Shown: one piece after another, positions 1 through 64,000 of the stretch | How positions within the stretch are numbered: the stretch's first letter is position 1 | How the letters are laid out: the number at the start of each line of letters is the position of its first letter | Origin: Eledone cirrhosa | Lineage: Eukaryota | Direction of reading: 5' to 3' | DNA length: 64,000 nucleotides | NCBI GenBank assembly: GCA_964016885.1 | Contig: OZ024744.1 | Location: forward strand, 136,152,001-136,216,000 | Program-made: the position numbers and the translations under genes | Notes under the pieces: generated by a model | What the model saw: the letters and a program-made list of their open reading frames with translations, nothing else | Databases searched by the model: none | What the model was told of the DNA's origin: nothing

Positions 1-2581
1 GTTTATCTACAGAATAGAAGAAGTGGAGATCATGATAGAAGAAATAACATGAATCCAGAGGAGAGAGAAGTTTATCTGCAGAAAAGAAGTGGAGATCATG
101 ACAGAAGAAATAACAGGAATCCAGAGGAGAGAGAAGTTTATCTACAGAATAGAAGTGGAGATCATGGTAGAAGAAATAACATGAATCCAGAGGAGAGAGA
201 AGTTTATCTACAGAATAAAAGAAGTGGAGATCATGGTAGAAGAAATAACATGAATCCAGAGGAGAGATAAGCTTATCTACAGAATAGAAGTGGAGATCAT
301 GGTAGAAGAAATAACATGAATCCAGAGGAGAGAGAAGTTTATCTACAGAATAGAAGAAGTGGAGATCATGATAGAAGAAATAACATGAATCCAGAGGAGA
401 GAGAAGTTTATCTACAGAATAGAAGAAGTGGAGATCATGACAGAAGAAATAACAGGAATCCAGAGGAGAGAGAAGTTTATCTACAGAATAGAAGTGGAGA
501 TCATGGTAGAAGAAATAACATGAATCCAGAGGAGAGAGAAGCTTATCTACAGGATAGAAGAAGTGGAGATCGTGGTAGAAGAAATAACAGGAATCCAGAG
601 GAGAGAGAAGTTTATCTACAGAATAAAAGAAGTGGAGATCATGGTAGAAGAAATAACATGAATCCAGAGGAGAGAGAAGCTTATCTACAGAATAGAAGTG
701 GAGATCATGGTAGAAGAAATAACATGAATCCAGAGGAGAGAGAAGTTTATCTACAGAATAAAAGAAGTGGAGATCATGGTAGAAGAAATAACATGAATCC
801 AGCGGAGAGAGAAGCTTATCTACAGAATAGAAGTGGAGATCATGGTAGAAGAAATAACATGAATCCAGAGGAGAGAGAAGTATTTCTACAGAATAGAAGA
901 AGTGGAGATCATGGTAGAAGAAATAACATGAATCCAGAGGAGAGAGAGGCTTATCTACAGAATAGAAGTGGAAATCATGATAGAAGAAATAACATGAATC
1001 CAGAGGAGAGAGAAGCTTATCTACAGAATAGAAGTGGAGATCATGATAGAAGAAATAACATGAATCCAGAGGAGAGAGAAGCTTATCTACAGAATAGAAG
1101 TGGAGATCATGATAGAAGAAATAACATGAATCCAGAGGAGAGAGAAGCTTATCTACAGAATAGAAGTGGAGATCATGATAGAAGAAATAACATGAATCCA
1201 GAGGAGAGAGAAGTATTTCTACAGAATAGAAGAAGTGGAGATCATGGTAGGAGAAATAACATGAATCCAGAGGAGAGAGAAGCTTATCTACAGAATAGAA
1301 GAAGTGGAGATCATGATAGAAGAAATAACATGAATCCAGAGGAGAGAGAAGCTTCTCTACAGAATAGAAGTGGAGATCATGGTAGAAGAAATAACATGAA
1401 TCCAGAGGAGAGAGAAGTTTATCTACAGAATAGAAGAAGTGGAGATCATGATAGAAGAAATAACATGAATCCAGAGGAGAGAGAAGTTTATCTACAGAAT
1501 AGAAGAAGTGGAGATCATGGTAGAAGAAATAACAGGAATCCAGAGGAGAGAGAAGTTTATCTACAGAATAGAAGAAGTGGAGATCATGATAGAAGAAATA
1601 ACATGAATCCAGAGGAGAGAGAAGTTTATCTACAGAAAAGAAGTGGAGATCATGACAGAAGAAATAACAGGAATCCAGAGGAGAGAGAAGTTTATCTACA
1701 GAATAGAAGTGGAGATCATGGTAGAAGAAATAACATGAATCCAGAGGAGAGAGAAGTTTATCTACAGAATAGAAGTGGAGATCATGATAGAAGAAATAAC
1801 ATGAATCCAGAGGAGAGAGTAGCTTATCTACAGAATAGAAGAAGTGGAGATCATGATAGAAGAAATAACATGAATCCAGAGGAGAGAGAAGCTTCTCTAC
1901 AGAATAAAAGTGGAGATCATGGTAGAAGAAATAACATGAATCCAGAGGAGAGAGAAGCTTATCTACAGAATAGAAGTGGAGATCATGGTAGAAGAAATAA
2001 CATGAATCCAGAGGAGAGAGAAGTTTATCTACAGAATAGAAGAAGTGGAGATCATGATAGAAGAAATAACATGAATCCAGAGGAGAGAGAAGCTTATCTA
2101 CAGAATAGAAGAAGTGGAGATCATGATAGAAGAAATAACATGAATCCAGAGGAGAGAGAAGCTTCTCTACAGAATAGAAGTGGAGATCATGGTAGAAGAA
2201 ATAACATGAATCCAGAGGAGAGAGAAGCTTATCTACAGAATAGAAGAAGTAGAGATCATGATAGAAGAAATAACATGAATCCAGAGGAGAGAGAAGCTTC
2301 TCTACAGAATAGAAGTGGAGATCATGGTAGAAGAAATAACATGAATCCAGAGGAGAGAGAAGTTTATCTACAGAATAGAAGAAGTGGAGATCATGATAGA
2401 AGAAATAACATGAATCCAGAGGAGAGAGAAGTTTATCTACAGAATAGAAGTGGAGATCATGATAGAAGAAATAACATGAATCCAGAGGAGAGAGAAGCTT
2501 ATCTACAGAATAGAAGAAGTGGAGATCATGATAGAAGAAATAACATGAATCCAGAGGAGAGAGAAGCTTCTCTACAGAATA

Positions 2582-5500
2582 GAAGTGGAGATCATGGTAG
2601 AAGAAATAACATGAATCCAGAGGAGAGAGAAGTTTATCTACAGAATAGAAGTGGAGATCATGGTAGAAGAAATAACATGAATCCAGAGGAGAGAGAAGTT
2701 TATCTACAGAATAAAAGAAGTGGAGATCATGGTAGAAGAAATAACATGAATCCAGAGGAGAGAGAAGTTTATCTACAGAATAGAAGTGGAGATCATGATA
2801 GAAGAAATAACATGAATCCAGAGGAGAGAGTAGCTTATCTACAGAATAGAAGAAGTGGAGATCATGATAGAAGAAATAACATGAATCCAGAGGAGAGAGA
2901 AGCTTCTCTACAGAATAGAAGTGGAGATCATGGCAGAAGAAATAACATGAATCCAGAGGAGAGAGAAGCTTATCTACAGAATAGAAGAAGTAGAGATCAT
3001 GATAGAAGAAATAACATGAATCCAGAGGAGAGAGAAGCTTCTCTACAGAATAGAAGTGGAGATCATGGTAGAAGAAATAACATGAATCCAGAGGAGAGAG
3101 AAGTTTATCTACAGAATAGAAGAAGTGGAGATCATGATAGAAGAAATAACATGAATCCAGAGGAGAGAGAAGCTTATCTACAGAATAGAAGTGGAGATCA
3201 TGATAGAAGAAATAACATGAATCCAGAGGAGAGAGTAGCTTATCTACAGAATAGAAGTGGAGATCATGATAGAAGAAATAACATGAATCCAGAGGAGAGA
3301 GAAGTATTTCTACAGAATAGAAGAAGTGGAGATCATGGTAGAAGAAATAACATGAATCCAGAGGAGAGAGAAGTTTATCTACAGAATAGAAGTGGAGATC
3401 ATGATAGAAGAAATAACATGAATCCAGAGGAGAGAGTAGCTTATCTACAGAATAGAAGAAGTGGAGATCATGATATAAGAAAAAACATGAATCCAGAGGA
3501 GAGAGAGGCTTCTCTACAGAATAGAAGTGGAGATCATGGTAGAAGAAATAACATGAATCCAGAGGAGAGAGAAGCTTATCTACAGAATAGAAGAAGTAGA
3601 GATCATGATAGAAGAAATAACATGAATCCAGAGGAGAGAGAAGTTTATCTACAGAATAGAAGTGGAGATCATGATAGAAGAAATAACATGAATCCAGAGG
3701 AGAGAGAAGCTTATCTACAGAATAGAAGAAGTGGAGATCATGATAGAAGAAATAACATGAATCCAGGAGAGAGAGAAGTATTTCTACAGAATAGAAGAAG
3801 TGGAGATCATGATAGAAGAAATAACATGAATCCAGAGGAGAGAGAAGCTTCTCTACAGAATAGAAGTGGAGATCATGGTAGAAGAAATAACATGAATCCA
3901 GAGGAGAGAGAAGCTTATCTACAGAATAGAAGAAGTAGAGATCATGATAGAAGAAATAACATGAATCCAGAGGAGAGAGAAGTTTATCTACAGAATAAAA
4001 GAAGTGGAGATCATGGTAGAAGAAATAACATGAATCCAGAGGAGAGAGAAGTTTATCTACAGAATAAAAGAAGTGGAGATCATGGTAGAAGAAATAACAT
4101 GAATCCAGAGGAGAGATAGGCTTATCTACAGAATAGAAGTGGAAATCATGATAGAAGAAATAACATGAATCCAGAGGAGATCATGATAGAAGAAATAACA
4201 TGAATCCAGAGGAGAGAGAAGCTTATCTACAGAATAGAAGTGGAGATCATGATAGAAGAAATAACATGAATCCAGAGGAGAGAGAAGCTTATCTACAGAA
4301 TAGAAGTGGAGATCATGATAGAAGAAATAACATGAATTCAGAGGAGAGAGAAGTATTTCTACAGAATAGAAGAAGTGGAGATCATGGTAGAAGAAATAAC
4401 ATGAATCCAGAGGAGAGAGAAGTTTATCTACAGAATAGAAGTGGAGATCATGATAGAAGAAATAACATGAATCCAGAGGAGAGAGTAGCTTATCTACAGA
4501 ATAGAAGAAGTGGAGATCATGATAGAAGAAATAACATGAATCCAGAGGAGAGAGAAGCTTCTCTACAGAATAGAAGTGGAGATCATGGTAGAAGAAATAA
4601 CATGAATCCAGAGGAGAGAGAAGCTTATCTACAGAACAGAAGAAGTGCAGATCATGATAGAAGAAATAACATGAATCCAGAGGAGAGAGAAGCTTCTCTA
4701 CAGAATAGAAGTGGAGATCATGGTAGAAGAAATAACATGAATCCAGAGGAGAGAGAAGTTTATCTACAGAATAGAAGAAGTGGAGATCATGATAGAAGAA
4801 ATAACATGAATCCAGAGGAGAGAGAAGTTTATCTACAGAATAGAAGAAGTGGAGATCATGGTAGAAGAAATAACAGGAATCCAGAGGAGAGAGAAGTTTA
4901 TCTACAGAATAGAAGTGGAGATCATGATAGAAGAAATAACATGAATCCAGAGGAGAGAGAAGTTTATCTACAGAATAGAAGAAGTGGAGATCATGATAGA
5001 AGAAATAACATGAATCCAGAGGAGAGAGAAGCTTCTCTACAGAATAGAAGTGGAGATCATGGTAGAAGAAATAACAGGAATCCAGAGGAGAGAGAAGTTT
5101 ATCTACAGAATAGAAGAAGTGGAGATCATGATAGAAGAAATAACATGAATCCAGAGGAGAGAGAAGCTTCTCTACAGAATAGAAGTGGAGATCATGGTAG
5201 AAGAAATAACATGAATCCAGAGGAGAGAGAAGTTTATCTACAGAATAGAAGTGGAGATCATGGTAGAAGAAATAACATGAATCAAGAGGAGAGAGAAGTT
5301 TATCTACAGAATAGAAGTGGAGATCATGATAGAAGAAATAACATGAATCCAGAGGAGAGAGTAGCTTATCTACATAATAGAAGAAGTGGAGATCATGATA
5401 GAAGAAATAACATGAATCCAGAGGAGAGAGAAGCTTCTCTACAGAATAGAAGTGGAGATCATGGTAGAAGAAATAACATGAATCCAGAGGAGAGAGAAGC

Positions 5501-8500
5501 TTATCTACAGAATAGAAGAAGTAGAGATCATGATAGAAGAAATAACATGAATCCAGAGGAGAGAGAAGCTTCTCTACAGAATAGAAGTGGAGATCATGGT
5601 AGAAGAAATAACATGAATCCAGAGGAGAGAGAAGTTTATCTACAGAATAGAAGAAGTGGAGATCATGATAGAAGAAATAACATGAATCCAGAGGAGAGAG
5701 AAGTTTATCTACAGAATAGAAGTGGAGATCATGATAGAAGAAATAACATGAATCCAGAGGAGAGAGAAGCTTATCTACAGAATAGAAGAAGTGGAGATCA
5801 TGATAGAAGAAATAACATGAATCCAGAGGAGAGAGAAGCTTCTCTACAGAATAGAAGTGGAGATCATGGTAGAAGAAATAACATGAATCCAGAGGAGAGA
5901 GAAGTTTATCTACAGAATAGAAGTGGAGATCATGGTAGAAGAAATAACATGAATCCAGAGGAGAGAGAAGTTTATCTACAGAATAAAAGAAGTGGAGATC
6001 ATGGTAGAAGAAATAACATGAATCCAGAGGAGAGAGAAGTTTATCTACAGAATAGAAGTGGAGATCATGATAGAAGAAATAACATGAATCCAGAGGAGAG
6101 AGTAGCTTATCTACAGAATAGAAGAAGTGGAGATCATGATAGAAGAAATAACATGAATCCAGAGGAGAGAGAAGCTTCTCTACAGAATAGAAGTGGAGAT
6201 CATGGCAGAAGAAATAACATGAATCCAGAGGAGAGAGAAGCTTATCTACAGAATAGAAGAAGTAGAGATCATGATAGAAGAAATAACATGAATCCAGAGG
6301 AGAGAGAAGCTTCTCTACAGAATAGAAGTGGAGATCATGGTAGAAGAAATAACATGAATCCAGAGGAGAGAGAAGTTTATCTACAGAATAGAAGAAGTGG
6401 AGATCATGATAGAAGAAATAACATGAATCCAGAGGAGAGAGAAGTTTATCTACAGAATAGAAGTGGAGATCATGATAGAAGAAACAACATGAATCCAGAG
6501 GAGAGAGAAGCTTATCTACAGAATAGAAGAAGTGGAGATCATGATAGAAGAAATAAAATGAATCCAGAGGAGAGAGAAGCTTCTCTACAGAATAGAAGTG
6601 GAGATCATGGTAGAAGAAATAACATGAATCCAGAGGAGAGAGAAGTTTATCTACAGAATAGAAGTGGAGATCATGGTAGAAGAAATAACATGAATCCAGA
6701 GGAGAGAGAAGTTTATCTACAGAATAAAAGAAGTGGAGATCATGGTAGAAGAAATAACATGAATCCAGAGGAGAGAGAAGTTTATCTACAGAATAAAAGA
6801 AGTGGAGATCATGGTAGAAGAAATAACATGAATCCAGAGGAGAGAGAAGTTTATCTACAGAATAGAAGAAGTGGAGATCATGACAGAAGAAATAACAGGA
6901 ATCCAGAGGAGAGAGAAGTTTATCTACAGAATAGAAGTGGAGATCATGGTAGAAGAAATAACATGAATCCAGAGGAGAGAGAAGTTTATCTACAGAATAA
7001 AAGAAGTGGAGATCATGGTAGAAGAAATAACATGAATCCAGAGGAGAGAGAAGTTTATCTACAGAATAAAAGAAGTGGAGATCATGGTAGAAGAAATAAC
7101 ATGAATCCAGAGGAGAGAGAAGTTTATCTACAGAATAAAAGAAGTGGAGATCATGGTAGAAGAAATAACATGAATCCAGAGGAGAGAGAGGCTTATCTAC
7201 AGAATAGAAGTGGAAATCATGATAGAAGAAATAACATGAATCCAGAGGAGATCATGATAGAAGAAATAACATGAATCCAGAGGAGAGAGAAGCTTATCTA
7301 CAGAATAGAAGTGGAGATCATGATAGAAGAAATAACATGAATCCAGAGGAGAGAGAAGCTTATCTACAGAATAGAAGTGGAGATCATGATAGAAGAAATA
7401 ACATGAATCCAGAGGAGAGAGAAGTATTTCTACAGAATAGAAGAAGTGGAGATCATGGTAGGAGAAATAACATGAATCCAGAGGAGAGAGAAGTTTATCT
7501 ACAGAATAGAAGTGGAGATCATGATAGAAGAAATAACATGAATCCAGAGGAGAGAGTAGCTTATCTACAGAATAGAAGAAGTGGAGATCATGATAGAAGA
7601 AATAACATGAATCCAGAGGAGAGAGAAGCTTCTCTACAGAATAGAAGTGGAGATCATGGTAGAAGAAATAACATGAATCCAGAAGAGAGAGAAGCTTATC
7701 TACAGAATAGAAGAAGTGGAGATCATGATAGAAGAAATAACATGAATCCAGAGGAGAGAGAAGCTTCTCTACAGAATAGAAGTGGAGATCATGGTAGAAG
7801 AAATAACATGAATCCAGAGGAGAGAGAAGTTTATCTACAGAATAGAAGAAGTGGAGATCATGATAGAAGAAATAACATGAATCCAGAGGAGAGAGAAGTT
7901 TATCTACAGAATAGAAGAAGTGGAGATCATGGTAGAAGAAATAACAGGAATCCAGAGGAGAGAGAAGTTTATCTACAGAATAGAAGAAGTGGAGATCATG
8001 ATAGAAGAAATAACATGAATCCAGAGGAGAGAGAAGTTTATCTGCAGAAAAGAAGTGGAGATCATGACAGAAGAAATAACAGGAATCCAGAGGAGAGAGA
8101 AGTTTATCTACAAAATAGAAGTGGAGATCATGGTAGAAGAAATAACATGAATCCAGAGGAGAGAGAAGTTTATCTACAGAATAAAAGAAGTGGAGATCAT
8201 GGTAGAAGAAATAACATGAATCCAGAGGAGAGATAAGCTTATCTACAGAATAGAAGTGGAGATCATGGTAGAAGAAATAACATGAATCCAGAGGAGAGAG
8301 AAGTTTATCTACAGAATAAAAGAAGTGGAGATCATGGTAGAAGAAATAACATGAATCCAGAGGAGAGAGAAGTTTATCTACAGAATAGAAGTGGAGATCA
8401 TGATAGAAGAAATAACATGAATCCAGAGGAGAGAGTAGCTTATCTACAGAATAGAAGAAGTGGAGATCATGATAGAAGAAATAACATGAATCCAGAGGAG

Positions 8501-11500
8501 AGAGAAGCTTCTCTACAGAATAGAAGTGGAGATCATGGCAGAAGAAATAACATGAATCCAGAGGAGAGAGAAGCTTATCTACAGAATAGAAGAAGTAGAG
8601 ATCATGATAGAAGAAATAACATGAATCCAGAGGAGAGAGAAGCTTCTCTACAGAATAGAAGTGGAGATCATGGTAGAAGAAATAACATGAATCCAGAGGA
8701 GAGAGAAGTTTATCTACAGAATAGAAGAAGTGGAGATCATGATAGAAGAAATAACATGAATCCAGAGGAGAGAGAAGTTTATCTACAGAATAGAAGTGGA
8801 GATCATGATAGAAGAAACAACATGAATCCAGAGGAGAGAGAAGCTTATCTACAGAATAGAAGAAGTGGAGATCATGATAGAAGAAATAAAATGAATCCAG
8901 AGGAGAGAGAAGCTTCTCTACAGAATAGAAGTGGAGATCATGGTAGAAGAAATAACATGAATCCAGAGGAGAGAGAAGTTTATCTACAGAATAGAAGTGG
9001 AGATCATGGTAGAAGAAATAACATGAATCCAGAGGAGAGAGAAGTTTATCTACAGAATAAAAGAAGTGGAGATCATGGTAGAAGAAATAACATGAATCCA
9101 GAGGAGAGAGAAGTTTATCTACAGAATAAAAGAAGTGGAGATCATGGTAGAAGAAATAACATGAATCCAGAGGAGAGAGAAGTTTATCTACAGAATAGAA
9201 GAAGTGGAGATCATGACAGAAGAAATAACAGGAATCCAGAGGAGAGAGAAGTATATCTACAGAATAGAAGTGGAGATCATGGTAGAAGAAATAACATGAA
9301 TCCAGAGGAGAGAGAAGTTTATCTACAGAATAAAAGAAGTGGAGATCATGGTAGAAGAAATAACATGAATCCAGAGGAGAGAGAAGTTTATCTACAGAAT
9401 AAAAGAAGTGGAGATCATGGTAGAAGAAATAACATGAATCCAGAGGAGAGAGAAGTTTATCTACAGAATAAAAGAAGTGGAGATCATGGTAGAAGAAATA
9501 ACATGAATCCAGAGGAGAGAGAGGCTTATCTACAGAATAGAAGTGGAAATCATGATAGAAGAAATAACATGAATCCAGAGGAGATCATGATAGAAGAAAT
9601 AACATGAATCCAGAGGAGAGAGAAGCTTATCTACAGAATAGAAGTGGAGATCATGATAGAAGAAATAACATGAATCCAGAGGAGAGAGAAGCTTATCTAC
9701 AGAATAGAAGTGGAGATCATGATAGAAGAAATAACATGAATCCAGAGGAGAGAGAAGTATTTCTACAGAATAGAAGAAGTGGAGATCATGGTAGGAGAAA
9801 TAACATGAATCCAGAGGAGAGAGAAGTTTATCTACAGAATAGAAGTGGAGATCATGATAGAAGAAATAACATGAATCCAGAGGAGAGAGTAGCTTATCTA
9901 CAGAATAGAAGAAGTGGAGATCATGATAGAAGAAATAACATGAATCCAGAGGAGAGAGAAGCTTCTCTACAGAATAGAAGTGGAGATCATGGTAGAAGAA
10001 ATAACATGAATCCAGAAGAGAGAGAAGCTTATCTACAGAATAGAAGAAGTGGAGATCATGATAGAAGAAATAACATGAATCCAGAGGAGAGAGAAGCTTC
10101 TCTACAGAATAGAAGTGGAGATCATGGTAGAAGAAATAACATGAATCCAGAGGAGAGAGAAGTTTATCTACAGAATAGAAGAAGTGGAGATCATGATAGA
10201 AGAAATAACATGAATCCAGAGGAGAGAGAAGTTTATCTACAGAATAGAAGAAGTGGAGATCATGGTAGAAGAAATAACAGGAATCCAGAGGAGAGAGAAG
10301 TTTATCTACAGAATAGAAGAAGTGGAGATCATGATAGAAGAAATAACATGAATCCAGAGGAGAGAGAAGTTTATCTGCAGAAAAGAAGTGGAGATCATGA
10401 CAGAAGAAATAACAGGAATCCAGAGGAGAGAGAAGTTTATCTACAGAATAGAAGTGGAGATCATGGTAGAAGAAATAACATGAATCCAGAGGAGAGAGAA
10501 GTTTATCTACAGAATAAAAGAAGTGGAGATCATGGTAGAAGAAATAACATGAATCCAGAGGAGAGATAAGCTTATCTACAGAATAGAAGTGGAGATCATG
10601 GTAGAAGAAATAACATGAATCCAGAGGAGAGAGAAGTTTATCTACAGAATAGAAGAAGTGGAGATCATGATAGAAGAAATAACATGAATCCAGAGGAGAG
10701 AGAAGTTTATCTACAGAATAGAAGAAGTGGAGATCATGACAGAAGAAATAACAGGAATCCAGAGGAGAGAGAAGTTTATCTACAGAATAGAAGTGGAGAT
10801 CATGGTAGAAGAAATAACATGAATCCAGAGGAGAGAGAAGCTTATCTACAGGATAGAAGAAGTGGAGATCGTGGTAGAAGAAATAACAGGAATCCAGAGG
10901 AGAGAGAAGTTTATCTACAGAATAAAAGAAGTGGAGATCATGGTAGAAGAAATAACATGAATCCAGAGGAGAGAGAAGTTTATCTACAGAATAGAAGTGG
11001 AGATCATGGTAGAAGAAATAACATGAATCCAGAGGAGAGAGAAGTTTATCTACAGAATAGAAGAAGTGGAGATCATGATAGAAGAAATAACATGAATCCA
11101 GAGGAGAGAGAAGTTTATCTACAGAATAGAAGAAGTGGAGATCATGATAGAAGAAATAACATGAATCCAGAGGAGAGAGAAGCTTATCTACAGAATAGAA
11201 GAAGTGGAGATCATGATAGAAGAAATAACATGAATCCAGAGGAGAGAGAAGTTTATCTACAGAATAGAAGAAGTGGAGATCATGATAGAAGAAATAACAT
11301 GAATCCAGAGGAGAGAGAAGTTTATCTACAGAATAGAAGTGGAGATCATGATAGAAGAAATAACATGAATCCAGAGGAGAGAGAAGCTTATCTACAGAAT
11401 AGAAGAAGTGGAGATCATGATAGAAGAAATAACATGAATCCAGAGGAGAGAGAAGCTTCTCTACAGAATAGAAGTGGAGATTATGGTAGAAGAAATAACA

Positions 11501-14500
11501 TGAATCCAGAGGAGAGAGAAGTTTATCTACAGAATAGAAGTGGAGATCATGGTAGAAGAAATAACATGAATCCAGCGGAGAGAGAAGCTTATCTACAGAA
11601 TAGAAGTGGAGATCATGGTAGAAGAAATAACATGAATCCAGAGGAGAAAGAAGTTTATCTACAGAATAAAAGAAGTGGAGATCATGGTAGAAGAAATAAC
11701 ATGAATCCAGCGGAGAGAGAAGCTTATCTACAGAATAGAAGTGGAGATCATGGTAGAAGAAATAACATGAATCCAGAGGAGAGAGAAGTATTTCTACAGA
11801 ATAGAAGAAGTGGAGATCATGGTAGAAGAAATAACATGAATCCAGAGGAGAGAGAAGTTTATCTACAGAATAGAAGAAGTGGAGATCATGACAGAAGAAA
11901 TAACAGGAATCCAGAGGAGAGAGAAGTTTATCTACAGAATAGAAGTGGAGATCATGGTAGAAGAAATAACATGAATCCAGAGGAGAGAGAAGTTTATCTA
12001 CAGAATAAAAGAAGTGGAGATCATGGTAGAAGAAATAACATGAATCCAGAGGAGAGAGAAGTTTATCTACAGAATAAAAGAAGTGGAGATCATGGTAGAA
12101 GAAATAACATGAATCCAGAGGAGAGAGAGGCTTATCTACAGAATAGAAGTGGAAATCATGATAGAAGAAATAACATGAATCCAGAGGAGAGAGAAGCTTA
12201 TCTACAGAATAGAAGTGGAGATCATGATAGAAGAAATAACATGAATCCAGAGGAGAGAGAAGCTTATCTACAGAATAGAAGTGGAGATCATGATAGAAGA
12301 AATAACATGAATCCAGAGGAGAGAGAAGCTTATCTACAGAATAGAAGAAGTGGAGATCATGATAGAAGAAATAACATGAATCCAGAGGAGAGAGAAGCTT
12401 CTCTACAGAATAGAAGTGGAGATCATGGTAGAAGAAATAACATGAATCCAGAGGAGAGAGAAGTTTATCTACAGAATAGAAGAAGTGGAGATCATGATAG
12501 AAGAAATAACATGAATCCAGAGGAGAGAGAAGTTTATCTACAGAATAGAAGAAGTGGAGATCATGGTAGAAGAAATAACAGGAATCCAGAGGAGAGAGAA
12601 GTTTATCTACAGAATAGAAGAAGTGGAGATCATGATAGAAGAAATAACATGAATCCAGAGGAGAGAGAAGTTTATCTGCAGAAAAGAAGTGGAGATCATG
12701 ACAGAAGAAATAACAGGAATCCAGAGGAGAGAGAAGTTTATCTACAGAATAGAAGTGGAGATCATGGTAGAAGAAATAACATGAATCCAGAGGAGAGAGA
12801 AGTTTATCTACAGAATAAAAGAAGTGGAGATCATGGTAGAAGAAATAACATGAATCCAGAGGAGAGATAAGCTTATCTACAGAATAGAAGTGGAGATCAT
12901 GGTAGAAGAAATAACATGAATCCAGAGGAGAGAGAAGTTTATCTACAGAATAGAAGAAGTGGAGATCATGATAGAAGAAATAACATGAATCCAGAGGAGA
13001 GAGAAGTTTATCTACAGAATAGAAGAAGTGGAGATCATGACAGAAGAAATAACAGGAATCCAGAGGAGAGAGAAGTTTATCTACAGAATAGAAGTGGAGA
13101 TCATGGTAGAAGAAATAACATGAATCCAGAGGAGAGAGAAGCTTATCTACAGGATAGAAGAAGTGGAGATCGTGGTAGAAGAAATAACAGGAATCCAGAG
13201 GAGAGAGAAGTTTATCTACAGAATAAAAGAAGTGGAGATCATGGTAGAAGAAATAACATGAATCCAGAGGAGAGAGAAGTTTATCTACAGAATAGAAGTG
13301 GAGATCATGGTAGAAGAAATAACATGAATCCAGAGGAGAGAGAAGTTTATCTACAGAATAGAAGAAGTGGAGATCATGATAGAAGAAATAACATGAATCC
13401 AGAGGAGAGAGAAGTTTATCTACAGAATAGAAGAAGTGGAGATCATGATAGAAGAAATAACATGAATCCAGAGGAGAGAGAAGCTTATCTACAGAATAGA
13501 AGAAGTGGAGATCATGATAGAAGAAATAACATGAATCCAGAGGAGAGAGAAGTTTATCTACAGAATAGAAGAAGTGAAGATCATGATAGAAGAAATAACA
13601 TGAATCCAGAGGAGAGAGAAGTTTATCTACAGAATAGAAGTGGAGATCATGATAGAAGAAATAACATGAATCCAGAGGAGAGAGAAGCTTATCTACAGAA
13701 TAGACGAAGTGGAGATCATGATAGAAGAAATAACATGAATCCAGAGGAGAGAGAAGCTTCTCTACAGAATAGAAGTGGAGATTATGGTAGAAGAAATAAC
13801 ATGAATCCAGAGGAGAGAGAAGTTTATCTACAGAATAGAAGTGGAGATCATGGTAGAAGAAATAACATGAATCCAGCGGAGAGAGAAGCTTATCTACAGA
13901 ATAGAAGTGGAGATCATGGTAGAAGAAATAACATGAATCCAGAGGAGAAAGAAGTTTATCTACAGAATAAAAGAAGTGGAGATCATGGTAGAAGAAATAA
14001 CATGAATCCAGCGGAGAGAGAAGCTTATCTACAGAATAGAAGTGGAGATCATGGTAGAAGAAATAACATGAATCCAGAGGAGAGAGAAGTATTTCTACAG
14101 AATAGAAGAAGTGGAGATCATGGTAGAAGAAATAACATGAATCCAGAGGAGAGAGAAGTTTATCTACAGAATAGAAGAAGTGGAGATCATGACAGAAGAA
14201 ATAACAGGAATCCAGAGGAGAGAGAAGTTTATCTACAGAATAGAAGTGGAGATCATGGTAGAAGAAATAACATGAATCCAGAGGAGAGAGAAGTTTATCT
14301 ACAGAATAAAAGAAGTGGAGATCATGGTAGAAGAAATAACATGAATCCAGAGGAGAGAGAAGTTTATCTACAGAATAAAAGAAGTGGAGATCATGGTAGA
14401 AGAAATAACATGAATCCAGAGGAGAGAGAGGCTTATCTACAGAATAGAAGTGGAAATCATGATAGAAGAAATAACATGAATCCAGAGGAGAGAGAAGCTT

Positions 14501-17500
14501 ATCTACAGAATAGAAGTGGAGATCATGATAGAAGAAATAACATGAATCCAGAGGAGAGAGAAGCTTATCTACAGAATAGAAGTGGAGATCATGATAGAAG
14601 AAATAACATGAATCCAGAGGAGAGAGTAGCTTATCTACAGAATAGAAGTGGAGATCATGATAGAAGAAATAACATGAATCCAGAGGAGAGAGAAGTATTT
14701 CTACAGAATAGAAGAAGTGGAGATCATGGTAGAAGAAATAACATGAATCCAGAGGAGAGAGAAGTTTATCTACAGAATAGAAGTGGAGATCATGATAGAA
14801 GAAATAACATGAATCCAGAGGAGAGAGTAGCTTATCTACAGAATAGAAGAAGTGGAGATCATGATATAAGAAAAAACATGAATCCAGAGGAGAGAGAAGC
14901 TTCTCTACAGAATAGAAGTGGAGATCATGGTAGAAGAAATAACATGAATCCAGAGGAGAGAGAAGCTTATCTACAGAATAGAAGAAGTAGAGATCATGAT
15001 AGAAGAAATAACATGAATCCAGAGGAGAGAGAAGTTTATCTACAGAATAGAAGTGGAGATCATGATAGAAGAAATAACATGAATCCAGAGGAGAGAGAAG
15101 CTTATCTACAGAATAGAAGAAGTGGAGATCATGATAGAAGAAATAACATGAATCCAGGAGAGAGAGAAGTATTTCTACAGAATAGAAGAAGTGGAGATCA
15201 TGATAGAAGAAATAACATGAATCCAGAGGAGAGAGAAGCTTCTCTACAGAATAGAAGTGGAGATCATGGTAGAAGAAATAACATGAATCCAGAGGAGAGA
15301 GAAGCTTATCTACAGAATAGAAGAAGTAGAGATCATGATAGAAGAAATAACATGAATCCAGAGGAGAGAGAAGCTTCTCTACAGAATAGAAGTGGAGATC
15401 ATGGTAGAAGAAATAACATGAATCCAGAGGAGAGAGAAGTTTATCTACAGAATAGAAGAAGTGGAGATCATGATAGAAGAAATAACATGAATCCAGAGGA
15501 GAGAGAAGTTTATCTACAGAATAGAAGTGGAGATCATGATAGAAGAAATAACATGAATCCAGAGGAGAGAGAAGCTTATCTACAGAATAGAAGAAGTGGA
15601 GATCATGATAGAAGAACTAACATGAATCCAGAGGAGAGAGAAGCTTCTCTACAGAATAGAAGTGGAGATCATGGTAGAAGAAATAACATGAATCCAGAGG
15701 AGAGAGAAGTTTATCTACAGAATAGAAGTGGAGATCATGGTAGAAGAAATACATGAATCCGGAGGAGAGAGAAGTTTATCTACAGAATAAAAGAAGTGGA
15801 GATCATGGTAGAAGAAATAACATGAATCCAGAGGAGAGAGAAGTTTATCTACAGAATAGAAGTGGAGATCATGATAGAAGAAATAACATGAATCCAGAGG
15901 AGAGAGTAGCTTATCTACAGAATAGAAGAAGTGGAGATCATGATAGAAGAAATAACATGAATCCAGAGGAGAGAGAAGCTTCTCTACAGAATAGAAGTGG
16001 AGATCATGGTAGAAGAAATAACATGAATCCAGAGGAGAGAGAAGCTTATATACAGAATAGAAGAAGTAGAGATCATGATAGAAGAAATAACATGAATCCA
16101 GAGGAGAGAGAAGCTTCTCTACAGAATAGAAGTGGAGATCATGGTAGAAGAAATAACATGAATCCAGAGGAGAGAGAAGTTTATCTACAGAATAGAAGAA
16201 GTGGAGATCATGATAGAAGAAATAACAGGAATCCAGAGGAGAGAGAAGTTTATCTACAGAATAGAAGTGGAGATCATGATAGAAGAAATAACATGAATCC
16301 AGAGGAGAGAGAAGCTTATCTACAGAATAGAAGAAGTGGAGATCATGATAGAAGAAATAAAATGAATCCAGAGGAGAGAGAAGCTTCTCTACAGAATAGA
16401 AGTGGAGATCATGGTAGAAGAAATAACATGAATCCAGAGGAGAGAGAAGTTTATCTACAGAATAGAAGTGGAGATCATGGTAGAAGAAATAACATGAATC
16501 CAGAGGAGAGAGAAGTTTATCTACAGAATAAAAGAAGTGGAGATCATGGTAGAAGAAATAACATGAATCCAGAGGAGAGAGAAGTTTATCTACAGAATAA
16601 AAGAAGTGGAGATCATGGTAGAAGAAATAACATGAATCCAGAGGAGAGAGAAGTTTATCTACAGAATAGAAGAAGTGGAGATCATGACAGAAGAAATAAC
16701 AGGAATCCAGAGGAGAGAGAAGTTTATCTACAGAATAGAAGTGGAGATCATGGTAGAAGAAATAACATGAATCCAGAGGAGAGAGAAGTTTATCTACAGA
16801 ATAAAAGAAGTGGAGATCATGGTAGAAGAAATAACATGAATCCAGAGGAGAGAGAAGTTTATCTACAGAATAAAAGAAGTGGAGATCATGGTAGAAGAAA
16901 TAACATGAATCCAGAGGAGAGAGAAGTTTATCTACAGAATAAAAGAAGTGGAGATCATGGTAGAAGAAATAACATGAATCCAGAGGAGAGAGAGGCTTAT
17001 CTACAGAATAGAAGTGGAAATCATGATAGAAGAAATAACATGAATCCAGAGGAGATCATGATAGAAGAAATAACATGAATCCAGAGGAGAGAGAAGCTTA
17101 TCTACAGAATAGAAGTGGAGATCATGATAGAAGGAATAACATGAATCCAGAGGAGAGAGAAGCTTATCTACAGAATAGAAGTGGAGATCATGATAGAAGA
17201 AATAACATGAATCCAGAGGAGAGAGAAGTATTTCTACAGAATAGAAGAAGTGGAGATCATGGTAGGAGAAATAACATGAATCCAGAGGAGAGAGAAGTTT
17301 ATCTACAGAATAGAAGTGGAGATCATGATAGAAGAAATAACATGAATCCAGAGGAGAGAGTAGCTTATCTACAGAATAGAAGAAGTGGAGATCATGATAG
17401 AAGAAATAACATGAATCCAGAGGAGAGAGAAGCTTCTCTACAGAATAGAAGTGGAGATCATGGTAGAAGAAATAACATGAATCCAGAAGAGAGAGAAGCT

Positions 17501-20500
17501 TATCTACAGAATAGAAGAAGTGGAGATCATGATAGAAGAAATAACATGAATCCAGAGGAGAGAGAAGCTTCTCTACAGAATAGAAGTGGAGATCATGGTA
17601 GAAGAAATAACATGAATCCAGAGGAGAGAGAAGTTTATCTACAGAATAGAAGAAGTGGAGATCATGATAGAAGAAATAACATGAATCCAGAGGAGAGAGA
17701 AGTTTATCTACAGAATAGAAGAAGTGGAGATCATGGTAGAAGAAATAACAGGAATCCAGAGGAGAGAGAAGTTTATCTACAGAATAGAAGAAGTGGAGAT
17801 CATGATAGAAGAAATAACATGAATCCAGAGGAGAGAGAAGTTTATCTGCAGAAAAGAAGTGGAGATCATGACAGAAGAAATAACAGGAATCCAGAGGAGA
17901 GAGAAGTTTATCTACAGAATAGAAGTGGAGATCATGGTAGAAGAAATAACATGAATCTAGAGGAGAGAGAAGTTTATCTACAGAATAAAAGAAGTGGAGA
18001 TCATGGTAGAAGAAATAACATGAATCCAGAGGAGAGATAAGCTTATCTACAGAATAGAAGTGGAGATCATGGTAGAAGAAATAACATGAATCCAGAGGAG
18101 AGAGAAGTTTATCTACAGAATAGAAGAAGTGGAGATCATGATAGAAGAAATAACATGAATCCAGAGGAGAGAGAAGTTTATCTACAGAATAGAAGAAGTG
18201 GAGATCATGACAGAAGAAATAACAGGAATCCAGAGGAGAGAGAAGTTTATCTACAGAATAGAAGTGGAGATCATGGTAGAAGAAATAACATGAATCCAGA
18301 GGAGAGAGAAGTTTATCTACAGAATAAAAGAAGTGGAGATCATGGTAGAAGAAATAACATGAATCCAGAGGAGAGAGAAGTTTATCTACAGAATAGAAGT
18401 GGAGATCATGGTAGAAGAAATAACATGAATCCAGAGGAGAGAGAAGTTTATCTACAGAATAGAAGAAGTGGAGATCATGATAGAAGAAATAACATGAATC
18501 CAGAGGAGAGAGAAGTTTATCTACAGAATAGAAGAAGTGGAGATCATGATAGAAGAAATAACATGAATCCAGAGGAGAGAGAAGCTTATCTACAGAATAG
18601 AAGAAGTGGAGATCATGATAGAAGAAATAACATGAATCCAGAGGAGAGAGAAGTTTATCTACAGAATAGAAGAAGTGGAGATCATGATAGAAGAAATAAC
18701 ATGAATCCAGAGGAGAGAGAAGTTTATCTACAGAATAGAAGTGGAGATCATGATAGAAGAAATAACATGAATCCAGAGGAGAGAGAAGCTTATCTACAGA
18801 ATAGAAGAAGTGGAGATCATGATAGAAGAAATAACATGAATCCAGAGGAGAGAGAAGCTTCTCTACAGAATAGAAGTGGAGATCATGGTAGAAGAAATAA
18901 CATGAATCCAGAGGAGAGAGAACTTTATCTACAGAATAGAAGTGGAGATCATGGTAGAAGAAATAACATGAATCCAGCGGAGAGAGAAGCTTATCTACAG
19001 AATAGAAGTGGAGATCATGGTAGAAGAAATAACATGAATCCAGAGGAGAGAGAAGTTTATCTACAGAATAAAAGAAGTGGAGATCATGGTAGAAGAAATA
19101 ACATGAATCCAGCGGAGAGAGAAGCTTATCTACAGAATAGAAGTGGAGATCATGGTAGAAGAAATAACATGAATCCAGAGGAGAGAGAAGTATTTCTACA
19201 GAATAGAAGAAGTGGAGATCATGGTAGAAGATATAACATGAATCCAGAGGAGAGAGAAGTTTATCTACAGAATAGAAGAAGTGGAGATCATGACAGAAGA
19301 AATAACAGGAATCCAGAGGAGAGAGAAGTTTATCTACAGAATAGAAGTGGAGATCATGGTAGAAGAAATAACATGAATCCAGAGGAGAGAGAAGTTTATC
19401 TACAGAATAAAAGAAGTGGAGATCATGGTAGAAGAAATAACATGAATCCAGAGGAGAGAGAAGTTTATCTACAGAATAAAAGAAGTGGAGATCATGGTAG
19501 AAGAAATAACATGAATCCAGAGGAGAGAGAGGCTTATCTACAGAATAGAAGTGGAAATCATGATAGAAGAAATAACATGAATCCAGAGGAGAGAGAAGCT
19601 TATCTACAGAATAGAAGTGGAGATCATGATAGAAGAAATAACATGAATCCAGAGGAGAGAGAAGCTTATCTACAGAATAGAAGTGGAGATCATGATAGAA
19701 GAAATAACATGAATCCAGAGGAGAGAGAAGTTTATCTACAGAATAGAAGTGGAGATCATGATAGAAGAAATAACATGAATCCAGAGGAGAGAGTAGCTTA
19801 TCTACAGAATAGAAGAAGTGGAGATCATGATAGAAGAAAAAACATGAATCCAGAGGAGAGAGAAGCTTCTCTACAGAATAGAAGTGGAGATCATGGTAGA
19901 AGAAATAACATGAATCCAGAGGAGAGGGTAGCTTATCTACAGAATAGAAGAAGTGGAGATCATGATAGAAGAAATAACATGAATCCAGAGGAGAGAGAAG
20001 CTTCTCTACAGAATAGAAGTGGAGATCATGGTAGAAGAAATAACATGAATCCAGAGGAGAGAGAAGTTTATCTACAGAATAGAAGAAGTGGAGATCATGA
20101 TAGAAGAAATAACATGAATCCAGAGGAGAGAGAAGTTTATCTACAGAATAGAAGTGGAGATCATGATAGAAGAAATAACATGAATCCAGAGGAGAGAGAA
20201 GCTTATCTACAGAATAGAAGAAGTGGAGATCATGATAGAAGAAATAACATGAATCCAGAGGAGAGAGAAGCTTCTCTACAGAATAGAAGTGGAGATCATG
20301 GTAGAAGAAATAACATGAATCCAGAGGAGAGAGAAGTTTATCTACAGAATAGAAGTGGAGATCATGGTAGAAGAAATAACATGAATCCAGAGGAGAGAGA
20401 AGTTTATCTACAGAATAAAAGAAGTGGAGATCATGGTAGAAGAAATAACATGAATCCAGAGGAGAGAGAAGCTTATCTACAGAATAGAAGTGGAGATCAT

Positions 20501-23500
20501 GGTAGAAGAAATAACATGAATCCAGAGGAGAGAGAAGTTTATCTACAGAATAGAAGAAGTGGAGATCATGATAGAAGAAATAACATGAATCCAGAGGAGA
20601 GAGAAGTTTATCTACAGAATAGAAGAAGTGGAGATCATGACAGAAGAAATAACAGGAATCCAGAGGAGAGAGAAGTTTATCTACAGAATAGAAGTGGAGA
20701 TCATGGTAGAAGAAATAACATGAATCCAGAGGAGAGAGAAGTTTATCTACAGAATAAAAGAAGTGGAGATCATGGTAGAAGAAATAACATGAATCCAGAG
20801 GAGAGAGAAGTTTATCTACAGAATAGAAGTGGAGATCATGGTAGAAGAAATAACATGAATCCAGAGGAGAGAGAAGTTTATCTACAGAATAAAAGAAGTG
20901 GAGATCATGGTAGAAGAAATAACATGAATCCAGAGGAGAGAGAAGTTTATCTACAGAATAGAAGTGGAGATCATGATAGAAGAAATAACATGAATCCAGA
21001 GGAGAGAGTAGCTTATCTACAGAATAGAAGAAGTGGAGATCATGATAGAAGAAATAACATGAATCCAGAGGAGAGAGAAGCTTCTCTACAGAATAGAAGT
21101 GGAGATCATGGCAGAAGAAATAACATGAATCCAGAGGAGAGAGAAGCTTATCTACAGAATAGAAGAAGTAGAGATCATGATAGAAGAAATAACATGAATC
21201 CAGAGGAGAGAGAAGCTTCTCTACAGAATAGAAGTGGAGATCATGGTAGAAGAAATAACATGAATCCAGAGGAGAGAGAAGTTTATCTACAGAATAGAAG
21301 AAGTGGAGATCATGATAGAAGAAATAACATGAATCCAGAGGAGAGAGAAGCTTATCTACAGAATAGAAGTGGAGATCATGATAGAAGAAATAACATGAAT
21401 CCAGAGGAGAGAGTAGCTTATCTACAGAATAGAAGTGGAGATCATGATAGAAGAAATAACATGAATCCAGAGGAGAGAGAAGTATTTCTACAGAATAGAA
21501 GAAGTGGAGATCATGGTAGAAGAAATAACATGAATCCAGAGGAGAGAGAAGTTTATCTACAGAATAGAAGTGGAGATCATGATAGAAGAAATAACATGAA
21601 TCCAGAGGAGAGAGTAGCTTATCTACAGAATAGAAGAAGTGGAGATCATGATATAAGAAAAAACATGAATCCAGAGGAGAGAGAGGCTTCTCTACAGAAT
21701 AGAAGTGGAGATCATGGTAGAAGAAATAACATGAATCCAGAGGAGAGAGAAGCTTATCTACAGAATAGAAGAAGTAGAGATCATGATAGAAGAAATAACA
21801 TGAATCCAGAGGAGAGAGAAGTTTATCTACAGAATAGAAGTGGAGATCATGATAGAAGAAATAACATGAATCCAGAGGAGAGAGAAGCTTATCTACAGAA
21901 TAGAAGAAGTGGAGATCATGATAGAAGAAATAACATGAATCCAGGAGAGAGAGAAGTATTTCTACAGAATAGAAGAAGTGGAGATCATGATAGAAGAAAT
22001 AACATGAATCCAGAGGAGAGAGAAGCTTCTCTACAGAATAGAAGTGGAGATCATGGTAGAAGAAATAACATGAATCCAGAGGAGAGAGAAGCTTATCTAC
22101 AGAATAGAAGAAGTAGAGATCATGATAGAAGAAATAACATGAATCCAGAGGAGAGAGAAGTTTATCTACAGAATAAAAGAAGTGGAGATCATGGTAGAAG
22201 AAATAACATGAATCCAGAGGAGAGAGAAGTTTATCTACAGAATAAAAGAAGTGGAGATCATGGTAGAAGAAATAACATGAATCCAGAGGAGAGATAGGCT
22301 TATCTACAGAATAGAAGTGGAAATCATGATAGAAGAAATAACATGAATCCAGAGGAGATCATGATAGAAGAAATAACATGAATCCAGAGGAGAGAGAAGC
22401 TTATCTACAGAATAGAAGTGGAGATCATGATAGAAGAAATAACATGAATCCAGAGGAGAGAGAAGCTTATCTACAGAATAGAAGTGGAGATCATGATAGA
22501 AGAAATAACATGAATTCAGAGGAGAGAGAAGTATTTCTACAGAATAGAAGAAGTGGAGATCATGGTAGAAGAAATAACATGAATCCAGAGGAGAGAGAAG
22601 TTTATCTACAGAATAGAAGTGGAGATCATGATAGAAGAAATAACATGAATCCAGAGGAGAGAGTAGCTTATCTACAGAATAGAAGAAGTGGAGATCATGA
22701 TAGAAGAAATAACATGAATCCAGAGGAGAGAGAAGCTTCTCTACAGAATAGAAGTGGAGATCATGGTAGAAGAAATAACATGAATCCAGAGGAGAGAGAA
22801 GCTTATCTACAGAACAGAAGAAGTGCAGATCATGATAGAAGAAATAACATGAATCCAGAGGAGAGAGAAGCTTCTCTACAGAATAGAAGTGGAGATCATG
22901 GTAGAAGAAATAACATGAATCCAGAGGAGAGAGAAGTTTATCTACAGAATAGAAGAAGTGGAGATCATGATAGAAGAAATAACATGAATCCAGAGGAGAG
23001 AGAAGTTTATCTACAGAATAGAAGAAGTGGAGATCATGGTAGAAGAAATAACAGGAATCCAGAGGAGAGAGAAGTTTATCTACAGAATAGAAGTGGAGAT
23101 CATGATAGAAGAAATAACATGAATCCAGAGGAGAGAGAAGTTTATCTACAGAATAGAAGAAGTGGAGATCATGATAGAAGAAATAACATGAATCCAGAGG
23201 AGAGAGAAGCTTCTCTACAGAATAGAAGTGGAGATCATGGTAGAAGAAATAACAGGAATCCAGAGGAGAGAGAAGTTTATCTACAGAATAGAAGAAGTGG
23301 AGATCATGATAGAAGAAATAACATGAATCCAGAGGAGAGAGAAGCTTCTCTACAGAATAGAAGTGGAGATCATGGTAGAAGAAATAACATGAATCCAGAG
23401 GAGAGAGAAGTTTATCTACAGAATAGAAGTGGAGATCATGGTAGAAGAAATAACATGAATCAAGAGGAGAGAGAAGTTTATCTACAGAATAGAAGTGGAG

Positions 23501-26500
23501 ATCATGATAGAAGAAATAACATGAATCCAGAGGAGAGAGTAGCTTATCTACATAATAGAAGAAGTGGAGATCATGATAGAAGAAATAACATGAATCCAGA
23601 GGAGAGAGAAGCTTCTCTACAGAATAGAAGTGGAGATCATGGTAGAAGAAATAACATGAATCCAGAGGAGAGAGAAGCTTATCTACAGAATAGAAGAAGT
23701 AGAGATCATGATAGAAGAAATAACATGAATCCAGAGGAGAGAGAAGCTTCTCTACAGAATAGAAGTGGAGATCATGGTAGAAGAAATAACATGAATCCAG
23801 AGGAGAGAGAAGTTTATCTACAGAATAGAAGAAGTGGAGATCATGATAGAAGAAATAACATGAATCCAGAGGAGAGAGAAGTTTATCTACAGAATAGAAG
23901 TGGAGATCATGATAGAAGAAATAACATGAATCCAGAGGAGAGAGAAGCTTATCTACAGAATAGAAGAAGTGGAGATCATGATAGAAGAAATAACATGAAT
24001 CCAGAGGAGAGAGAAGCTTCTCTACAGAATAGAAGTGGAGATCATGGTAGAAGAAATAACATGAATCCAGAGGAGAGAGAAGTTTATCTACAGAATAGAA
24101 GTGGAGATCATGGTAGAAGAAATAACATGAATCCAGAGGAGAGAGAAGTTTATCTACAGAATAAAAGAAGTGGAGATCATGGTAGAAGAAATAACATGAA
24201 TCCAGAAGAGAGAGAAGTTTATCTACAGAATAGAAGTGGAGATCATGATAGAAGAAATAACATGAATCCAGAGGAGAGAGTAGCTTATCTACAGAATAGA
24301 AGAAGTGGAGATCATGATAGAAGAAATAACATGAATCCAGAGGAGAGAGAAGCTTCTCTACAGAATAGAAGTGGAGATCATGGCAGAAGAAATAACATGA
24401 ATCCAGAGGAGAGAGAAGCTTATCTACAGAATAGAAGAAGTAGAGATCATGATAGAAGAAATAACATGAATCCAGAGGAGAGAGAAGCTTCTCTACAGAA
24501 TAGAAGTGGAGATCATGGTAGAAGAAATAACATGAATCCAGAGGAGAGAGAAGTTTATCTACAGAATAGAAGAAGTGGAGATCATGATAGAAGAAATAAC
24601 ATGAATCCAGAGGAGAGAGAAGTTTATCTACAGAATAGAAGTGGAGATCATGATAGAAGAAACAACATGAATCCAGAGGAGAGAGAAGCTTATCTACAGA
24701 ATAGAAGAAGTGGAGATCATGATAGAAGAAATAAAATGAATCCAGAGGAGAGAGAAGCTTCTCTACAGAATAGAAGTGGAGATCATGGTAGAAGAAATAA
24801 CATGAATCCAGAGGAGAGAGAAGTTTATCTACAGAATAGAAGTGGAGATCATGGTAGAAGAAATAACATGAATCCAGAGGAGAGAGAAGTTTATCTACAG
24901 AATAAAAGAAGTGGAGATCATGGTAGAAGAAATAACATGAATCCAGAGGAGAGAGAAGTTTATCTACAGAATAAAAGAAGTGGAGATCATGGTAGAAGAA
25001 ATAACATGAATCCAGAGGAGAGAGAAGTTTATCTACAGAATAGAAGAAGTGGAGATCATGACAGAAGAAATAACAGGAATCCAGAGGAGAGAGAAGTTTA
25101 TCTACAGAATAGAAGTGGAGATCATGGTAGAAGAAATAACATGAATCCAGAGGAGAGAGAAGTTTATCTACAGAATAAAAGAAGTGGAGATCATGGTAGA
25201 AGAAATAACATGAATCCAGAGGAGAGAGAAGTTTATCTACAGAATAAAAGAAGTGGAGATCATGGTAGAAGAAATAACATGAATCCAGAGGAGAGAGAAG
25301 TTTATCTACAGAATAAAAGAAGTGGAGATCATGGTAGAAGAAATAACATGAATCCAGAGGAGAGAGAGGCTTATCTACAGAATAGAAGTGGAAATCATGA
25401 TAGAAGAAATAACATGAATCCAGAGGAGATCATGATAGAAGAAATAACATGAATCCAGAGGAGAGAGAAGCTTATCTACAGAATAGAAGTGGAGATCATG
25501 ATAGAAGAAATAACATGAATCCAGAGGAGAGAGAAGCTTATCTACAGAATAGAAGTGGAGATCATGATAGAAGAAATAACATGAATCCAGAGGAGAGAGA
25601 AGTATTTCTACAGAATAGAAGAAGTGGAGATCATGGTAGGAGAAATAACATGAATCCAGAGGAGAGAGAAGTTTATCTACAGAATAGAAGTGGAGATCAT
25701 GATAGAAGAAATAACATGAATCCAGAGGAGAGAGTAGCTTATCTACAGAATAGAAGAAGTGGAGATCATGATAGAAGAAATAACATGAATCCAGAGGAGA
25801 GAGAAGCTTCTCTACAGAATAGAAGTGGAGATCATGGTAGAAGAAATAACATGAATCCAGAAGAGAGAGAAGCTTATCTACAGAATAGAAGAAGTGGAGA
25901 TCATGATAGAAGAAATAACATGAATCCAGAGGAGAGAGAAGCTTCTCTACAGAATAGAAGTGGAGATCATGGTAGAAGAAATAACATGAATCCAGAGGAG
26001 AGAGAAGTTTATCTACAGAATAGAAGAAGTGGAGATCATGATAGAAGAAATAACATGAATCCAGAGGAGAGAGAAGTTTATCTACAGAATAGAAGAAGTG
26101 GAGATCATGGTAGAAGAAATAACAGGAATCCAGAGGAGAGAGAAGTTTATCTACAGAATAGAAGAAGTGGAGATCATGATAGAAGAAATAACATGAATCC
26201 AGAGGAGAGAGAAGTTTATCTGCAGAAAAGAAGTGGAGATCATGACAGAAGAAATAACAGGAATCCAGAGGAGAGAGAAGTTTATCTACAAAATAGAAGT
26301 GGAGATCATGGTAGAAGAAATAACATGAATCCAGAGGAGAGAGAAGTTTATCTACAGAATAAAAGAAGTGGAGATCATGGTAGAAGAAATAACATGAATC
26401 CAGAGGAGAGATAAGCTTATCTACAGAATAGAAGTGGAGATCATGGTAGAAGAAATAACATGAATCCAGAGGAGAGAGAAGTTTATCTACAGAATAAAAG

Positions 26501-29500
26501 AAGTGGAGATCATGGTAGAAGAAATAACATGAATCCAGAGGAGAGAGAAGTTTATCTACAGAATAGAAGTGGAGATCATGATAGAAGAAATAACATGAAT
26601 CCAGAGGAGAGAGTAGCTTATCTACAGAATAGAAGAAGTGGAGATCATGATAGAAGAAATAACATGAATCCAGAGGAGAGAGAAGCTTCTCTACAGAATA
26701 GAAGTGGAGATCATGGCAGAAGAAATAACATGAATCCAGAGGAGAGAGAAGCTTATCTACAGAATAGAAGAAGTAGAGATCATGATAGAAGAAATAACAT
26801 GAATCCAGAGGAGAGAGAAGCTTCTCTACAGAATAGAAGTGGAGATCATGGTAGAAGAAATAACATGAATCCAGAGGAGAGAGAAGTTTATCTACAGAAT
26901 AGAAGAAGTGGAGATCATGATAGAAGAAATAACATGAATCCAGAGGAGAGAGAAGTTTATCTACAGAATAGAAGTGGAGATCATGATAGAAGAAACAACA
27001 TGAATCCAGAGGAGAGAGAAGCTTATCTACAGAATAGAAGAAGTGGAGATCATGATAGAAGAAATAAAATGAATCCAGAGGAGAGAGAAGCTTCTCTACA
27101 GAATAGAAGTGGAGATCATGGTAGAAGAAATAACATGAATCCAGAGGAGAGAGAAGTTTATCTACAGAATAGAAGTGGAGATCATGGTAGAAGAAATAAC
27201 ATGAATCCAGAGGAGAGAGAAGTTTATCTACAGAATAAAAGAAGTGGAGATCATGGTAGAAGAAATAACATGAATCCAGAGGAGAGAGAAGTTTATCTAC
27301 AGAATAAAAGAAGTGGAGATCATGGTAGAAGAAATAACATGAATCCAGAGGAGAGAGAAGTTTATCTACAGAATAGAAGAAGTGGAGATCATGACAGAAG
27401 AAATAACAGGAATCCAGAGGAGAGAGAAGTATATCTACAGAATAGAAGTGGAGATCATGGTAGAAGAAATAACATGAATCCAGAGGAGAGAGAAGTTTAT
27501 CTACAGAATAAAAGAAGTGGAGATCATGGTAGAAGAAATAACATGAATCCAGAGGAGAGAGAAGTTTATCTACAGAATAAAAGAAGTGGAGATCATGGTA
27601 GAAGAAATAACATGAATCCAGAGGAGAGAGAAGTTTATCTACAGAATAAAAGAAGTGGAGATCATGGTAGAAGAAATAACATGAATCCAGAGGAGAGAGA
27701 GGCTTATCTACAGAATAGAAGTGGAAATCATGATAGAAGAAATAACATGAATCCAGAGGAGATCATGATAGAAGAAATAACATGAATCCAGAGGAGAGAG
27801 AAGCTTATCTACAGAATAGAAGTGGAGATCATGATAGAAGAAATAACATGAATCCAGAGGAGAGAGAAGCTTATCTACAGAATAGAAGTGGAGATCATGA
27901 TAGAAGAAATAACATGAATCCAGAGGAGAGAGAAGTATTTCTACAGAATAGAAGAAGTGGAGATCATGGTAGGAGAAATAACATGAATCCAGAGGAGAGA
28001 GAAGTTTATCTACAGAATAGAAGTGGAGATCATGATAGAAGAAATAACATGAATCCAGAGGAGAGAGTAGCTTATCTACAGAATAGAAGAAGTGGAGATC
28101 ATGATAGAAGAAATAACATGAATCCAGAGGAGAGAGAAGCTTCTCTACAGAATAGAAGTGGAGATCATGGTAGAAGAAATAACATGAATCCAGAAGAGAG
28201 AGAAGCTTATCTACAGAATAGAAGAAGTGGAGATCATGATAGAAGAAATAACATGAATCCAGAGGAGAGAGAAGCTTCTCTACAGAATAGAAGTGGAGAT
28301 CATGGTAGAAGAAATAACATGAATCCAGAGGAGAGAGAAGTTTATCTACAGAATAGAAGAAGTGGAGATCATGATAGAAGAAATAACATGAATCCAGAGG
28401 AGAGAGAAGTTTATCTACAGAATAGAAGAAGTGGAGATCATGGTAGAAGAAATAACAGGAATCCAGAGGAGAGAGAAGTTTATCTACAGAATAGAAGAAG
28501 TGGAGATCATGATAGAAGAAATAACATGAATCCAGAGGAGAGAGAAGTTTATCTGCAGAAAAGAAGTGGAGATCATGACAGAAGAAATAACAGGAATCCA
28601 GAGGAGAGAGAAGTTTATCTACAGAATAGAAGTGGAGATCATGGTAGAAGAAATAACATGAATCCAGAGGAGAGAGAAGTTTATCTACAGAATAAAAGAA
28701 GTGGAGATCATGGTAGAAGAAATAACATGAATCCAGAGGAGAGATAAGCTTATCTACAGAATAGAAGTGGAGATCATGGTAGAAGAAATAACATGAATCC
28801 AGAGGAGAGAGAAGTTTATCTACAGAATAGAAGAAGTGGAGATCATGATAGAAGAAATAACATGAATCCAGAGGAGAGAGAAGTTTATCTACAGAATAGA
28901 AGAAGTGGAGATCATGACAGAAGAAATAACAGGAATCCAGAGGAGAGAGAAGTTCATCTACAGAATAGAAGTGGAGATCATGGTAGAAGAAATAACATGA
29001 ATCCAGAGGAGAGAGAAGCTTATCTACAGGATAGAAGAAGTGGAGATCGTGGTAGAAGAAATAACAGGAATCCAGAGGAGAGAGAAGTTTATCTACAGAA
29101 TAAAAGAAGTGGAGATCATGGTAGAAGAAATAACATGAATCCAGAGGAGAGAGAAGTTTATCTACAGAATAGAAGTGGAGATCATGGTAGAAGAAATAAC
29201 ATGAATCCAGAGGAGAGAGAAGTTTATCTACAGAATAGAAGAAGTGGAGATCATGATAGAAGAAATAACATGAATCCAGAGGAGAGAGAAGTTTATCTAC
29301 AGAATAGAAGAAGTGGAGATCATGATAGAAGAAATAACATGAATCCAGAGGAGAGAGAAGCTTATCTACAGAATAGAAGAAGTGGAGATCATGATAGAAG
29401 AAATAACATGAATCCAGAGGAGAGAGAAGTTTATCTACAGAATAGAAGAAGTGGAGATCATGATAGAAGAAATAACATGAATCCAGAGGAGAGAGAAGTT

Positions 29501-32500
29501 TATCTACAGAATAGAAGTGGAGATCATGATAGAAGAAATAACATGAATCCAGAGGAGAGAGAAGCTTATCTACAGAATAGAAGAAGTGGAGATCATGATA
29601 GAAGAAATAACATGAATCCAGAGGAGAGAGAAGCTTCTCTACAGAATAGAAGTGGAGATTATGGTAGAAGAAATAACATGAATCCAGAGGAGAGAGAAGT
29701 TTATCTACAGAATAGAAGTGGAGATCATGGTAGAAGAAATAACATGAATCCAGCGGAGAGAGAAGCTTATCTACAGAATAGAAGTGGAGATCATGGTAGA
29801 AGAAATAACATGAATCCAGAGGAGAAAGAAGTTTATCTACAGAATAAAAGAAGTGGAGATCATGGTAGAAGAAATAACATGAATCCAGCGGAGAGAGAAG
29901 CTTATCTACAGAATAGAAGTGGAGATCATGGTAGAAGAAATAACATGAATCCAGAGGAGAGAGAAGTATTTCTACAGAATAGAAGAAGTGGAGATCATGG
30001 TAGAAGAAATAACATGAATCCAGAGGAGAGAGAAGTTTATCTACAGAATAGAAGAAGTGGAGATCATGACAGAAGAAATAACAGGAATCCAGAGGAGAGA
30101 GAAGTTTATCTACAGAATAGAAGTGGAGATCATGGTAGAAGAAATAACATGAATCCAGAGGAGAGAGAAGTTTATCTACAGAATAAAAGAAGTGGAGATC
30201 ATGGTAGAAGAAATAACATGAATCCAGAGGAGAGAGAAGTTTATCTACAGAATAAAAGAAGTGGAGATCATGGTAGAAGAAATAACATGAATCCAGAGGA
30301 GAGAGAGGCTTATCTACAGAATAGAAGTGGAAATCATGATAGAAGAAATAACATGAATCCAGAGGAGAGAGAAGCTTATCTACAGAATAGAAGTGGAGAT
30401 CATGATAGAAGAAATAACATGAATCCAGAGGAGAGAGAAGCTTATCTACAGAATAGAAGTGGAGATCATGATAGAAGAAATAACATGAATCCAGAGGAGA
30501 GAGAAGCTTATCTACAGAATAGAAGAAGTGGAGATCATGATAGAAGAAATAACATGAATCCAGAGGAGAGAGAAGCTTCTCTACAGAATAGAAGTGGAGA
30601 TCATGGTAGAAGAAATAACATGAATCCAGAGGAGAGAGAAGTTTATCTACAGAATAGAAGAAGTGGAGATCATGATAGAAGAAATAACATGAATCCAGAG
30701 GAGAGAGAAGTTTATCTACAGAATAGAAGAAGTGGAGATCATGGTAGAAGAAATAACAGGAATCCAGAGGAGAGAGAAGTTTATCTACAGAATAGAAGAA
30801 GTGGAGATCATGATAGAAGAAATAACATGAATCCAGAGGAGAGAGAAGTTTATCTGCAGAAAAGAAGTGGAGATCATGACAGAAGAAATAACAGGAATCC
30901 AGAGGAGAGAGAAGTTTATCTACAGAATAGAAGTGGAGATCATGGTAGAAGAAATAACATGAATCCAGAGGAGAGAGAAGTTTATCTACAGAATAAAAGA
31001 AGTGGAGATCATGGTAGAAGAAATAACATGAATCCAGAGGAGAGATAAGCTTATCTACAGAATAGAAGTGGAGATCATGGTAGAAGAAATAACATGAATC
31101 CAGAGGAGAGAGAAGTTTATCTACAGAATAGAAGAAGTGGAGATCATGATAGAAGAAATAACATGAATCCAGAGGAGAGAGAAGTTTATCTACAGAATAG
31201 AAGAAGTGGAGATCATGACAGAAGAAATAACAGGAATCCAGAGGAGAGAGAAGTTTATCTACAGAATAGAAGTGGAGATCATGGTAGAAGAAATAACATG
31301 AATCCAGAGGAGAGAGAAGCTTATCTACAGGATAGAAGAAGTGGAGATCGTGGTAGAAGAAATAACAGGAATCCAGAGGAGAGAGAAGTTTATCTACAGA
31401 ATAAAAGAAGTGGAGATCATGGTAGAAGAAATAACATGAATCCAGAGGAGAGAGAAGTTTATCTACAGAATAGAAGTGGAGATCATGGTAGAAGAAATAA
31501 CATGAATCCAGAGGAGAGAGAAGTTTATCTACAGAATAGAAGAAGTGGAGATCATGATAGAAGAAATAACATGAATCCAGAGGAGAGAGAAGTTTATCTA
31601 CAGAATAGAAGAAGTGGAGATCATGATAGAAGAAATAACATGAATCCAGAGGAGAGAGAAGCTTATCTACAGAATAGAAGAAGTGGAGATCATGATAGAA
31701 GAAATAACATGAATCCAGAGGAGAGAGAAGTTTATCTACAGAATAGAAGAAGTGAAGATCATGATAGAAGAAATAACATGAATCCAGAGGAGAGAGAAGT
31801 TTATCTACAGAATAGAAGTGGAGATCATGATAGAAGAAATAACATGAATCCAGAGGAGAGAGAAGCTTATCTACAGAATAGACGAAGTGGAGATCATGAT
31901 AGAAGAAATAACATGAATCCAGAGGAGAGAGAAGCTTCTCTACAGAATAGAAGTGGAGATTATGGTAGAAGAAATAACATGAATCCAGAGGAGAGAGAAG
32001 TTTATCTACAGAATAGAAGTGGAGATCATGGTAGAAGAAATAACATGAATCCAGCGGAGAGAGAAGCTTATCTACAGAATAGAAGTGGAGATCATGGTAG
32101 AAGAAATAACATGAATCCAGAGGAGAAAGAAGTTTATCTACAGAATAAAAGAAGTGGAGATCATGGTAGAAGAAATAACATGAATCCAGCGGAGAGAGAA
32201 GCTTATCTACAGAATAGAAGTGGAGATCATGGTAGAAGAAATAACATGAATCCAGAGGAGAGAGAAGTATTTCTACAGAATAGAAGAAGTGGAGATCATG
32301 GTAGAAGAAATAACATGAATCCAGAGGAGAGAGAAGTTTATCTACAGAATAGAAGAAGTGGAGATCATGACAGAAGAAATAACAGGAATCCAGAGGAGAG
32401 AGAAGTTTATCTACAGAATAGAAGTGGAGATCATGGTAGAAGAAATAACATGAATCCAGAGGAGAGAGAAGTTTATCTACAGAATAAAAGAAGTGGAGAT

Positions 32501-35500
32501 CATGGTAGAAGAAATAACATGAATCCAGAGGAGAGAGAAGTTTATCTACAGAATAAAAGAAGTGGAGATCATGGTAGAAGAAATAACATGAATCCAGAGG
32601 AGAGAGAGGCTTATCTACAGAATAGAAGTGGAAATCATGATAGAAGAAATAACATGAATCCAGAGGAGAGAGAAGCTTATCTACAGAATAGAAGTGGAGA
32701 TCATGATAGAAGAAATAACATGAATCCAGAGGAGAGAGAAGCTTATCTACAGAATAGAAGTGGAGATCATGATAGAAGAAATAACATGAATCCAGAGGAG
32801 AGAGTAGCTTATCTACAGAATAGAAGTGGAGATCATGATAGAAGAAATAACATGAATCCAGAGGAGAGAGAAGTATTTCTACAGAATAGAAGAAGTGGAG
32901 ATCATGGTAGAAGAAATAACATGAATCCAGAGGAGAGAGAAGTTTATCTACAGAATAGAAGTGGAGATCATGATAGAAGAAATAACATGAATCCAGAGGA
33001 GAGAGTAGCTTATCTACAGAATAGAAGAAGTGGAGATCATGATATAAGAAAAAACATGAATCCAGAGGAGAGAGAAGCTTCTCTACAGAATAGAAGTGGA
33101 GATCATGGTAGAAGAAATAACATGAATCCAGAGGAGAGAGAAGCTTATCTACAGAATAGAAGAAGTAGAGATCATGATAGAAGAAATAACATGAATCCAG
33201 AGGAGAGAGAAGTTTATCTACAGAATAGAAGTGGAGATCATGATAGAAGAAATAACATGAATCCAGAGGAGAGAGAAGCTTATCTACAGAATAGAAGAAG
33301 TGGAGATCATGATAGAAGAAATAACATGAATCCAGGAGAGAGAGAAGTATTTCTACAGAATAGAAGAAGTGGAGATCATGATAGAAGAAATAACATGAAT
33401 CCAGAGGAGAGAGAAGCTTCTCTACAGAATAGAAGTGGAGATCATGGTAGAAGAAATAACATGAATCCAGAGGAGAGAGAAGCTTATCTACAGAATAGAA
33501 GAAGTAGAGATCATGATAGAAGAAATAACATGAATCCAGAGGAGAGAGAAGCTTCTCTACAGAATAGAAGTGGAGATCATGGTAGAAGAAATAACATGAA
33601 TCCAGAGGAGAGAGAAGTTTATCTACAGAATAGAAGAAGTGGAGATCATGATAGAAGAAATAACATGAATCCAGAGGAGAGAGAAGTTTATCTACAGAAT
33701 AGAAGTGGAGATCATGATAGAAGAAATAACATGAATCCAGAGGAGAGAGAAGCTTATCTACAGAATAGAAGAAGTGGAGATCATGATAGAAGAACTAACA
33801 TGAATCCAGAGGAGAGAGAAGCTTCTCTACAGAATAGAAGTGGAGATCATGGTAGAAGAAATAACATGAATCCAGAGGAGAGAGAAGTTTATCTACAGAA
33901 TAGAAGTGGAGATCATGGTAGAAGAAATACATGAATCCGGAGGAGAGAGAAGTTTATCTACAGAATAAAAGAAGTGGAGATCATGGTAGAAGAAATAACA
34001 TGAATCCAGAGGAGAGAGAAGTTTATCTACAGAATAGAAGTGGAGATCATGATAGAAGAAATAACATGAATCCAGAGGAGAGAGTAGCTTATCTACAGAA
34101 TAGAAGAAGTGGAGATCATGATAGAAGAAATAACATGAATCCAGAGGAGAGAGAAGCTTCTCTACAGAATAGAAGTGGAGATCATGGTAGAAGAAATAAC
34201 ATGAATCCAGAGGAGAGAGAAGCTTATATACAGAATAGAAGAAGTAGAGATCATGATAGAAGAAATAACATGAATCCAGAGGAGAGAGAAGCTTCTCTAC
34301 AGAATAGAAGTGGAGATCATGGTAGAAGAAATAACATGAATCCAGAGGAGAGAGAAGTTTATCTACAGAATAGAAGAAGTGGAGATCATGATAGAAGAAA
34401 TAACAGGAATCCAGAGGAGAGAGAAGTTTATCTACAGAATAGAAGTGGAGATCATGATAGAAGAAATAACATGAATCCAGAGGAGAGAGAAGCTTATCTA
34501 CAGAATAGAAGAAGTGGAGATCATGATAGAAGAAATAAAATGAATCCAGAGGAGAGAGAAGCTTCTCTACAGAATAGAAGTGGAGATCATGGTAGAAGAA
34601 ATAACATGAATCCAGAGGAGAGAGAAGTTTATCTACAGAATAGAAGTGGAGATCATGGTAGAAGAAATAACATGAATCCAGAGGAGAGAGAAGTTTATCT
34701 ACAGAATAAAAGAAGTGGAGATCATGGTAGAAGAAATAACATGAATCCAGAGGAGAGAGAAGTTTATCTACAGAATAAAAGAAGTGGAGATCATGGTAGA
34801 AGAAATAACATGAATCCAGAGGAGAGAGAAGTTTATCTACAGAATAGAAGAAGTGGAGATCATGACAGAAGAAATAACAGGAATCCAGAGGAGAGAGAAG
34901 TTTATCTACAGAATAGAAGTGGAGATCATGGTAGAAGAAATAACATGAATCCAGAGGAGAGAGAAGTTTATCTACAGAATAAAAGAAGTGGAGATCATGG
35001 TAGAAGAAATAACATGAATCCAGAGGAGAGAGAAGTTTATCTACAGAATAAAAGAAGTGGAGATCATGGTAGAAGAAATAACATGAATCCAGAGGAGAGA
35101 GAAGTTTATCTACAGAATAAAAGAAGTGGAGATCATGGTAGAAGAAATAACATGAATCCAGAGGAGAGAGAGGCTTATCTACAGAATAGAAGTGGAAATC
35201 ATGATAGAAGAAATAACATGAATCCAGAGGAGATCATGATAGAAGAAATAACATGAATCCAGAGGAGAGAGAAGCTTATCTACAGAATAGAAGTGGAGAT
35301 CATGATAGAAGGAATAACATGAATCCAGAGGAGAGAGAAGCTTATCTACAGAATAGAAGTGGAGATCATGATAGAAGAAATAACATGAATCCAGAGGAGA
35401 GAGAAGTATTTCTACAGAATAGAAGAAGTGGAGATCATGGTAGGAGAAATAACATGAATCCAGAGGAGAGAGAAGTTTATCTACAGAATAGAAGTGGAGA

Positions 35501-38500
35501 TCATGATAGAAGAAATAACATGAATCCAGAGGAGAGAGTAGCTTATCTACAGAATAGAAGAAGTGGAGATCATGATAGAAGAAATAACATGAATCCAGAG
35601 GAGAGAGAAGCTTCTCTACAGAATAGAAGTGGAGATCATGGTAGAAGAAATAACATGAATCCAGAAGAGAGAGAAGCTTATCTACAGAATAGAAGAAGTG
35701 GAGATCATGATAGAAGAAATAACATGAATCCAGAGGAGAGAGAAGCTTCTCTACAGAATAGAAGTGGAGATCATGGTAGAAGAAATAACATGAATCCAGA
35801 GGAGAGAGAAGTTTATCTACAGAATAGAAGAAGTGGAGATCATGATAGAAGAAATAACATGAATCCAGAGGAGAGAGAAGTTTATCTACAGAATAGAAGA
35901 AGTGGAGATCATGGTAGAAGAAATAACAGGAATCCAGAGGAGAGAGAAGTTTATCTACAGAATAGAAGAAGTGGAGATCATGATAGAAGAAATAACATGA
36001 ATCCAGAGGAGAGAGAAGTTTATCTGCAGAAAAGAAGTGGAGATCATGACAGAAGAAATAACAGGAATCCAGAGGAGAGAGAAGTTTATCTACAGAATAG
36101 AAGTGGAGATCATGGTAGAAGAAATAACATGAATCTAGAGGAGAGAGAAGTTTATCTACAGAATAAAAGAAGTGGAGATCATGGTAGAAGAAATAACATG
36201 AATCCAGAGGAGAGATAAGCTTATCTACAGAATAGAAGTGGAGATCATGGTAGAAGAAATAACATGAATCCAGAGGAGAGAGAAGTTTATCTACAGAATA
36301 GAAGAAGTGGAGATCATGATAGAAGAAATAACATGAATCCAGAGGAGAGAGAAGTTTATCTACAGAATAGAAGAAGTGGAGATCATGACAGAAGAAATAA
36401 CAGGAATCCAGAGGAGAGAGAAGTTTATCTACAGAATAGAAGTGGAGATCATGGTAGAAGAAATAACATGAATCCAGAGGAGAGAGAAGTTTATCTACAG
36501 AATAAAAGAAGTGGAGATCATGGTAGAAGAAATAACATGAATCCAGAGGAGAGAGAAGTTTATCTACAGAATAGAAGTGGAGATCATGGTAGAAGAAATA
36601 ACATGAATCCAGAGGAGAGAGAAGTTTATCTACAGAATAGAAGAAGTGGAGATCATGATAGAAGAAATAACATGAATCCAGAGGAGAGAGAAGTTTATCT
36701 ACAGAATAGAAGAAGTGGAGATCATGATAGAAGAAATAACATGAATCCAGAGGAGAGAGAAGCTTATCTACAGAATAGAAGAAGTGGAGATCATGATAGA
36801 AGAAATAACATGAATCCAGAGGAGAGAGAAGTTTATCTACAGAATAGAAGAAGTGGAGATCATGATAGAAGAAATAACATGAATCCAGAGGAGAGAGAAG
36901 TTTATCTACAGAATAGAAGTGGAGATCATGATAGAAGAAATAACATGAATCCAGAGGAGAGAGAAGCTTATCTACAGAATAGAAGAAGTGGAGATCATGA
37001 TAGAAGAAATAACATGAATCCAGAGGAGAGAGAAGCTTCTCTACAGAATAGAAGTGGAGATCATGGTAGAAGAAATAACATGAATCCAGAGGAGAGAGAA
37101 CTTTATCTACAGAATAGAAGTGGAGATCATGGTAGAAGAAATAACATGAATCCAGCGGAGAGAGAAGCTTATCTACAGAATAGAAGTGGAGATCATGGTA
37201 GAAGAAATAACATGAATCCAGAGGAGAGAGAAGTTTATCTACAGAATAAAAGAAGTGGAGATCATGGTAGAAGAAATAACATGAATCCAGCGGAGAGAGA
37301 AGCTTATCTACAGAATAGAAGTGGAGATCATGGTAGAAGAAATAACATGAATCCAGAGGAGAGAGAAGTATTTCTACAGAATAGAAGAAGTGGAGATCAT
37401 GGTAGAAGATATAACATGAATCCAGAGGAGAGAGAAGTTTATCTACAGAATAGAAGAAGTGGAGATCATGACAGAAGAAATAACAGGAATCCAGAGGAGA
37501 GAGAAGTTTATCTACAGAATAGAAGTGGAGATCATGGTAGAAGAAATAACATGAATCCAGAGGAGAGAGAAGTTTATCTACAGAATAAAAGAAGTGGAGA
37601 TCATGGTAGAAGAAATAACATGAATCCAGAGGAGAGAGAAGTTTATCTACAGAATAAAAGAAGTGGAGATCATGGTAGAAGAAATAACATGAATCCAGAG
37701 GAGAGAGAGGCTTATCTACAGAATAGAAGTGGAAATCATGATAGAAGAAATAACATGAATCCAGAGGAGAGAGAAGCTTATCTACAGAATAGAAGTGGAG
37801 ATCATGATAGAAGAAATAACATGAATCCAGAGGAGAGAGAAGCTTATCTACAGAATAGAAGTGGAGATCATGATAGAAGAAATAACATGAATCCAGAGGA
37901 GAGAGAAGTTTATCTACAGAATAGAAGTGGAGATCATGATAGAAGAAATAACATGAATCCAGAGGAGAGAGTAGCTTATCTACAGAATAGAAGAAGTGGA
38001 GATCATGATAGAAGAAAAAACATGAATCCAGAGGAGAGAGAAGCTTCTCTACAGAATAGAAGTGGAGATCATGGTAGAAGAAATAACATGAATCCAGAGG
38101 AGAGGGTAGCTTATCTACAGAATAGAAGAAGTGGAGATCATGATAGAAGAAATAACATGAATCCAGAGGAGAGAGAAGCTTCTCTACAGAATAGAAGTGG
38201 AGATCATGGTAGAAGAAATAACATGAATCCAGAGGAGAGAGAAGTTTATCTACAGAATAGAAGAAGTGGAGATCATGATAGAAGAAATAACATGAATCCA
38301 GAGGAGAGAGAAGTTTATCTACAGAATAGAAGTGGAGATCATGATAGAAGAAATAACATGAATCCAGAGGAGAGAGAAGCTTATCTACAGAATAGAAGAA
38401 GTGGAGATCATGATAGAAGAAATAACATGAATCCAGAGGAGAGAGAAGCTTCTCTACAGAATAGAAGTGGAGATCATGGTAGAAGAAATAACATGAATCC

Positions 38501-39003
38501 AGAGGAGAGAGAAGTTTATCTACAGAATAGAAGTGGAGATCATGGTAGAAGAAATAACATGAATCCAGAGGAGAGAGAAGTTTATCTACAGAATAAAAGA
38601 AGTGGAGATCATGGTAGAAGAAATAACATGAATCCAGAGGAGAGAGAAGCTTATCTACAGAATAGAAGTGGAGATCATGGTAGAAGAAATAACATGAATC
38701 CAGAGGAGAGAGAAGTTTATCTACAGAATAGAAGAAGTGGAGATCATGATAGAAGAAATAACATGAATCCAGAGGAGAGAGAAGTTTATCTACAGAATAG
38801 AAGAAGTGGAGATCATGACAGAAGAAATAACAGGAATCCAGAGGAGAGAGAAGTTTATCTACAGAATAGAAGTGGAGATCATGGTAGAAGAAATAACATG
38901 AATCCAGAGGAGAGAGAAGTTTATCTACAGAATAAAAGAAGTGGAGATCATGGTAGAAGAAATAACATGAATCCAGAGGAGAGAGAAGTTTATCTACAGA
39001 ATA
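2582..39003 (+). repeat. Tandem duplication with an 18,178-bp period (copies ~2.6-20.8 kb and ~20.8-39.0 kb)
   Basis: Nine ORF starts recur at exactly +18178 (4200/22378, 7271/25449, 8282/26460, 9604/27782, 10615/28793, 12916/31094, 15753/33931, 17075/35253, 18086/36264). Rare variants recur at the same offset. Boundaries are approximate. Confidence 0.95.
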
Positions 39004-42000
39004 AAAGAAGTGGAGATCATGGTAGAAGAAATAACATGAATCCAGAGGAGAGAGAAGTTTATCTACAGAATAGAAGAAGTGGAGATCATGACAGAAGAAA
39101 TAACAGGAATCCAGAGGAGAGAGAAGTTTATCTACAGAATAAAAGAAGTGGAGATCATGGTAGAAGAAATAACATGAATCCAGAGGAGAGAGAAGTTTAT
39201 CTACAGAATAAAAGAAGTGGAGATCATGGTAGAAGAAATAACATGAATCCAGAGGAGAGAGAAGCTTATCTACAGAATAGAAGTGGAAATCATGATAGAA
39301 GAAATAACATGAATCCAGAGGAGATCATGATAGAAGAAATAACATGAATCCAGAGGAGAGAGAAGCTTATCTACAGAATAGAAGTGGAGATCATGATAGA
39401 AGAAATAACATGAATCCAGAGGAGAGAGAAGCTTATCTACAGAATAGAAGTGGAGATCATGATAGAAGAAATAACATGAATCCAGAGGAGAGAGAAGTAT
39501 TTCTACAGAATAGAAGAAGTGGAGATCATGGTAGAAGAAATAACATGAATCCAGAGGAGAGAGAAGTTTATCTACAGAATAGAAGTGGAGATCATGATAG
39601 AAGAAATAACATGAATCCAGAGGAGAGAGTAGCTTATCTACAGAATAGAAGAAGTGGAGATCATGATAGAAGAAATAACATGAATCCAGAGGAGAGAGAA
39701 GCTTCTCTACAGAATAGAAGTGGAGATCATGGTAGAAGAAATAACATGAATCCAGAGGAGAGAGAAGCTTATCTACAGAATAGAAGAAGTGCAGATCATG
39801 ATAGAAGAAATAACATGAATCCAGAGGAGAGAGAAGCTTCTCTACAGAATAGAAGTGGAGATCATGGTAGAAGAAATAACATGAATCCAGAGGAGAGAGA
39901 AGTTTATCTACAGAATAGAAGAAGTGGAGATCATGATAGAAGAAATAACATGAATCCAGAGGAGAGAGAAGTTTATCTACAGAATAGAAGAAGTGGAGAT
40001 CATGGTAGAAGAAATAACAGGAATCCAGAGGAGAGAGAAGTTTATCTACAGAATAGAAGTGGAGATCATGGTAGAAGAAATAACATGAATCCAGAGGAGA
40101 GAGAAGTTTATCTACAGAATAGAAGAAGTGGAGATCATGATAGAAGAAATAACATGAATCCAGAGGAGAGAGAAGTTTATCTACAGAATAGAAGTGGAGA
40201 TCATGATAGAAGAAATAACATGAATCCAGAGGAGAGAGAAGTTTATCTACAGAATAGAAGTGGAGATCATGATAGAAGAAATAACATGAATCCAGAGGAG
40301 AGAGAAGCTTATCTACAGAATAGAAGAAGTGGAGATCATGATAGAAGAAAAAACATGAATCCAGAGGAGAGAGAAGTTTATCTACAGAATAGAAGAAGTG
40401 GAGATCATGATAGAAGAAATAACATGAATCCAGAGGAGAGAGAAGTTTATCTACAGAATAGAAGTGGAGATCATGGTAGAAGAAATAACATGAATCCAGA
40501 GGAGAGAGAAGTTTATCTACAGAATAGAAGAAGTGGAGATCATGATAGAAGAAATAACATGAATCCAGAGGAGAGAGAAGTTTATCTACAGAATAGAAGA
40601 AGTGGAGATCATGATAGAAGAAATAACATGAATCCAGAGGAGAGAGAAGCTTATCTACAGAATAGAAGAAGTGGAGATCATGATAGAAGAAATAACATGA
40701 ATCCAGAGGAGAGAGAAGTTTATCTACAGAATAGAAGGAGTGGAGATCATGATAGAAGAAATAATATGAATCCAGAGGAGAGAGAAGTTTATCTACAGAA
40801 TAGAAGTGGAGATCATGATAGAAGAAATAACATGAATCCAGAGGAGAGAGAAGTTTATCTACAGAATAGAAGAAGTGGAGATCATGATAGAAGAAATAAC
40901 ATGAATCCAGAGGAGAGAGAAGTTTATCTACAGAATAGAAGAAGTGGAGATCATGGTAGAAGAAATAACAGGAATCCAGAGGAGAGAGAAGTTTATCTAC
41001 AGAATAGAAGAAGTGGAGATCATGATAGAAGAAATAACATGAATCCAGAGGAGAGAGAAGTTTATCTGCAGAAAAGAAGTGGAGATCATGACAGAAGAAA
41101 TAACAGGAATCCAGAGGAGAGAGAAGTTTATCTACAGAATAGAAGTGGAGATCATGGTAGAAGAAATAACATGAATCTAGAGGAGAGAGAAGTTTATCTA
41201 CAGAATAAAAGAAGTGGAGATCATGGTAGAAGAAATAACATGAATCCAGAGGAGAGATAAGCTTATCTACAGAATAGAAGTGGAGATCATGGTAGAAGAA
41301 ATAACATGAATCCAGAGGAGAGAGAAGTTTATCTACAGAATAGAAGAAGTGGAGATCATGATAGAAGAAATAACATGAATCCAGAGGAGAGAGAAGTTTA
41401 TCTACAGAATAGAAGAAGTGGAGATCATGACAGAAGAAATAACAGGAATCCAGAGGAGAGAGAAGTTTATCTACAGAATAGAAGTGGAGATCATGGTAGA
41501 AGAAATAACATGAATCCAGAGGAGAGAGAAGTTTATCTACAGAATAAAAGAAGTGGAGATCATGGTAGAAGAAATAACATGAATCCAGAGGAGAGAGAAG
41601 TTTATCTACAGAATAGAAGTGGAGATCATGGTAGAAGAAATAACATGAATCCAGAGGAGAGAGAAGTTTATCTACAGAATAGAAGAAGTGGAGATCATGA
41701 TAGAAGAAATAACATGAATCCAGAGGAGAGAGAAGTTTATCTACAGAATAGAAGAAGTGGAGATCATGATAGAAGAAATAACATGAATCCAGAGGAGAGA
41801 GAAGCTTATCTACAGAATAGAAGAAGTGGAGATCATGATAGAAGAAATAACATGAATCCAGAGGAGAGAGAAGTTTATCTACAGAATAGAAGAAGTGGAG
41901 ATCATGATAGAAGAAATAACATGAATCCAGAGGAGAGAGAAGTTTATCTACAGAATAGAAGTGGAGATCATGATAGAAGAAATAACATGAATCCAGAGGA

Positions 42001-45000
42001 GAGAGAAGCTTATCTACAGAATAGAAGAAGTGGAGATCATGATAGAAGAAATAACATGAATCCAGAGGAGAGAGAAGCTTCTCTACAGAATAGAAGTGGA
42101 GATCATGGTAGAAGAAATAACATGAATCCAGAGGAGAGAGAACTTTATCTACAGAATAGAAGTGGAGATCATGGTAGAAGAAATAACATGAATCCAGCGG
42201 AGAGAGAAGCTTATCTACAGAATAGAAGTGGAGATCATGGTAGAAGAAATAACATGAATCCAGAGGAGAGAGAAGTTTATCTACAGAATAAAAGAAGTGG
42301 AGATCATGGTAGAAGAAATAACATGAATCCAGCGGAGAGAGAAGCTTATCTACAGAATAGAAGTGGAGATCATGGTAGAAGAAATAACATGAATCCAGAG
42401 GAGAGAGAAGTATTTCTACAGAATAGAAGAAGTGGAGATCATGGTAGAAGATATAACATGAATCCAGAGGAGAGAGAAGTTTATCTACAGAATAGAAGAA
42501 GTGGAGATCATGACAGAAGAAATAACAGGAATCCAGAGGAGAGAGAAGTTTATCTACAGAATAGAAGTGGAGATCATGGTAGAAGAAATAACATGAATCC
42601 AGAGGAGAGAGAAGTTTATCTACAGAATAAAAGAAGTGGAGATCATGGTAGAAGAAATAACATGAATCCAGAGGAGAGAGAAGTTTATCTACAGAATAAA
42701 AGAAGTGGAGATCATGGTAGAAGAAATAACATGAATCCAGAGGAGAGAGAGGCTTATCTACAGAATAGAAGTGGAAATCATGATAGAAGAAATAACATGA
42801 ATCCAGAGGAGAGAGAAGCTTATCTACAGAATAGAAGTGGAGATCATGATAGAAGAAATAACATGAATCCAGAGGAGAGAGAAGCTTATCTACAGAATAG
42901 AAGTGGAGATCATGATAGAAGAAATAACATGAATCCAGAGGAGAGAGAAGTTTATCTACAGAATAGAAGTGGAGATCATGATAGAAGAAATAACATGAAT
43001 CCAGAGGAGAGAGTAGCTTATCTACAGAATAGAAGAAGTGGAGATCATGATAGAAGAAAAAACATGAATCCAGAGGAGAGAGAAGCTTCTCTACAGAATA
43101 GAAGTGGAGATCATGGTAGAAGAAATAACATGAATCCAGAGGAGAGGGTAGCTTATCTACAGAATAGAAGAAGTGGAGATCATGATAGAAGAAATAACAT
43201 GAATCCAGAGGAGAGAGAAGCTTCTCTACAGAATAGAAGTGGAGATCATGGTAGAAGAAATAACATGAATCCAGAGGAGAGAGAAGTTTATCTACAGAAT
43301 AGAAGAAGTGGAGATCATGATAGAAGAAATAACATGAATCCAGAGGAGAGAGAAGTTTATCTACAGAATAGAAGTGGAGATCATGATAGAAGAAATAACA
43401 TGAATCCAGAGGAGAGAGAAGCTTATCTACAGAATAGAAGAAGTGGAGATCATGATAGAAGAAATAACATGAATCCAGAGGAGAGAGAAGCTTCTCTACA
43501 GAATAGAAGTGGAGATCATGGTAGAAGAAATAACATGAATCCAGAGGAGAGAGAAGTTTATCTACAGAATAGAAGTGGAGATCATGGTAGAAGAAATAAC
43601 ATGAATCCAGAGGAGAGAGAAGTTTATCTACAGAATAAAAGAAGTGGAGATCATGGTAGAAGAAATAACATGAATCCAGAGGAGAGAGAAGCTTATCTAC
43701 AGAATAGAAGTGGAGATCATGGTAGAAGAAATAACATGAATCCAGAGGAGAGAGAAGTTTATCTACAGAATAGAAGAAGTGGAGATCATGATAGAAGAAA
43801 TAACATGAATCCAGAGGAGAGAGAAGTTTATCTACAGAATAGAAGAAGTGGAGATCATGACAGAAGAAATAACAGGAATCCAGAGGAGAGAGAAGTTTAT
43901 CTACAGAATAGAAGTGGAGATCATGGTAGAAGAAATAACATGAATCCAGAGGAGAGAGAAGTTTATCTACAGAATAAAAGAAGTGGAGATCATGGTAGAA
44001 GAAATAACATGAATCCAGAGGAGAGAGAAGTTTATCTACAGAATAAAAGAAGTGGAGATCATGGTAGAAGAAATAACATGAATCCAGAGGAGAGAGAAGT
44101 TTATCTACAGAATAGAAGAAGTGGAGATCATGACAGAAGAAATAACAGGAATCCAGAGGAGAGAGAAGTTTATCTACAGAATAAAAGAAGTGGAGATCAT
44201 GGTAGAAGAAATAACATGAATCCAGAGGAGAGAGAAGTTTATCTACAGAATAAAAGAAGTGGAGATCATGGTAGAAGAAATAACATGAATCCAGAGGAGA
44301 GAGAAGCTTATCTACAGAATAGAAGTGGAAATCATGATAGAAGAAATAACATGAATCCAGAGGAGATCATGATAGAAGAAATAACATGAATCCAGAGGAG
44401 AGAGAAGCTTATCTACAGAATAGAAGTGGAGATCATGATAGAAGAAATAACATGAATCCAGAGGAGAGAGAAGCTTATCTACAGAATAGAAGTGGAGATC
44501 ATGATAGAAGAAATAACATGAATCCAGAGGAGAGAGAAGTATTTCTACAGAATAGAAGAAGTGGAGATCATGGTAGAAGAAATAACATGAATCCAGAGGA
44601 GAGAGAAGTTTATCTACAGAATAGAAGTGGAGATCATGATAGAAGAAATAACATGAATCCAGAGGAGAGAGTAGCTTATCTACAGAATAGAAGAAGTGGA
44701 GATCATGATAGAAGAAATAACATGAATCCAGAGGAGAGAGAAGCTTCTCTACAGAATAGAAGTGGAGATCATGGTAGAAGAAATAACATGAATCCAGAGG
44801 AGAGAGAAGCTTATCTACAGAATAGAAGAAGTGCAGATCATGATAGAAGAAATAACATGAATCCAGAGGAGAGAGAAGCTTCTCTACAGAATAGAAGTGG
44901 AGATCATGGTAGAAGAAATAACATGAATCCAGAGGAGAGAGAAGTTTATCTACAGAATAGAAGAAGTGGAGATCATGATAGAAGAAATAACATGAATCCA

Positions 45001-45890
45001 GAGGAGAGAGAAGTTTATCTACAGAATAGAAGAAGTGGAGATCATGGTAGAAGAAATAACAGGAATCCAGAGGAGAGAGAAGTTTATCTACAGAATAGAA
45101 GTGGAGATCATGGTAGAAGAAATAACATGAATCCAGAGGAGAGAGAAGTTTATCTACAGAATAGAAGAAGTGGAGATCATGATAGAAGAAATAACATGAA
45201 TCCAGAGGAGAGAGAAGTTTATCTACAGAATAGAAGTGGAGATCATGATAGAAGAAATAACATGAATCCAGAGGAGAGAGAAGTTTATCTACAGAATAGA
45301 AGTGGAGATCATGATAGAAGAAATAACATGAATCCAGAGGAGAGAGAAGCTTATCTACAGAATAGAAGAAGTGGAGATCATGATAGAAGAAAAAACATGA
45401 ATCCAGAGGAGAGAGAAGTTTATCTACAGAATAGAAGAAGTGGAGATCATGATAGAAGAAATAACATGAATCCAGAGGAGAGAGAAGTTTATCTACAGAA
45501 TAGAAGTGGAGATCATGGTAGAAGAAATAACATGAATCCAGAGGAGAGAGAAGTTTATCTACAGAATAGAAGAAGTGGAGATCATGATAGAAGAAATAAC
45601 ATGAATCCAGAGGAGAGAGAAGTTTATCTACAGAATAGAAGAAGTGGAGATCATGATAGAAGAAATAACATGAATCCAGAGGAGAGAGAAGCTTATCTAC
45701 AGAATAGAAGAAGTGGAGATCATGATAGAAGAAATAACATGAATCCAGAGGAGAGAGAAGTTTATCTACAGAATAGAAGGAGTGGAGATCATGATAGAAG
45801 AAATAATATGAATCCAGAGGAGAGAGAAGTTTATCTACAGAATAGAAGTGGAGATCATGATAGAAGAAATAACATGAATCCAGAGGAGAG
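35778..45890 (+). repeat. Tandem duplication with a 5,042-bp period
   Basis: ORF starts 36264/41306 and 39344/44386 are 5042 apart. The rare variants aatcta (36136/41178), agaagg and aataat recur at +5042. Boundaries are approximate. Confidence 0.93.
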
Positions 45891-46143
45891 ACAAGCTTAT
45901 CTACAGAATAGAAGAAGTGGAGATCATGATAGAAGAAATAACATGAATCCAGAGGAGAGAGAAGCTTCTCTACAGAATAGAAGTGGAGATCATGGTAGAA
46001 GAAATAACATGAATCCAGAGGAGAGAGAAGTTTATCTACAGAATAGAAGTGGAGATCATGGTAGAAGAAATAACATGAATCCAGAGGAGAGAGAAGTTTA
46101 TCTACAGAATTAAAGAAGTGGAGATCATGATAGAAGAAATAAC

Positions 46144-49100
46144 ATGAATCCAGAGGAGAGAGAAGTTTATCTACAGAATAGAAGAAGTGGAGATCATGAT
46201 AGAAGAAATAACATGAATCCAGAGGAGAGAGAAGTTTATCTACAGAATAGAAGTGGAGATCATGATAGAAGAAATAACATGAATCCAGAGGAGAGAGAAG
46301 CTTATCTACAGAATAGAAGAAGTGGAGATCATGATAGAAGAAATAACATGAATCCAGAGGAGAGAGAAGCTTCTCTACAGAATAGAAGTGGAGATCATGG
46401 TAGAAGAAATAACATGAATCCAGAGGAGAGAGAACTTTATCTACAGAATAGAAGTGGAGATCATGGTAGAAGAAATAACATGAATCCAGCGGAGAGAGAA
46501 GCTTATCTACAGAATAGAAGTGGAGATCATGGTAGAAGAAATAACATGAATCCAGAGGAGAGAGAAGTTTATCTACAGAATAAAAGAAGTGGAGATCATG
46601 GTAGAAGAAATAACATGAATCCAGAGGAGAGAGAAGTTTATCTACAGAATAAAAGAAGTGGAGATCATGGTAGAAGAAATAACATGAATCCAGAGGAGAG
46701 AGAAGCTTATCTACAGAATAGAAGTGGAAATCATGATAGAAGAAATAACATGAATCCAGAGGAGAGAGAAGCTTATCTACAGAATAGAAGTGGAGATCAT
46801 GATAGAAGAAATAACATGAATCCAGAGGAGAGAGAAGCTTATCTACAGAATAGAAGTGGAGATCATGATAGAAGAAATAACATGAATCCAGAGGAGAGAG
46901 TAGCTTATCTACAGAATAGAAGTGGAGATCATGGTAGAAGAAATAACATGAATCCAGAGGAGAGAGAAGTTTATCTACAGAATAGAAGAAGTGGAGATCA
47001 TGATAGAAGAAATAACATGAATCCAGAGGAGAGAGAAGTATTTCTACAGAATAGAAGAAGTGGAGATCATGATAGAAGAAATAACATGAATCCAGAGGAG
47101 AGAGAAGCTTCTCTACAGAATAGAAGTGGAGATCATGGTAGAAGAAATAACATGAATCCAGAGGAGAGAGAAGTTTATCTACAGAATAAAAGAAGTGGAG
47201 ATCATGGTAGAAGAAATAACATGAATCCAGAGGAGAGAGAAGTATTTCTACAGAATAGAAGTGGAGATCATGATAGAAGAAATAACATGAATCCAGAAGA
47301 GAGAGAAGCTTATCTACAGAATAGAAGAAGTGGAGATCACGATAGAAGAAATAACATGAATCCAGAGGAGAGAGAAGCTTCTCTACAGAATAGAAGTGGA
47401 GATCATGGTAGAAGAAATAACATGAATCCAGAGGAGAGAGAAGTTTATCTACAGAATAGAAGTGGAGATCATGGTAGAAGAAATAACATGAATCCAGAGG
47501 AGAGAGAAGTTTATCTACAGAATAAAAGAAGTGGAGATCATGGTAGAAGAAATAACATGAATCCAGAGGAGAGAGAAGCTTATCTACAGAATAGAAGTGG
47601 AGATCATGGTAGAAGAAATAACATGAATCCAGAGGAGAGAGAAGTTTATCTACAGAATAGAAGAAGTGGAGATCATGATAGAAGAAATAACATGAATCCA
47701 GAGGAGAGAGAAGTTTATCTACAGAATAGAAGAAGTGGAGATCATGACAGAAGAAATAACAGGAATCCAGAGGAGAGAGAAGTTTATCTACAGAATAGAA
47801 GTGGAGATCATGGTAGAAGAAATAACATGAATCCAGAGGAGAGAGAAGTTGATCTACAGAATAAAAGAAGTGGAGATCATGGTAGAAGAAATAACATGAA
47901 TCCAGAGGAGAGAGAAGTTTATCTACAGAATAAAAGAAGTGGAGATCATGGTAGAAGAAATAACATGAATCCAGAGGAGAGAGAAGTTTATCCACAGAAT
48001 AGAAGAAGTGGAGATCATGACAGAAGAAATAACAGGAATCCAGAGGAGAGAGAAGTTTATCTACAGAATAGAAGTGGAGATCATGGTAGAAGAAATAACA
48101 TGAATCCAGAGGAGAGAGAAGTTTATCTACAGAATAAAAGAAGTGGAGATCATGGTAGAAGAAATAACATGAATCCAGAGGAGAGAGAAGTTTATCTACA
48201 GAATAAAAGAAGTGGAGATCATGGTAGAAGAAATAACATGAATCCAGAGGAGAGAGAAGCTTCTCTACAGAATAGAAGTGGAGATCATGGTAGAAGAAAT
48301 AACATGAATCCAGAGGAGAGAGAAGTTTATCTACAGAATAGAAGAAGTGGAGATCATGATAGAAGAAATAACATGAATCCAGAGGAGAGAGAAGTTTATC
48401 TACAGAATAGAAGAAGTGGAGATCATGACAGAAGAAATAACAGGAATCCAGAGGAGAGAGAAGCTTATCTACAGAATAAAAGAAGTGGGGATCATGGTAG
48501 AAGAAATAACATGAATCCAGAGGAGAGAGAAGTTTATCTACAGAATAAAAGAAGTGGAGATCATGGTAGAAGAAATAACATGAATCCAGAGGAGAGAGAG
48601 GCTTATCTACAGAATAGAAGTGGAGATCATGATAGAAGAAATAACATGAATCCAGAGGAGAGAGAAGCTTATCTACAGAATAGAAGTGGAGATCATGATA
48701 GACGAAATAACATGAATCCAGAGGAGAGAGAAGCTTATCTACAGAATAGAAGTGGAGATCATGGTAGAAGAAATAACATGAATCCAGAGGAGAGAGAAGC
48801 TTATCTACAGAATAGAAGTGGAGATCATGATAGAAGAAATAACATGAATCCAGAGGAGAGAGAAGCTTATCTACAGAATAGAAGTGGAGATCATGATAGA
48901 AGAAATAACATGAATCCAGAGGAGAGAGAAGTTTATCTACAGAATAGAAGTGGAGATCATGGTAGAAGAAATAACATGAATCCAGAGGAGAGAGAAGTTT
49001 ATCTACAGAATAGAAGAAGTGGAGATCATGGTAGAAGAAATAACATGAATCCAGAGGAGAGAGAAGTTTATCTACAGAATAGAAGTGGAGATCATGATAG

Positions 49101-49206
49101 AAGAAATAACATGAATCCAGAGGAAAGAGAGGCTTATCTACAGAATAGAAGTGGAGATCATGGTAGAAGAAATGACATGAATCTAGAGGTTGAGAAACAA
49201 AGTTGA
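46144..49206 (+). CDS. Terminal open repeat ORF (1020 aa of STPR-like repeats); relic of the Helitron RepHel N-terminus, expression unknown
   Basis: Uninterrupted frame up to the array edge. Upstream array segments share this reading but are broken by recurrent stops and frameshifts. Confidence 0.2.
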   Translation: MNPEEREVYLQNRRSGDHDRRNNMNPEEREVYLQNRSGDHDRRNNMNPEEREAYLQNRRSGDHDRRNNMNPEEREASLQNRSGDHGRRNNMNPEERELYLQNRSGDHGRRNNMNPAEREAYLQNRSGDHGRRNNMNPEEREVYLQNKRSGDHGRRNNMNPEEREVYLQNKRSGDHGRRNNMNPEEREAYLQNRSGNHDRRNNMNPEEREAYLQNRSGDHDRRNNMNPEEREAYLQNRSGDHDRRNNMNPEERVAYLQNRSGDHGRRNNMNPEEREVYLQNRRSGDHDRRNNMNPEEREVFLQNRRSGDHDRRNNMNPEEREASLQNRSGDHGRRNNMNPEEREVYLQNKRSGDHGRRNNMNPEEREVFLQNRSGDHDRRNNMNPEEREAYLQNRRSGDHDRRNNMNPEEREASLQNRSGDHGRRNNMNPEEREVYLQNRSGDHGRRNNMNPEEREVYLQNKRSGDHGRRNNMNPEEREAYLQNRSGDHGRRNNMNPEEREVYLQNRRSGDHDRRNNMNPEEREVYLQNRRSGDHDRRNNRNPEEREVYLQNRSGDHGRRNNMNPEEREVDLQNKRSGDHGRRNNMNPEEREVYLQNKRSGDHGRRNNMNPEEREVYPQNRRSGDHDRRNNRNPEEREVYLQNRSGDHGRRNNMNPEEREVYLQNKRSGDHGRRNNMNPEEREVYLQNKRSGDHGRRNNMNPEEREASLQNRSGDHGRRNNMNPEEREVYLQNRRSGDHDRRNNMNPEEREVYLQNRRSGDHDRRNNRNPEEREAYLQNKRSGDHGRRNNMNPEEREVYLQNKRSGDHGRRNNMNPEEREAYLQNRSGDHDRRNNMNPEEREAYLQNRSGDHDRRNNMNPEEREAYLQNRSGDHGRRNNMNPEEREAYLQNRSGDHDRRNNMNPEEREAYLQNRSGDHDRRNNMNPEEREVYLQNRSGDHGRRNNMNPEEREVYLQNRRSGDHGRRNNMNPEEREVYLQNRSGDHDRRNNMNPEEREAYLQNRSGDHGRRNDMNLEVEKQS

Positions 49207-49253
49207 ACAGCGACGAAATGCCATAATTGAAGAGCAGCCTTTGAGCAGGGGCA

Positions 49254-49358
49254 ATGAACAGTGTAAGAGTTAAAGTGATACCTCAAAACGAATCCACCCA
49301 TGGCCGCAAAAGGGGAATCCCCTTTACTAGAAACATTGTATATAGGGAAGTGCTTTAA
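49254..49358 (+). pseudogene. Remnant of the Helitron RepHel (Pif1-like helicase) extreme C-terminus
   Basis: Manual translation gives MNSVRVKVIPQNESTHGRKRGIPFTRNIVYREVL*. T(K/R)N(I/V)VYxEVL followed by a stop is the characteristic end of Helitron helicases. It is too short to appear in the ORF track. Confidence 0.85.
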
Positions 49359-49524
49359 AGGATGTTTTTTATGTGTACTTTTATGAAATTAATTTTAAAT
49401 AAACTTACATTATTATACATAAAATAAAGGAAAATATAATTTTTTATTCAGCAAAATACTGCATATCAAATAACTTTGATTAACTGATAAATATTCATTG
49501 GACAAGATTTAAATTTCAAAGATT

Positions 49525-49554
49525 ATCCGTGAATTTTTTCACTGGTCCAGCTAG
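49525..49554 (+). terminator. Helitron 3' terminus: subterminal hairpin plus CTAG
   Basis: atccgtgaa-tttt-ttcactggt forms a 9-bp stem with one mismatch and one G:T pair, followed by ccag and CTAG (49551-49554). The next base is A rather than the canonical target-site T. Confidence 0.75.
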
Positions 49555-49575
49555 AATATATTAATACGTATAAAT

Positions 49576-52500
49576 AGACGTCAATAAAAAAAGTACCCAG
49601 TACACACTGTAAAGTGGTCATGTAGGTGCTCCAACAAAAAGTACCCAGTACACACTGAAGTTGTCATGTAGGTGTCACAACAAAAAGTACCCAGTCCACA
49701 CTGTAAAGTGGTCATGTAGGTGTCACAACAAAAAGTACCCAGTACACACTGTAAAGAGGTCAGGTAGGTGTCACAACAAAAAGTACCTAGTCCACACTGT
49801 GAAGTGGTCATGTAGGTGTCTCAACAAAAAGTACCCAGTAAACACTTTAAAGTGGTCATGTAGGTGTCACAACAAAAAGTACCTAGTCCACACTGTAAAG
49901 TTGTCATGTAGGTGTCATAACAAAAAGTACCCAGTACACACTGTAAAGTGGTCATGTAGGTGTCACAAGAAAAAGTAGCTAGTACATATTGTAAAGTGGT
50001 CATGTAGGTGTCACAGCAAAAAGTACCCAGTCCACACTGTAAAGTGGTCATGTAGGTGTCACAACATAAATTACCCAGTACACACTGTAAAGTTGTCATG
50101 TAGGTGTCACAAAAAAATTACCCAGTCCACACTGTAGAGTGGTCATGTAGGTGTCATAACAAAAAGTACCCAGTACACACTGTAAAGTGGTCATATAGGT
50201 GTCACAACAAAAAGTACCCAGTACACACTGTAAAGTGGTCATGTAGGTGTCACAACAAAAAGTACCCAGTCCACACTGTAAAGTGGTCATGTAGGTGTCA
50301 CAACATAAATTACCCAGTACACACTGTAAAGTTGTCATGTAGGTGTCACAAAAAAATTACCCAGTCCACACTGTAAAGTGGTCATGTAGGTGTCATAACA
50401 AAAAGTACCCAGTACACACTGTAAAGTGGTCATATAAGTGTCACAACAAAAAGTACCCAGTACACACTGTAAAGTGGTCATGTAGATGTCACAACAAAAA
50501 GTACCCAGTCCACACTGTAAAGTGGTCATGTAGGTGTCACAACAAAAAGTACCCAGTCCACACTGTAAAGTGGTCATGTAGGTGTGTCACAACAAAAGGT
50601 ACCCAGTACACACTGTAAACTAGTCATGTAGGTGTCACAACAAAAAGTACCCAGTACACACTGAAGTTGTCATGTAGGTGTCACAACAAAAAGTACCCAG
50701 TACACACTGTAAAGTGGTCATGTAGGTGTCACAACAAAAAGTACCCAGTACACACTGTAAAGTGGTCATGTAGGTGTCTCAACAAAAAGGACCCAGTCCA
50801 CACTGTAAAGTTGTCATGTAGGTGTCAACAAAAAGTACCCAGTCCTCACTGTAAAGTGGTCATGTAGGTGTGTCACAACAAAAAGTACCCAGTTCACACT
50901 ATAAAGTTGTCATGTATCTGTCATAACAAAAAGTACCCAGTCCACACTGTAAAGTGGTTGTGTAGGTGTCACAACAAAAAGTACCCAGTAAACACTTTAA
51001 AGTGGTCATGTAGGTGTCACAACAAAAAGTACCCAGTCCACACTGTAAAGTGGTCATGTAGGTGTCATAACAAAGAGTACCCAGTACACACTGTAAAGTG
51101 GTCATGTAGGTGTCACAACAAAAAGTACCTAGTACATATTGTAAAGTGGTCATGTAGGTGTCACAGCAAAAAGTACACAGTCCACACTGTAAAGTGGTCA
51201 TGTAGGTGTCACAACATAAATTACCCAGTACACACTGTAAAGTTGTCATGTAGGTGTCACAAAAAAATTACCCAGTCCACACTGTAAAGTGGTCATGTAG
51301 GTGTCATAACAAAAAGTACCCAGTACACACTGTAAAGTGGTCATATAGGTGTCACAACAAAAAGTACCCAGTACACACTGTAAAGTGGTCATGTAGGTGT
51401 CACAACAAAAAGTACCCAGTCCACACTGTAAAGTGGTCATGTAGGTGTGTCACAACAAAAGGTACCCAGTCTACACTGTAAAGTGGTCATGTAGGTGTCA
51501 CAACAATAAGTAACCAGTCCACACTGTAAAGTGGTCATGTAGGTGTCATGACAAAAAGTACCCAGTCCACACTGTAAAGTGGTCATGTAGGTGTCACAAC
51601 AAAAAGTACCCAGTCCACACTGTAAAGTGGTCATGTAGGTGTGTGTCACAACAAAAAGTACCCAGTCCACACTGTAAAGTGGTCATGTAGGTGTCACAAC
51701 AAAAAGTACCCAGTCCACACTGTAAAGTGGTCATGTAGGTGTCACAACAAAAAGTACCCAGTACACACTGTAAAGTAGTCATGTAGGTATCTCAACAAAA
51801 AGTACCCAGTACACACTGTAAAGTGGTCATGTAGGTGTCACAACAAAAAGTACCCAGTACACACTGTAAAGTAGTCATGTAGGTATCTCAACAAAAAGTA
51901 CCCAGTACACACTATAAAGTTGTCATGTATGTGTCATAACAAAAAGTACCCAGTCCACACTGTAAAGTGGTCATGTAGGTGTCACAACAAAAAGTATCCA
52001 GTACACACTGTAAAATGGTCATGTAGGTGTCACAACAAAAAGTACCCAGTAAACACTGTAAAGTGGTCATGTAGGTGTCACAACAAAAAGCACCCAGTCC
52101 ACACTGTAAAGTGGTCATGTAGGTGTCTTGACAAAAAGTAGCCAGTACACACTGTAAAGTGGTCATGTAGGTGTAACAAAAAAAGTACACATTCTACACT
52201 GTAAAGTCGTCATATAGATGTCACAACAAAAAGTACCTAGTACACACTGTAAATTGGTGATGTAGGTGTCACAACAAAAAGTACCCAGTACACACTGTAA
52301 AGTGGTCATGTAGGTGTCACAACAAAAAGTACCCAGTCCACACTGTAAAGTGGTCATGTAGATGTGTGTCACAACAAAAAGTACCCAGTCCACACTGTAG
52401 AGTGGTCATGTAGGTGTCACAACAAATAGTACCCAGTACACACTGTAAACTAGTCATGTAGGTGTCACAACAAAAAGTACCCAGTACACACTGAAGTTGT

Positions 52501-55500
52501 CATGTAGGTGTCACAACAAAAAGTACCCAGTACACACTGTAAAGTGGTTATGTAGGTGTCACAACAAAAAGTACCCAGTACACACTGTAAAGTGGTCATG
52601 TAGGTGTCACAACATAAATTACCCAGTACACACTGTAAAGTTGTCATGTAGGTGTCACAAACAAATTACCCAGTCCACACTGTAAAGTGGTCATGTAGGT
52701 GTCATAACAAAAAGTACCCAGTACACACTGTAAAGTGGTCATGTAGGTGTCACAACAAAAAGTACCCAGTCCACACTGTAAAGTGGTCATGTAGGTGTCA
52801 CAACATAAATTACCCAGTACACACTGTAAAGTGGTCATGTAGGTGTCACAAAAAAATTACCCAGTCCACACTGTAAAGTGGTCATGTAGGTGTCACAGCA
52901 AAAAGTACCCAGTCCACACTGTAAAGTGGTCATGTAGGTGTCATGACAAAAAGTACCCAGTCCACACTGTAAAGTGGTCATGTAGGTGTGTGTCACAACA
53001 AAAAGTACCCAGTCCACACTGTAGAGTGGTCATGTAGGTGTCACAACAAATAGTACCCAGTACACACTGTAAAGAGGTCAGGTAGGTGTCACAACAAAAA
53101 GTACCCAGTCCATACTGTAAAGTTGTCATGTAGGTGTCACAACAAAAAGTACACAGTCCTCACTGTAAAGTGGTCATGTAGGTGTGTCACAACAAAAAGT
53201 ACCCAGTCCACACTATAAAGTTGTCATGTATGTGTCATAACAAAAAGTACCCATTACACACTGTAAAGTGGTCATGTAGGTGTCATAACAAAAAGTACCC
53301 AGCACACACTGTAAAGTTGTCATGTATGTGTCATAACAAAAAGTACCCATTACACACAGTAAAGTGGTCATGTAGGTGTCATGACAAAAAGTACCCATTA
53401 CACACTGTAAAGTGGTCATGTAGGTGTCATAACAAAAAGTACCCAGCACACACTGTAAAGTGGTCATGTAGGTGTCACAACATAAATTACCCAGTACACA
53501 CTGTAAAGTTGTCATGTAGGTGTCACAAACAAATTACCCAGTCCACACTGTAAAGTGGTCATGTAGGTGTCATAACAAAAAGTACCCAGTACACACTGTA
53601 AAGTGGTCATGTAGGTGTCACAACAAAAAGTACCCAGTCCACACTGTAAAGTGGTCATGTAGGTGTCACAACATAAATTACCCAGTACACACTGTAAAGT
53701 GGTCATGTAGGTGTCACAAAAAAATTACCCAGTCCACACTGTAAAGTGGTCATGTAGGTGTCACAGCAAAAAGTACCCAGTCCACACTGTAAAGTGGTCA
53801 TGTAGGTGTCATGACAAAAAGTACCCAGTCCACACTGTAAAGTGGTCATGTAGGTGTGTGTCACAACAAAAAGTACCCAGTCCACACTGTAGAGTGGTCA
53901 TGTAGGTGTCACAACAAATAGTACCCAGTACACACTGTAAAGAGGTCAGGTAGGTGTCACAACAAAAAGTACCCAGTCCATACTGTAAAGTTGTCATGTA
54001 GGTGTCACAACAAAAAGTACACAGTCCTCACTGTAAAGTGGTCATGTAGGTGTGTCACAACAAAAAGTACCCAGTCCACACTATAAAGTTGTCATGTATG
54101 TGTCATAACAAAAAGTACCCATTACACACTGTAAAGTGGTCATGTAGGTGTCATAACAAAAAGTACCCAGCACACACTGTAAAGTTGTCATGTATGTGTC
54201 ATAACAAAAAGTACCCATTACACACAGTAAAGTGGTCATGTAGGTGTCATGACAAAAAGTACCCATTACACACTGTAAAGTGGTCATGTAGGTGTCATAA
54301 CAAAAAGTACCCAGCACACACTGTAAAGTGGTCATGTAGGTGTCACAACAAAAGGTATCCAGTACACACTGTAAAATGGTCATGTAGGTGTCACAACAAA
54401 AAGTACCCAGTACACACTGTAAAATGGTCATGTAGGTGTCATAACAAAAAGTACCCAGTACACACTGTAAAGTGGTCATGTTGGTGTCACAACAAAAAGT
54501 ACGCAGTAAACACCGTAAAGTGGTCATGTAGGTGTAACAACAAAAAGTACCCAGTACACACTGTAAGGTGGTCATGTAGGTGTCACAACAAAAAGTACCC
54601 AATACACACTGTAAAGTGGTCATGTGGGTGTCACAACATAAAGTACCCAGTACACACTGTAAAGTGGTCATGTAGGTGTCATGACAAAAAGTACCTAGTC
54701 CACACTGTAAAGTAGTCATGTAGGTGTCACAACAAAAAGTACCCAGTACAGACTGTAGTGTGGTCATGTATATGTCACAACAAAAAGCACCCAGTCCACA
54801 CTGTAAAGTGGTCATGTAGGTGTCACAACAAAAAGTAGCCAGTACACACTGTAAAGTGGTCATGTAGGTGTAACAAAAAAAGTACACATTCTACACTGTA
54901 AAGTCGTCATATAGATGTCACAACAAAAAGTACCTAGTACACACTGTAAAGTGGTGATGTAGGTGTCACAACAAAAAGTACCCAGTACACACTGTAAAGT
55001 GGTCATGTAGGTGTCACAACAAAAAGTACCCAGTACACACTGTATAGTGGTCATGTAGGTGTCACAACAAAAAGTACCCAGTACACACAGTAAAGTGGTG
55101 ATGTAGGTGTCACAGCATAAAGTACACAGTACACACTGTAAAGTGGTCATGTAGGTGTCACAAGAAAAGGTCTCCCAGTCCACACTGTATAGTGGTCATG
55201 TAGGTGTCACAACAAAAAGTATCCAGTCCACACTGTAAAGTAGTCATGTAGGAGTCACAACAAAAAGTACCCATTACACACTGTAAAGTGGTCATGTAGG
55301 TGTCACAATATAAACTACCCAGTACACACTGTAAAGTGGTCATGTAGCTGTCTCAACAAAAAGTACCCAGTAAACACTGTAAAGTGGTCATGTAGGTGTC
55401 ACAACAAAAAGTACCTAGTCCACACTGTAAAGTTGTCATGTAGGTGTCTTGACAAAAAGTACCCAGTACACCCTGTAAAGTGGTCTAGTAGGTGTCTTTA

Positions 55501-55560
55501 CAAAAATACCCAGTACACACTGTAAAGTGGTTATGTAGGTGTCATAACAAAAAGTACCCT
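49576..55560 (+). repeat. 48-bp satellite A (~125 copies)
   Basis: Unit cacaacaaaaagtacccagtacacactgtaaagtggtcatgtaggtgt, with frequent 1-4 bp indels. Internal periods of 239 bp and 868 bp are visible. Confidence 0.98.
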
Positions 55561-55800
55561 CATGACCACTTTATAGTGTGTACTGGGTACTTTTTGTTGA
55601 CACCTACATGACCACTTTACAGTGTGTACTGGGTACTTTTTGTTGTGACACCTACATGACCTCTTTACAGTGTGTACTGGGTCCTTTTTGTTGTGACACC
55701 TACTAGATCACTTTACAGTGTACTGGGTACTTTTTGTTGTGACACCTACCAGACCACTTTACAGTTTACTGGGTACTTTTTGTTGTGACACCTACACGAC
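55561..55800 (-). repeat. About 5 copies of satellite A in inverted orientation
   Basis: catgaccactttacagtgtgtactgggtactttttgttgtgacaccta is the reverse complement of the unit. The switch is abrupt, at aagtaccct|catgaccac. Confidence 0.97.
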
Positions 55801-56279
55801 TTATATTTAAGTAACAGCCGTACTAAGAGTGCGAAATGAAATTTCATTCTTTCCATTTATCCTTTTCGGTACGCCCAGCCGACTAACTCACTCGATATGC
55901 AAATTAGGCTGCTCAGCCGTTAATATGCATAAGGAAATTATATACTTTCAAACGTTCATTCGACTGACAGGAAAGTATATAGTGCTGATGACAGCTAATA
56001 AGCTAGAAATTAGTTCATCGTTCCTTTGTCAGTGTTGAACAAAATGGCAACGATGGTTGCCGAACACTGTACGGCTTAATTTGGGCTGTTTGTTTACAAA
56101 CAAACCGAACATTATAATAAATGTTCGGTAAACCCATATGTACATATATATATGTGTGCATGTATATATATACATACTACTGTACGTCTGTATACATATA
56201 CATATGTACGTATACATACTTATATTTAAGTATCAGCCGTACTAAGAGTGAGAAATGAAATTTCATTTTTTCCATTTAT
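55799..56279. repeat. 62-bp direct repeat pair, 419 bp apart
   Basis: 55799-55860 and 56218-56279 differ at 3 positions. Both contain the palindrome aatgaaatttcatt. Confidence 0.9.
55976..56022 (+). ncRNA. Degenerate type I hammerhead-ribozyme-like motif (candidate)
   Basis: CTGATGA (55985-55991), then c-agct-aata-agct-a, then GAAA (56006-56009), then ttagttc. Stems I and III are imperfect. Confidence 0.3.
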
Positions 56280-56286
56280 ATATATA

Positions 56287-56931
56287 TCATCATCAACGTT
56301 TAACGTCCCTGTTCCATGCTTGCATGGGTTTGGACGGGGGTTTTCCCACTTGAGGCAAGAGTGATTGTCTTGCTCGCATAGGACTGTCTGGCAGGTTTTC
56401 TACAGTTGGATGCCCTTCCTAACACCAACCACATTTACAGTGTGGGGCTGGGAGGTTTTTACCGTGTTGCCTACACGGCCACATTACGGCGTGCACTGTG
56501 TGTTTTTTTGTCGTGACACCTACACGATCTCATTTGTTTCGGCCTGGATGGTGTGGCACCAACATAACTTTACATAGAAGGGGGCGGTGTGGATGGGGTG
56601 GAGGTGGTGAGACGGGGGTGTATTTTGTTAGGGATGCCTACTGACTGTAGTAGGTTTTACTATGTATTTAGGTAAGGCGGGTCTTCTCTATTACTGAGTA
56701 CCGCCAAAGGTCTCGGTCCAGTGACATTGTCTTGCAGAGGTGTAAGCGTGTGATGTCGGAGTTTATCAGCTCGTCCCAGGTTTTTCTAGGTCTGCCTATT
56801 CCGTGGTTACCGTCTATCTTTATTGCCCTGCACTTTGTTATACAGCTATCGACTTTCATGCGCATCACGTGTCCATACCAACGTAGCCTTCTCTCGAGTA
56901 AACAACATCTGATCCCTCTTATTTCTAATTT
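56287..56931 (-). mobile_element. RTE-clade LINE, 3' fragment (ORF C-terminus, 3' UTR and TGA-repeat tail)
   Basis: The minus strand translates KLEIRGIRCCLLERRLRWYGHVMRM...GRPRKTWDELINSD...DRDLWR...* (stop at 56668). The UTR ends ...ggacgttaaacgttgatgatga. Confidence 0.88.
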
Positions 56932-56937
56932 TTTTTT

Positions 56938-56942
<5 letters not shown>

Positions 56943-56977
<35 letters not shown>
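56943..56977. repeat. (TA)n microsatellite
   Basis: Perfect TA run between the LINE fragment and the SINE tail. Confidence 0.97.
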
Positions 56978-56978
<1 letters not shown>

Positions 56979-56980
<2 letters not shown>

Positions 56981-57161
56981 AATTGTTTCTATTTTAGGCA
57001 CAAGGCCAGCAAATACCCAGTGTATTACTGGTACTTTATTTTATCGACCCCGTAAGGATGAAAGGCAAAGTCAACCTCGGCGGGATTTGAACTCAGATCG
57101 TAAAGGGACGTAACTATGCTGGAAAGCATGGCGTCCGACCCTCTACCGATACTGCCAATCC
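56979..57161 (-). mobile_element. tRNA-derived SINE with a Nin/Deu-like central domain (octopus-type), probably internally shortened
   Basis: On the minus strand: A-box-like tggcagtatcggtag (57157-57143), B-box gagttcaaatccc (57094-57082) and core gcctttcatccttacggggtcgataaaataaagtaccag. Confidence 0.8.
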
Positions 57162-57259
57162 ATATTGAGTAATAGCAGGTGTAGTGTGCATATGGATATT
57201 ATATGCAAATATATACGCATACAGATATATGTAAATTGTAAAGTAAATTGACAATATCT

Positions 57260-57866
57260 TCTTCAGCCACTTATTTCTGAGATGGTCGTGGGGGCAGATT
57301 CCTCCTGAAACACTCCTTCCAGCGAGTCTGTCAGAAGCAAACATCTTCTAACTGATCCAGCTGGATCCCAAAGTGTGACCAGCCAAGCTCATGAATGTTA
57401 TCCAACTATCTTGCTTGGGCTGTTGGTTTTGCCTGTAAAATCTCTCCTGTGATTCTTTCCTGAGACATTCTAACCACATGTCCTCCATAGTATCGGAGCT
57501 GTGATTTCTCAATCCGGAAAAGTAGTGGCTCTACCTGGAGCAACTCTCTGACCTCCGAGCTATGCACTCTATTGACTAAAGTTATTCCAAAGACCCTTCA
57601 GAGGAACTTTATTTCGGTCGCTTGTATCTACAATTGTATTCTTTTGGTCATTATCCAAGATTCATGACCCTGGGTAAGAGTTGGCAGCAATACCAGAAAG
57701 ACAGCGAGTTTGGCTTTTACACCTACCTCCCTTCTTCTGATTACTGAATGCTGAGGCTGGGCCATTACTGCATCACCTTTTGCAATTCTTGCATTTAATT
57801 TGTCCTCCTACATTCCATCACTCATGAACACGGCCCCAAGATACTTGAACTTCTCTACCTGCTACA
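57260..57866 (-). mobile_element. Degenerate RTE-clade LINE 3' fragment (second family)
   Basis: Minus-strand remnants QVEKFKYLGAVF and ..GHVVRMSQ with stops and frameshifts. Homologous to 61555-62190. Confidence 0.8.
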
Positions 57867-58114
57867 GTAGAACTTCATTCACATGTATATAATTTTGAGG
57901 GACTTCTGTCCATCCGTCCGTCACAAAATGTGTATGTGTGTTCGTGTGAATATGTGTGTGTGTAAAAAGAAGGCAGGGGATACACACATATATATATGAC
58001 ACACACACACACATCTCTAATTTAAGAATGCCGACAAACTCACACGCGCGCACATACACACCCTGTTCTATTACCACTTAAGAGCTTTGACCTGGGCAAA
58101 CATTCCCTCAATTT

Positions 58115-59966
58115 TGCCTTATCTGGGAAGTCACAGTTAGTGACTCTTTTGCTTCTTCCCACATCCTGGATGCTGTGGTAAGGGCAAGAGCCACAGCATC
58201 CAAAAATGAATGGAACAAAATCTTAAAATACCGTGATCTATCGGCTAACTACATTTTCTAGGCTGTGGCATTCGAAACATTGGGGGGAGTCGGGCTACTG
58301 ACTGCAAGTTTCTTATCTTCACTGGCAGATAGCCTAACTGAAGTAACTGGTGATGCTCGTAAGGGTGCTTCGTTGTTCCAGCACTTCAGCCTCATCATCA
58401 ATCGAAGTAACACTGCTAGTGTGCTGGCTTGCCTCAAAAATTATTAGAGAGGTTTCCCAGTGCTCCCCACGATATTGTTTTCTTTTACTCTGGTAGTAAC
58501 TCGTTTCTCCATCCCTTTTGCCTGCCTGTGTGTTGTATGTGGTCCTAGATCTATGTATTACCTGCTTGTGTGTTGTATGTGGTCCTAGATGTATGTATTA
58601 CCTGTTTCTGTGTTGTATGTGGTCCTAGATGTATGTATTACCTGCTTGTGTGTTGTATGTGGTCCTAGATGTGTGTATTACCTGCTTGTGTGTTGTATGT
58701 GGTCCTAGATGTATGTATTACCTGTTTCTGTGTTGTATGTGGTCCTAGATGTATGTATTACCTGCTTGTGTGTTGTATGTGGTCCTAGATGTGTGTATTA
58801 CCTGCTTCTGTGTTGTATGTGGTCCTAGATGTATGTATTACCTGCTTGTGTGTTGTATGTGGTCCTAGATGTATGTATTACCTGCTTCTGTGTTGTATGT
58901 GGTCCTAGATGTATGTATTACCTGCTTCTGTGTTGTATGTGGTCCTAGATGTATGTATTACCTGTTTCTGTGTTGTATGTGGTCCTAGATGTGTGTATTA
59001 CCTGCTTGTGTGTTGTATGTGGTCCTAGATGTATGTATTACCTGTTTCTGTGTTGTATGTGGTCCTAGATGTATGTATTACCTGCTTGTGTGTTGTATGT
59101 GGTCCTAGATGTGTGTATTACCTGGTTGTGTGTTGTACGTGGTCCTAGATGTGTGTATTACCTGCTTGTGTGTTGTATGTGGTCCTAGATGTGTGTATTA
59201 CCTGGTTATGTGTTGTATGTGGTCCTAGATGTATGTATTACCTGCTTATGTGTTGTATGTGGTCCTAGATGTATGTATTACCTGTTTCTGTGTTGTATGT
59301 GGTCCTAGATGTGTGTATTACCTGTTTCTGTGTTGTATGTGGTCCTAGATGTATGTATTACCTGCTTATGTGTTGTATGTGGTCCTAGATGTATGTATTA
59401 CCTGCTTGTGTGTTGTATATGATCCTAGATGTATGTATTACCTGCCTGTGTGTTGTATGTGGTCCTAGATGTATGTATTACCTGCTTGTGTGTTGCATGT
59501 GGTCCTAGATGTATGTATTACCAGTTTCTGTGTTGTATGTGGTCCTAGATGTATGTATTACCTGCCTGTGTGTTGTATGTGGTCCTAGATGTGTTTATTA
59601 CCTGCTTGTGTGTTGTATGTGGTCCTAGATGTATGTATTACCTACTTGTGTGTTGTATGTGGTCCTAGATGTGTGTATTACCTGCTTGTGTTGTATGTGG
59701 TCCTAGATGTGTGTATTACCTGCTTGTGTTGTATGTGGTCCTAGATGTGTGTATCACCTGCTTGTTTGTTGTATGTGGCCCTAGATGTGTGTATTACCTG
59801 CTTGTGTGTTTTTTTCTCTTTCTTTTTTTACTTTCCCTTTTCTTTGTATATATTATATTTGTGTTTTCGCTCTGTAAGCATTATATTATTATATTTTTAT
59901 ACAACTGTAACAACAAATGACTTTTATAAAAAGAGTTAAACTGTGTTGTTAATAAATAAATAAAAA
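58115..59966 (+). mobile_element. 5'-truncated non-LTR retrotransposon with restriction-like endonuclease (CRE-like): ORF end, 3' UTR and polyA signal
   Basis: One frame over 58115-58447 reads CLIWEVTVSDSFASSH...E..K.LKYRDLSANYIF*AVAFETLGGVG...FL..L...TGDARK...LFQHFSLIINRSNTASVL. This matches the WDxTxxD...E..K..KY...AxETLG...QRxS..IQRGNA pattern. The element appears to end at aataataaataaaaa (~59951-59966); that right boundary is inferred. Confidence 0.78.
58521..59805. repeat. 40-bp minisatellite (~32 copies; the last few units are 38 bp)
   Basis: Unit cctgcttgtgtgttgtatgtggtcctagatgtatgtatta, in phase in the listing. Confidence 0.98.
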
Positions 59967-60020
59967 GTTATACTCTACTTTACCCTCCCATTTCCAAATT
60001 TATCCAACACTGCTATCATG

Positions 60021-60131
60021 CTGTGTGACTGTATGTATGTGTGTGTGTGTGTAAATTTGTATTTGTGTAAATGTATGTATTTGTGTGAATGTATGTCTGT
60101 GAGTGTGTATTTTTGTAAGTGTGTCTGTGTT
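60021..60131. repeat. Degenerate TG/TATG-rich low-complexity tract
   Basis: gtatgtatgtgtgtgtgtgtgt and related motifs. Confidence 0.8.
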
Positions 60132-60289
60132 TGCGAGATTATAGTTATATATTCAGATTTTATCCTTACCAGAGGACGAGATAGAGTGATGGTGGTAAAC
60201 ATGAAATCCTTCCCTGGTGAGGAATGCACCTCCTAACAAAACTTGATAGTTAGCGACTTCATTGTCAGAGTTAGATGAACCTGGAGACA

Positions 60290-60919
60290 GAAGGCAACCT
60301 GGAGAAGAAAGATCTGGAAGCTGAAAGAGCAACAGATTTATAGATATTTTGCTTGACGCTTATGACAGTAAAAAACAACAGATAGAGACATTCAATATAC
60401 AAGAGCACTGAGAGTTCTTAAAAGATAGTCTACTGAAGGCAACAGACGAGATCTGTGGTTGGAGCAAGACCACAGGGAGGAGGAGAGTGACTTGGTGGTG
60501 GAACAATAAGGTAGATGAGGCAGTTAAGGCATGGAAAGAATGGAAAAACGGGGGGAGCAGGGTACATTACATAGAGACCAAGAGGGAAGCTAGGCAACAA
60601 GTATACTTAGCTAGGAGGGAAGCAGAGGATAGAAAATTCAAACATGTTTTGCAACGTGAGGACCAGAAACAGGATGTGTTCAAGATTGCGAGGCAGTGTG
60701 TCAGAGAGAAGTGTATCCAGAATGATAAAGGTGAGCTTGCCCTCACAAGTGCTGAGATGAAAGATGCATGGAAGAGCCATTATGAAAGATTACTGAATGA
60801 GAAGAATGCATGGGAGAAAGAGACCCTACCCCAAGTAGACCCTATAGAGGGGCCAGCAGTACAAGTCAGCAGCAGTGTAGTAAGTAAGGCAATCAAAGAT
60901 ATGAAGAATGGGAAGGCAA
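60290..60919 (+). mobile_element. LINE (RTE-like) fragment from the region between the endonuclease and RT domains
   Basis: RRKIWKLKE..., LKDSLLKATDEICGWSK...TWWWNNKVDEAVK...AWKSHYERLLNE...VSKAIKDMKNGKA. It breaks off at the KA motif that normally precedes xGPD. Confidence 0.85.
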
Positions 60920-60920
60920 C

Positions 60921-61285
60921 CGTTATCCATCGATTCAACAGTTGGCTGTTCATCTGAAAAATGGCCAACATGACTATTTCACAGCTGCAATCATTGGTTT
61001 CCTAGAGAAACTACTCTAACAGCTTATTTCAACCTTTGCCATGATAATCCATTTGCAAGGACAATTTATTATTACCAGCTACCATCTTACTACACATGGG
61101 ATAATAAGCAATGGAAGAGGTGAAAAAGGGGTGCTCCTGTTGAAAATCATCCTGATATCAGATATGATAGTGCTCTTGGAAGAGTTTATACAGTAGACCC
61201 TAATCATCATGAATGTTTCTACTTAAGGATGCTGCTTCATACAGTCAAGGGTTCAACATCCTTTGAATCTCTAAGGACTGTTAAT
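60921..61285 (+). mobile_element. Helitron RepHel coding fragment (segment between Rep and helicase), pseudogenised
   Basis: Manual translation gives RYPSIQQLAVHLKNGQHDYF, a frameshift, then PRETTLTAYFNLCHDNPFARTIYYYQLPSYYTWDNKQWKR*...ALGRVYTVDPNHHECFYLRMLLHTVKGSTSFESLRTVN. These are hallmark Helitron motifs (LAVHLxNGQ, TTLTAxF, GRxYTV, ECFYLRxLL..VxGxTSFExLRTVN). Confidence 0.92.
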
Positions 61286-61429
61286 ACCTATTGTGAAGCC
61301 TGCCTTCAATGGGACAAGGTACTTTCTGAGGCTTCCCTATCACATATTGCAAGTAGCCTTCACTCCCTGTTTGCTATTATATAAAAAAAACTGTGAAATT
61401 GGTGATCTAAATGGCTTATGGGTAACCTC

Positions 61430-62190
61430 TGACTTGCACTTGATAGGTTTGTTGCTGAGTGCTGCATGGCTGGAATAGAAGTCAGTGCTGCGAAAACTGA
61501 GACACATGACTTCTCAGGGAAACCTGTGAAGTGCACTCTACATGCGAATGGAGCTCCACTGAAGCAGATGGAGATGTTCAAGTATCTCAGGGCCGTGTTC
61601 ACGAGATGGAAGGCAGGAGGTTGAATTAAGTGCAAGAATTGCAGAAGCTGGTGCATTAATGTGCCAGCTTCACCATTCAGTAATCAGAAGAAGGGGGGTA
61701 GGTATCAATCCAAACTCGCTATCTTCAATTCAGTATTCATGTCAACCCTTACCTAAGGTCATGAATTTTGGGCAATGACTGAAAGAATACGATCATGAAT
61801 ATAAGCGGCCGGAATGGGATTCCTCCGAAGGGTCTTTAGGGTAATGTTACTTGATAGAGTGTGTAGCTCGGAGATCATTAGACAATCACTCCAGGTAGAG
61901 CCACTACTTCTCCGAATTGAGAGATCATAGTTCTGATACTATGGACATGTGGTTAGAATGTCTCAGGAAATTATTGCTGGACAGATTATACAGGCAAAAC
62001 CAACCGGTAGGAGACCCAGGGGTAGACTCCAAGCAAGAGTGTTGGATAATATCCATGAGCTTGGCTAGTCACGCTTGGGGATCCAGCCAGATTAGTTGGA
62101 GACGGTTGCTTCTGACAGGACCTGCTGGAAGGAATGTTTGAGGACTCTGCTTCAACAACCTTCTTAGGAATAAGTCAGCGAAGCAGAAGA
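61430..62190 (+). mobile_element. Degenerate RTE-clade LINE 3' fragment, same family as 57260-57866 but opposite orientation
   Basis: KQMEMFKYL.., ..LT*GHEFWAMTERIR, YYGHVVRMSQE. It shares ggacatgtggttagaatgtctcaggaaa and gcttctgacag with the minus-strand copy. Confidence 0.8.
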
Positions 62191-63686
62191 TATCTTTAGA
62201 GCTTAGCCGTAGGATTCCAGAGAATGAAACAAAGCGATGTTGGTTTTTTGGGGTCAGTTCGGCCAAACACAGTATGTCTTGACATGGGAGGAAGAGATGC
62301 TGTGCAGCAAAGGACCCATCCAAGCCTGGAAAAGCTTACATAGAAACAATGATTATGCTTATGATGATGACGTCGCAGAATTTGTAATGCCAGGAATGTT
62401 AAAAGCACCAATCTAGTCTAGTATATATACACACGCGTAAATAAGACCACTATTGCTCCAATCAGTCTACTACCCATCAGTAATCACCCTAAACCGAATA
62501 CCAACTTGTACTATGACTCCTACCAAACCAAACTGTACTCACCCTTCAAATTCGTAAAATCAAACGAAGAGCACCTATCATTCCAAACTCAGCTTACGCA
62601 ACGAGCTGCAACAGCCACCTAATGGGGAAGACAGACGTTATCAAGCTACAGTTGTCATATTAAGTAGTTTGTATATAAAACAGCCAAAAGTATTATTATC
62701 TCTTTATATATATAAATATCAAAGGTAGAACTATACTAACAATTCTTAAAGTAGAGAATTAAAATGATAGTATGTAATTGCCAGTTTTAAGAAAAGGGAA
62801 TATCTCAATGTGTTTATATAATATATAAAGGTTTGGGAGAAGAAAAGATATTAGTTTGGAAGAGAGGTTATAGATATAAATGTAGGGCAAATATAGACAA
62901 AGGTATTAATGGAAAATTATTCTTCACTCATCAAAAAACCGTATTTATTCTCTTACAATTGTTTCAAATGAGATATGACCTCCAATTATTCGAAATGTTG
63001 GTAAAAATTCGTTTCATATAGTTAAGTCAATCTATAAATTTAGATATGTTTCTATAAGATCATAATTCATTCTCCTCTCCGAGAAAAACATAGTTTGTGA
63101 TGAATTTTTATCAGTGAAATATTTTGATTACCTTTAGCTTAGAATATGTATGTTAATTCTGCATCTTAAGTACGGAGTTTACTTCGACAGAATAAATTTT
63201 TGTTTTCGTCTTCCGTATTTCGCACGAATATCGTATGCTGACATTTTGATTTTAGGAGAAAAACGAGAAGTAATATAAGGGAGATAATTGATAGAAAATT
63301 AACCTTAGAAATTAGTACCTGGGATTAAATAAACTAGTTTTGACTAAGTTCATATTCCACTCATCAAATAACATTTAAGTAAAGGAGATACTATAGGATA
63401 CATCCAGAAATGGACATATTCATGTGTGTATATTATTATCCCCCGCTAAATTAATTCACATTTTTATTCACACACTCATATACGCATAATATGTGGAAAA
63501 ATACATGCTGACATATAAACACGAGTGTTCCTAAACTTACAATCCATAACACGTCCATTTACCCATGTCTAAAGATACAAGTATACATCTCAGGTTAAAA
63601 TCCTAAAAATTATTATTTCTAAGTATGCATATCTGTTTAATTAACTCTATATGTAAGGTATACAGTCAATGCGAAGAAAAGAAAAT

Positions 63687-64000
63687 GAGTGCACTGGGTG
63701 TATTTTATCATGACACCAACACTACCACATTACAGAGTGTACTGGGTGTATTTTATCATGACACCAACACTACCACATTACAGAGTGTACTGGGTGTATT
63801 TTATCATGGCACCAACACTGTCACATTACAGAGTGTACTGGGTGTATTTTATCATGACACCAACACTACCACATTACAGAGTGTACTGGGTGTATTTTAT
63901 CATGACACCAATACTACCACTTTAAAGAGTGTACTGGGTGTATTATATCATGACACCAACACTACAACTTTACAGAGTGTACTGGGTGTATTATATCATG
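63687..64000 (-). repeat. 48-bp satellite B (at least 6.5 copies, runs off the right edge), sister of satellite A
   Basis: Unit gagtgtactgggtgtattttatcatgacaccaacactaccacattaca aligns ungapped to the reverse complement of satellite A with 37/48 identities. Confidence 0.95.

Follow-up and report, generated by a model that had tools for sequence, protein, structure and literature searches.

The satellite at the left of the 64,000-bp stretch analysed here (the window) is the right-hand part of a single 160,608-bp Helitron on contig C28, which reads A|TC, a 548-bp head, ~2,375 units of 66/69 bp, a 370-bp tail, a hairpin and CTAG, with tandem repeat making up 99.4% of its length. Most likely, this is one non-autonomous Helitron1 insertion in which a repeat of the RepHel protein grew from a handful to ~2,375 units. 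The growth probably took place in situ, long after the element had inserted, through successive duplications of local blocks, and probably without protein function. Satellite origins are usually erased, and C28 is a rare case of a traceable satellite birth: one genome contains the full series, from a parent with 3 unlike units through deletion derivatives with 0–6 units and more uniform seeds with 4–15 units to runaway arrays of 733 and ~2,375 units, the larger still between both element ends. It also adds in-frame protein repeats, located at the N-terminus of animal RepHel transposases, to the sources from which satellite monomers can arise. The features are given below (window positions unless a contig is named).

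C28:136040947, 5′ end of the element: A|TC, 548-bp head, ATG at +413, TGA at codon 15
G000:C28:136041495, left edge of the array, 110.5 kb before the window starts
1..49176 (+), last 49 kb of the satellite (66/69-bp units; the 22-23-codon repeat of the RepHel N-terminus)
2674..38913 (+), 18,178-bp tandem block duplication in the array; copy 1 ~2674-20735, copy 2 18,178 bp beyond
49177..49242 (+), cut-down last parental repeat plus ...RRNAIIEEQPL, the end of the N-terminal piece
49242..49243 (+), deletion joint; zinc-finger-like region, Rep and most of the helicase gone
49243..49358 (+), final codons of RepHel (C-terminus, Pif1-type helicase), AMNSVRVKV...TRNIVYREVL*
49359..49526 (+), AT-rich Helitron 3′ non-coding part
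49527..49545 (+), subterminal hairpin
49551..49554 (+), 3′ terminus CTAG

Within the window, the array runs head to tail without interruption over positions 1-49,189. Its 721 unit intervals measure 69 bp (376), 66 bp (333), 101 bp (10) and 65 bp (2), and counting the 35-bp partial units brings the unit starts to 732. It continues for 111 kb to the left before the Helitron 5′ end is reached, and 1,196 of the 2,372 intervals of the whole array measure 69 bp and 1,132 measure 66 bp. The satellite described in the original prediction is therefore real, its actual size being ~160 kb and ~2,375 units rather than the >49 kb and >700 units proposed. The units encode the peptide MNPEERE(V/A)YLQN(R)RSGDH(D/G)RRNN and fall into 157 types arranged in nested, position-specific blocks; a long head-to-tail array with nested local higher-order blocks, here of up to ~23 kb, is characteristic of satellite DNA. 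The right edge lies ~298 kb from the contig end, with other satellites around it.

On its right side, the array runs directly into VRVKV (from 49263), TRNIVYREVL and its stop (49326-49358), an AT-rich UTR, the hairpin and CTAG, all where they had been described. What had been read as an IEEQPLS/GAMN linker is instead the joint of an out-of-frame deletion that brought the RepHel N-terminal region (IEEQPL, 49226-49242) next to the helicase C-terminus. The last parental repeat of C28 lacks ~23 bp compared to its siblings, which shifts the frame, and the array, IEEQPL and VRVKV each have a frame of their own. As predicted for a deletion derivative devoid of Rep and helicase, 3,911 bp present in the parental copy L055 are missing at the joint, which is crossed by one alignment in 23 of the 29 fetched siblings. 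At least 43 genomic matches to the tail were found, with 40 of 101 candidates scored, and in 4 of the 29 siblings the tail is directly preceded by 4–5 units, so the adjacency of array and tail is not the chance event that the original prediction had considered as its refutation. The hairpin (DNA fold −4.2 kcal/mol, z −2.25, equalled by 5 of 200 shuffles) has one stem mismatch relative to most siblings.

Helitron1 (HLE1) elements are defined, as PMC11417382 puts it, by a 5′ TC, a 3′ hairpin followed by CTRR, and RepHel-encoding relatives. At the 3′ end of C28, the hairpin precedes such a CTRR (CTAG), and sibling alignments stop at the same place. On the left, the array edge, the start codon and the 5′ TC after an A (C28:136040947), which the original prediction had proposed to look for, are all present, and 30 of 38 sibling 5′ ends also read A|TC. 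C28 thus resembles non-autonomous HLE1 deletion derivatives, which have the ends of their autonomous-type parent and a deleted RepHel, but differs from them in its size (160.6 kb), in consisting almost wholly of one tandem repeat and in the base following CTAG, which is A in this copy and T in 33 of 34 sibling ends. The target site hence has A on the left and A, not T, on the right, compared to the insertion between A and T expected of HLE1. No empty-site paralogue of the insertion was found, the 6 other matches being partial (75–82% identity).

The same genome contains broken parents of 4.6–4.9 kb with 3–6 unlike units, each of 69 bp, which run in frame into CxxC...CC and are followed by Rep and the Pif1 helicase, the combination expected of the parent. 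Copies L051, L053, L055 and L060 retain broken Helitron_like_N, Rep and Pif1 frames and the same head and/or tail, and the parental profile matches include Helitron_like_N (E 9.7e-54) and Pif1_2B (E 3.7e-20). Among 136 of 4,631 candidates scored, no intact RepHel ORF was found: the 8 family Rep matches (≥82% identity, 6 loci) all have open frames of at most 368 aa. As the genome searches scored the best candidates only, they could have missed a parent that is young and intact, or a third array that has diverged. The 28 short siblings have the same cap and fewer repeats (0–15 units, median 4), in line with the predicted expansion of a handful of N-terminal coding repeats. They have the Rep/helicase deletion in common, which places the deletion before the growth of the array.

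These copies show the first steps of the history and suggest the later ones. The parent, seen here in broken form, was a 4.6–4.9-kb Helitron with 3–6 unlike units before CxxC...CC, Rep and Pif1, from which a 3.9-kb internal deletion, also seen, produced a non-autonomous family that spread with 0–6 units. In one sub-lineage, the first units would then have been duplicated into a short, more uniform seed of 4–15 units, of the kind seen in two copies, on C9 and C13, and it may have reached several loci while RepHel was still active. Later, C28 and the array on C18 would have expanded independently, to ~2,375 and 733 units respectively, as blocks of ~2–23 kb were multiplied by unequal exchange or by template switching during replication. 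The seed clade (C28, L068, L079) has a support of only 86/95, the bootstrap being unsettled, and equally many shared derived sites occur in 4 of 300 sibling pairs.

The repeat region has a counterpart (48% identity) in an intact RepHel of 1,530 aa from elsewhere and aligns with the N-terminus of Helraiser (E 5.8e-4). The STPR domain consists of tandem helices that bind the DNA major groove, and the repeat had been called STPR-like. The resemblance holds for the 23-residue period (69-bp units in the parents and about half of the C28 intervals), the basic/charged composition, the N-terminal position in RepHel and the matching Arg6, Leu10 and Arg20, when compared with FMBP-1 as presented in PMC4856987 (PF21107); an STPR domain is also reported from HLE1 elements in the account of PMC11417382. 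However, about half of the C28 units have 22 codons, and of the hallmarks Glu1, Thr/Ser2 and Arg9 given in PMC4856987, Glu1 and Arg9 are absent and Thr/Ser2 occurs in the first unit only, in the register M1-N2...Y9 deduced from Arg6/Leu10. In addition, PF21107 did not match the array peptide, L053, L055 or proteins P0001, P0002 and P0003 even at an E-value of 1, while the model does match P0010. In the Protein Atlas, the top score was 0.83, with none at 0.9, and the STPR cluster, at 0.77, serves as a lead only.

In the Octopus BTB proteins P0002, P0003 and P0012, the first 120 residues correspond to the same Helitron N-terminus (69% identity). Among 8,000 scored candidates, the only other proteins with long arrays of the repeat were two Octopus BTB proteins, which is weak evidence of absence elsewhere. 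In the matching BTB locus of this genome, the downstream exons are present and no such first exon lies within 90 kb upstream; shorter O. bimaculoides BTB isoforms also lack the Helitron-like N-terminus. Judging from these sequences, a transfer from Helitron to host fits better, and an Octopus BTB gene appears to have taken up the RepHel N-terminal region as coding sequence. One transposon segment would then have met two opposite fates, a satellite here and, apparently, BTB coding sequence in Octopus. The reverse, a Helitron that captured the start of a BTB gene rather than carrying native RepHel sequence, could explain the 120 common residues, and gene capture by Helitrons is known in general (PMC12001565, as far as its account goes). 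It is exceedingly unlikely, as the parental region is in frame with CxxC...CC and homologous to the N-termini of Helraiser and an unrelated intact RepHel, and both the BTB locus of this genome and the shorter isoforms are without it.

The second array, on contig C18, counts 733 units, and the two loci together represent ~0.007% of the genome. They contain all 2,094 forward matches of one exact pattern (1,953 + 141) and 2,030 + 338 of the 2,373 matches of another. The two arrays end in the hairpin-CTAG of the same family; the cap is a different one, as C18 has an 83-bp end with another joint in place of the 370 bp of C28. No C18 5′ end was found within 11.6 kb.

The original prediction had raised the possibility of a mobile satellite cassette, in which RepHel moved an element already carrying a long multi-kb array, C28 and C18 being later-diverged copies of it. 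The common hairpin-CTAG and the nearly intact termini of C28 would agree with this, as would four derived markers common to both arrays, two of them nearly absent from the short siblings (GGT in 0/28, an AGG start in 1/28). It is not supported, and we consider it improbable given the different caps and joints, the lack of a C18 5′ end within 11.6 kb and the composition of the arrays: only 4 unit types, of 157 in C28 and 143 in C18, are common to both, no two-unit word is, the longest exact match is 99 bp, and each has private major variants (GTG, 247 vs 0; AAAAGA, 0 vs 366). Moreover, none of the 28 siblings falls between 15 and 733 units, the scored candidates include no intact parent, the array duplications are far younger than the element ends, and a model cited in PMC7492417 has mobility decreasing with array length. 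Ectopic gene conversion or template switching, by which one array later seeded the other within a pre-existing short Helitron copy, is rather unlikely and would change only the seed step of the history. It could account for the high frequency of GGT, GTT, the AGG start and the 66-bp length in both arrays and for the lack of a head in C18, but AGT and TCT are already present in the short C9 and C13 copies, as is the AGG start on C9, the heads of these copies cluster weakly with that of C28, and the arrays again have no two-unit word in common.

Independent growth from a short seed, which we favor, is consistent with the ages of the different parts of C28. Its head and tail differ from the sibling column mode at 17/499 and 10/302 non-CpG positions (3.3–3.4%), for sibling medians of 3.8% and 3.3%. 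The 18-kb internal duplication shows only 2 mismatches in 18,061 bp, and the 160-kb array contains 30 singleton substitutions. With ends as old as those of its siblings and so recent a duplication, growth was likely local and long after insertion. The size of the array at insertion is not readable because later turnover erases it, and a seed of >15 units is possible. The ends act as an internal clock, which opens the way to estimating how long and how uniform a seed must be for runaway growth to start, and the rate at which local blocks duplicate.

The fraction of eight-unit words common to adjacent 20-kb bins is 0.25–0.62 in the right three quarters of the array, and at most 0.07 for bins three or more apart. 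This positional gradient and the nested blocks of varied lengths and ages indicate many events, which largely refutes amplification of the array by RepHel in a single rolling-circle event. Such an origin, which we regard as extremely improbable, would suit an array inside Helitron termini and a 13-bp match to the family 5′ end right after CTAG (49556-49568), also seen in the head-to-tail siblings L006 and L009. Tandem arrays of this kind have been described (Xiong et al., summarised in PMC12628747), but these repeat the 5′ ends, and neither head nor tail sequence was found inside the C28 or C18 array; the array is also far younger than its termini.

An assembly artefact could explain part of the length or block structure if the near-identical copies of the 18-kb duplication were tandem-placed haplotypes, and a cluster of one-off 1-bp indels at units 357-374 resembles a low-quality join. 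This is also unlikely, though slightly less so than a mobile cassette, as the C28 array has no N gaps, its 157 unit types form nested position-specific blocks, and read-contig depth fits ~3,000 units within a factor of two (unit at ~2,900–4,750x the unique flank, ~3,100 units assembled; a rough estimate; the reads may be from the assembled sample). The flank contig X1 crosses the 5′ junction by 29 letters, for a bridging threshold of 31. RAD-seq run X9 and runs X4 and X5 had too little coverage to contribute.

Growth of internal tandem repeats of rolling-circle elements into satellite-sized arrays is known from the DINE-TR1 central repeats, oyster Cg_HINE, the 166-bp minisatellite of Xenopus Heli2Xen and Paramecium Helitron satellites (PMC12628747, PMC9659126, PMC7492417, PMC12001565, PMC13085455), where intermediates with only one element end, comparable to C18, are described. 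In these accounts, the repeats are non-coding (central, or outside the ORF), whereas the C28 monomer comes from a protein repeat of the transposase itself, and the element-bound arrays of the oyster survey reach at most 29 monomers, compared to ~2,375 units with both ends in C28. A precedent outside Helitrons is the Chenopodium satellite CficCl-61-40, derived, according to PMC7320549, from tnp2 of the CACTA element Jozin, with a monomer from transposase coding DNA still joined to a deletion derivative. That monomer of ~40 bp comes from part of a domain present in single copy, whereas the C28 unit was already an in-frame protein repeat, and the Chenopodium satellite makes up 3.8% of one genome, compared to 0.007% at two loci here. 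This precedent makes the route less unprecedented than the original prediction had it. A satellite from a RepHel protein repeat was not found in the literature searched (excluding most subscription papers, supplements, Repbase and Dfam), nor was an Octopus BTB-Helitron fusion. The mechanism is not new, and what is added is the source of the monomer.

The first 361 units (24.6 kb) form an unbroken frame of 8,195 codons, which would be longer if the indel cluster that ends it were a consensus error. Frame-disrupting unit types are 0/57 in these units and 8/95 beyond (p 0.02, with a boundary picked post hoc). Long open frames were rejected as proof of coding, as minus-strand frames reach 4,628 codons and substitutions are neutral. 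Nonsynonymous, synonymous and stop changes number 71/23/4 for 72.8/20.4/4.8 expected (N:S 39:10 in the first 365 units), so that amino-acid changes across the array look neutral. That the frame is still open is mostly due to the youth of the copies and to a unit length divisible by three. It is very improbable that the first 24.6 kb, directly behind the 5′ end of the Helitron, are maintained as an open frame that is transcribed and yields, on translation, a ~1-MDa chain of STPR-like DNA-binding helices, the satellite being a giant gene; if so, it would parallel the Octopus BTB proteins, whose N-terminus is formed by this repeat region. Single units folded no better than shuffles (z 0.04 and 1.07), and the two-unit + strand fold, one of four tests, reached z −2.4.

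Leftward of the window, where 200 kb were examined for the other edge of the array, the tandem 66- and 69-bp units that fill window positions 1-49,189 run without N gaps to position 136041495 of the same contig (C28). There they adjoin a 548-bp head, which starts A|TC at C28:136040947 and whose ATG, at +413, reads MEDRISQQREAARE with a stop at codon 15. The Helitron 5′ end that the original prediction placed beyond the array was thus found. Its figures of >49 kb and >700 copies hold for the window part, the full element being 160,608 bp long with 2,373 anchored unit starts; as three intervals are double units, the array comprises ~2,375 units of 157 distinct types, which translate as MNPEERE(V/A)YLQN(R)RSGDH(D/G)RRNN.

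All the landmarks named earlier are present in the 370-bp 3′ tail. IEEQPL is out of frame with the array, and VRVKV...TRNIVYREVL with both, so that the tail is a scar rather than a continuing gene, and IEEQPLS/GAMN, first taken for a linker, belongs to this frame-shifted scar. The base after the 3′ end is A instead of the T that follows 33 of 34 family 3′ ends. Directly after CTAG, window positions 49556-49568 match bases 4-16 of the family 5′ end exactly (13 bp), possibly the stub of a head-to-tail join (compare sibling loci L006 and L009).

A tail search of the 3.0-Gb assembly gave 43 matches (40 of 101 candidates scored). The alignment spans the IEEQPL|GAGCA joint in 23 of 29 siblings and begins just past it in the other 6; four of the 29 carry 4-5 units ahead of the tail. 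The head search gave 28 matches; once the element itself, a duplicate, a rearranged locus and a split locus had been dropped and four further loci included, 28 siblings remained, with 0-15 units each (median 4). Relatives with fewer repeats and the same cap do exist. Family ends are typical, with A|TC at 30 of 38 5′ ends. Twelve more stretches upstream of tail matches were examined. The expected parents combining the repeat with Rep and helicase were found, all of them broken: in the full-length elements L051 (4.6 kb), L053 and L055 (4.9 kb), three units are followed by CxxC...CC, Rep and helicase. Pfam recognized Helitron_like_N in L055 (E 9.7e-54) and Pif1_2B in L060, another broken parent (E 3.7e-20); relative to L055, the joint deletes 3,911 bp. 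No intact RepHel of this family occurred among 8 matches of at least 82% identity, whose open frames reach at most 368 aa. Other parental units have undergone small separate expansions at L076 (7 units), L068 (15) and L088/L134 (9+2), which show that this region is unstable across the family. Local duplication accounts for L079 and L082, which lie 33.8 kb apart (C9:17.35 and 17.39 Mb): the two truncated copies are nearly identical, and each breaks off after four satellite-type units.

By sequence comparison, the repeat belongs to RepHel itself. An intact 1,530-aa RepHel with 23-residue repeats at the matching place shares 48% identity with the parent N-terminus, which also aligns with Helraiser residues 5-136 (PDB 7LCC, E 5.8e-4). 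The proposed likeness to STPR holds for period and charge, but the PF21107 profile has no match in the repeat, and Glu1 and Arg9, given as conserved STPR residues in the available part of PMC4856987, are absent from it. The HELIANO study, in the portion available, describes STPRs as nearly confined to HLE1 elements (PMC11417382).

An exact 34-base pattern had 2,094 forward and 3 reverse matches in the genome, of which the C28 array accounts for 1,953 and an array on contig C18 for 141; a second pattern had 2,373 forward and 19 reverse, with 2,368 inside these arrays, and of the remaining 24 matches 23 are listed in short copies. Since nearly all matches fall there, C28 and C18 are the only large arrays carrying the tested words.

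C18:11361611-11411754, second array: 50 kb, 733 units, two parental end units kept.

Its joint is unlike that of C28, its terminal part measures 83 bp and finishes in CTAG|T, and no Helitron head was found within 11.6 kb. Unique units form its left edge, and zinc-finger-like repeats with an 84-bp period lie to its right. C18 units are more diverse than those of C28 (4.4% vs 2.5% from the column mode). Each array has private major variants; four unit types (of 157 and 143) are common to both, the longest exact match is 99 bases, and no common 2-unit word was found. AGG-start, GTT, GGT and 66-bp variants occur in both, while among short siblings GGT is present in 0/28 and AGG-start in 1/28. Later ectopic copying between the loci may have taken place; our reading is that one short common seed would have preceded separate growth. 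The C28 head clusters with the 15-unit L068 and the truncated, 4-unit L079 (support 86/95, bootstrap unsettled) and has five derived sites in common with each; among 300 sibling pairs, 4 match this level. The earlier proposal of a mobile satellite cassette found no support as regards the long array.

Of 499 non-CpG sites in the C28 head, 17 depart from the sibling column mode, and in the tail 10 of 302 do, in line with the medians for siblings (3.8% and 3.3%). Set against this, an 18,061-bp duplication inside the array has 2 mismatches, and singleton substitutions number 30 per 160 kb; the interior is therefore more than hundredfold younger than the ends, a relative figure. The ten longest exact runs have offsets of 3-23 kb, and eight-unit words are common mostly to adjacent 20-kb bins. 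Neither array contains head or tail sequence, unlike the rolling-circle arrays summarised in the available part of PMC12628747. Growth would have proceeded by local unequal exchange or template switching, which look alike in these data.

Distinct substitutions are neutral in both arrays, as nonsynonymous/synonymous/stop counts lie near expectation (C28, 71/23/4 vs 72.8/20.4/4.8; C18, 71/13/5 vs 66.9/16.9/5.2). Frame-breaking units number 63 of 2,372 in C28 and 182 of 732 in C18. From the ATG of the first unit, an 8,195-codon open frame covers the first 361 C28 units (C28:136041495-136066080), in which 0 of 57 unit types disrupt the frame vs 12 of 100 later (p 0.003, post hoc), or 0/57 vs 8/95 (p 0.02, post hoc) without a suspect indel cluster; N:S in the first 365 units is 39:10. 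The frame ends at this cluster, a series of 1-bp indels each seen once in units 357-374, which may be a low-quality assembly join. We treat the frame as chance plus youth, and its translation into a giant repeat protein as a very unlikely though novel alternative; a function of the satellite is unsupported.

In sequencing run X1, a contig matching the unique left flank exactly has depth 4.94 and the unit ~14,000-23,000. The ratio of ~2,900-4,750, which is summed contig depth rather than copy number and comes from what is possibly the source sample of the assembly, is consistent with the ~3,100 assembled units. Satellites arising from Helitron-internal repeats are established, as the available parts of PMC12628747, PMC9659126, PMC7492417, PMC12001565, PMC13085455 and PMC13404089 indicate, and transposase coding DNA has given rise to satellites as well (PMC7320549, likewise in part). 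Our literature search, with Repbase and Dfam outside it, found no published satellite built from a RepHel protein repeat. The C28 array is real and well explained, a newly seen form of a known route, and valuable in that satellite birth can be traced throughout.

In three species, Octopus vulgaris, O. sinensis and O. bimaculoides, predicted BTB proteins (P0002, P0003, P0012) open with the N-terminus of this Helitron family, at 69% identity across 53-54% of the query. When O. sinensis is compared with O. bimaculoides, residues 1-120 are identical at 110/120 positions (92%), similar to the BTB domain (95/101); a second, more canonical STPR-like stretch follows the first 120 aa. The Eledone cirrhosa BTB locus (C4:297.95-298.05 Mb) has the downstream exons and the second stretch, not the first, and no Helitron-type first exon was found within 90 kb. 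Judged from gene models only, exaptation of the Helitron into an Octopus BTB gene is likely.

On both sides of the C28 element lie copies of a 48-bp satellite family unrelated to it (window 49588-55800, 63687-64000 and beyond; 124 copies). One piece, at 55561-55800, is inverted; an array of 407 copies follows immediately beyond the right window edge, and relics occur left of the element. Another Helitron-like family, 45-47% identical to the present one in amino acids, recurs with an identical-size 1,036-aa open frame, spaced ~100-200 kb on C20; this frame is possibly a RepHel-derived gene within segmental duplications.

Window 58521-59810, 40-bp minisatellite: 32 copies, 94% matches.
C20:3.5-5.2 Mb, C27:13.1-15.5 Mb, C19:35-40 Mb and C16:0.5-0.8 Mb, Helitron-like family with the 1,036-aa frame.

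A further Helitron family has an unbroken 1,718-aa frame at C2:315.53 Mb.

Follow-up and report, generated by a model that had tools for sequence, protein, structure and literature searches.

The window analysed here, a 64,000-nucleotide stretch of Eledone cirrhosa contig OZ024744.1, is occupied from position 1 to 49176 by a plus-strand tandem array of 69- and 66-bp units, arranged head-to-tail and coding for a putative STPR-like repeat with methionine at position 1 and tyrosine at position 9 (M1/Y9). A first-pass annotation had placed the start of the array at position 316; this was wrong, as the array continues past the left edge of the window. Cutting at a fixed anchor gave 732 whole units at 49-49176, of which 376 measured 69 bp, 344 measured 66 bp, ten 35 bp and two 65 bp. 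A 69-bp unit does code for the 23 amino acids originally described, but the units are not uniform: little more than half are of this length, the 66-bp units code for 22 amino acids, and the exact 23-residue peptide recurs in 105 of the 720 full units. M1 occurs together with Y9 in 535 of these 720, and 669 of the 732 units begin with ATG, in line with the earlier observation that nearly every monomer supplies an in-frame start. Stop-free 69-bp units follow one another at most five times, one five-unit run lying at 38898-39242, with four or more in succession in 12 of 241 runs. On average the units differ pairwise by 3.7%, and we counted 71 full-length haplotypes. With a length of at least 49 kb and higher-order periods of 2.3, 5.0 and 18.2 kb, this long, homogenised tandem array has the structure of satellite DNA. 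An Rfam search of positions 48000-64000 gave no match, and an exact search with a 22-base stretch of the unit found none in a collection of bacterial and archaeal genomes, leaving a prokaryotic origin unsupported.

Two tandem block duplications were delineated within the array on the plus strand. The larger, with a period of 18,178 bp (2581..39003), repeats 18,245 bp with two mismatches and carries stop codons and frameshifting units along with it; the smaller, with a period of 5,042 bp (35777..45891), repeats 5,073 bp without any mismatch. A third block-duplication period in the array measures 2.3 kb. Four distinct lesions, namely two nonsense changes and two frameshifting deletions, are found in 25 of the 732 units, within near-exact duplications, and were multiplied across these units by the block duplications of 2.3, 5.0 and 18.2 kb. 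Unless it is an assembly artefact, the 18.2-kb duplication would be some tens of thousands of years old, given two mismatches in 18,245 bp and the neutral rate quoted in the available text of PMC13282606.

The array contains 23 ATG-started frames of more than 300 amino acids, and seven of them reach at least 1,000, in agreement with the open stretches of 1000-1400 residues reported in the first-pass annotation. The longest (1,403 aa) lies at 18086..22297 on the plus strand, and the last (1,020 aa; 46144..49206, plus strand) reaches its stop via a terminal frameshift described below. The length of these frames says little, however, since the minus strand of the array is open for longer (up to 2,028 aa), shuffling the unit leaves two or more frames free of stops in 11,451 of 20,000 cases, and a neighbouring 48-bp array also has open frames on its plus and minus strands. 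The long frames thus do not exceed chance for a unit length divisible by three, which calls for caution in annotation, as unit length alone yields kilobase open frames on both strands here. Coding on the minus strand was rejected, with no Pfam match and no synonymous excess. The encoded repeat is highly charged, as had been proposed, but positive and negative residues nearly cancel, 362 of the 376 69-bp units having a net charge of 0 or +1.

A different picture emerged from the pattern of substitutions, counted as distinct changes from the consensus in the 720 full units. In the M1/Y9 frame, 19 of 56 substitutions were synonymous compared with 13.3-14.5 expected under three matched nulls (P 0.004-0.033), the individual values being 0.010-0.011 when the mutation spectrum was kept and 0.033 and 0.004 when neighbour context was. 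The excess persisted without the terminal unit (18 of 54, P 0.018); the other five frames of the array showed no such excess, nor did the 48-bp array, of which 99 of 123 units were used, in any of its frames. In addition, 16 of 23 possible synonymous transitions were seen versus 17 of 46 non-synonymous ones (Fisher P 0.010), and the ratio computed from transitions alone was about 0.39. Synonymous changes made up 13 of 37 rare variants (P 0.044) and 6 of the 11 rare variants unique to the region beyond 39.3 kb (a post hoc count). Stop codons were not depleted (two seen, 2.3 expected), in a test that has little power. Selection should act only feebly on one unit out of hundreds. The excess among rare variants would not be expected from a purely neutral history and is explained here only in part; our preferred reading is that the synonymous excess may go back to constraint while the array was first expanding, or to exchange with relatives that code for protein.

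In protein searches with six units, the closest named relatives were Octopus proteins. Among 2,249 longer candidates there were two matches, both BTB proteins (E 5e-25 and 2e-24): the O. vulgaris ‘Ken-like’ protein P0003 and P0004 of O. bimaculoides. Among 1,429 candidates of similar length there were two further matches, O. bimaculoides LOC106877253 (P0010; E 5.5e-5) and an unnamed protein, P0011. P0010 matches the Helraiser transposase (E 3.5e-25) and is, by this homology, the N-terminus of a Helitron transposase. Both P0010 and P0011 open with a few M1-type repeats, followed by a distinct terminal repeat and then by a cysteine motif. The N-terminus of P0003 and P0004 is 78% identical to P0010 over 51 aa, and the M1/Y9 repeat is present in the Octopus Helitron N-terminus and in both BTB proteins alike, suggesting that the pair was inherited by the array. 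The co-varied M1/Y9 pair to which the first-pass annotation drew attention is therefore real, but it is not the array's own, being already present in intact relatives. The stretch N22-R6 likewise occurs in the intact BTB and Helitron proteins, the residues specific to the array lying at positions 14-19. These relatives point to an octopus as the host.

The right end of the array bears out this relationship. The last array units are identical to the last repeat of P0010 at 15 of 15 residues, and they are followed at 49177..49243 (plus strand) by what appears to be the ancestral protein's terminal repeat, in which a deletion of 23 bp after 49189 shifts the frame. Read in its new frame, the sequence agrees with P0010 at 11 of 18 residues, a score reached by 0 of 2,000 shuffles, and the post-array frame fits the terminal repeat of all five relatives tested (again 0 of 2,000 shuffles for each). 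The Helitron aligns with the array end at a score of 58 versus 56 and 55 for the N-termini of the BTB proteins. The last detectable protein homology (49244..49268, plus strand) is a weak four-residue match to P0011 in a third frame, equalled by 54 of 2,000 shuffles, and includes a donor-like GT at 49263-49264 that fits 6 of 9 consensus positions, as do 11 other sites up to 49340. Homology to protein ends after 49262, about 70 bp beyond the 23-bp deletion, and tblastn with P0010, P0003 and P0004 on the 14.8 kb downstream found no more Helitron N-terminal or BTB sequence. To judge from these alignments, the M1/Y9 frame is not accidental, descending from a transposase N-terminus like that of the Octopus Helitron, and the array most likely derives from the N-terminal repeat of a broken Helitron transposase gene.

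Other features of the locus were compared with those of a Helitron relic of the HLE1 type. STPRs are, according to the available text of PMC11417382, confined almost wholly to HLE1 among Helitron-like elements, and transposase homology is present here, the array end resembling P0010 and P0010 in turn Helraiser. There is no intact Rep-helicase frame behind the repeats, where the frame is shifted and homology is lost after 49262, so that the locus does not qualify as an autonomous Helitron. A candidate Helitron 3' end lies at 49309..49330 (plus strand), where a perfect 7-bp hairpin is followed by CTAG; it is atypical in its 1-nt spacer and in the next base, which is A and not T. In Helraiser the hairpin is described as sitting 11 nt ahead of the element end (PMC4778049, available text). 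This candidate is one of 2 among 161 plus-strand CTRR sites in the tail to pass our scan, and a passing site also turns up in 78 of 1,000 local shuffles. Another possible 3' end, near 49527-49554 (6 of 200 shuffles, in a stretch chosen post hoc), was rejected after failing both hairpin scans. The 5' end of the element, expected to be a TC behind a target A, would lie beyond the left edge of the window. A separate, broken fragment of a Helitron transposase is found at 60974..61381 on the plus strand, with matches to Helraiser residues 859-897 (E 6.2e-5) and 815-851 (E 0.022). It lies 11.7 kb 3' of the array on the same strand.

How far the unit belongs to the STPR family was judged by the defining features given in PMC4856987, as far as its text was available. 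The FMBP-1 repeat given in the first-pass annotation agrees with PDB 5d23, and the in-register identities listed there (E4, E5, R6, L10, R20 and N23, 6 of 23 positions) are correct. Direct profile tests of the proposed STPR similarity were negative. The Pfam STPR profile PF21107 matched none of four plus-strand array pieces, in a search whose filters drop most matches above E 0.1, and it did not match P0003 or P0004; a profile of M1-type repeats found Helraiser (E 1.2e-5), but not FMBP-1 at E up to 10. A PDB sequence search with six units ranked FMBP-1 (E 0.51) below protein A repeats, whose match we take to reflect a generic helix N-cap motif, and with three units FMBP-1 was absent; nor was it found with P0004 residues 1-204 or P0008 as queries. 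Pfam matches above the cut-off in array translations (DUF7167, DUF3140, TFIIE-A_C and RecT) were set aside because they add up short matches that recur.

Indirect evidence was more favourable. A search of cluster representatives gave 31 matches, of which 30 were scanned; 10 of the 30 match PF21107 at E up to 0.05, 5 of the 30 above the cut-off. Unrelated repeat proteins lead this list. In P0032 and P0018, a unit that starts with a hydrophobic residue shares its register with E1 units. When five 69-bp units were modelled with guidance from an alignment, the prediction was of helices of about 20 residues joined by short linkers, after the pattern given for STPR domains of two-residue linkers and roughly 21-residue helices in a zig-zag, and among 48,161 chains the fold search of this model ranked 5d23 (FMBP-1) first and as the sole match with Z of at least 5 (Z 7.8, rmsd 2.2 Å over 64 residues), which is below the tool's caution level for helical repeats. 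Since the alignment behind the model held five Pfam-positive STPR proteins, its geometry may be borrowed. Foldseek returned no match for the array model. A model of the whole P0004 protein was of low confidence (mean pLDDT 45) and interrupted its helices where the repeats meet; its fold search was uninformative because it listed long helices only. STPR clusters scored 0.82-0.84 in the ESM Atlas and serve as leads only.

By its residues, the unit departs from the family. STPR repeats are described as strictly 23 residues each (PMC4856987, available text), whereas 376 of the 732 units are of 23 aa and 344 of 22 aa. In place of the conserved Glu1, Thr/Ser2 and Arg9, all 376 69-bp units have M or R at position 1, N at position 2 and Y, F or D at position 9. 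Of the DNA-contact residues listed in the same text (R6, R9, L10, M13, S14, Y16, A17, R20 and L21), three of nine are kept with respect to FMBP-1, and position 16 is a glycine in 351 of 376 69-bp units. On a propensity scale, the C-terminal half of the unit is also less helix-prone than most intact repeats (0.50, compared with 0.22-0.48 in 29 of 32 relatives' units). In this analysis the four E1-type units of P0003/P0004 began one residue too early, with no effect on the array counts. We conclude that the unit is, on sequence and modelling evidence, probably an STPR-related repeat by descent that lies outside the family by its defining residues; the STPR-like ancestry first suggested thus finds indirect backing in the Pfam-positive relatives and the predicted fold, but none in direct profile tests.

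Taken together, these data lead us to propose, as a probable though by no means certain account, that the array is satellite DNA, most likely untranslated today, produced when the N-terminal STPR-like repeat of a Helitron (HLE1) transposase, 23 codons long, underwent runaway expansion. The ancestral element would have resembled the Octopus Helitron transposases, which open with a few M1/Y9 repeats ahead of the terminal repeat and cysteine motif. The window retains the terminal repeat with its 23-bp deletion, homology disappearing some 70 bp further on, and the remainder of the transposase may have been deleted, possibly as far as the 3' hairpin of the element. A single unit would then have been amplified through slippage and unequal exchange, perhaps aided by rolling-circle copying; this unit matches the terminal repeat in its first 12 residues and an internal repeat in its last residues. 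The 66-bp unit stems from a 3-bp loss within an AGA run, and the block duplications of 2.3, 5.0 and 18.2 kb copied everything, including stops and frameshifts. The synonymous excess might be left from a translated past of the repeats, or from exchange with coding relatives. Several observations sit less easily with a Helitron-seeded satellite, namely that this excess falls in exactly the M1/Y9 frame and also among rare variants, that the candidate 3' end is atypical and weakly above chance (78 of 1,000 shuffles), and that the BTB N-termini fit the array end almost equally well (56 and 55 versus 58).

The last of these points raises an alternative that we consider unlikely, in which the array would have expanded from the first segment, itself of Helitron origin, of the Octopus ‘Ken-like’ BTB family and would now be broken, with the other exons outside the window. 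P0003 and P0004 have these repeats at their start, where they show 78% identity to P0010 over 51 aa, and diverge from the Helitron at the same point; the post-array frame ends in N-E-Q and, in phase 1, a donor-like GT, an arrangement similar to the N-E junction of these two proteins, although their exon boundaries are inferred from the proteins alone and the donor score is matched by 11 other sites. Owing to the 23-bp deletion, moreover, the array is out of frame with this GT. The array's R13 and K13 variants each correspond to a different repeat of P0003/P0004, and paralogues in the family exchange N-termini, one of them having a THAP domain; the array carries A8, however, as does P0010, and not T8, and the next 14.8 kb lack any E1/R9 repeat or BTB sequence. 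Octopus BTB proteins fused to transposon-derived DNA-binding domains have been reported, with THAP and CENPB cases (PMC10027918, available text), and by analogy the N-terminus of P0003/P0004 looks like a Helitron case of such a fusion. As the same Helitron segment stands at BTB N-termini in two Octopus species, one repeat seems to have met two fates, being retained in a host protein on the one hand and blown up into a satellite on the other.

Somewhat less likely still is current or recent translation of part of the array into a long poly-repeat protein binding DNA in the manner of an STPR, a domain that recognises AT-rich DNA through the major groove. The giant poly-STPR proteins envisaged in the first-pass annotation are unsupported, given that lesions were amplified with the array, half of the units are off the 23-residue register and direct profile tests are negative. 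Because the synonymous excess is confined to the M1/Y9 frame (and reaches 6 of 11 among the rare variants beyond 39.3 kb, post hoc), some translation is nevertheless conceivable; the chief length variant (66 versus 69 bp) stays in frame, and the model superposes on the FMBP-1 STPR (Z 7.8, rmsd 2.2 Å, 64 residues). Against this, 25 broken units were amplified along with the array, 344 of 732 units code for 22 aa where STPRs are described as strictly 23 (PMC4856987, available text), runs of at least four 23-aa units number only 12 of 241, and the repeat keeps three of nine DNA contacts, has glycine 16 in 351 of 376 units and carries a net charge near zero. Three protein searches, each word-limited or clustered, found no protein built of the repeat, and repeats are often masked before annotation. 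The terminal 23-bp deletion would in any case have cut the array off from whatever came after. In its strongest form, this alternative holds that the repeat was amplified several hundredfold under continuing protein-level constraint and that at least one frame of 300-1,400 aa is translated into a long, modular, major-groove-tracking protein, alone or spliced to a BTB dimerisation domain like that of the intact relatives, which we consider equally doubtful. Were translation found, the product would be an STPR-type protein exceeding about a hundredfold the described range of three to seven repeats. If translated in a eukaryote, the first frame 3' of a 5' promoter would most likely be used, rather than all 23.

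We think it improbable that, although the array exists, assembly error has inflated its length or its largest duplications, as might be suspected from 18,245 bp repeated with two mismatches and 5,073 bp with none; the 18-kb copies are distinguishable at two sites, and nested older duplications bear shared derived variants, with 71 full-length haplotypes in all. Such inflation would touch the size of the array and leave its origin unaffected. That the protein likeness is an accident, in which a purine-rich satellite happens to be open and to encode a generic helix N-cap, is scarcely credible: engineered protein A repeats do beat FMBP-1 in the PDB search (E 3e-5 versus 0.51), unrelated repeat proteins head the representative search and the open frames are at chance level, but the 15 of 15 identity with an Octopus Helitron protein and a homology that carries on into unique sequence past the array largely refute it.

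Our preferred reading, a satellite seeded by a Helitron transposase, can be set against several known systems. The unit shares with STPRs (PF21107; FMBP-1, 5d23) the 23-residue period and the residues E4-E5-R6, L10, R20 and N23, and the array model predicts a short linker and long helix as in 5d23, a geometry that may be borrowed; the array differs in that E1, T/S2 and R9 are replaced, half of its units are of 22 aa, and the units number in the hundreds, compared with three to seven repeats in STPR proteins. The Octopus ‘Ken-like’ BTB proteins (P0003 and P0004, with paralogues P0005-P0009) likewise have M1/Y9 repeats, three in number, and the same terminal repeat, but P0003 and P0004, annotated in two species, are intact and continue into E1/R9-type repeats and a BTB domain, neither of which is found within the window. 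Helitron HLE1 N-termini (P0010; Helraiser, PDB 7lcc) share with the array the repeat, the terminal repeat and their order. Helitron transposases, however, have two or three repeats where the array has more than 730, and they continue into the cysteine motif, Rep and helicase, which the array does not; the array unit, moreover, has S15/G16 and often one residue fewer than the Helitron repeat.

Among satellites, those carried or seeded by Helitron-like elements are already known from molluscs (PMC7492417, PMC12628747, available text), and satellites can arise from Helitron-borne arrays according to the accessible part of a review that lists satellites from gag or pol domains as well (PMC12628747). 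In O. vulgaris, Helitrons are described as recently active and as forming 84 families, alongside 80 of satellites (PMC13282606, available text). A literature search of partial coverage found no report of this satellite or of one built from a Helitron transposase coding repeat. Here, the satellite unit appears to be traceable to one particular piece of coding sequence, namely a Helitron transposase's DNA-binding repeat, and the point where the array joins the ancestral sequence can still be read. The nearest parallels are the Helitron/Helentron-borne central repeats of oyster Cg_HINE (PMC7492417), together with Cg170 and Drosophila DINE-TR1 (cited in PMC12628747), which, as proposed for the array, are described in the available texts as tandem arrays within a non-autonomous rolling-circle element with element sequence at one side. 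In those texts they are presented as central repeats, with no transposase-coding origin stated, whereas the unit of the Eledone array would be the transposase's own coding repeat, its frame and homology kept.

3′ of the 69/66-bp array, on the same strand, a bulged hairpin followed by CTAG (49527-49554, +) provides a second, alternative candidate for a Helitron 3′ end, lying directly ahead of a 48-bp tandem array. Further along, a broken Helitron transposase fragment (60974-61381), likewise on the + strand, in the orientation of the 69/66-bp array, matches residues 815-897 of the Helraiser transposase in two frames. Within the array itself, 6 of the 11 rare variants confined to its 3′ fifth (39340-49176) are synonymous in the M1/Y9 frame, compared with 6 of the 21 confined to the region farther 5′, a post hoc comparison of small numbers.

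The 48-bp array, which served as our neutral control, comprises about 124 copies in the span 49588-55800, with about five inverted copies adjoining directly after it at 55561-55800. A dispersed stretch at about 56420-56530 resembles the 48-bp unit as judged by eye, and may be the source of that unit. Two further arrays were found, one of 48-bp units (63687-64000) and one consisting of 32 tandem copies of a 40-bp unit (58521-59810). Broken frames at 56668-57807 (-), 60412-60957 (+) and 61433-62100 (+) are candidate LINE retrotransposon pieces, which we presume from their likeness to LINE proteins; two pieces scanned within these ranges had no match in Pfam. The region at about 57040-57160 may correspond to a common Octopus short interspersed repeat, and a search of Rfam over 48000-64000 returned no match.

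Outside the window, we noted residues 1-120 of two annotated BTB proteins, P0003 of O. vulgaris and P0004 of O. bimaculoides. Their N-terminal segment is 78% identical across 51 aa to the Helitron transposase N-terminus P0010, whereas their paralogues either lack the Helitron-like segment or carry a THAP domain in its place. A host gene thus seems to have captured a DNA-binding repeat from a Helitron, the direction from Helitron to host being suggested by the alignment with Helraiser.
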